Part shown: piece by piece, positions 1 to 27,534 of the stretch
Position numbering within the stretch: the first letter of the stretch is position 1
How the letters are laid out: each line of letters opens with the position of its first letter
NCBI GenBank assembly: GCA_019057385.1
Contig: JAHQJS010000001.1
Location: forward strand, 111,791-139,324
Reading direction: 5' to 3'
Source of the DNA: Candidatus Borrarchaeum weybense
GTDB taxonomy: Archaea; Asgardarchaeota; Sifarchaeia; Borrarchaeales; Borrarchaeaceae
Length of the DNA stretch: 27,534 nt
Program-made: the position numbers and the translations under genes
The notes under the pieces: generated by a model
Database searches by the model: none
Seen by the model: the letters and a program-made list of their open reading frames with translations, nothing else
Told to the model about the DNA's origin: nothing

Positions 1-12
1 TTCTTCCTTTCT

Positions 13-817
13 TTACGCGGCTTTGTATTTCTCTGTATGCCGCTGCTTAAAAAATTCAATATCAGTACTAATTGATTTTATCTGTTTATCTGTTAAAATG
101 TGCTCGCACATTTCTTCCTCAGTTAGAACTGCATATTCATAATCATTTTCCCTACAAAAGTTAGATAACGCATTGAGCTTAGAAATCAAAAGTCCAAAAT
201 CGGGATTATCAGAACTAAAAACTTTGCTGCATTTAATTTCGATTATAACCTTGTCGTTCAACAAATAATCAGGGATGTATATTTTAGTCTTTTTAACTTC
301 ATACAAATTCCTGTCAAATTCGGATAAATAATTATATGCTCTAAATCTAAAAGGTTCTGCAACCACAGAATGGTTCAGCTGAAATGCTCTAACCACAAAC
401 GACAATTCATGACTACTTCTAAACAATACTCCTTTATATCTTCCAGAAATTCCTCGGCCGGTTTTATTATGAAAACTATTTAGATTCCAATTTTCATGCA
501 ACCTTCCTGTTCGATATGACACATCTCCTTGAACAAAACTTTTTAGTTTTAGCAATGCTGGGGACTACAAGATCTTCTACGCCGCAGTTCAAACATTTGA
601 CAAGTACTTTTTGAGAATCATCCATTTTATTATGTGCAGGTTTTCCTCTCAAGTTAGCAGATAATTTGCCACTGCACTTTCGTCGCGCCAATTTAGCTCT
701 TCGTTTTCCTTCAGGAGAGTTTTTAGCTAACGATATCCTTCTGCCTATCTGCTTTCTCTCTTCATTTGAATATTTTGCCCATCTGTTTCTTTGAGCAACA
801 GATTGTATCAAACTCAT
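13..817 (-). pseudogene. Putative homing endonuclease (basic NUMOD3-like region, Cys4 zinc finger, TnsA-like PD-(D/E)XK nuclease), frameshifted near 519-523
   Basis: ORF 494..817 (ATG overlaps the upstream stop) has CLNCG...KFCSRRC. The overlapping ORF 13..555 has GISGRYKGVLFRSSHE...EPF...YIPD...IIEIK. Restoring one GT dinucleotide joins them as ...CSRRCVSYRTGRLHENW... Confidence 0.65.
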
Positions 818-1593
818 TGTTTTTGTCCTTCCATCCAACAATTTGCGATATCAACACATAGTCTGTTTACCTTCTCGTGATCCGGCTTCTCAGGGAGATC
901 AGAAAGATGAAACGCTTCCTCGGCTAAACAAAACAATCGATTTGCTTCATTCTTAATTCTTCCTAAAGACCACTTGCCTTCTTTAATTTCTAAAAGTTCA
1001 GCAGCATCTTTCCTAAAAACGTTAAGTTTCCCTTCCCGCAAAAACTCAATACCGAGCCTAAGTATTCTGATCAAATGGCTTCCGTTCTTGCAATCATATC
1101 CATATTTTTCAACAAGCTTTTTCCTCTTCTCACCCATAAATCCCTTAAAAGCTAATCGTTCCATTCTCCGCAACTGACCATTAGCATATCCGGCAAAACT
1201 ATGATAGACGTGCTTTCCAACAAACAAATCTTTGTTATCCAGAAGCAACTGACCGGCTGGAGTTATTTTCAAATAGTATTGTGGCTCTAACCAGAGGATG
1301 GACAAAAGATTAGGATTTCCTTTTTCAAGAAGTCTGATAGCTTTCCTATATTCGTATACTACAATATCCCAAACACCTTCTTTGATTTCTTTTGTATTTC
1401 TGGAACCAAACGTTTTCAAACCATAATAATAGTCTACAGGTGGAATACAAAATCCTATTGCATCCTTATCATCAATCGAATTTGGATCTTTATTAGATTT
1501 GTATGTTCCGTGAGAGATAGAACCTCTATATCCTAAAAGAATACACCAATCACTCAAACATTTCATCTCTAATAAGTTTTTAGGAATACTCAT
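814..1593 (-). CDS. Pol-beta superfamily nucleotidyltransferase (Nuc-transf/RlaP-like)
   Basis: GYRGSISHG...DDKD catalytic motif; GNPNLL; YDCKNGSHLIR; ELLEIKEGK; LPEKPD C-terminus typical of this family. Confidence 0.85.
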   Translation of the reverse strand: MSIPKNLLEMKCLSDWCILLGYRGSISHGTYKSNKDPNSIDDKDAIGFCIPPVDYYYGLKTFGSRNTKEIKEGVWDIVVYEYRKAIRLLEKGNPNLLSILWLEPQYYLKITPAGQLLLDNKDLFVGKHVYHSFAGYANGQLRRMERLAFKGFMGEKRKKLVEKYGYDCKNGSHLIRILRLGIEFLREGKLNVFRKDAAELLEIKEGKWSLGRIKNEANRLFCLAEEAFHLSDLPEKPDHEKVNRLCVDIANCWMEGQKQ

Positions 1594-2060
1594 TTACTCT
1601 TTGCTCTCTGAAAATCCTTCACTATCACTCTCAATGCAGCAGCTTCTACCTCATCCATTGTAAAAACGTAAAAAGTAAACTTGCCTGCTTTTTTAGCATA
1701 TTCAATTTCTATTACAGTTCCCCTACTACGCTCCTTATCTATTCCACGAACTATATGGAAATCTTTCCTCTCTAATATCTTACAATCAATCTCTAGAATT
1801 TGTTCTTCTGAAAGATACTCATCTTTATAAGCTATATGAACAAAATCCTCATGCTCTGCAGGAACATACAAGTCAAGTCCGGGAACGTTTTCACGAATCC
1901 ACTCAGCCATTTTTATTGCATCTTTGCAGTTTTCTTCAATATCCTTATCAGTAGCTTTCATTCCCTTCGCTCCTCTGATAGAATGAGAGAAGTAAGCGGA
2001 TACTTTACTCTTCCCTGCTAGATACTTATCTAGTTCTTTTTTGAATTCTTCACTACTCAT
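1590..2060 (-). CDS. Nucleoside 2-deoxyribosyltransferase / nucleotide N-hydrolase-like protein
   Basis: AYFSHSIRG, YVPAEH, IDCKIL and SRGTVIEIEYA (SxGTxxE catalytic Glu motif). Confidence 0.6.
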   Translation of the reverse strand: MSSEEFKKELDKYLAGKSKVSAYFSHSIRGAKGMKATDKDIEENCKDAIKMAEWIRENVPGLDLYVPAEHEDFVHIAYKDEYLSEEQILEIDCKILERKDFHIVRGIDKERSRGTVIEIEYAKKAGKFTFYVFTMDEVEAAALRVIVKDFQRAKSK

Positions 2061-2464
2061 CTCTTTCTCCTAGACTTTTTGTTCAACTTCTTCTTGAGGA
2101 TCTCGTGTAAAAATCCCATCGTGTTAAACAGCTCGGCGCATAGCACATCCTCAATATCATCATAAACAGCCTCATGAGAATATCCTTCATAGTGCAGCCA
2201 GGCATCTATAAAATGCCGGCCTTTGCTATCCATATAAACTTCTTCAGGTATTCCTTGCTTCCAGTTGTCCCAATCACGAACGCTGCCATCCGGGCATAGC
2301 CTATGCTTGCCAATATATTCAACATATCTCTTGAGCACAAGTGGGCTCAAGGCTTTGATAAAACTGAGCTTATCATGATTCGCATCTCGAATTGCTCCAG
2401 TTCCGAACTTCCGCATTTGTCTTTTCTGCACGTTTTTCTTTGCAGTTGCTTTCCATTTGGCCAT
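2057..2464 (-). CDS. dATP/dGTP diphosphohydrolase-like protein (DUF5664 type)
   Basis: FGTGAIRD...K, DNWKQGIP, YMDSKGRH motifs. Confidence 0.75.
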   Translation of the reverse strand: MAKWKATAKKNVQKRQMRKFGTGAIRDANHDKLSFIKALSPLVLKRYVEYIGKHRLCPDGSVRDWDNWKQGIPEEVYMDSKGRHFIDAWLHYEGYSHEAVYDDIEDVLCAELFNTMGFLHEILKKKLNKKSRRKR

Positions 2465-2496
2465 TACTACTTTCCCCTTTTCTTCTATTCAGACTA

Positions 2497-3147
2497 CTAT
2501 CTGCTTCTTCTATATTCTTCAATAGCAGCTATGACAGCTGCTCTTTCCTTCTTCTTATCACGGTTATGCGTTATAGCATTAGTATGAGAATAACCTTTTG
2601 GATATCGAGTATGGAGTTTTGCTAAGTTTATAACCATTAACTCTTCAATGCTCGAGCCAAATAAATCTACCGTGACGAGCATCATATAATGCATCACCCT
2701 TTCCAATCCACGCACAATATCCATTCTAGACAAGGGCTCTCCATGATAAAAAATAAACTTTTTGTATCTATTTAAAAGTTCGCCAGTGGCTCCTGACAAA
2801 CTTCCCAATCCCTGGAGAACACGAATATCAAAGCCAGATATTCTAATATCCAGCAAGTCATCGTTCCATATACTCATTCCTTCAAGCTTAATAACATCCG
2901 AGATAGTTAGATCTCCAAGTTTTCCTATTATCATCTGTGTGAAGTGAAGTAAATCAGATAACTCAATCAAAATGCCATAGTGATCAGGTAAACGCTTAAA
3001 CTCTGCATATTTACTGAGCAATTCACCAGCTTCACTCGCCATGCCCATAAAACCATGAAGAAGGTCAGACCTAAATTCTGGACATAGTTCATCTTGCAGT
3101 AGATTCGCTACCATTTCGGCAAATTCTGTTTCAATAGTCGTGCTCAT
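2497..3147 (-). CDS. MazG-like NTP pyrophosphohydrolase with two tandem MazG-like repeats
   Basis: GMASEAGELL...ELSDLLHF; second repeat ATGELLNRYKK; C-terminal NLAKLHTRYPKGY. Probable start is MSTTIE at 3147. Confidence 0.75.
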   Translation of the reverse strand: MSTTIETEFAEMVANLLQDELCPEFRSDLLHGFMGMASEAGELLSKYAEFKRLPDHYGILIELSDLLHFTQMIIGKLGDLTISDVIKLEGMSIWNDDLLDIRISGFDIRVLQGLGSLSGATGELLNRYKKFIFYHGEPLSRMDIVRGLERVMHYMMLVTVDLFGSSIEELMVINLAKLHTRYPKGYSHTNAITHNRDKKKERAAVIAAIEEYRRSR

Positions 3148-3625
3148 TACGCACCTCAATAATCTCTTTAATATTTATGTGTTCATCTTCTGATGGTGGC
3201 TCAAACATAGAAATATGCTTATCCATAACCAGCTTCCAACTAAATTTATCTCCGCCTCTCAAATTCTTAAACCTTCTCTTAAGAGCTACATCATAGTCAC
3301 ATATTACCCAAATATAACTAATCTCAATATTTGGATCTTGAGTCACCAAATACTCACAAAGTGATTTTCTATCTTCTTTAGTTAAAGTGGAAACACAATC
3401 ATCTATAATTACATTCTTCCCTTGGAATAAAGCTTCTTCAATACATCTTCTCATCATGTTGTGGACAATTGGCTCTAGTTGAAAATCAAAAACGTATCCA
3501 TTCTTAATCATGCCTCTAATGTCATCACCACTAACTCGAATGTTCTTAAAATCACAGCCGGCCATGAGCTTAGCCCAAGTGGACTTACCCGAGCCAATAC
3601 TACCAATAAGAATGTGTGCTTTCAC
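3131..3625 (-). CDS. P-loop kinase (AAA_33/polynucleotide-kinase-like)
   Basis: GSIGSGKSTWA Walker A, SGDDIR, NVIIDD, ALKRR lid, FEPP; GTG start. Confidence 0.8.
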   Translation of the reverse strand: MKAHILIGSIGSGKSTWAKLMAGCDFKNIRVSGDDIRGMIKNGYVFDFQLEPIVHNMMRRCIEEALFQGKNVIIDDCVSTLTKEDRKSLCEYLVTQDPNIEISYIWVICDYDVALKRRFKNLRGGDKFSWKLVMDKHISMFEPPSEDEHINIKEIIEVRNEHDY

Positions 3626-3774
3626 TTCTTCTCCTCTGTTTCTAATGGTTGATCTGATTTGGACTTCTTTTTCTCTTCTATCTCATTCAATGCGGATTCA
3701 AACATTTCTCGTTGATGTTTCATCTCCTGCTCCCGCAGCCATTCCAGAGTTCTTAGTTTCTTTTTTATACCCAT
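3622..3774 (-). CDS. Small charged hypothetical protein, 50 aa (MGIKKKLRTLEWLREQEMKHQREMFESALNEIEEKKKSKSDQPLETEEKK)
   Basis: Manually translated; fills the gap, and its TGA overlaps the GTG of the kinase (GTGA). Confidence 0.65.
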   Translation of the reverse strand: MGIKKKLRTLEWLREQEMKHQREMFESALNEIEEKKKSKSDQPLETEEKK

Positions 3775-3812
3775 AATAATTATACTTTCTTTATCCTGGA
3801 ACTCAAGTATTT
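3775..3812 (-). promoter_or_regulatory. Sigma70-type promoter (TTGAGT-N16-TATAAT)
   Basis: Minus strand CTTGAGTTCCAGGATAAAGAAAGTATAATTATTATG in an intergenic gap; shares AGGAT-N7-GTATAATTA with the site at about 19965. Confidence 0.55.
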
Positions 3813-3813
3813 T

Positions 3814-4488
3814 TCAAAGGGCATCCCCATCCCAATCCCGTTTTCTAAACTCATACCTCAGTTTATTCAGTGTAGATTCTATTATCGCCGCTGCATTCAC
3901 ATCCGAACCTTCCATTTGAATAGCTATTTCTTCAAACGACATATCATTAACAAAACGCATAGTCAGCATTTCAAATTCTTCAAATGAAATAATCCCCTCT
4001 GCTATTAATGTTTCAAACCTATCCCGGAGAAAATTCATCTCAAGCTCTTTATAAACTGGTTCACTATCCACAAGCTTATTCTCGATTTGATACAAATACT
4101 TTTGAGATTGTGGCATGTCATTAGAATAAAGATGAACTTGAAGAGCCACTTCAGCTATTGAAAATGGAAACGTTACTTTATTTGTCTTTTTGTTATCCTT
4201 AGCTATTTCATTACCAACATATCCAACTATGTCAGAAATCAACTTAATCCCTGGTTGATCCTCTTTAACTTTTAGAACCGCCTTAAACAATCCTAGTAAA
4301 GCGGTACTATAAAGATCTTGAATATCAACCCTTTTCAGATAAGGTTTACTTCTTCTGGCTTTATGCACCAACTTGTATAGTAGCCTGTTTACCAGCTCTA
4401 CTATCTTCATAAACGTCTCTTGGTTTTGACTCTCCTTGAATATAAGAGCTAACTCTTTGAGATACTCATATGATCCATGCTCTTCCAT
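3814..4488 (-). CDS. RNA polymerase sigma-factor-like protein
   Basis: Region 2-like DIQDLYSTALLGLFKAV; region 4-like HTH MRFVNDMSFEEIAIQM...TLNKLR. Confidence 0.75.
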   Translation of the reverse strand: MEEHGSYEYLKELALIFKESQNQETFMKIVELVNRLLYKLVHKARRSKPYLKRVDIQDLYSTALLGLFKAVLKVKEDQPGIKLISDIVGYVGNEIAKDNKKTNKVTFPFSIAEVALQVHLYSNDMPQSQKYLYQIENKLVDSEPVYKELEMNFLRDRFETLIAEGIISFEEFEMLTMRFVNDMSFEEIAIQMEGSDVNAAAIIESTLNKLRYEFRKRDWDGDAL

Positions 4489-4494
4489 AACTCC

Positions 4495-6510
4495 CTACAA
4501 CTTTCTTCTTTGCGACTTGTCGAATATATTCTTGAAGTCTACATCTGTTCCTTTCGGATCCTCTTGCCTCTTTGGATCTCCAACCAATGTTTTGTTTATA
4601 GATAAAAGAGAGCCGATAGTTCGGGCTTTATCCTGAACAGGAAAAGAACCTTTTACTTTAGTAGTAAAATCTTTTGATGGGACATCCCCACAATTTCTCA
4701 GGGCATTTTCAACAGATCCAACTACGCCATCTGACTCATCCTTCGAACCCTTTACTACCACATCCTGAGTACTTCCATCTTCCAAAATTTCTATGTCAAT
4801 AACTTCATCCGGGTGGTCTATCTTATTCTTTTCTTTGTCATCCTCAAGATTGACCAACTCGAAATGTAGATATTCATCTCTATGACAACACCATCTCTTA
4901 TCCACAACAAGGTTTCTAAATCCTCGATATATTGAAGGATCTCGATCAAGAGATAAATGCTCAGATTTAATACCTATTCTATTCAAAATCTGTTGTGATT
5001 CTTTACTAAGAGCATCATAGTCATAGGTAGCTAATCTTATGTTAAACTTATAAACTATCTTAAGATCGGCGATAAGCTTTCTCACTGAACTTAAATTAAT
5101 CTCATCATTAGGTCGAGCTTTGATTCTCATACCAAAATCCGTTTCGATTATTGGAAGCTTTACAATCTTCATATTCCCGCCTTCCTTGAGGTCTTCAATA
5201 ACCCTATCAGACCAGCCGCTCACACAAGACATGCCTAAACCCAAGGCGTCTCCATTTCCAGAATAAGCTATATCCACATGGATATATCTAGGAACATGCC
5301 TGGGAATTCGAATAGCACTAAAATCGATATACTTAGCAAGATCAATGTTATCATTCACTCCAACCTCAATCGTATGCATCGGAACTGGATCTCTCTTAGC
5401 CGGATCATAACAATCTACTAAGTGTTTCTCGGATGGGAATAACTTCGACTTCCTAAGGTAGTTAACGGACACACCGGCGAGTCTTCTCAAATTACCCACA
5501 AGGTCTTTCTGGAATCTTTCCAGTAATTCTACGGGAACTTGAATTATATCAAATCCATCTACTACGGCCTTATCCATTCCCACTTGATCTATCTCAAGAC
5601 CTCTCTCCGTTTCTATGCAAAGAATTTTAGAAGGTGTATACAAATCGCCAAGCATGATTGGAAAAGTTTCGCCAGAAAAGTTCAGGTCAGTTTTGACTTC
5701 CCAAAGTGCTGCATCAACAATTCTGATTATTGGTGAGTTCTTCATCTTAACAATAAAAGTATTGAGGAATGATGCTTTTTCTTGCTTCGAAGCACAAAGG
5801 AAAAATCTACCTAATGTTTCTCGCTTTCCAGAATATTTAGCTATTCTAACGAACCTGGATTCAAGTCTTGAAACAGCTTCTTCATAAGCTTTAAGAACTC
5901 TAATCTTCTGCTTGTCAGATTCCATTTCCGAATCAACTTCATCCATAATTGCGAAGAGCACGTCCTCTCCTACAAAACCAAATCCTTTAGCATAGGGAGA
6001 GCCTGATTTGAATTCAAAAACTGGAAATTCAATTCGAGGGTTTGCTCCCTTTTCATTCATTATTATTCCATGGCGGTTGAACCATGGCGAAGATAACAAA
6101 TAGGATTGGAGAATGTTATATCCTTTTCCTTGACTTAAACTTTTAGTTAAGTTGAAAAATACTACCGCAATCTTGCCGCCTGCTTGCTTGCCATAGAATT
6201 CCCACGGGTCTTTAAGACATAGCACTTTGTACATGCCATAGCATATTGCTGCCACGGCTGTACGTGTTTTTCCCGTTCCTATTGCTCCAGTTAGTACTGT
6301 TAAGAATCTGGAATCATCTATAGCAATGTCAGATAGAATACTTTTCCAGTAAGGATATACAGTTTTACCATTTCCTGTAACTCTTCCTAGATATTCTGGA
6401 TCGGATAGAAACTGACCAATGGGAATAGGTTCTTCTCTATAGTCCGCATCCACATAAGCTTTTAGGATAGTATTTATCCGTTCTAATCTATTCGGCTTTC
6501 GGCCAGCCAT
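4495..6510 (-). CDS. terL: Terminase large subunit
   Basis: GAIGTGKT Walker A, AIMDEVD Walker B, RNase H-fold nuclease YIHVDIA...GDALG, and KIDHP...GSKDESDGVVG. Confidence 0.88.
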   Translation of the reverse strand: MAGRKPNRLERINTILKAYVDADYREEPIPIGQFLSDPEYLGRVTGNGKTVYPYWKSILSDIAIDDSRFLTVLTGAIGTGKTRTAVAAICYGMYKVLCLKDPWEFYGKQAGGKIAVVFFNLTKSLSQGKGYNILQSYLLSSPWFNRHGIIMNEKGANPRIEFPVFEFKSGSPYAKGFGFVGEDVLFAIMDEVDSEMESDKQKIRVLKAYEEAVSRLESRFVRIAKYSGKRETLGRFFLCASKQEKASFLNTFIVKMKNSPIIRIVDAALWEVKTDLNFSGETFPIMLGDLYTPSKILCIETERGLEIDQVGMDKAVVDGFDIIQVPVELLERFQKDLVGNLRRLAGVSVNYLRKSKLFPSEKHLVDCYDPAKRDPVPMHTIEVGVNDNIDLAKYIDFSAIRIPRHVPRYIHVDIAYSGNGDALGLGMSCVSGWSDRVIEDLKEGGNMKIVKLPIIETDFGMRIKARPNDEINLSSVRKLIADLKIVYKFNIRLATYDYDALSKESQQILNRIGIKSEHLSLDRDPSIYRGFRNLVVDKRWCCHRDEYLHFELVNLEDDKEKNKIDHPDEVIDIEILEDGSTQDVVVKGSKDESDGVVGSVENALRNCGDVPSKDFTTKVKGSFPVQDKARTIGSLLSINKTLVGDPKRQEDPKGTDVDFKNIFDKSQRRKL

Positions 6511-7234
6511 CTCCTACCTCTTCAATTCTAAGTTTTTCCAAGTTTTTTCGGATGGTTTCTCTATCCCGTGGATCCATATCCTTCATATTTTCCACTAGCT
6601 CTTGATCACTATCGGGCAATTCTTTTATCTCTTTAACCCCGATTCTCTTCCGACCTGGAGTATTCTCTCCTGGAAGAACAACCTGCTGATTGTACTGCTT
6701 AATCAAAGGAGGCTTCTCTCCACCAAATCCAAGACTTTCAGCAGCCTTAACCAACTGCTCTTCATCACGTCTCTTCTCAACTCGAATTTTTCGCTGAACT
6801 TCGAACACATCAAGATTAGGTATTCTATAAACTCTGCAAATCTTGTCGCACTTCATGCAAGTAAAGTGAGGTTCACTCTCTTGATCAATATGCATCTCAG
6901 TTGCAGCATCACAGCAAACTGACCGATAAAGAAACTTATGTCGTTCCAGTTCTTTATCGTCAATATCCCAAAATACTTCTCTCTGTTTTGTGCCCATGAA
7001 TATGTAATCTAATATCCATGTGGCGACGAAAGGATCTCTCGATTTTTGCTCCTTCTTGTACTTCTTAATAACTTTTTTAACAAAATCAACAGTGATCCTT
7101 TCGCCGACATTCTCAACTTCATTCTCATATATGCTCTGAAGTTCCTTCACTATCTCAGCTATATTACCGCGATGCTTAAAGAACAATAGCCTAGTTTTGT
7201 TTTCCCATTCTAATTCTTGAAGCGTTCCAGCCAT
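6488..7234 (-). CDS. Hypothetical protein, probable terminase small subunit
   Basis: Overlaps the terL start; N-terminal HTH-like segment; CC...CxxC cysteine cluster. Confidence 0.45.
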   Translation of the reverse strand: MAGTLQELEWENKTRLLFFKHRGNIAEIVKELQSIYENEVENVGERITVDFVKKVIKKYKKEQKSRDPFVATWILDYIFMGTKQREVFWDIDDKELERHKFLYRSVCCDAATEMHIDQESEPHFTCMKCDKICRVYRIPNLDVFEVQRKIRVEKRRDEEQLVKAAESLGFGGEKPPLIKQYNQQVVLPGENTPGRKRIGVKEIKELPDSDQELVENMKDMDPRDRETIRKNLEKLRIEEVGDGWPKAE

Positions 7235-7235
7235 T

Positions 7236-7610
7236 TTATTCTTCCTCTACAATTCCATAAACATCAGATATTCCACAAACGAAAATATAATGTACCTCTC
7301 CATCCAAACCCTCAACTTCTACTCCCCAAGGAACTAAATTATCAAAGTGCACTTTAACTCCTGGCTTCAAATTCGATGGTGGGAGGCATTGCCATTTTCC
7401 TTTGTCATTTTGATATCCTGGCCCTACAGCCAGAACAACGCCGGTACTATCCTGATGTCGCTTCCTAAACTTCTCAGGAATAAATATTAAACTCTCTTCT
7501 CCTATTTTCTCTGGAGGGGGCGTTGGAAATATAAATACTAAATCACGAAGTGGTCGATATGGAAACTCCAGAATTCCTTCTTCATTATGAAATGGAGTTC
7601 TTTGATTCAT
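7236..7610 (-). CDS. groES: GroES-like co-chaperonin
   Basis: RPLRDLV...IFIP...GVVLAVGPG...LKPG...SDVYGIVE. Confidence 0.85.
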   Translation of the reverse strand: MNQRTPFHNEEGILEFPYRPLRDLVFIFPTPPPEKIGEESLIFIPEKFRKRHQDSTGVVLAVGPGYQNDKGKWQCLPPSNLKPGVKVHFDNLVPWGVEVEGLDGEVHYIFVCGISDVYGIVEEE

Positions 7611-7836
7611 TCCTCTTCTTCCTTCCTTCTACAATATAATTTTTGATGGCGGTTCCACACAAGCAAAATCCCATAAGAGTCAAACCTGGAACTTTATTAT
7701 GCGCCGTAACTGCAGAGAACAAGAGACTATTGGCTGCATATGCAAGCCACCACTTATGACTTCGAGGTATTAAGTATAAAGTCACTATTACTAAAGCTGA
7801 AGTTACAAAATCCAATACTTTAAATAACTTATCCAT
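7585..7836 (-). CDS. Small 3-TM membrane protein, possibly a half-size PnuC/SemiSWEET-like transporter
   Basis: Three hydrophobic helices with a WW..Y..N pattern. Confidence 0.45.
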   Translation of the reverse strand: MDKLFKVLDFVTSALVIVTLYLIPRSHKWWLAYAANSLLFSAVTAHNKVPGLTLMGFCLCGTAIKNYIVEGRKKRNESKNSIS

Positions 7837-7847
7837 CTTGAATCCTC

Positions 7848-8816
7848 CTATTCAAGTAAAGCTCTTAGATCCCGAATAATTTTTTCTTTACTCGTTTCGA
7901 ATTCATCACTCCAAATGATGTAAAATTTATATCCTCTTGCTTCAAAAAACTTCCTTCTATCTTCACTATCATCTGAAGTATTATACCAAGGATTATCATC
8001 AGAGTGCCAGAACCTGGAATTATATTCTACAACCACTCTCATAGACTTGTTAATAAAATCGGGAATTTTTCCATCCACTATGTAACTTCCATCTCCTACA
8101 AACAAGAAGGATAGTTTATTTTCTTTCATAAACTCAATAACTTTTTGTTCCTCCCTATTAGGAGAAAGTTTCTGTGTTTTTCTAAGTGAGGCTATCATTT
8201 TTTCAACGTTTCGTCGATTTTTCATCGGATTATTTAATTTCATTCTCTCGCTTTTTCTTCTTCGTTGTTCAGGATCTTTGTTTGCCTCCAAAATCTTTCC
8301 TGTCATTTCTTCTCGTTTATTAGGATCAACCCATCGATCTTTGCTCGCTTTACCTATCTTCTTTCTCGTTTTTTCGCTTCCTTCACTTTTCCAAAATTTT
8401 CTTCTACCTCGCCTCAATGACTCCTTTCTCACATTGATATCACTACAAGAATACGAGGCAGTATTGCCAGGAGTCTCGGCTATTTCCACTTTTTTGAGAA
8501 TAATCTGCATATCCGAATTGCCATTATAGTCATACAATCTAAAGTGGAGATGTCTAAATACAACATAACACAAATTTTCAGCTGTGGGTTGATCCAGAAA
8601 GTAATTCAATACATTATGATCAAAATCTTGGAGAACTTCTTTTAACCATTTTTTAACTAAAGTAAAATTTATTACCCAACCCTTAGATGACAACTCATCC
8701 GATCGGAAAGTAACCCAAACCGTCCAGCGATGCCCATGCAAATTATCACACTGAGTATTTGTATTTACAAGAAAATGGCAGGCATCAAACGAATCTTGAA
8801 CTTTAATTTCAAACAT
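7848..8816 (-). CDS. queD: QueD (6-carboxy-tetrahydropterin synthase) fused to a Vsr/DUF559-like endonuclease
   Basis: FDACH, CDNLHGH, NFTLVK, DFDH, PTAEN and ETP QueD motifs; then a basic linker and PDF...VVEYNSRFWH...GYKFYIIW. Probable start is ATG 8816. Confidence 0.88.
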   Translation of the reverse strand: MFEIKVQDSFDACHFLVNTNTQCDNLHGHRWTVWVTFRSDELSSKGWVINFTLVKKWLKEVLQDFDHNVLNYFLDQPTAENLCYVVFRHLHFRLYDYNGNSDMQIILKKVEIAETPGNTASYSCSDINVRKESLRRGRRKFWKSEGSEKTRKKIGKASKDRWVDPNKREEMTGKILEANKDPEQRRRKSERMKLNNPMKNRRNVEKMIASLRKTQKLSPNREEQKVIEFMKENKLSFLFVGDGSYIVDGKIPDFINKSMRVVVEYNSRFWHSDDNPWYNTSDDSEDRRKFFEARGYKFYIIWSDEFETSKEKIIRDLRALLE

Positions 8817-9051
8817 CTTCTTTCCTTTTCTTTTTAATTCTATTCTTTTTAAGAAATCGATCAATCTTCTTTTGAGATTCCAGCAACTTGACGCTCATTG
8901 TTCCATCAGAATATGCATTCCCATGTTCTTCAGACCACATCCTGTTGGACATTCGAAGTAGTATAGCATTGGATGCGCAAAGACGCTGTAAAGTTTCTAA
9001 AACTAATTTATCCTCTTCTCTCATTCTACTTCCTCCACTTCGCAGATACAA
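8809..9051 (-). CDS. Hypothetical protein
   Basis: Packed ORF overlapping both neighbours; probable start MREEDK. Confidence 0.55.
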   Translation of the reverse strand: MYLRSGGSRMREEDKLVLETLQRLCASNAILLRMSNRMWSEEHGNAYSDGTMSVKLLESQKKIDRFLKKNRIKKKRKEDV

Positions 9052-9593
9052 GAAAGTTCTCTATATCTTTCTCCAGCGCCCATTCCACAGCCTACAATAA
9101 ATCCTTCACCTGAATATTCCCATCCAACAATATCTGGATCAGTTGCTCCATATTTACTTCTTAGTAATACTTTATCCACGAGGACAGCTGTACGTATTTG
9201 AAGAGGACAGTACCCATATATAATCGTCTCTCCCTCCTCAAGTGTTTTACCTGTTTCTACACAATCATCAATTAAGACAACGGTTCTCCCAGAGATATCT
9301 TTCCTTGACAAATCTAATGGAGTCATCAATTTTACTTCTCCTTTCGACTTCATCTCTTCCCCATAAGACTCAAGTCCTATATGACCTATAATCACGTCCA
9401 ATTCTTCTCTGATACTCGAAAAGCCATTGATGTGATTTAATGCTTTCAATATTTCATACGTCACATAAGCCCCGCCTTTTAGTATAGCTACAAGAGCTAG
9501 AGGTGATTTAATACTGTATATTTCCATTGCCATTTTCACAATAGCTTCTCGAACACCCTCATCTTCCAGAATAGGTTTGAGCTTAACATTCAT
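9021..9593 (-). CDS. hpt: Hypoxanthine-guanine phosphoribosyltransferase-like protein
   Basis: AILKGG, ESYG...GEVKL, PRPP motif VLIDDCVETGKTL, LVDK, FIVGCGM...YREL. Confidence 0.85.
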   Translation of the reverse strand: MNVKLKPILEDEGVREAIVKMAMEIYSIKSPLALVAILKGGAYVTYEILKALNHINGFSSIREELDVIIGHIGLESYGEEMKSKGEVKLMTPLDLSRKDISGRTVVLIDDCVETGKTLEEGETIIYGYCPLQIRTAVLVDKVLLRSKYGATDPDIVGWEYSGEGFIVGCGMGAGERYRELSCICEVEEVE

Positions 9594-10224
9594 CCTCGAT
9601 ATCCCTTTCTATTCTTTCAACTCTACTTATTCCTCTTTCTTTTACAACTACAAAAGATGCGTCTGCTATTTTTGACAACTCGCCCTCCTGCGTGATTATA
9701 ATAAACTGCAAGTCTAGTGTTTCGGAAAGATATCGTATCATTTCTTTTACCGATTCAATATTTTGCAATCCATGCAAGCATCTAAAAGGTTCATCAAAAA
9801 CTAAAGTCGCTCTTGTTCTTTCATATTGAATAGCCCACAAAACTACTCGTAGTGCGAAAGAAACTACGTCCGCCTGACCCCCGCTAAGTTCGTCATCCTT
9901 CGGAGAAAATCTTTCGCCATCAATATCAATAAATAAATGAACTTCAGGTTGGTTATGAGAAATTTCACTTTCTATTACAAAAGAATGATTATCACCAAAT
10001 ACAAATCTTAAAGCCTGAGTAACTAAAGTTTCAACTACATCCTCAAATTCTTGCTGAGCTAAGATTCCTACTATATTCATAACTTCAAGAGCTTCTTCTA
10101 AATCGCCCAAATAAATCAGGCAATCTTTAATCCTATCCTCTAGCTCCTGAATATTTTCCCTGTGAATTTCTATCGAAGCTCTTTTATCACTCAGGAAGTC
10201 TTCATACTTTTTTAGATCCATCAT
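9583..10224 (-). CDS. sbcC: SbcC/Rad50 C-terminal half (ABC signature and Walker B)
   Basis: LSGGQADVVSFALR signature, LVFDEPF Walker B/D-loop, FIIITQ; no Walker A. Confidence 0.85.
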   Translation of the reverse strand: MMDLKKYEDFLSDKRASIEIHRENIQELEDRIKDCLIYLGDLEEALEVMNIVGILAQQEFEDVVETLVTQALRFVFGDNHSFVIESEISHNQPEVHLFIDIDGERFSPKDDELSGGQADVVSFALRVVLWAIQYERTRATLVFDEPFRCLHGLQNIESVKEMIRYLSETLDLQFIIITQEGELSKIADASFVVVKERGISRVERIERDIEDEC

Positions 10225-10387
10225 TCAACTCATTAAAATGCTTAGCAAACTTTTCGGCCAGTGATTCTGGATTCCCCATGTTAGATCTATCCTTATGCTC
10301 CTTGGAACGATAATGATCTTTCAAATCTTTCCAAGAGGCGAACTCTCTTTCACACGTATGGCAATAAAATAGCTTACCGCTCATCAT
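10202..10387 (-). CDS. Small C2H2 (JAZ/matrin-type) zinc finger protein
   Basis: FYCHTCEREFASWKDLKDHYRSKEH. Confidence 0.7.
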   Translation of the reverse strand: MMSGKLFYCHTCEREFASWKDLKDHYRSKEHKDRSNMGNPESLAEKFAKHFNELNDGSKKV

Positions 10388-10653
10388 TCCTCCGGAGACA
10401 AAAGATCAATTCTCGTTCCTACTTCTAATCCTTCAGGAGGAAAAAGCAATGGACGGCCTCCGCTGTAAGCTACCTCATTTTCTCCAGAGCCATCAAAGGT
10501 TACCCAAAACTTTTTCTGGCTAAACCTATCTTTAGTTAGAACGGCGTAACTAATTAGTCTCCTACTTTTCTTTGGGGGTTGCTTGGTCGATGATGTCGCC
10601 CATTTCACGATCCAGTTTTTTAAGAAGTTCTTCATCTTGAACAAGATCTCCAC
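10384..10653 (-). CDS. Hypothetical protein (true start probably downstream of 10653)
   Basis: Packed ORF; stop overlaps the zinc finger start. Confidence 0.5.
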   Translation of the reverse strand: MEILFKMKNFLKNWIVKWATSSTKQPPKKSRRLISYAVLTKDRFSQKKFWVTFDGSGENEVAYSGGRPLLFPPEGLEVGTRIDLLSPEE

Positions 10654-10819
10654 ACAACTTTTCTATTTCTTTATCTGCAGCGCTAAGTGACTCTACTCCA
10701 AAATCATCCTTGAGTTGCTTCATTATTTGTTCTCGCCGGCCATCCTTCTTAGCTTTTTCTCTCTGAAGCTGCTCGATCTTCTTACTCTTATCCTTAACAT
10801 TATCTATGACATCAGCCAT
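10562..10819 (-). CDS. Small coiled-coil protein
   Basis: Heptad-rich charged helix directly downstream of sbcD. Confidence 0.7.
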   Translation of the reverse strand: MADVIDNVKDKSKKIEQLQREKAKKDGRREQIMKQLKDDFGVESLSAADKEIEKLCGDLVQDEELLKKLDREMGDIIDQATPKEK

Positions 10820-11753
10820 TTTTCTTCCTTACTTTCTCAAGCTTTTCATCGATTATATCTTTAACTCTCTGGTTCGATTTCCTCTCTTCCAAAACTTTTA
10901 CCAGGATATGTTTCCATCCAGATAATCTGTCTCCACTTTCTTTTATTCTCTCAACCAATTCCACAAGAGCGGAGTTATCTTTCTTCTCAACCTTCTTAGT
11001 TAGATCAAATACTTCCTCAATAGGTTTCGCATTAAGTTCGATAATTTTTACTTCATCAGTATTCGTATCAAATACAACAACCGCTGGCTTATGCTCTAAA
11101 TCAAATTTTCCCGTTGTCTTTCTAACTATTGCTCCAGGATTTATAATCGTTCTACCGTTCCAAGTTTCAGTAAATCGATAATGATAATCCCCACAACATA
11201 TCAGATTATATCCGGGATTCTTCCTAAGAAATTGTCTTGGGCCAGGAAGCTCTTGACTTGGCCATAACGGCCTATCTCCAATCATTCTATGAGTTACAAG
11301 AATATTATAACTTTCTTCACTTGGTTCGGGTATGTCCTCACCAAAGGAAGCTCCGTAAAAAGCATGTGTTGAATCACCACCCTCTCCAGCATAAACCGGT
11401 TTATCATTAAGTATTTTAACAACTCTTGCTGCTTGAAGGAGAGATAGTGGACTATTAGGCAAAGTGAACTTGCTATGCCCTGATATATCATGCTGCCCGA
11501 AAACGCAGAATATTCTCTGTTCTCCACTCTTTCCATAACAGTATAGAAGTTCGATAATTGCTACCACGATTTTGTTAGCTACTGTTGGAGCGTCAAAAAA
11601 ATCGCCCACTTGTATGATACAGTCACATTTATGTTTATCAAATATACTTAAAGCTTGACTTAACTTTCCGTACAAAGTTTCCCAGTAGTTATCCAGCCTC
11701 TTCTCTGGACCTCTATTCGTAAGTTGTAAATCTCCAAGTATACCTAATTTCAT
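10812..11753 (-). CDS. sbcD: SbcD/Mre11-like metallophosphoesterase nuclease
   Basis: GDLQ, GDFFD, GQHD, VTH, GDYH and NPG motifs. Confidence 0.85.
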   Translation of the reverse strand: MKLGILGDLQLTNRGPEKRLDNYWETLYGKLSQALSIFDKHKCDCIIQVGDFFDAPTVANKIVVAIIELLYCYGKSGEQRIFCVFGQHDISGHSKFTLPNSPLSLLQAARVVKILNDKPVYAGEGGDSTHAFYGASFGEDIPEPSEESYNILVTHRMIGDRPLWPSQELPGPRQFLRKNPGYNLICCGDYHYRFTETWNGRTIINPGAIVRKTTGKFDLEHKPAVVVFDTNTDEVKIIELNAKPIEEVFDLTKKVEKKDNSALVELVERIKESGDRLSGWKHILVKVLEERKSNQRVKDIIDEKLEKVRKKNG

Positions 11754-12358
11754 TTCTTCTTTCCAGATATTTCGGGATACAATATTTCAGGAACAAAATA
11801 GTAGTCATGATGCAAAGAATCTATTAGCAGTATATCAAACAATTCGATAATGAGAGTGTAAATCTTCTTATCCATCAAGTCGGTACTGCTATCCCTCTTC
11901 TTCTTTGCAGCCTCTAGATCCACAAATAATTGTTTTGACTTATTGGAAGTATTTGGCCAGTAAAACAGGTTGTCCGCTTCAAACAAAAAAAGTACCTCAG
12001 GAAGAGTTAAACTTGCTCTTTTCGCAAAGCTGTACATCGCGACGAGGTCTTCAGGCGTTAGATATTCTTTTGGATTGCTCCATACCTTAGATTGAAGAGG
12101 ATGCTCCCTACCGATGTGGGTAAGTTTATGTGCAGGAATTGGAAATCGCGCTGGGCATCCTTCCACCTGAAATACCTCTACTAAATAAGTTGTTTGCCCT
12201 ACAGAAATTTGGACGGTGCGAATATTCACAATGCGATAATCACCTTCCGCTAGCAAATTGAAAGAAGAGGAGTCGGGAGGATGATAATCCCTATCAGGAA
12301 CAATGTGATACCATTCTCCTAGCTTAATAATCATACCCGTAATCATAGCCTCCATCAC
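11750..12358 (-). CDS. Hypothetical protein
   Basis: 202-aa ORF; stop overlaps the sbcD start. Confidence 0.6.
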   Translation of the reverse strand: MMEAMITGMIIKLGEWYHIVPDRDYHPPDSSSFNLLAEGDYRIVNIRTVQISVGQTTYLVEVFQVEGCPARFPIPAHKLTHIGREHPLQSKVWSNPKEYLTPEDLVAMYSFAKRASLTLPEVLFLFEADNLFYWPNTSNKSKQLFVDLEAAKKKRDSSTDLMDKKIYTLIIELFDILLIDSLHHDYYFVPEILYPEISGKKK

Positions 12359-12599
12359 TCTTGTACAAACCTAAACTCATGGACAAGCTCTCGATAAGAC
12401 CTTTGCACCTGCTATCACCTTCGATAACTACTTCTCCATCAGTAACGCTCATCTGCATAGGTCGGTCAAGAACGAGCTCATATTGTTTTAGAACATTTCC
12501 TTCTGGATCCCGAACAATAACTTTTCCCATATGAGGAAGCGATGGACCACATCCACTTAAGAAAATAACACAAATAAGAATTAAAATTATAGTTTTCAT
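12324..12599 (-). CDS. Putative lipoprotein
   Basis: MKTIILILICVIFLSG-C signal peptide with lipobox. Confidence 0.7.
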   Translation of the reverse strand: MKTIILILICVIFLSGCGPSLPHMGKVIVRDPEGNVLKQYELVLDRPMQMSVTDGEVVIEGDSRCKGLIESLSMSLGLYKSDGGYDYGYDY

Positions 12600-12603
12600 T
12601 TGA

Positions 12604-12786
12604 CTAAGGGACAATAAAAATGACTATGTTAGCAATTGAATATAACAAACCTAAAGCAAATGGCTTAAAGCTTGAACAAGAAAAATTGAATCCTGCTGAA
12701 TGCCAATCGATAGCATTAACAACGGTTAATCCGATCATTGATGCGAGCATCACCATCTGGAAGATAAACTTGAATTTGGTTAACAT
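12604..12786 (-). CDS. Small 2-TM membrane protein
   Basis: Two hydrophobic segments; AGGAG RBS. Confidence 0.65.
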   Translation of the reverse strand: MLTKFKFIFQMVMLASMIGLTVVNAIDWHSAGFNFSCSSFKPFALGLLYSIANIVIFIVP

Positions 12787-12795
12787 AATAGTCTC

Positions 12796-12969
12796 CTATT
12801 TCAAATCCCACTGTAAGTTAATATTGAATCCTCTATACGCCGCGTCTTCTTCTCTATATCTTGACTGGGCAAAACCAATGCCTAATCTATCTGGAGTCAA
12901 AAGGTCTGCGGTGCATCCCGACGTGAATAAAATGACGGCGAGGCATAAAAGCAGAATGAAAGTTTTCAT
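12796..12969 (-). CDS. Small putative lipoprotein, 57 aa (MKTFILLLCLAVILFTSGCTADLLTPDRLGIGFAQSRYREEDAAYRGFNINLQWDLK)
   Basis: Manually translated; AGGAG RBS, ATGA overlap with the sbcC-N stop, lipobox TSG-C. Confidence 0.75.
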   Translation of the reverse strand: MKTFILLLCLAVILFTSGCTADLLTPDRLGIGFAQSRYREEDAAYRGFNINLQWDLK

Positions 12970-14078
12970 ACTCCTTCTCCTAATAATGTTTTCTTTGTAT
13001 TTTCAGTTAGTTTTGATCCACAATGAGGACATGAAGTTAATTGACTTTCAAGCTTCTTCTTCTCCTCCATTTCTTCTGATATCAACTTTCCAAGGTTTTC
13101 AATTCCATCATTAATATCTCGAATATCTTCAGACAGCTCCATGAGTGTTTCTACCTTTTTAGTTGTATCATTATACCTTTCAATCACCTCTTTACTTTTA
13201 GGAAGGATGCTAAGGTCATCTGGAAGATGTATTTTAGTTGCCTCTGCAACCTTTAACTCACTCACCAGATTTCTAAGTCTTTCCAGCTTTTCAGAAGTTT
13301 TAGTAATAGATTCAACATGTTGATTTGCCTGCTCAAGTGTTCCATCTATATTTTCTGGGATGACTATTTGATGGGCATCTAAATCTCTTATGGCATCAAC
13401 AATGTTCTTGAGTTTAGATAAAGTGCTTCTCGTTTCATCAATTCTTCGAATAACTTCTTTAGCCTTAGTTATCCTCTTTTCCAACCCATCAAGATCTATC
13501 TTAATCAAAGTTTTTAACTTAGTTCGGTTTGTTTCCAATTCTCCTTGGTCACGAACAACATCAGCCTTCTCCGAACGAATATCACTAGATAATAGTTGCC
13601 TTACCTCATCTATCTCATCCAATTTTGTTATAGCTCGGATGTAGGTAGCAATTTGTCCTGGAGGCGCATATACAAGAAAATAAGGATCTCTTTGCTTCTG
13701 GATATTTATATCGGACAAATTGAGGATTTTAGTTACTTCATCTGGAGGCGTAGTTCCAGCTGCGATGGTAGCGAACTTTTTTCCATCCTTAGTCAAAACA
13801 TAATTGTTTACATCTTCGCCAGATATCTTTCCACGATTGCGAGATATTCCATACTCTCCATCACTTTCGGTTACACTAAGAGATACTTTACATCCTTTTT
13901 GTCCTCTTCTAATATAGCCGGTTCCAAGAGGTCGATTATCCTTAACCAACTTTAAAGCTTGCAGAATGTTCGTTTTCCCCTGACCTGAGTCTCCAGTTAT
14001 AACATTTATCCTTTTTGAAAACTCAAGTTTAGTGTTCTCGTGGGACTTGCAATCTTCTATGATAAGATCTTTAAACAT
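12966..14078 (-). CDS. sbcC: SbcC/Rad50 N-terminal half (Walker A, Q-loop, coiled coil, zinc hook)
   Basis: ITGDSGQGKTNIL, NIQKQRDPYFL, long coiled coil, CPHCG near the C-terminus. Confidence 0.87.
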   Translation of the reverse strand: MFKDLIIEDCKSHENTKLEFSKRINVITGDSGQGKTNILQALKLVKDNRPLGTGYIRRGQKGCKVSLSVTESDGEYGISRNRGKISGEDVNNYVLTKDGKKFATIAAGTTPPDEVTKILNLSDINIQKQRDPYFLVYAPPGQIATYIRAITKLDEIDEVRQLLSSDIRSEKADVVRDQGELETNRTKLKTLIKIDLDGLEKRITKAKEVIRRIDETRSTLSKLKNIVDAIRDLDAHQIVIPENIDGTLEQANQHVESITKTSEKLERLRNLVSELKVAEATKIHLPDDLSILPKSKEVIERYNDTTKKVETLMELSEDIRDINDGIENLGKLISEEMEEKKKLESQLTSCPHCGSKLTENTKKTLLGEGV

Positions 14079-14287
14079 TACTTAATTCCATTTTGATTAT
14101 GGACTTGATTAAATCCCTTTAAGATGTATCGCATAGTAGCGATATCAGACTGGGCTTTCTTTATCTTCTTGATTCCTTGAAGTCCCCATGACACTTGCTT
14201 TGCACTTTCATACAACTTGAGTAATTCATCTCCGGATAGTGCTTCAAGTTCCTTTACCGAATAAACCTTTTCAACATCATATATCAT
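14078..14287 (-). CDS. Hypothetical protein
   Basis: GAGG RBS; TAATG overlap with sbcC-N. Confidence 0.6.
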   Translation of the reverse strand: MIYDVEKVYSVKELEALSGDELLKLYESAKQVSWGLQGIKKIKKAQSDIATMRYILKGFNQVHNQNGIK

Positions 14288-14363
14288 AGTTTTCCTCTTT
14301 AGTTACTTGTTTTCCAAACCTGTCCACTTTTAAGTTATCCCAATTATGCAAAAATGTTTTCAT
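14277..14363 (-). CDS. Possible 28-aa peptide (MKTFLHNWDNLKVDRFGKQVTKEENYDI)
   Basis: Manually translated; GGAG upstream; overlaps the next gene start. Confidence 0.35.
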   Translation of the reverse strand: MKTFLHNWDNLKVDRFGKQVTKEENYDI

Positions 14364-14437
14364 TGTAGACAATCTCCAACTGCCGAGTCCTCCCAAACTT
14401 TTCCAAGTAAAATAAGTTGAAACTCTAGGAAGAGAGG

Positions 14438-14620
14438 TTAGGATGAAGTGGATGGTGATGATAACTGCACTGGGAGGAGATTTAATATCCTAATCAAAAG
14501 GCATAACCTGCACTTTGGTACAGGACAATTTTTGATAACAAAAGCGTTATCTGGTCTTTCCTCCATATGATCCACCGTTTGGCACTTCAAAATCTTTTCC
14601 TTTTCTTCTTGCGTAAACAT
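14438..14620 (-). CDS. Cys-containing hypothetical protein, possibly truncated
   Basis: ATG 1 nt after the RuvC-like stop; CPVPKCRLC. Confidence 0.45.
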   Translation of the reverse strand: MFTQEEKEKILKCQTVDHMEERPDNAFVIKNCPVPKCRLCLLIRILNLLPVQLSSPSTSS

Positions 14621-14621
14621 G

Positions 14622-15341
14622 TTAAGATGCGTCCTTACAAATAAATGGTCTATCCAAAATGTTGACTGGATACGCTTTAGTAGTTCGAAGGAATATTCTT
14701 CTATGACCTTCGGATAACTTATTTAACATAACTTCTCCACTTCTAAGTTTTAACTCTTTATACAACATTAGAGCTAAAAAGAAGGCATCAGCAAGGTCAG
14801 TAGCTGGACCATCATACTCTTCAATTTTCTCAGACATTCCTTTTTTCTTTATCATCTTCTTCTTTATCAATCCCTCAGGAAAGAAATCTGGAGCAACTTT
14901 AACAATATCCTTTTTCATGCATTTTCCATTATTCAAAGCAAAAAGCTTAACCGTCAAAGGATCATGAATTCGAATATTGCCTCCTCCAGTAAATATCAAA
15001 CGCTTTAGATATCCAGTTAGTTCAGCAATCTGACAAATTGAAGTAGTTTGAGATGAATAAGAATATCCTTCAATAGAAAAATATTCTGGTTGTGGTGGAA
15101 AAGTACATATCCTATTTTCAAATCCCACTAATGCTTCGGCATATTCAGACATCCTTCTTAAGCGAAATACATCTTTAGATTCATCTTTCTTTATCTTACT
15201 TAAAAGATGTGAATGCTCTGAATCAACTTCGGCTATCTTCTTTGTAGTTGTAAGGTAAAGATAGTCTATTACCATTCCATCATCATTGAGCACAACAACT
15301 CCTCCATGGTCGAGTGATATATCTAATCCAAAAATTTTCAT
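14622..15341 (-). CDS. RuvC-like Holliday junction resolvase
   Basis: IFGLDISL, FSIEGYSY, TVKLFA...K, DLADAFFLA. Confidence 0.8.
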   Translation of the reverse strand: MKIFGLDISLDHGGVVVLNDDGMVIDYLYLTTTKKIAEVDSEHSHLLSKIKKDESKDVFRLRRMSEYAEALVGFENRICTFPPQPEYFSIEGYSYSSQTTSICQIAELTGYLKRLIFTGGGNIRIHDPLTVKLFALNNGKCMKKDIVKVAPDFFPEGLIKKKMIKKKGMSEKIEEYDGPATDLADAFFLALMLYKELKLRSGEVMLNKLSEGHRRIFLRTTKAYPVNILDRPFICKDAS

Positions 15342-15343
15342 TC

Positions 15344-15628
15344 CTACATTCTTTCTGGTTGAATTGCCTTAACAAAAGTTACTTCAAGCTCCACTATTCC
15401 ACATTCATCAACACAACTTCGTTGTTCTTTGATTGCGTCAAGTGAGTAGTAAATTCTATTACCAGCGGAATTGTAAGGAACTTCATATTTCCAATCTACC
15501 AAACACATATAAGCTGTTATAGTATCTTTCTCGGATTGGATAGCCTTGTACCATCTATAGAACAACCATACTATCGGGCTTAATACAATCACAAATGCAA
15601 TGGCCAACCATATCCACATTGTTCCCAT
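15344..15628 (-). CDS. Hypothetical protein with an N-terminal TM helix
   Basis: Hydrophobic N-terminus; CVDECGIVE. Confidence 0.6.
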   Translation of the reverse strand: MGTMWIWLAIAFVIVLSPIVWLFYRWYKAIQSEKDTITAYMCLVDWKYEVPYNSAGNRIYYSLDAIKEQRSCVDECGIVELEVTFVKAIQPERM

Positions 15629-15649
15629 ATTTATCTTTCCTATTATTCC

Positions 15650-15705
15650 GCCCCTACTCCGGCCATTGGGGCTCTAATATTTGCCGTTATGTACCGGACG
15701 CAAAT
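15650..15705 (-). ncRNA. Candidate structured intergenic RNA (two hairpins with complementary loops)
   Basis: GC-rich stems AUUUGCGU/ACG(G)CAAAU and GCCCC/GGGGC; loops contain CCGGU and GCCGG. Confidence 0.4.
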
Positions 15706-15731
15706 TCAACAGAACATCTGACTACCAATCC

Positions 15732-16772
15732 TCAAACATATGTCCGTTTCTTTCTCTTTTCGGTTTGATAAACCTCCTGCCATTTCTCCCAAACTGCTTG
15801 CCTCAAATCCTCCTCAAGGTTTTCATCCTCAACTTTTTGAACCCAGTAACCAAATGCGTGCTCTTCTCCGAAAATTTCAATCTTCGTTGTTTTCTTCTTA
15901 GCTTCTTTAGGACCGTTTTGCGCTTCACTCAAGAAGTAAATGTTGGATCCGATGTCATCAAGAGCATGATCAAACAAAACTTTAAATCTTCCTTCTCTAA
16001 ATGGCGGGCCTACTTTATTTTTCTTGACTATAAACTTAGTCCAAATTCCAATAACTTTGTCAGCTTTGTTAACAACCTTACCATCACTCTTAAGATGAAC
16101 TCGAACCGAAGGATAGAAAAGCGGCGATTTTCCACCAGATACTGTTTCGCCGCCCCAAGGTGAATTCATGTCAGTTCTTGTTTGATCCATAAAAACTAAG
16201 GTGGTGTTACTTTCTGAAAGAGCTTTTATATATTTTCTAAATCCCAGAGAAAGTTGCTTAGCTCGAGGAGCTCTGGCCTGGCTATCCGACATTTTCTTCT
16301 CAAGTTCAACTTGAGCCGGAAGTGCGGCAACAGTATCAGCTACCATTACCTTTGGTTTCGTATCATACGTTCCTTTCTTTTGATCCTTGTAAATAGCGCC
16401 TGCAATCCAGTCATCAAACATTTCTTCCAAAGTGTTGGGATAAGATAGAATACTTTTATTCGGTTCATACCCAAACAATTTGGCGAACCTCTCATCAAGA
16501 GTGTGCTCCACATCAGCATAGTGAGCAATTCTTCCAGATCGTATTGCATATCCGAGTATAAGAGCTGCGAGCACTGATTTGCATGTACTATTCCCACCAA
16601 AGAACGTGATTATCCTACCTATCGGTATGCCTCCTGGAAATAAATTCGCGATAGCCAAATCAAGAACAGTGCATCCAGTTTGGCACCATTCAGTAACTTC
16701 AGCAAGGCTTATCAACTCGCTAGCTTTTTCAGAAGTTTTTTCTACTTCACTTTTAGCTTTTTTTCCAGCCAT
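15732..16772 (-). CDS. recA: RecA/UvsX recombinase
   Basis: TGCTVLDLAI, GGIPIGRI, DVEHTLD, VADTVAAL, GGKSPLFYPSVR, KNKVGPPFR. Confidence 0.93.
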   Translation of the reverse strand: MAGKKAKSEVEKTSEKASELISLAEVTEWCQTGCTVLDLAIANLFPGGIPIGRIITFFGGNSTCKSVLAALILGYAIRSGRIAHYADVEHTLDERFAKLFGYEPNKSILSYPNTLEEMFDDWIAGAIYKDQKKGTYDTKPKVMVADTVAALPAQVELEKKMSDSQARAPRAKQLSLGFRKYIKALSESNTTLVFMDQTRTDMNSPWGGETVSGGKSPLFYPSVRVHLKSDGKVVNKADKVIGIWTKFIVKKNKVGPPFREGRFKVLFDHALDDIGSNIYFLSEAQNGPKEAKKKTTKIEIFGEEHAFGYWVQKVEDENLEEDLRQAVWEKWQEVYQTEKRKKRTYV

Positions 16773-16775
16773 ATT

Positions 16776-17303
16776 TTATATCTCCGATAATTCTTCCTCA
16801 TGGTCAACTTCATCTTGAGCTTTCTTATCCCGCATAGCCACTATTGCTTCTTCATTCTCTTGCCAATCCTCATTACTAATCGGCCTATCAGAATAGTAGG
16901 ATCGCACAAACAACCTAACAAGATTGCTAATAGATGACGACCTTTTTTCTACAGAGGATAAAAGCGTGGATGCTTCATTCGCCAGCTTATCAGCATCAAT
17001 ATAGTTTCGGACGGCCTCTTGATACTCTTCATTTGTAGTAATTACCGAGTTGATTGCTCCTTCGGTAGGCTTCTCTTTTAGTCCGTAACTCTTAGGATCT
17101 TTCCTAATCTTAAGAGATAAATCAGCTTTAACAAATTCTATGCGTTCCTTCGCAGTTTTGGAGCGTGCTTTGACATCAGCTACCCATATGCCAACTTCAT
17201 CATACAACACAGGCTGCTGGCAGTTCTCCACCTCCAAGCTGAACTGGTCTATTGGAAGTTTCTCCCTAAAATTCTCCAGCTCTTCTCTATCTTCATTAGT
17301 CAT
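16776..17303 (-). CDS. UvsY-like recombination mediator
   Basis: LPIDQFSLEVE..QQPVLY N-terminus, helical; located between SSB and RecA. Confidence 0.6.
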   Translation of the reverse strand: MTNEDREELENFREKLPIDQFSLEVENCQQPVLYDEVGIWVADVKARSKTAKERIEFVKADLSLKIRKDPKSYGLKEKPTEGAINSVITTNEEYQEAVRNYIDADKLANEASTLLSSVEKRSSSISNLVRLFVRSYYSDRPISNEDWQENEEAIVAMRDKKAQDEVDHEEELSEI

Positions 17304-18333
17304 CTCTTTGCTCGTTCCTTTGTCTTCGCTTCTCTTCTATCTCCTCCATTTTCTTTTTAACCGAGTCCCGCTGGTCAGAGTTGTCGTCCCGACTTCCTCG
17401 ATCCCTGTCTCGATCCCGGTCTCTATTGTCGTCCCGACTTTCGCGGCTTCCTCGATCCCTGTCTCTATCTCGATCCCTGTCTCTATCTCGATCCCTGTCT
17501 CTATCTCGGTCGTCCCGACTTTCGCGGCTTCCTCGATCCCTGTCTCTATCTCGATCCCTGTCTCTATCTCGATCCCTGTCTCTATCTCGGTCGTCCCGAC
17601 TTTCGCGGCTTCCTCGATCCTTATCTCTGTCCTTGTCTCTATCATCTTTGTCTTTTGAAGCAGGTGTACCTTTGACAATTCTCTCAACATCGTCATAAGA
17701 AGGAATAAGCAGAACATCATCAAACGGAGGCAAATCTTCATGCCATTCTCTTGGAATACTACTAATCTTTCCAAGGGAGTAGTCACTATAAGGATTTCCT
17801 TTTTTATCCTTACGAACGAATTCCACATCACAGCCATTTACTGGATCGGATACATCGATTATCTCCTTGGTGCGCTTATCCTTCGATGCTCCGCAAATAC
17901 CACTATAAATCGCGGGTGGGCAGTTAAACCACTTTGCTCCTTCGTCCTCAGTATCTCTTGAGGTAGTATCAACCACAAAAAGTAGAATTCTCAAACCGGG
18001 CAAGAGCGGCTTGATCTGATCATTGGATACATTCTGCTTTCGTAGTTCTGCTATGTAGTCACAAACGGCACAGGGTTTATTAAACGTTTCCTGCATGCAG
18101 AGATAAGTACTTCCATTCGCTCCAACATTTGTATGCTGCCATATTTTCTTTCCAAAGCAGCCTTTCTTATTTGGAGTAACAACTCGAATGAAATTATCTC
18201 CTTTCTTAGGTTTGTACTGATTGATACCCAACCTATCTAACACATCCCTGTCGACAAAGTAATACTGGGCGCCTCCTCCACTACTTATATTTGCACCTTC
18301 GTCAATCTCTTTTGCTCGACTTTCTTCTACCAT
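17296..18333 (-). CDS. T4 gp32-like single-stranded DNA-binding protein with an Arg/Asp repeat tail
   Basis: GDNFIRVV, H...YLC...PCAVC zinc site, DVSDPVNGCD; probable start is ATG 18333 after GGAG. Confidence 0.78.
   Translation of the reverse strand: MVEESRAKEIDEGANISSGGGAQYYFVDRDVLDRLGINQYKPKKGDNFIRVVTPNKKGCFGKKIWQHTNVGANGSTYLCMQETFNKPCAVCDYIAELRKQNVSNDQIKPLLPGLRILLFVVDTTSRDTEDEGAKWFNCPPAIYSGICGASKDKRTKEIIDVSDPVNGCDVEFVRKDKKGNPYSDYSLGKISSIPREWHEDLPPFDDVLLIPSYDDVERIVKGTPASKDKDDRDKDRDKDRGSRESRDDRDRDRDRDRDRDRDRDRDRGSRESRDDRDRDRDRDRDRDRDRDRDRGSRESRDDNRDRDRDRDRGSRDDNSDQRDSVKKKMEEIEEKRRQRNEQRDD
17386..17640. repeat. Nested tandem repeat: 81-bp unit (two full copies at 17431-17592 plus partials), each containing three copies of 18-bp CTCGATCCCTGTCTCTAT
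   Basis: Directly visible; encodes GSRESRD(DR)n. Confidence 0.95.
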
Positions 18334-18356
18334 CTCTTTAATCTCCAACTAAAATG

Positions 18357-18452
18357 TTATCGTTTGTGTTTAGACCAGCTTACCATCCGCACCTTCTTCC
18401 GCTTGGCTTTAAGCTTTCGTCTAAGTTTCTTTTTGCCTTTTGGCGTTTTCAT
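18357..18452 (-). CDS. Highly basic 31-aa peptide (MKTPKGKKKLRRKLKAKRKKVRMVSWSKHKR)
   Basis: Manually translated; GGAAGTGA upstream; 17 of 31 residues are K/R. Confidence 0.55.
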   Translation of the reverse strand: MKTPKGKKKLRRKLKAKRKKVRMVSWSKHKR

Positions 18453-18466
18453 CTTATCACTTCCAA

Positions 18467-18599
18467 AATACCAGAGTGAGGACTCCCGATTCTCCACCTC
18501 ATATGCTTCGCTTGTACTCCTCTCTATGTACAGTTATGGGATTAACACTGCTAACGACTAAGCACAGCATTTTATTGATCGTTCTATACCTCTGGTATT
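18467..18599 (-). ncRNA. Candidate structured RNA closed by a perfect 10-bp helix
   Basis: AATACCAGAG (18467-18476) and CTCTGGTATT (18590-18599) inverted repeat, with internal hairpins. Confidence 0.45.
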
Positions 18600-19573
18600 C
18601 AAACCTTATTGACAGGATCATCCTGCCATGATTCAAAGCAGGCTCTTACAATAAGAGCCCCTAGCTGAGTTCTCTTTCCATAAAACGTGCTAACTGAGAA
18701 TACTTTTGTTAATAGATATATGATATCCAGGATGTCCTCCATCTTGTCGTATTTATCAAGCTTCTTGTACAAAAATGTTTGAATGGCTTTTCTAATAGCT
18801 TCACTATCTCCGCTAGTCGCATCAAAAGTGCTTTTGATTTTCTTCCATTGTTTTCTTCTTCTATCAGGAGTCATTGTAAGTAACTTGCACAAATCTATAA
18901 CCGAAGCATCTCTCACCGTACCACTTACTAATATCTCGAGAGCTTCGCTGGTGTCTTCTATTCCAGAAACCTGCTCCAAAGAAACTAATGCTGCTCTTGG
19001 AGAACCATCACAAGTTAATGTTATAGCTTCGATAATATCATCAGAAACATTCAAATCTTTTTTCTTACAAGCCTCTCCCAGGATTTTCTGAATCTCTCTC
19101 CTTGATAATAGATTTACTTCATACTCAGCACATCTATTATGTATTCCTTCGATAATACTTTCTGGATTTGTTGTGCAGAAGATAAAATAACAATGAGATG
19201 GATTATCCTCCAGGATATCCAGAAAACCTTGTTGAGCTCTATTTGTTAACTCGTGAGATTCATCAACAATATATGTTTTAACATGACCGCCAAGGCCAAG
19301 CATTTGGGCATCATCTGCAATTTGTCTGGTTGTTTCAATCCCATTCGTATTATTAGCTTGAACCTTAAAAGTAGACTCATCATTAGAACCAAATTCTTTA
19401 GCAAGAATTCGAGCGATAGTAGTTTTTCCACAACCGTACGGTCCTTTCAAAAGTATCGCATGAGGACGAGAAGCGGGTTTTTTCCTGAGCATGGTTCGAA
19501 GAGCTCCTATCGTCGTAGAATTTCCTACAATTTCCTCAAATGATTCGGGTCTAAGTTCTTGATATAAAGACAT
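18599..19573 (-). CDS. dnaX: Clamp loader ATPase, DnaX (gamma/tau)/RFC-like
   Basis: LYQELRPESFEEIVG, GPYGCGKTT, IVDESHEL, CTTNP, IHNRC, GSPRAAL. Confidence 0.9.
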   Translation of the reverse strand: MSLYQELRPESFEEIVGNSTTIGALRTMLRKKPASRPHAILLKGPYGCGKTTIARILAKEFGSNDESTFKVQANNTNGIETTRQIADDAQMLGLGGHVKTYIVDESHELTNRAQQGFLDILEDNPSHCYFIFCTTNPESIIEGIHNRCAEYEVNLLSRREIQKILGEACKKKDLNVSDDIIEAITLTCDGSPRAALVSLEQVSGIEDTSEALEILVSGTVRDASVIDLCKLLTMTPDRRRKQWKKIKSTFDATSGDSEAIRKAIQTFLYKKLDKYDKMEDILDIIYLLTKVFSVSTFYGKRTQLGALIVRACFESWQDDPVNKV

Positions 19574-19575
19574 GA

Positions 19576-19944
19576 CTACTCCTCTTTTACTAAGGGTGGC
19601 TGCTTTATTTCTTTTTCTACTTTGGATATCACATACAAAACATGATTGGCAAAGCTCTTAGCCTTCTTAGCTTCCATTATTACCATATCCGGCCAAGGAC
19701 TTTTATGCTTAAATACGTGATAAGCCATCCTAAGTCGATCCCATATTCCCCATCGCCCATGTGTAGGATGACCAAACTCCCAAAATGAAAATTCTATAAA
19801 AGGCGCCCCTTGGCAATCCCTTAATCTCTTATCCTCACTCACTAAAATTTCTCCTTCCTCCTCATCAAATAAATCTGATGAAGTAACAGCGATTCCTTCG
19901 CCCATACAATCACAAGGGAATACTTTGGTTGGTTTTTCGAACAT
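19576..19944 (-). CDS. Hypothetical protein
   Basis: AGGAG RBS; first gene after the promoter. Confidence 0.65.
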   Translation of the reverse strand: MFEKPTKVFPCDCMGEGIAVTSSDLFDEEEGEILVSEDKRLRDCQGAPFIEFSFWEFGHPTHGRWGIWDRLRMAYHVFKHKSPWPDMVIMEAKKAKSFANHVLYVISKVEKEIKQPPLVKEE

Positions 19945-19959
19945 TCCTATTCTCCTATC

Positions 19960-20000
19960 TATAGTAATTATACATTTTCGATCCTTCTACATTAAGATTT
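19960..20000 (-). promoter_or_regulatory. Promoter with TATAAT -10 box
   Basis: Minus strand CTTAATGTAGAAGGATCGAAAATGTATAATTACTATAG in an intergenic gap. Confidence 0.55.
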
Positions 20001-22679
20001 TCAAGAGGCTGCGACCATGAAATTATCCAACTCAATTCTTTCATCCTTCAGGCACACATACTTTTTATCTTCTCTAATTGATATTGGTTTCATCTCGTAC
20101 CAATTCCAACCTATCTCCCATTCAACACTTAAAGGAATACCTCTTTGCCACTCGTACCTCTCGGAACACATTATTTCCGTAACTATATTAATCAGCTCAT
20201 CCACTTCTTCTATTATCGCATCAAAAGCCATACTATCATGAACTTCCATATTCGCGAATGATTTTAATTTTCTTTTCCTAAACTCCGCTCCAACTCTAAT
20301 CAAAGCATCAAGCAAGAGATGGAAAGACACTCCTTGGATCAGATTGTTGTATAACTGATTAATGGATAATGGACCTATTCTTCTCCATCCATTAACTGCT
20401 TCAACATAACCATCCTGCATGTAATCACGAATCATTTTATTTTGCCATTCCTTGACATAATGATACTCCTCCCAGAATTCCTTCTGAACTTGCTTTACGT
20501 GATCAGGAGAAAGGTCAGGGAAAGATCTAACAATGCTGGTATCCTTTGAGCCGTAAAAACTTGGAAAAACAAATCCATTTTTTATTCCATATCTTTGATC
20601 TTTCGTTACGTCCTCAACGGGCTTTCGATACATTTTAGATGTCCATCTCCAGTGAGTATCAAAAGGATTATGTCCACCTTCTGGATGTTCCTCATCCCAC
20701 TTCTTTCCCTCTCGGATTTGCCTGATAAGTTCTGGATCTCCAGAAAACATAGCTATACCCTTAACCTCCATGCCGCTATAGTCAACCTCAGGCATAATTC
20801 TGCCAATAGATGGAACAATACATTTTCTAAATATAAGAAGCTCTTTATCATGCTTAAACACGTTTTGGATATTTGGACTATCTGCAGAAGATCTATAGGT
20901 ATCGGCCATGTTCAAATTATATGATGGATGAACATATCCATATTTATCCATGACATTTCTATAATTGGTAGCTCGTTCTGTTAAACTACAGGTCTTCCTA
21001 AATCTAAGAAGCGCATTGATCAGAGTCCTTACTTCTTCATTATCTGTAACCTCCATAATTATTGGAAGAGCATTCTTATCAGTACACAACTTTTTATTCT
21101 TTATCTTCGGTAGCTTCCTATTTTTCGTTGGATCAATCTTGTAAGTATTCTTTAAAATGGCAGCCACTTGAGGCGATGAATCTGGATTAAACTCCTTTTC
21201 ATTCTCTTCTTCATACTGCCTAACTCCAGATAAAGCTTTCATCTCAGATATTCTAAGCTCTCTCTCGGATAGATACTTATCCTCAAGTTCTTTAAGAACA
21301 TCCAAATCTATTCTATTTCCCCTCTCCCTCATGCTCACCAATTCCTTCGCTCCTTCAAGATAGAACTTATAGAATTCTCCAACACCTGGATTTGCCTCAA
21401 AGAATGCTTTCTGATCATAGTAAGACATTAATGTGTATCTACCATCGAAGCAGTTATAATTGCAAACCTTATCCAATGGTTCAGAAGATATGTTCTTAAC
21501 ATCAACCATTCCCTTGTAGCTATGCCCAGCCAGCATAAGCGCTTGAAATCCCAAGCCGGTTGTATTCGAATTATTATTTATCACGTGAGCGGCGATCATG
21601 GTATCATGAATAATGTTATCCGCTGGTTGATCCAAAAACATCCTACCCCATATTTCTTCCATGTTGATATTCTGTACTACCTTTGGAACTCTACTCCTTA
21701 AAAATTCTCTCCAAGCGTCTAGAATTACTTCTTGTTCCCGACGACTAAAAATAGCGGTGCCATTATCATTTGATAACTTTAGAGGAATAACTCCCCCATA
21801 GTCCACATGATTAGCTGCTGATATAGTTAGTAAATCCGCAGTTTCCAACCAAGGGAATAATTCTGTAGCCTCATAGTCATAGGCCGTTGGTTTGTTTTCT
21901 CGGATTAGATTTTTAATAAACTCAACTGCTTCATCAACATTAGTTAAATGCCTGTTGCCTTCTCTAGATAAAGGTCGGGGCAGAGGTTGATCAAGATATG
22001 AAATTATGTTAGCCAAATCATATCCTAGAATGATTTCGTCATCTGGATACTTGTCCTTCTTCTGACTTCGATATCTAAAAAACGCGGGATGATAAGAACA
22101 TCCTACCCAGCAATTAAACTCATGAAATGGTACAACTTTTCCATGCATCTGCCCGGCTGTGAAACCTTTCATATTCAAAGTTTTTAGAATAGCGTTTATC
22201 GCAGGTCCGCCCAGGCATATAATTAACTTAGGTTGAGTTTCTTCAATATCTTTTAATATTCTTTCACTGCAGCATTTATACTGTTCTTTTGTAGGCTCTT
22301 TATCCTCTCCTCTATCATTCTGTCCTGGATAACATTGAACAATATTCTGTCTCCAGCAGTCTGCGTCCATATCTATTCCAACATACTCAAACATCCTCTT
22401 CAAAAGTCTTCCGGATGGACCGACTAAAGGTTTACCTTTCCTATCCTCTACTCTTCCTGGGCATTGTCCTATGATAAGAATTTTCTTCCTTCCATCTCCG
22501 AACCTTTCCATCTTGGGGGTTCTGCACCTTCTATGGAGCCCACAAGTATCACAGTCGTAAATCTTCTTAGCCTTCGGTCGCCCACCACAAGCGGGTCGTT
22601 TCTTTCTCTCAAACTTCTCAGGATGCTCCTTCTGAAAAATCTCCCACTTGCTCATGAAGAAAGCTGGCTGTTTTCCCAT
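20001..22679 (-). CDS. polA: Family A DNA polymerase with N-terminal family-4 UDG-like domain and 3'-5' exonuclease
   Basis: UDG: CxxC...GQCPG..ED..GKPLVGPSG...YHPA. Exonuclease: DYE, HDTM, YNCFD. Polymerase: PNIQN, DYSGME, R...K....F...YG, VHDS. Confidence 0.93.
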   Translation of the reverse strand: MGKQPAFFMSKWEIFQKEHPEKFERKKRPACGGRPKAKKIYDCDTCGLHRRCRTPKMERFGDGRKKILIIGQCPGRVEDRKGKPLVGPSGRLLKRMFEYVGIDMDADCWRQNIVQCYPGQNDRGEDKEPTKEQYKCCSERILKDIEETQPKLIICLGGPAINAILKTLNMKGFTAGQMHGKVVPFHEFNCWVGCSYHPAFFRYRSQKKDKYPDDEIILGYDLANIISYLDQPLPRPLSREGNRHLTNVDEAVEFIKNLIRENKPTAYDYEATELFPWLETADLLTISAANHVDYGGVIPLKLSNDNGTAIFSRREQEVILDAWREFLRSRVPKVVQNINMEEIWGRMFLDQPADNIIHDTMIAAHVINNNSNTTGLGFQALMLAGHSYKGMVDVKNISSEPLDKVCNYNCFDGRYTLMSYYDQKAFFEANPGVGEFYKFYLEGAKELVSMRERGNRIDLDVLKELEDKYLSERELRISEMKALSGVRQYEEENEKEFNPDSSPQVAAILKNTYKIDPTKNRKLPKIKNKKLCTDKNALPIIMEVTDNEEVRTLINALLRFRKTCSLTERATNYRNVMDKYGYVHPSYNLNMADTYRSSADSPNIQNVFKHDKELLIFRKCIVPSIGRIMPEVDYSGMEVKGIAMFSGDPELIRQIREGKKWDEEHPEGGHNPFDTHWRWTSKMYRKPVEDVTKDQRYGIKNGFVFPSFYGSKDTSIVRSFPDLSPDHVKQVQKEFWEEYHYVKEWQNKMIRDYMQDGYVEAVNGWRRIGPLSINQLYNNLIQGVSFHLLLDALIRVGAEFRKRKLKSFANMEVHDSMAFDAIIEEVDELINIVTEIMCSERYEWQRGIPLSVEWEIGWNWYEMKPISIREDKKYVCLKDERIELDNFMVAAS

Positions 22680-23740
22680 TACTCTTCCTCTCTTACTTGT
22701 GTTACATACCGTAACTTATCTGCCTCAAGAAGGATTAATCCCATCGTATCATAATACTTAAAGTACGGACAAAGGCCAATGATATCTTTCAAGAACATTG
22801 GATTAACCGTAATTTCTACTTTGCCCTCTCCTGAGGATGATATCTCAATTTCATCAACAAGAGTATTCTTCGTTCCCTCCAGTAATTTATCTTTAGAAGT
22901 AATCGTCGCTTCATTTCCTGAGATTTGAATGATAGATTCCTTATCAATTAGGTCAACGTGAGAAAGAAAAGTCACATGCCTCTCCATTACATCAAAAATC
23001 TCAGCTGGGAATCTTATTTCCTCATATTCTCCAGTGGCCGGGAAATACTTCAAAACATCTGGATATTCTCCAGATATACCCGTCGTACTAACGATCGTTC
23101 CATCCTTTAGAATAGCAGACAATTCCTTTCCCTCTTTTAACTTGGTAAAACTCAGTTTTTCTATCTCTTCTCGATGCTTCACTATAATATCAACAAACTT
23201 TGGAGATACTGAGCAAGAAATCGGAATAGTATTCTCCAACCTCCATTCAACTACTCTAAACCTATCTGTAGCAATAAGAATATCTTTATCAATCATAACT
23301 CCACGCACCGGGCCGGCGGTTTGGTCTTTAGAAACATACATCCTGCAAATTCTCAATCCCTTTATCAAATCTTGAATATCCTTCTCATCCTCAATGATTG
23401 TATTGGACATAGTTGCTTCTTTCAAAGAAACATCTTTCAAAACCTGAAACGTTCCTTTAACTCTATTCGTCCTGACCTTGACTTCATCGCCATCAAAAAT
23501 CAACTCGATTTGATCATCCTCAAGACTTCTAAGGAGTTTCAAAAACGACTCAGCAGGAATTCCACAATCCTTTTCTATTCCTTCAAGTAATGTAGTACTA
23601 ATTAAAACGCGGCCATTCCATCCTTGAAGTATATTTTTGAATATCTTGAAATACGAATAGTGCGGAACGATCGGATTTAGCGCGATAGCTGGATACACTT
23701 TTTCCAACTGTTCAAGTAATTTTTCTCGATTCAACTTCAT
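22679..23740 (-). CDS. dnaN: Beta-type DNA sliding clamp
   Basis: About 353 aa; IATDRFRV, GEYPDV, VNPMFLKD; probable start MKLNREKL. Confidence 0.8.
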   Translation of the reverse strand: MKLNREKLLEQLEKVYPAIALNPIVPHYSYFKIFKNILQGWNGRVLISTTLLEGIEKDCGIPAESFLKLLRSLEDDQIELIFDGDEVKVRTNRVKGTFQVLKDVSLKEATMSNTIIEDEKDIQDLIKGLRICRMYVSKDQTAGPVRGVMIDKDILIATDRFRVVEWRLENTIPISCSVSPKFVDIIVKHREEIEKLSFTKLKEGKELSAILKDGTIVSTTGISGEYPDVLKYFPATGEYEEIRFPAEIFDVMERHVTFLSHVDLIDKESIIQISGNEATITSKDKLLEGTKNTLVDEIEISSSGEGKVEITVNPMFLKDIIGLCPYFKYYDTMGLILLEADKLRYVTQVREEE

Positions 23741-23755
23741 TCTAACTTCTCCCAA

Positions 23756-24742
23756 TTAAAATAACCTTTTGCATGATCTTCGATTTTTTTCCTCCTCCTT
23801 GAAGTGCTCATCTCTATACCTTAAAAAATCATCGAAAAATCTAAAGTTAGCTCTAGCTCTTTCAAGCGATTCTGTCTCCATTTTCTTCATATCTATTCCG
23901 ATAGACTCAAAGTAGTTATGTATCATATCCTGCGTTTCTTTATCCGGAAATTGATTTCTATAATGTGTAGCTACCGTATCCTTCTTCAAGCCTATCTCAG
24001 AAACACATATACGTTTTGGAATTTCTCCATATTGTGGATTTCCAGAGGGATCAAGAATTGGCAAATATACAATACCAAATGCCGCACTCTTTATCCAATT
24101 TGTACTGTCAACAGAGTACCAATTAAATCTCGACATAACAGGAACTGAAGTCAATCCAAATCCATGAACTTTAACTTCTCTGCCGCAGTTCTTAATTATA
24201 TTCCAAGCTGCCACACCAAACTTAGTCATATAATTGTAGCTAAACAGGCCAGCACTTACACCACCTCCAAGTGCTATGTAATCATATTTCTGAACTATCT
24301 GTTTCAGATACTCGAAATGAGCTTCCTGAATCATGGCATCTTCTTGCTTCTTGTGATAATGGAAAACCGCAACAGGCTTTAATCCAGCCGCTTCCATTCG
24401 CTCCTGCATTCTCATAGTCTTTTCTGGATTACCTACAAAGTCCAAGTTAGCATAAGCGTATAGTCGATGATTCCATTCCTTAATAAATTTTATATAGTTA
24501 TCCAAGTACTTCTCTTCATCGGCCTCTGTAACAACCTTACCCTGCATTGTCATCTGATGATCCCAACTATATGCACCAGAGTCCAAGAAAATTTTGAATG
24601 TAGGATATGTTTTGAATGCTTTGACTAATCTATCTTGATACCAAAAAGATTCAAGAGTATAAACTTCTTTCCTTTCAAGCATCTGCATCAACTCGGGATA
24701 GGACATCCCGTAATTAGCCACGCCAGCATGGTAAACATGCAT
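23756..24742 (-). CDS. tRNA/DNA-guanine transglycosylase-like (TGT/DpdA-like) protein
   Basis: IFLDSGAYS, NLD, VFH, YIALGG, VHGFG, YSVDSTNW TIM-barrel motifs; adjacent to queC. Confidence 0.8.
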   Translation of the reverse strand: MHVYHAGVANYGMSYPELMQMLERKEVYTLESFWYQDRLVKAFKTYPTFKIFLDSGAYSWDHQMTMQGKVVTEADEEKYLDNYIKFIKEWNHRLYAYANLDFVGNPEKTMRMQERMEAAGLKPVAVFHYHKKQEDAMIQEAHFEYLKQIVQKYDYIALGGGVSAGLFSYNYMTKFGVAAWNIIKNCGREVKVHGFGLTSVPVMSRFNWYSVDSTNWIKSAAFGIVYLPILDPSGNPQYGEIPKRICVSEIGLKKDTVATHYRNQFPDKETQDMIHNYFESIGIDMKKMETESLERARANFRFFDDFLRYRDEHFKEEEKNRRSCKRLF

Positions 24743-24776
24743 ATCTGCTCCTCCATCTACTCTTCGTTCGGCAAAT

Positions 24777-25790
24777 CTATGTATGTTCTATATCCTCAAG
24801 ATACTCCCATTCCATAGCCTTATCATCAATTAATACATCATATTGAGGCTTACCAAATTCTATACCATCATATTGAACGTTATTCGCCTCCAGCCACATG
24901 CTTGTAACTTGACAATCCTCTGGATATCGGCTTGTCCACAAAATTATCTCTGCTCCAGCCAGATAGAGCAAGTTCACTTTCTTAATCACATCCATCTTCG
25001 GGGTCCTAGTTGCATAATCATGTCCTTCTGTCTCTTCAGTTAGAACACCATCAATATCAACTCGATATATTTTTCCAAGATATTTATGTTTGAACTTTCT
25101 GGCGAATTCGTCTATAGCCACGTGTATAGAAGCGTTCCTCTCAATTGTATAATGTTCTTGCCGTGCTCGAATAAGATAATCCTTCATCAGCACGAGATTA
25201 TAAAAAGGTGTTTCAATACCATTAACCCAAAGAGCGTTCCATTTTCTAAAACAACATTGGCACTTCCCACAATATCGTTTTATACTTGTTCCATTATCCT
25301 TATCTGGTGTATAACAACTTATAGTTTGATGAAGCTTATCCCAATTTCCCGGATAAGTATCTATATACCACTTGACAATTTCCGCTTTAGTCATATTCCA
25401 AAATGGACTAGTAACTTTTATCGGCCTATCATTAAGACTAGTCAACAAAGTTGACATTTCCTTAAAAGCTTCTGGAGTCTTATCATTAACCTTATCATCC
25501 TTCAAACCACAAATGATAATTTCATCTCCATACTTGCAAGCTAACATAGCGAGATATAAATTCCTCATTGGAATATGCGCTGCAGTATCACTCGGGATTT
25601 GTCTTGAAGCAAGATTAAGAGAGTTATCAATAATGGTATCTGGAATCAATTCTTTAATTACCCGAATCTCATAATCGCTATACGGCGTTCTTAGATTAAA
25701 GTATACCGTCTTTGGTCTTCCAAGATATCTATAAGCGATAAATGAATCGATTCCGCCACTGAATAAAAGTACTCTTTTGTCTTCACTCAT
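24777..25790 (-). CDS. queC: QueC-like 7-cyano-7-deazaguanine synthase fused to a C-terminal HAD phosphatase
   Basis: FSGGIDS PP-loop, IPMRN, PFWNMTKAEIV, SCY...CGKCQCC; then VDIDGVL...WTSR...FGKP...IDDKA. Confidence 0.85.
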   Translation of the reverse strand: MSEDKRVLLFSGGIDSFIAYRYLGRPKTVYFNLRTPYSDYEIRVIKELIPDTIIDNSLNLASRQIPSDTAAHIPMRNLYLAMLACKYGDEIIICGLKDDKVNDKTPEAFKEMSTLLTSLNDRPIKVTSPFWNMTKAEIVKWYIDTYPGNWDKLHQTISCYTPDKDNGTSIKRYCGKCQCCFRKWNALWVNGIETPFYNLVLMKDYLIRARQEHYTIERNASIHVAIDEFARKFKHKYLGKIYRVDIDGVLTEETEGHDYATRTPKMDVIKKVNLLYLAGAEIILWTSRYPEDCQVTSMWLEANNVQYDGIEFGKPQYDVLIDDKAMEWEYLEDIEHT

Positions 25791-25800
25791 TTTTAACTCC

Positions 25801-26541
25801 TCAGAAAAGAAGCATCTTCACTCTATTTCTTGCTAATCTACAATAGTTAGGAGATACGTCTATCCCAACGTATCTTCGCTTTAGCTTTTTAGCCGCCATG
25901 CAGGTTGCTCCCGAACCACAAAATGGATCAAGAATAACATCATCTACATAAGATAGTAACTTAATGCATCTTCTAGGAAGCTCCTCTGGAAATGGTACGG
26001 GAAATGATTTGCTATGAGCTGTGGGAATTTTCCAAATCCCATTAACCCATCTCTTAAACTCATCCTTACTTATGTCGGACACTCCTTTATCCTCTCTTTT
26101 CCAATTTCCTTTGCTCGCGATAATTACTACTTCATATGGGCAATAGATGTATGGACAAGATGCGGACATCCAACTTCCCCAGGCTGACAATGTTGAACGT
26201 GTTGGATCTTCCCAGATGATGATACTATGTAGATTGAATCCCACCTGCTCAAGTAAATTCGAGAATCTGACGCAGGGCGAGTCTCTTCTGATCTTGCTGT
26301 TTCCTATATTCAGCAATACGTTCAAGGCAATTCTTCTATTGGGTTTTAATGCCTTGTAGCAAGAGCACAACCATTCTCTACACCATTCATAGTATTCATC
26401 GAACGGCCGTGAATCGTTGTAGTTGTCATATTTTATTCCGATGTTGTATGGAGGGGATGTAACAATCAGGTCTATTCTTTCCGGGAATTCTTCCATCACC
26501 TCAATAGAATTACCGCAAATTATTTTATTTACTTCCTTCAC
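25801..26541 (-). CDS. Site-specific N4-C/N6-A DNA methyltransferase (beta class)
   Basis: VTSPPYN catalytic motif precedes the LDPFCGSGAT SAM-binding motif. Confidence 0.92.
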   Translation of the reverse strand: MKEVNKIICGNSIEVMEEFPERIDLIVTSPPYNIGIKYDNYNDSRPFDEYYEWCREWLCSCYKALKPNRRIALNVLLNIGNSKIRRDSPCVRFSNLLEQVGFNLHSIIIWEDPTRSTLSAWGSWMSASCPYIYCPYEVVIIASKGNWKREDKGVSDISKDEFKRWVNGIWKIPTAHSKSFPVPFPEELPRRCIKLLSYVDDVILDPFCGSGATCMAAKKLKRRYVGIDVSPNYCRLARNRVKMLLF

Positions 26542-26872
26542 TATCTATCAACTGCTTAACCAAACGTCTATGACAATGATCATCATTCTTTTCAAAACAA
26601 AGTAAAGTTATTATCTCGCCATTTCTTGATCTCTCCGCCAACTCTCTAATTCCCTCTTGAGCTCTACGCCCACCCATTAACCAGAAAAATTGTTTTTCAT
26701 ACTCTTCCCAGGACAACCCATGATATTTGTAGTCATACAATAACTTCTTAGTTGGAGCTAATTCAGGATGGTGTTCATCAAATGATATATTATCCGGAAT
26801 TCCTCCTGATACAACTATTCTCGTTCCATCCTCTTCTTCAACTGGAGCGAATAAAGATTTAGTCTTTATCAT
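26525..26872 (-). CDS. DUF488 family protein
   Basis: MIKTKS..., DGTRIVV, ELAPT..L, WEEY...F, ITLLCFE....CHR. Confidence 0.8.
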   Translation of the reverse strand: MIKTKSLFAPVEEEDGTRIVVSGGIPDNISFDEHHPELAPTKKLLYDYKYHGLSWEEYEKQFFWLMGGRRAQEGIRELAERSRNGEIITLLCFEKNDDHCHRRLVKQLIDSEGSK

Positions 26873-27098
26873 CTTCTTCTTCGCCGAAGTTCGAGCGTTC
26901 TCGAACAAATTCACTCAAATCCCCATCTAGAAGAGATTTTTCTCCTATCTCTATTGTAATTCCGCAGCCTGGAGCTGTACAACAACCACCACGACATGAG
27001 TATACAAAACTCAAATGTTCATAGTCATCGTTCCAATAAGCTCGCTGGAATGTTAAGCAATGCTCTCCTATTCTCAAACACTGTGGGATTTTATACAT
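26859..27098 (-). CDS. Cys-rich hypothetical protein
   Basis: Packed ORF with GGAG RBS. Confidence 0.55.
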   Translation of the reverse strand: MYKIPQCLRIGEHCLTFQRAYWNDDYEHLSFVYSCRGGCCTAPGCGITIEIGEKSLLDGDLSEFVRERSNFGEEEDDKD

Positions 27099-27393
27099 TC
27101 TTCTCTCCTTTTGTCAACTCTTTCCACAACTTTTTAATATAGTTGGGCAATTCCTCCATATACAAAGTACGAACATAATCCCTTTGTTTTGAGCTGTAGC
27201 ACGCATCATCGCCATCGTCGCCTTCCATATCCCAACCAATTATTTCTAACATATCGGCTTCGACATCTGAGTTACCAAAAGGACGTTTGCAATCAACTCC
27301 AATACTACCATACTCGCACATATCATCATACTGCAAATTCTCTATCACAGCATCAGCTAATTTTCTCAGATCCTCTTCTTTATTTCTATTCAT
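27091..27393 (-). CDS. Acidic hypothetical phage protein
   Basis: GAGG RBS; DCKRPFGNSD motif. Confidence 0.7.
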   Translation of the reverse strand: MNRNKEEDLRKLADAVIENLQYDDMCEYGSIGVDCKRPFGNSDVEADMLEIIGWDMEGDDGDDACYSSKQRDYVRTLYMEELPNYIKKLWKELTKGEKNV

Positions 27394-27532
27394 TTTGACC
27401 TCTTCCTATCTTCGCCTTAGAACAGCTACCACAAGGCGCTTTGAACGTGCTAATGTTAATGCCACCCTCCACGGTTTTCACGGCCTCCTCTTTCCAAATA
27501 CACGAGCATTCTTTCCTTGTGCAGAGTGGATT
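27386..27532 (-). CDS. 3' end of a Cys-containing hypothetical ORF running off the window
   Basis: Open frame ...CTRKECSC...PCGSCSKAKIGRGQNE* overlapping the next start. Confidence 0.45.
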   Translation of the reverse strand, partial: NPLCTRKECSCIWKEEAVKTVEGGINISTFKAPCGSCSKAKIGRGQNE

Positions 27533-27534
27533 TC

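Follow-up and report, generated by a model that had tools for sequence, protein, structure and literature searches.

A sediment phage with the gene set for 7-deazaguanine in DNA carries a salvage-type enzyme beside queD and a phosphatase joined to QueC

The full known gene set for replacing guanine in DNA with 7-deazaguanine is present on a 179,096-bp phage scaffold, C1, part of which is the window, the 27,534-nucleotide stretch of DNA analysed here. The phage is tailed, uncultured and from sediment, with a genome of about 179 kb, and the window corresponds to its module for replication and nucleotide metabolism. In the reading that we favour, and to which we give about an even chance, the phage is predicted to make its own 7-deazaguanine base, to insert it by DpdA exchange after replication, and to recycle the expelled guanine to GTP with an HPRT-like phosphoribosyltransferase. 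An earlier note on this DNA had offered recycling of guanine released by transglycosylation as its second choice, behind replacement of guanine before or during replication. Published schemes account neither for a salvage-type enzyme beside queD nor for a phosphatase joined to QueC.

FolE, QueD, QueE, a divergent QueC and DpdA are all encoded on C1, which bears out the earlier claim of a 7-deazaguanine DNA system; the genes listed in that note, all on the minus strand, are present and their coordinates were confirmed. As it had said, folE and queE lie outside the window, and a search of the remaining scaffold located FolE at C1:157739-158320 (PF01227, 209.6 bits; NF006826, 204 bits) and QueE at C1:150918-151808 (TIGR03963, 152.6 bits), while queF, queA, arcS and a Gat domain were not found on C1. 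QueD, a CPH4 synthase at 7848-8816 (ORF to 8864), matches PF01242 with 99.5 bits and TIGR03367 with 87.0 bits, keeps the CxxxHGH motif as CDNLHGH, and ends in a DUF559/MTES_1575-like endonuclease domain with weak matches to PF18741 and PF04480. The 83-aa conserved protein downstream of it (7585-7836, minus strand) has hydrophobic stretches and a WW..Y motif invariant in alignment A3; it had been called PnuC-like, a label that our searches do not support, as Pfam gave no match and no PnuC came up when the PDB was searched with a profile. The deazaguanine genes are spread across about 46 kb of the 179-kb genome, and conserved near the que genes are genes for an additional radical SAM protein, a GT2, a DUF488 protein and a Qng1-like protein. 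These four have no explanation in the proposed scheme, and the final base may therefore differ from preQ0.

The earlier assignment of a QueC-HAD protein at 24777-25790 (minus strand) also stands. A divergent QueC (residues 1-228; PF06508, 56.1 bits) is followed by a capless HAD phosphatase (residues 235-337), with an SGGIDS PP-loop, a CGKCQCC zinc motif and a DIDGVL HAD motif. The QueC part scores only 37.8 bits against TIGR00364 (cut-off 150), and its canonical YPDCR region is replaced by a DD..DK motif that is invariant in the 54-sequence alignment A4. In Foldseek searches with the AF2 model (pLDDT 90.5), the QueC part matched 3BL5 at 5e-8, and the HAD part matched 1XPJ and AfhF (9IQW). The phosphatase is fused or adjacent to QueC in three lineages. 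By sequence, its nearest solved relative is AfhF (PDB 9IQW, 1.5e-5), with all HAD motifs kept, and by fold AfhF is among the closest together with 1XPJ. AfhF is the D-arabinofuranose 1,5-bisphosphate 5-phosphatase of phage HY126, where it belongs to the arabinosyl-5-hydroxycytosine pathway and serves NDP-sugar supply in phage DNA glycosylation (PMC13326640). Unlike AfhF, the HAD domain studied here is fused to QueC or placed between queC and dpdA, and neither an arabinose-5-phosphate isomerase nor an AfhE-like kinase-pyrophosphorylase was identified in this phage. Beside QueC-HAD, also on the minus strand, are an N6/N4 DNA methyltransferase (25801-26541; PF01555, 162.7 bits), missing at this place in the relatives G003 and G004, and a DUF488-N3a protein (26525-26914; PF22751, 74.4 bits), kept in both at 70-75% identity.

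The TGT/DpdA-like gene at 23756-24742 (minus strand) was confirmed by its match to phrog_887 (6e-40), the Pfam search being without match. A profile built on it (A1) found 9g DpdA at 1.6e-54 and had no match in the DpdA2 phage nt-1 or the DpdA3 phages CP220 and phiST. Residues D54, D101, H193 and D212 are invariant, H193 aligning with H196 of 9g; as judged from the profile and these residues, the enzyme is a DNA guanine transglycosylase of the 9g/DpdA1 type with its catalytic Asp residues and signature His intact. Its closest named relative is the DpdA of Vid5, in which about 7.5% of G is present as dG+ (PMC8306585), and known members of the subfamily insert the base in free form once DNA has been replicated, exchanging a fraction of G, 0.1-30% (PMC10516641, PMC6884629). 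In all relatives, distant ones included, dpdA directly adjoins the genes for a bacterial-type beta sliding clamp (22679-23740, minus strand; PF00712, 23.8 bits; alignment A2) and for the phage DNA polymerase, a UDG-domain-PolA fusion (20001-22679, minus strand; PF00476, 162 bits; PF03167, 80 bits); PolA, clamp and clamp loader were all recovered as previously described.

The altered HPRT reported just upstream of queD is real. It is a purine phosphoribosyltransferase at 9021-9593 (minus strand; PF00156, 49.4 bits) that scores 84.7 bits against TIGR01203, the NCBIfam HGPRTase model with a cut-off of 150. It belongs to a phage-only clade of 53 sequences with 53-65% identity; the next match, at 37%, is from a cellular context, every contig examined from the clade is phage-like, and source names go no further than HPRT. 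The gene is immediately upstream of queD in six of six lineages examined, with G001, G003, G004, L045 and L046 as the relatives, and the adjacency persists even where the queD copies are down to about 30% identity. HPRT-type genes are otherwise nearly absent from phage records (11 weak matches, mostly unannotated fragments). The enzyme retains the PRPP loop, the equivalents of Lys68 and Lys165, and the Ser-Tyr loop of 6-oxopurine enzymes, and it has Glu for human Asp137 and Gly for human Asp193, each at least 90% conserved across the clade, the latter within a Gly-rich G-x-G-M-G-x-G-E loop. Asp137 of human HGPRT contacts purine N7, and Glu is a conservative change there; Asp193 is normally invariant in HGPRTs, so that ordinary guanine salvage by the phage enzyme is not assured. 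Since cellular hosts normally possess their own Hpt or Gpt, a phage-borne copy needs a special reason.

A scan of 50,697 phage records turned up phosphoribosyltransferases of another kind, Gpt-like, in only 34. Among the 34 are the phiST group, the CP220-like Campylobacter phages and the immuto phages, three groups known to replace every G. The Gpt-like enzymes (about 140 aa) have no BLAST similarity to the HPRT-like enzyme of the window. In Vibrio phage 1.207.B, a phosphoribosyltransferase-like stretch lies within the N-terminal extension of FolE; its place inside a GTP-using enzyme fits recycling of guanine to GTP.

The gene set, the subfamily of DpdA, the conserved linkages and the changed HPRT residues are direct observations; which base is made, how much of G it replaces and what the HPRT-like enzyme does are inferred. 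FolE, QueD, QueE and the divergent QueC would build the base starting from GTP, most likely as preQ0 or a close derivative, and DpdA would exchange guanine for it in finished double-stranded DNA. The HPRT-like enzyme would most likely return the expelled guanine to GMP, and guanine that the MazG-like and NDT-like enzymes described below release from dG nucleotides may be salvaged by it as well; conversion of GMP to GTP would both replenish the substrate of FolE and clear the exchange product. Several points count against the recycling scheme. The QueC-HAD linkage has no place in a purely base-level pathway; the HPRT-like enzyme falls below the HGPRTase cut-off, with Asp193 replaced; TubE shows that a purine phosphoribosyltransferase of ~190 aa can act on 7-carboxy-7-deazaguanine, CDG (PMC6112128); and no phosphoribosyltransferase occurs in 48 kb (about 56% of the genome) of G005, a distant phage that shares the QueC-HAD-DpdA cluster.

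A block of four minus-strand genes occupies 1590-3625, at a distance of 4-5 kb from queD and of 20 kb from dpdA. The NDT-like protein (1590-2060, 156 aa) was upheld by agreement of phrog_355 (1e-4), an Atlas feature search (0.93 to DUF4406/DUF7768/DUF1937, of which DUF4406 and DUF1937 are in the NDT clan) and a GTVIEIEYA motif; it may act as an N-glycosidase or a deoxyribosyltransferase, and homologues with 54-65% identity are present in G001, G003 and G004. The DUF5664-type protein (2057-2464, 135 aa; phrog_18716) is dGTP_diPhyd_N-like (PF18909, formerly DUF5664) by the Atlas feature search only (0.95, with 100 of 100 feature matches in the same family set), having neither a Pfam nor an NCBIfam HMM match. 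The tandem MazG was likewise seen, as a pyrophosphohydrolase-like protein (2497-3159; phrog_229, 6e-14 over residues 121-207; Atlas 0.92) with EAGE in its N half and ATGE in its C half, the second half lacking the first Glu; this gene is conserved in G001, G003 and G004. The DUF5664-type gene was found in only one of the three relatives covering the stretch, as a weak homologue in G003. The P-loop kinase (3131-3625; AAA_33, 38.7 bits) is present, but its proposed role as a nucleotide kinase was not borne out: the named families nearest to it are polynucleotide kinase (phrog_505, 2e-14; TIGR04075 Pnkp) and PSTK (TIGR03574), not nucleotide kinases, and RNA repair is more likely than nucleotide activation. 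The phage has a large RNA-repair set that includes RtcB, RNA ligase, Thg1 and RlaP.

The grouping of MazG-like, dGTP_diPhyd_N-like, NDT-clan and kinase genes in one block is what the earlier note's leading proposal would draw on, in which the analogue becomes a dNTP (by PRTase or NDT, then kinase), the MazG and dGTP_diPhyd_N-like enzymes destroy dGTP, PolA incorporates the analogue, and DpdA only tidies up. The constant position of dpdA beside the clamp and PolA genes agrees with it, as does phiST, a phage with 100% of its G replaced, whose deazaguanine cluster includes a MazG/dUTPase-like gene and which also has a phosphoribosyltransferase (PMC10516641). We nevertheless consider this proposal very improbable. 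An intact DpdA of the post-replicative, partially replacing DpdA1 type speaks against a main route in which G is replaced before replication, the kinase resembles polynucleotide or RNA kinases in a phage equipped for RNA repair, no dedicated enzyme for an analogue deoxynucleotide or its triphosphate was identified, and the dGTP_diPhyd_N-like gene has a single weak homologue among relatives. All known phage deazaguanine modifications have been concluded to be post-replicative (PMC10516641), and nothing that we found shows a base entering DNA before replication. That the nucleotide-level genes are general nucleotide-pool and RNA-repair genes merely sharing the module is quite unlikely as an account of the whole. 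Large phages for which no deazaguanine system is known commonly carry MazG, NDT-clan and PNK-like genes, the Atlas clusters of the MazG, NDT-clan and dGTP_diPhyd_N-like proteins are over 90% viral, and the block stands apart from queD and dpdA; however, this leaves unexplained the strict HPRT-queD adjacency, the scarcity of other HPRT-type genes in phages, the QueC-HAD fusion, and the confinement of Gpt-like enzymes to deazaguanine phage groups.

A route in which the deazaguanine passes through a nucleotide or nucleoside stage would give the phosphatase a function, and we hold it to be somewhat unlikely. The HPRT-like enzyme would couple CDG or preQ0 to PRPP, as does TubE (194 aa), a proven CDG-PRPP phosphoribosyltransferase (PMC6112128), or ToyH, the proposed preQ0 enzyme, whose clusters include a phosphatase (PMC6112128; bioRxiv 10.64898/2026.04.15.718813); the QueC-linked HAD would then strip the 5'-phosphate from the 7-deazaguanine ribonucleotide, and the product might serve for storage or as a carrier, might be what the divergent QueC really acts on, or might be a bioactive nucleoside. 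The two changed and fixed purine- or metal-contacting positions, the adjacency to queD in all lineages examined and the DD..DK motif of QueC are consistent with this, as is AfhF, which takes a 5-phosphate off a pentofuranose with an anomeric substituent, a substrate chemically near a nucleoside 5'-monophosphate. The ADG nucleoside has been reported from CP220-infected cells, according to a passage in PMC10516641 citing that work. On the other hand, phosphoribosyltransferase and HAD do not travel together: G001 and G002 have HPRT and QueD with HAD undetected, and G005 and L034 have QueC, HAD and DpdA with no phosphoribosyltransferase in the sequence covered. Moreover, Glu at the Asp137 position would probably leave less space for a C7 substituent, and the FolE fusion suits GTP supply more than a late pathway step. 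A further reading, compatible with recycling and likewise somewhat unlikely, is that the inserted base receives an undescribed hypermodification, for instance to a glycosylated or extended 7-deazaguanine, from the extra radical SAM enzyme, the GT2 glycosyltransferase, DUF488, the AfhF-like HAD and KdsA. In G005 and L034 a twitch/SPASM-type radical SAM gene is placed between FolE and QueC, in C1 and G004 one lies near QueC, the radical SAM-GT2-DUF488-QueC-HAD-DpdA block is kept in G004 at 53-75% identity, KdsA is on the same scaffold C1 (327 bits), and AfhF acts in phage DNA glycosylation through NDP-sugar supply (PMC13326640). Against this, the absence of QueF from C1 implies no aminomethyl handle, no nucleotidyltransferase was identified, GT2 and KdsA are frequent phage auxiliary genes, and the model of the radical SAM protein is of low quality (pLDDT 65), with generic structural matches.

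Comparison with known systems sets the HPRT-like enzyme beside cellular HGPRT (human 1BZY, bacterial Hpt; TIGR01203), with which it shares the fold family, the PRPP loop, both Lys equivalents, the Ser-Tyr catalytic loop and the stacking Phe, and from which it differs in Glu for Asp137, Gly for Asp193 and a score under the family cut-off. The Streptomyces tubercidin and toyocamycin pathways, by description, share FolE, QueD, QueE, a purine-type phosphoribosyltransferase of ~190 aa and a phosphatase, and that of toyocamycin shares QueC too (PMC6112128); however, they are secondary-metabolite clusters without DpdA, and their tailoring genes (GMP-reductase-like, decarboxylase) were not seen in this phage. 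Cellulophaga phage phiST, CP220 and Flavobacterium phage immuto (DpdA3, complete G replacement) likewise combine deazaguanine synthesis with a purine phosphoribosyltransferase, although theirs is small, Gpt-like and of another family, and their DpdA3 is undetected by profile A1; phiST has DpdL and no QueC. The closest counterparts are the DpdA1 systems of Enterobacteria phage 9g, Escherichia phage CAjan and Pantoea phage Vid5, with FolE, QueD, QueE and QueC or Gat-QueC (Hutinet 2019 PMC6884629; Cui 2023 PMC10516641). They share with our phage the preQ0 enzyme set and the DpdA subfamily, His196 of 9g being conserved, and post-replicative base exchange would be expected in each. PF00156 genes are absent from 9g and from nt-1. 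In comparison with these three phages, the sediment phage has its genes dispersed rather than in one operon, a divergent and HAD-fused QueC, an additional gene of the radical SAM type, a Qng1-like gene, and an HPRT-like phosphoribosyltransferase fixed beside queD.

Every gene that the earlier note had listed in the window was confirmed in its place, and folE and queE, for which it had proposed a search of the remaining genome, both lie outside the window on C1, the 179,096-bp phage scaffold: FolE (C1:157739-158320) scores above the curated cut-offs, and QueE (C1:150918-151808) yields 152.6 bits with TIGR03963. The queF and gat-queC genes included in the same proposal were not detected on C1, which has neither a QueF nor a Gat domain, and searches of the scaffold for QueA and ArcS (DUF5591) also found none. 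Because these four are missing from C1, the phage base is predicted to be preQ0, or a CDG or preQ0 derivative produced by enzymes without an assignment. A member of the Qng1/DUF2419 family (Q_salvage, PF10343; 64.7 bits against a cut-off of 25) is encoded at C1:160760-161683, at a distance of 2.4 kb from folE; the cellular role of this family is to release queuine from queuosine 5′-phosphate.

Three further radical SAM genes are found on C1. A twitch/SPASM-like radical SAM protein of ~335 aa with C-terminal Cys motifs, distinct from QueE, is encoded at C1:141591-142610 and has homologues in a closer metagenomic phage relative (G004) and in the distant lineage (G005, L034). In G005 and L034, the gene occurs between folE and queC, in C1 and G004 close to queC, and its place in or next to the que cluster is conserved in three lineages. 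A function could not be taken from its structure model (pLDDT 65), which gave generic matches (BlsE, PqqE, MoaA, viperin) and was discarded. C1:10167-11630 contains a MoaA-like radical SAM gene (272 aa) and, after it, another QueC-like gene (211 aa; SGGMDS, CGRCYRC), the product of which has the CBASS protein Cap9 as its nearest solved relative and matches QatC weakly; the pair could represent a counter-defence module or a second deazapurine-type module.

QueD carries CDNLHGH in the window (7848-8816) and C-x3-HGH in G001, G003 and G004, and the window protein scores 87.0 with TIGR03367, against a cut-off of 89.25. CxxxHGH with its catalytic Cys is diagnostic of QueD, and LxxxHRHxF of the decarboxylase paralogue DpdL (PMC10516641); a DpdL identity was ruled out, as CxxxHGH is present in every one of the QueD-like genes. 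The window QueD continues in frame into a DUF559/MTES_1575-like endonuclease. The QueD proteins of relatives are 115-133 aa in length and ~30% identical to this endonuclease-fused form, with flanking genes at 55-65%. In the distant phage L034 (4276-6827), an HNH/NUMOD-like part precedes QueD at its N-terminus, and a HINT (intein) domain is present in QueE. Homing elements thus seem to target the que genes, and may have brought about a replacement of queD in the window.

The window spans C1:111791-139324. Without exception, its long ORFs are on the minus strand, with a GC content of 36-43% and a strongly negative GC skew; gene orientation is one-sided throughout the 179,096 bp of C1, which contains eight 100-N gaps, two of them at the window ends. 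Judged by its genes, C1 is a tailed phage whose replication genes are of bacterial type, since it codes for a portal, a prohead protease and a weak terminase-like match together with a beta clamp, UDG-PolA, clamp loader, gp32, RecA/UvsX, DnaB, a DnaG-like primase and SbcCD. It also encodes GroES, and a KdsA (Kdo-8-phosphate synthase; 327 bits, above cut-off) that hints at a Gram-negative host. Because C1 has bacterial-type replication genes, its binning is uninformative about the host, and the argument that the host lacks QueC was dropped for this reason; a contamination of 7% is reported for the bin. SbcC/Rad50 is divided between two genes around sbcD (window 9583-10224 and 12966-14078), and the split is kept in G001, G003, G004, L045 and L046. 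C1 DNA is present in sediment metagenomes of two studies (Logan contigs), and no RNA data set was listed for it. A megablast search with 19 kb against 50,697 phage records returned zero matches, so that a close relative is absent from that set, and the closest phage records reach at most 25% identity in PolA and 36% in DpdA. Relatives from IMG/VR and other metagenome contigs (G001-G004, L045 and L046) share 50-70% protein identity, and the replication proteins of the distant lineage are 23-35% identical.

The type of DpdA bears most directly on the route of modification. We defined DpdA1 by sequence-detectable homology to the DpdA of phage 9g, from which DpdA2 and DpdA3 cannot be reached by sequence search. 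A profile of the window DpdA (23756-24742) and five relatives matched 9g DpdA at 1.6e-54 (179 bits), and gave no match at E≤0.1 to nt-1 (DpdA2) or to CP220 and phiST (DpdA3). H193 is invariant in the six proteins and aligns to 9g H196, a position at which the His is missing from DpdA2 (PMC6884629). D54 (FLDSG), D101 (ANLD) and D212 (SVDST), also invariant, align to 9g D72, D114 and D215 and would be the TGT catalytic aspartates. By sequence, then, the window DpdA is a 9g-type DpdA1, and membership of DpdA2 and DpdA3 was rejected on the profile search and sequence comparison. Its nearest named relative is the DpdA of Vid5, in which dG+ amounts to ~7.5% (PMC8306585). C1:23619-24243 carries the truncated remains of a further DpdA-like gene, which is of the G001 type (49% identity); it retains only residues ~103-303, in two frames, and has lost the N-terminal part with the FLDSG aspartate.

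The clamp and PolA genes adjoin dpdA in all lineages examined. DpdA terminates in KRLF (window 23756-23770) and a methyltransferase in KMLLF (25801-25815), while the DpdA proteins of close relatives end in KLF, KFF or PVF; the DpdA and methylase C-termini resemble clamp-binding tails. A predicted complex of the phage beta clamp with the C-terminal 104 residues of DpdA scored 0.02 against a mark of 0.32, and clamp tethering is neither favoured nor disfavoured by it.

The HPRT-like gene (9021-9593) is the immediate upstream neighbour of queD in the window and in G001/G002, G003, G004, L045 and L046, an adjacency that persists despite the ~30% QueD identity between the window and its relatives. 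Its clade comprises 53 sequences with 53-65% identity, the next match being at 37%, amid cellular genes; the contigs of the clade, both those examined and others of up to 160 kb, are phage-like. Alignment to 5W8V and human HGPRT (1BZY) shows that the PRPP loop, the equivalents of Lys68 and Lys165, the Ser-Tyr loop and the stacking Phe are kept, whereas Asp137 is changed to Glu, and Asp193 to Gly in a Gly-rich loop, each of the two replacements being at least 90% conserved among the 53 sequences. In HGPRT, Asp137 is the general acid/base at N7, and Asp193 contacts Mg/PPi and the purine edge. With a TIGR01203 score of 84.7 bits against a cut-off of 150, the protein agrees with HGPRT in its loops and lysines, and departs from it at Asp137, at Asp193 and in score.

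QueC-HAD (24777-25790) belongs to a QueC-like clade of which some 60 sequences have the HAD fused; L034 encodes the HAD on its own, in a 96-aa gene between queC and dpdA. The SGGIDS PP-loop and the zinc ligands C159, C174, C177 and C180 are invariant in 54 sequences, and the N-terminal domain of the AF2 model (pLDDT 90.5) retrieved QueC structures in Foldseek (3BL5, 5e-8; 2PG3, 2e-7), followed by QatC and Cap9. The TIGR00364 score of 37.8 bits is nevertheless below the equivalog cut-off of 150.3, a phmmer search of QueC-HAD against PDB found no QueC chain, and an invariant DD..DK motif runs across the clade at QueC residues 98-104, at a site that, by the placement in the earlier note, would be that of YPDCR in canonical QueC. 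For these three reasons, the product of this divergent QueC, whether a nitrile, an amide or another compound, is uncertain. The HAD domain matches 1XPJ and AfhF of phage HY126 both by fold (Foldseek) and by sequence. In the supply of NDP-arabinose for DNA glycosylation, AfhF takes the 5-phosphate off arabinofuranose 1,5-bisphosphate (PMC13326640), and by analogy we infer that the QueC-linked HAD would act on a 5-phospho-pentofuranosyl compound, possibly a sugar bisphosphate or the chemically similar nucleoside 5′-monophosphate. The PRTase and the HAD do not co-occur constantly in the available sequence of relatives. Together with the conserved extra radical SAM, the QueC-HAD fusion suggests that the base of this lineage, or the route to it, lies outside the eight described.

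Some of the nucleotide-level genes now read differently. The label “PnuC-like” given earlier to the ORF at 7585-7836 was dropped, as it had no Pfam hit and its PDB profile search gave no PnuC match; it codes for a conserved protein of 83 aa that has hydrophobic stretches. The P-loop kinase gene at 3131-3625 is present as described, but its resemblance to polynucleotide kinase and PSTK, and the accompanying RtcB, RNA ligase, Thg1 and RlaP, make RNA repair a more natural reading than the nucleotide activation suggested for it earlier. The large RNA-repair set of RlaP, the PNK/PSTK-like kinase, RtcB, Thg1 and RNA ligase is distributed over window 814-1593 and 3131-3625 and C1:13812-15011, 153567-154259 and 154899-156233. 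Kdo-8-phosphate synthase, a GT2 glycosyltransferase and three N6/N4 DNA methyltransferases occupy C1:108863-109789, 139712-140488 and 107226-108801 and window 25801-26541; the GT2 gene adjoins DUF488 and QueC-HAD, and a fourth methylase-like ORF, recognized by BLAST similarity only, adjoins folE. The phage DNA probably bears several kinds of modification.

PRTases of another family accompany deazaguanine genes in other phages. The small Gpt-like PRTase of phiST has homologues in only 34 of the 50,697 phage records, in the phiST group, the immuto Flavobacterium phages and the CP220-like Campylobacter phages, as well as in two Brevundimonas phages, one Synechococcus phage, two faecal contigs and Vibrio phages, where the match is inside the FolE gene. 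In the phiST, immuto and CP220-like groups, every G is replaced (PMC10516641). In Vibrio phage 1.207.B (MG592577.1, L044:4800-5723), the annotated GTP cyclohydrolase I of 307 aa comprises FolE at residues ~115-304 and an N-terminal extension of ~115 aa similar to the C-terminal part of the phiST PRTase (36% over 55 aa), and the gene lies within a queE-queC-queD-folE-dpdA operon. No PF00156 gene was found in 9g or nt-1. We do not claim PRTase-QueD adjacency in CP220, where the gene after the PRTase lacks CxxxHGH and hence is not QueD. HPRT-type genes elsewhere in the phage records amount to 11 weak matches, mostly unannotated fragments.

How, then, might the PRTase and DpdA act together? In the scheme that we favour, a preQ0-type base made by the phage would be exchanged into DNA by DpdA after replication, each exchange expelling one guanine and each new base costing one GTP; the HPRT-like enzyme would recycle the expelled guanine, closing the loop and removing the product of exchange. 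The MazG-like (2497-3159), PF18909-like (2057-2464) and NDT-clan (1590-2060) proteins might feed the same pool, from dGTP through dGMP to guanine. Guanine recycling is favoured because the Glu at the N7-contacting position is conservative, the O6-binding Lys is kept, and a FolE-PRTase fusion exists elsewhere. In a less likely alternative, the deazaguanine itself would pass through a PRTase/phosphatase nucleotide stage, as in a TubE/ToyH-like route: this would accommodate the loss of Asp193 and the pentose-5-phosphatase tied to QueC, and chemistry of this kind is established for TubE (PMC6112128).

Full replacement of G before replication, of the dZ type, which the earlier note had raised as a possibility, is the least supported reading. 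The MazG-like and PF18909-like genes are candidates for removing dGTP, as it would require; the phage gene set yielded no enzyme that would make the deoxynucleotide of a deazaguanine, and the kinase looks polynucleotide kinase-like. The main evidence against it as the chief route is the intact DpdA1-type DpdA, since DpdA1 enzymes insert the free base post-replication and modify 0.1-30% of G (PMC10516641). In a more far-reaching and rather improbable reading, PRTases would be an unrecognised, convergently recruited third component of phage deazaguanine systems, HPRT-type here and Gpt-type in phiST, CP220 and the immuto phages, and in this lineage HPRT and HAD might act on the deazaguanine, with a ribonucleotide or nucleoside stage before or instead of the DpdA exchange; if true, such a stage would make it necessary to ask again how G is replaced at a high level.

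In comparison with known systems, the HPRT-like PRTase of the window constitutes a second family, unrelated to the Gpt-like one, with the same deazaguanine linkage. Two unrelated PRTase families are thus tied to deazaguanine pathways in separate phage groups, including three with full G replacement, and their convergence points to a real function that has been overlooked: either guanine-to-GTP recycling, by which large-scale exchange would be made affordable and pulled forward, or a deazaguanine nucleotide branch. We know of no salvage or nucleotide-level step in the published schemes, which consist of FolE, QueD, QueE, QueC and DpdA with tailoring enzymes, and no paper treating DpdA, phosphoribosyltransferase and phage together was found in the literature searched. 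Current work on how phages evade restriction and CRISPR takes an interest in 7-deazaguanine DNA, and the core of the system is already known; what is new with respect to the literature searched is the linkage to an HPRT-type PRTase, the QueC-HAD fusion, the conserved extra radical SAM and the Qng1-like gene.

Follow-up and report, generated by a model that had tools for sequence, protein, structure and literature searches.

Why does a phage encode a purine PRTase beside queD? The window considered here, a stretch of 27,534 nucleotides taken whole, is exactly one 27.5-kb piece of a 179-kb scaffold (G000:C1) that consists of nine pieces and eight 100-N joins. An HPRT-like gene lies on its minus strand at 9021-9593, and the next gene downstream encodes QueD. 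DpdA is regarded as the signature of 7-deazaguanine DNA modification systems (Cui et al. 2023). The helper steps of the DpdA pathway are not mapped, and a dedicated, virus-only PRTase points to a step that has gone unrecognised.

Two features of this gene call for explanation. One is the company it keeps; the other is its active site, in which two residues conserved in human HGPRT are replaced. What base would such an enzyme take? An earlier note on this DNA tentatively suggested a 7-deazaguanine base, reasoning that a 6-oxopurine site altered at position 7 is what a 7-deazaguanine PRTase might look like.

The surroundings of the gene are those of a T4-like phage. The window carries replication and recombination genes of this type (a gp32-like SSB, RecA/UvsX, a clamp loader and a beta-clamp-like protein) together with a UDG-PolA fusion and a split Rad50 with an SbcD-like phosphoesterase. 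The fusion (20001-22679, minus strand) is a single protein of 892 aa in which a domain of the uracil-DNA glycosylase superfamily precedes a family A DNA polymerase. Several scaffold genes point to a bacterial host, namely a bacterial-type beta clamp, a sigma-70 region 4 protein, Cpn10 and PolA; the scaffold is probably mis-binned.

A gene of the HPRT fold

The frame at 9021-9593 is open, begins with ATG and encodes 190 amino acids. There is an overlap of 11 nt between its start codon and the end of the gene upstream (9583-10224, minus strand; PF02463), the C-terminal half of a split SbcC/Rad50 ATPase that serves us as a marker of synteny and is not a member of the pathway. On the other side, 157 nt separate it from queD, and a search of this gap for a terminator-like site found none. 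An 80-aa ORF in the interval (8809-9051) has no similarity to the small gene that occupies the same place in L012, a related 160-kb ENA contig.

The protein matches the Pfam family PF00156 (Pribosyltran) with 49.4 bits, against a cut-off of 26.3, and the NCBIfam family TIGR01203 (HGPRTase) with 84.7 bits, which is under the equivalog cut-off of 150; a PHROGs search matched no family. With phmmer it aligns to human HGPRT (1bzy and others) at an E-value of about 9e-14. In the PRPP loop, loop III, VVLIDDCVETGKT pairs with VLIVEDIIDTGKT, so that the human N7 aspartate, Asp137, is replaced by Glu113. In loop IV, GFIVGCGMGAGERYREL pairs with KFVVGYALDYNEYFRDL, and Asp193 is replaced by Gly172. The same alignment equates F165 with Phe186, R178 with Arg199 and K141 with Lys165. 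Loops I and II are retained as LKGG (K39-G40) and S76-Y77, respectively; D109-D110 and T114-G115-K116-T117 of loop III match the human residues and are conserved in the family, as are the O6-binding lysine K141 and the stacking phenylalanine F165. What the earlier note had picked out is confirmed: a glutamate at the position of Asp137, the loss of the conserved Asp193, the retention of the O6-binding lysine, and the nearness of queD.

An AlphaFold2 model made from 33 clade sequences is confident (mean pLDDT 93.3, pTM 0.89) and has the type I PRT fold with a hood domain. When it is compared with the PDB by Foldseek, the 50 best matches are all HPRT or HGPRT, with TM scores of 0.73-0.83. Given this model and 54 relatives among metagenome proteins, the frame is a true gene and not a chance ORF. 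The enzyme also looks catalytically competent: K39-G40, S76-Y77, D109-D110, T114-G115-x-T117, K141, F165 and R178 are all kept, most active-site residues are still invariant in clade members 31-63% identical to it, and the model and its HPRT matches agree.

The two substituted positions

What do the replaced residues do in better known enzymes? The loop-3 aspartate hydrogen-bonds N7 of the purine and is the proposed mediator of N7 protonation; the equivalent of Asp193 is the third residue of a loop-4 triad, where it reads the C2 substituent and abuts the second phosphate (PPi) site (PMC10357585). The triad is Phe/Leu/Asp in HGPRTs and Tyr/Phe/Glu in the xanthine-preferring HGXPRTs (PMC10357585). 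From this role of the aspartate it follows that Gly172 alters the C2/N3/PPi edge of the site and not position 7, and the argument that the site is altered specifically at position 7 falls, since Asp193 faces the C2 substituent and the PPi side.

The other replacement, that of the N7 aspartate by glutamate, is as conservative as had been supposed. In the HPRT of T. cruzi, Canyuk and colleagues are reported to have found in 2001 that only Glu and Gln can functionally stand in for this aspartate; Glu, Gln, Asn and Ala mutants of it are in the PDB (1i14, 1i0i, 1i0l and 1i13). If that is so, the enzymes of the clade still read N7 of a true purine, because a hydrogen-bonding Asp, Glu or Gln stands at this position throughout. 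Glutamate is also longer and bulkier than aspartate: it would crowd a 7-cyano or 7-carboxy group, not make room for it. The change from Asp193 to Gly, for its part, may retune the C2/N3 and Mg-PPi side, for example so as to exclude abundant deazaguanine bases or to alter the kinetics. Escape from inhibition by (p)ppGpp was considered as the cause of Gly172 and set aside, since the study of that inhibition places regulation in loop II and oligomerisation.

How widespread are the two residues? The close family consists of 54 metagenome proteins that are 53-65% identical to the PRTase; all 54 have the motifs DDCxE and GF[LI]VG[CAV]GMGxGE, with Glu113 fixed. Below this family, an exhaustive HMMER search of 1.84 billion representatives found a gradient of identity from 50% to about 30%. 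The remoter members of the clade retain the glycine-rich loop FLVGCGMGxGExYR, and at the position of Asp137 they have mostly Asp and in a few cases Gln. The clade alignment shows no variation at G168, G170, G172 or E175. We sampled 151 relatives. Among the 62 that have Gly172, 41 carry Asp, 18 Glu and 3 Gln at position 113; among the 88 that have Asp172, the corresponding numbers are 77, 10 and 1. On a tree of the 151, itself poorly resolved, Gly and Asp are clustered, with 9 changes of state compared with 48 after shuffling. A scan of 185,579 bacterial and archaeal genomes, one for each species, with a 13-row alignment yielded no relative with the pattern F[LI]VGCG[ML]GxG, and none of 50,697 GenBank phage records contains a close homologue of the PRTase.

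As judged from these sequences, Glu113 characterises the nearest family but is also seen in ordinary HPRT relatives, and Gly172, in GxGMGxGE, is a real signature of a deep, virus-only clade. As far as we can see, the Gly172 clade is found only in viral and metagenomic sequence and is known from uncultured viruses. The earlier note had made its case depend on the E/G variant being uncommon in ordinary HPRTs. For the glycine this is so, cellular HPRTs being without it in the genomes scanned. The glutamate at the N7-contacting position is not special: it is outnumbered by Asp within the Gly172 clade itself and is found in 10 of the 88 relatives that keep Asp193.

Deazaguanine genes on the scaffold and in related viruses

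The window contains three genes that belong with 7-deazaguanine, all on the minus strand. QueD (6-carboxytetrahydropterin synthase; 7848-8864) matches PF01242 with 99.5 bits over residues 19-139, TIGR03367 with 87 bits, and PHROG 2389. Its C-terminus (residues 237-336) resembles Vsr/DUF559/HNH-like endonucleases through weak matches to PF18741 and PF04480. This endonuclease domain is in frame with QueD here, and relatives such as L012 have a stand-alone QueD of 136 aa; outside the window the scaffold has two further copies of the domain (C1:173934-174419 and C1:140548-140937), which fits a homing endonuclease. At 24777-25790 is a QueC-like PP-loop enzyme (PF06508, 56.1 bits, residues 40-187; SGGIDS and CGKCQCC in the translation) with a C-terminal HAD-type phosphatase-like domain, indicated by a weak match to PF25109 (HAD_PNKP). 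On the same strand, upstream of QueC-HAD and DpdA, 25801-26914 encodes an N6/N4 DNA methylase directly followed by a DUF488-N3a ('active N3 subclade') protein.

The third gene, at 23756-24742, encodes a DpdA-type DNA guanine transglycosylase of 328 aa. It has no Pfam hits and was recognised by tblastn and by alignment of its motifs. It has 284 homologues, one of which, from a Vibrio phage, bears the annotation tRNA ribosyltransferase. By tblastn it matches sequences in 170 phage records of GenBank. The DpdA of Pseudomonas phage Iggy, a characterised enzyme, is one of these matches (31% identity, 2e-25), and some others are annotated as queuine tRNA-ribosyltransferase. In an alignment of 23 homologues, DSG (D54-G56), HGFG (193-196) and DSxxW (212-216) are invariant. 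Neither PF01702 (TGT) nor PF20314 (DUF6610) has a match on the phage scaffold or among 23 viral records related to it, and these blanks suggested a phage without DpdA; the tblastn match of 23756-24742 rules this out. PF01702 is not a valid detector of DpdA here, and because it misses the DpdA of the window and those of the related records, surveys based on it will undercount such systems. A profile built from the DpdA homologues picks up the window type readily. A single-sequence DpdA3 query (CGPG_00065 of Cellulophaga phage phiST) found nothing on the phage scaffold and matched in G021 alone. A second DpdA-like sequence, partial or split, lies outside the window on another piece of the scaffold (G000:C1:23601-24243) and is 35% identical to residues 179-323 of the window DpdA; a separate fragment covers profile positions 95-152.

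With DpdA on the same contig, the ordinary route of base exchange is present in this phage. A PRTase route would be necessary if the base had no other way in, and a DpdA homologue within the same 27.5 kb provides one.

The other genes of the pathway lie elsewhere on the scaffold. FolE, on another piece, scores 209.6 bits and is the only FolE match in the whole bin; a QueE-like radical-SAM gene, also on another piece, is a weak match at 30.5 bits. FolE, QueD, QueE and QueC are thus all present, the QueE-like gene weakly, and they are spread over pieces joined across runs of N; the que genes are dispersed over the scaffold and do not form one operon. A Qng1-like gene is found elsewhere on the scaffold and in only two of the 23 related records, and we give it little weight as an obligate partner. 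No MazG-type dGTP exclusion gene was found on the phage scaffold.

Is the neighbourhood of the PRTase more than an accident of one genome? Searched with the clade alignment, IMG/VR yielded 23 loci, mostly in fragmentary records. QueD is present in 21 of them, in at least four gene arrangements. The DpdA profile found DpdA in 10 of the 23, among them the sole complete genome, and an eleventh has DpdA3. The largest contigs on which HPRT-like and DpdA homologues occur have the same sizes (156,001, 121,306, 101,646 and 39,275 bp), so the two probably lie on the same unscaffolded contigs.

The commonest order is SMC_C (the Rad50 C-half), PRTase, QueD, Cpn10, found in 17 related viral loci and in L012, with identities of the PRTase down to 29%. 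This order belongs to one T4-like lineage and counts as one observation, much of the adjacency being shared ancestry. L012 differs from the window in other ways: two of its genes, one after the Rad50 N-half (6589-8745, 718 aa) and one in the terminase position (13895-18226, 1443 aa), contain intein domains that their window counterparts lack, and after QueD it has a DUF1937 protein (11219-11866), with no counterpart at that position in the window. We take DUF1937 to be a nucleoside 2-deoxyribosyltransferase-like family.

Other arrangements are quite different. L034 (IMGVR_UViG_3300042318_001133, 6095-14191) is a DpdA3-type operon in which the PRTase directly follows FolE: dUTPase, two unknown genes, QueD, QueE, FolE and PRTase, then a dCTP-deaminase/dUTPase-fold gene, an HDAC-like amidohydrolase, an unknown gene, an AAA_18 kinase-like gene and DpdA3. 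A kinase stands beside DpdA3 in phage phiST also (CGPG_00066 and CGPG_00065); CGPG_00065 to 00068 and 00070 of that phage include kinase-like and MazG genes and no PRTase. In L035/L036 a distance of 6 kb separates the PRTase from FolE, an NT5C nucleotidase and QueC; the nucleotidase of L035, a locus unrelated to the window, is a separate gene between FolE and QueC, to be compared with the QueC-HAD fusion of the window. In L030, a complete genome of 82 kb, QueC and DpdA are 5-9 kb from the PRTase. The fragments L032 and L033 contain no que gene. The PRTases of L032, L034 and L035 retain Asp193, and those of L030 and L033 have Gly. Because L030, L034 and L035/L036 depart from the order of the 17 loci, the link between the PRTase and deazaguanine genes is recurrent and not only inherited, and it is strong. 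The E/G combination is confined to que-encoding phages, a clustering that had been suggested as a check on the first proposal. From its gene neighbours, the PRTase almost certainly belongs functionally to the deazaguanine module.

Possible roles and comparison with known systems

What, then, might the PRTase do? We observe its fold, the conservation of its residues for PRPP, O6 and stacking, the occurrence of DpdA, QueD and QueC on one contig, and the recurrent association; its substrate, the direction of flux and its benefit we infer. We tentatively propose, at a probability of about 0.45, that it is a 6-oxopurine PRTase, most likely for guanine, and a fixed accessory of DpdA-type 7-deazaguanine DNA modification that recycles the guanine displaced by DpdA. 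GTP is the precursor of the 7-deazaguanine pathway, and guanine is a competitor in transglycosylase reactions. FolE, QueD, QueE and QueC would turn GTP into a 7-deazaguanine base, which DpdA would insert into phage DNA, releasing one free guanine with each exchange. The PRTase would join this guanine to PRPP to give GMP, and cellular kinases would return it to GTP. Such recycling would at once remove a product that competes for DpdA and regenerate the precursor of the pathway.

Since DpdA is present, salvage of guanine is the most economical role. It also fits the retained N7-reading residue, the absence of the gene from small DpdA phages, and its place with the early, GTP-consuming enzymes, beside QueD in the 17 loci and L012 and after FolE in L034. 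Yet the 170 GenBank DpdA phages do without the PRTase, so it is not required for DpdA function. Nor does the recycling of guanine explain the clade-wide change of Asp193 to Gly in GxGMGxGE: it is not obvious why an ordinary guanine PRTase should give up a Mg-PPi/C2-edge residue. The nucleotide-acting domains near QueC (the HAD fusion here, NT5C in L035), like the two dUTPase-fold genes and the kinase that flank the PRTase of L034, fit an arm of the pathway at the level of nucleotides at least as well.

Such an arm is what the original proposal would amount to: the enzyme would act like TubE, which joins CDG to PRPP, and use CDG, preQ0, ADG or a similar base, and the nucleotides would be tailored and released (by QueC-HAD and the Qng1-like protein) or reduced and incorporated by polymerase, alongside DpdA. 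We consider this unlikely. In its favour are the tight and recurrent association with deazaguanine genes, an active-site variant confined to viruses, and the precedent of TubE and ToyH: transfer of CDG to PRPP is proven for TubE, and the same reaction with preQ0 is predicted for ToyH (PMC6112128). The phosphatase fused to QueC, the nucleotidase beside QueC in L035, and the place of the L034 PRTase between FolE and a dCTP-deaminase/dUTPase-fold gene, with kinase and DpdA3 downstream, point the same way, and the ADG nucleoside has been reported in cells infected by CP220 (PMC10516641). But with DpdA present the route is unneeded. The active site argues against it as well: Glu would crowd a 7-substituent and the clade mostly has Asp there, Gly172 lies at the C2/N3/PPi edge and not at C7, and a 7-deazapurine cannot use the N7-protonation chemistry that the loop-3 Asp serves (PMC10357585). 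The scaffold also encodes a Qng1-like nucleotide glycosylase, which would reverse the reaction, although it is rare in relatives (2/23), and TubE is grouped by its authors with another type of PRT, that of Sulfolobus 4Z1O, a chain missing from the best 60 PDB hits of our protein. The earlier note was therefore right about both substitutions and about the link to que genes; its argument from position 7 did not survive, and the presence of DpdA and the affiliation of TubE count against its conclusion. It is doubtful, too, that the Gly172 clade has converged on TubE-like chemistry, which would give infected cells 7-deazaguanine ribonucleotides and a second, nucleotide-level arm beside DpdA. Were it so, tailoring could take place on the nucleotide (QueC-HAD) before release of the base for DpdA, or the nucleotides could feed a pre-replicative incorporation by the phage polymerase.

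Two other explanations seem to us improbable. The PRTase might be a generic purine-salvage auxiliary of a T4-like lineage, its adjacency to queD reflecting inherited gene order and not shared function. The SMC_C, PRTase, QueD and Cpn10 genes are indeed inherited as a unit among replication and recombination genes, and the que genes of the scaffold are scattered. Against this stand the three other arrangements (L030, L034 and L035/L036), which also include deazaguanine genes; moreover, the presence of QueD in 21 of 23 records and the lack of close homologues in 50,697 GenBank phages tie the PRTase to the pathway and not to phage nucleotide metabolism in general. Alternatively, and with as little likelihood, specificity may have shifted at the C2/N3 edge, toward xanthine or another 2-substituted 6-oxo base, or the handling of Mg-PPi may be altered. 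Gly172 does replace the third residue of the triad that sets C2 preference (PMC10357585), and the four residues G168, G170, G172 and E175 are invariant across the clade. The other positions of the triad, Phe165 and Met/Leu171, remain HGPRT-like, however. Nor do we know of any intermediate of 7-deazaguanine synthesis with a changed C2 group.

The recycling of guanine, which remains our preferred reading, would be a closed guanine-to-GTP loop that pulls base exchange forward; the alternative step would be a nucleotide-level branch, and the substrate specificities expected from the two are opposite. To enzymologists the Gly172 clade offers an experiment of nature, HPRTs that do without an aspartate, Asp193, conserved in the others.

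How does the enzyme compare with known systems? Like the classical HPRTs and HGPRTs (human 1BZY, T. cruzi 1TC2, Bacillus anthracis 3O7M, E. coli 1G9S) it has a type I core and a hood, the model reaching Foldseek TM scores of 0.78-0.83 with these enzymes, and it shares with them the Lys-Gly of loop I, the Ser-Tyr of loop II, the acidic pair, TGxT, the O6 lysine, the stacking phenylalanine and the PPi-binding arginine. It differs from them in overall sequence (about 20-30% identity; the TIGR01203 score of 84.7 against 150), in the change of Asp193 to Gly within the invariant GxGMGxGE loop, and in those of Tyr190 to Cys and Asp137 to Glu.

TubE and ToyH, of the tubercidin and toyocamycin pathways of Streptomyces, are likewise type I purine PRTases encoded beside homologues of FolE, QueD and QueE, and TubE is a PRTase able to accept a 7-deazaguanine base, CDG (PMC6112128). 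By its authors' alignment, however, TubE belongs with the Sulfolobus solfataricus 4Z1O-type PRTs, a branch other than that of the classical HPRTs; a 4Z1O chain is absent from the 60 best phmmer matches of our protein in the PDB. For tailoring, their clusters have GMP-reductase-like enzymes and enzymes of the Nudix or HAD type; they lack DpdA, which is present here.

A further comparison is with the DpdA systems of phages 9g, CAjan and Iggy (Hutinet 2019, Cui 2023). As in these, DpdA, QueD and a QueC-like enzyme are encoded together, on the window, with FolE and a QueE-like gene elsewhere on the scaffold; in this uncultured phage, 7-deazaguanine modification of the DNA is predicted from the genes. 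In the literature we found no description of an HPRT-type PRTase in a phage deazaguanine system. The locus described here differs from those systems in having one, and in carrying a HAD domain on QueC and an endonuclease on QueD.
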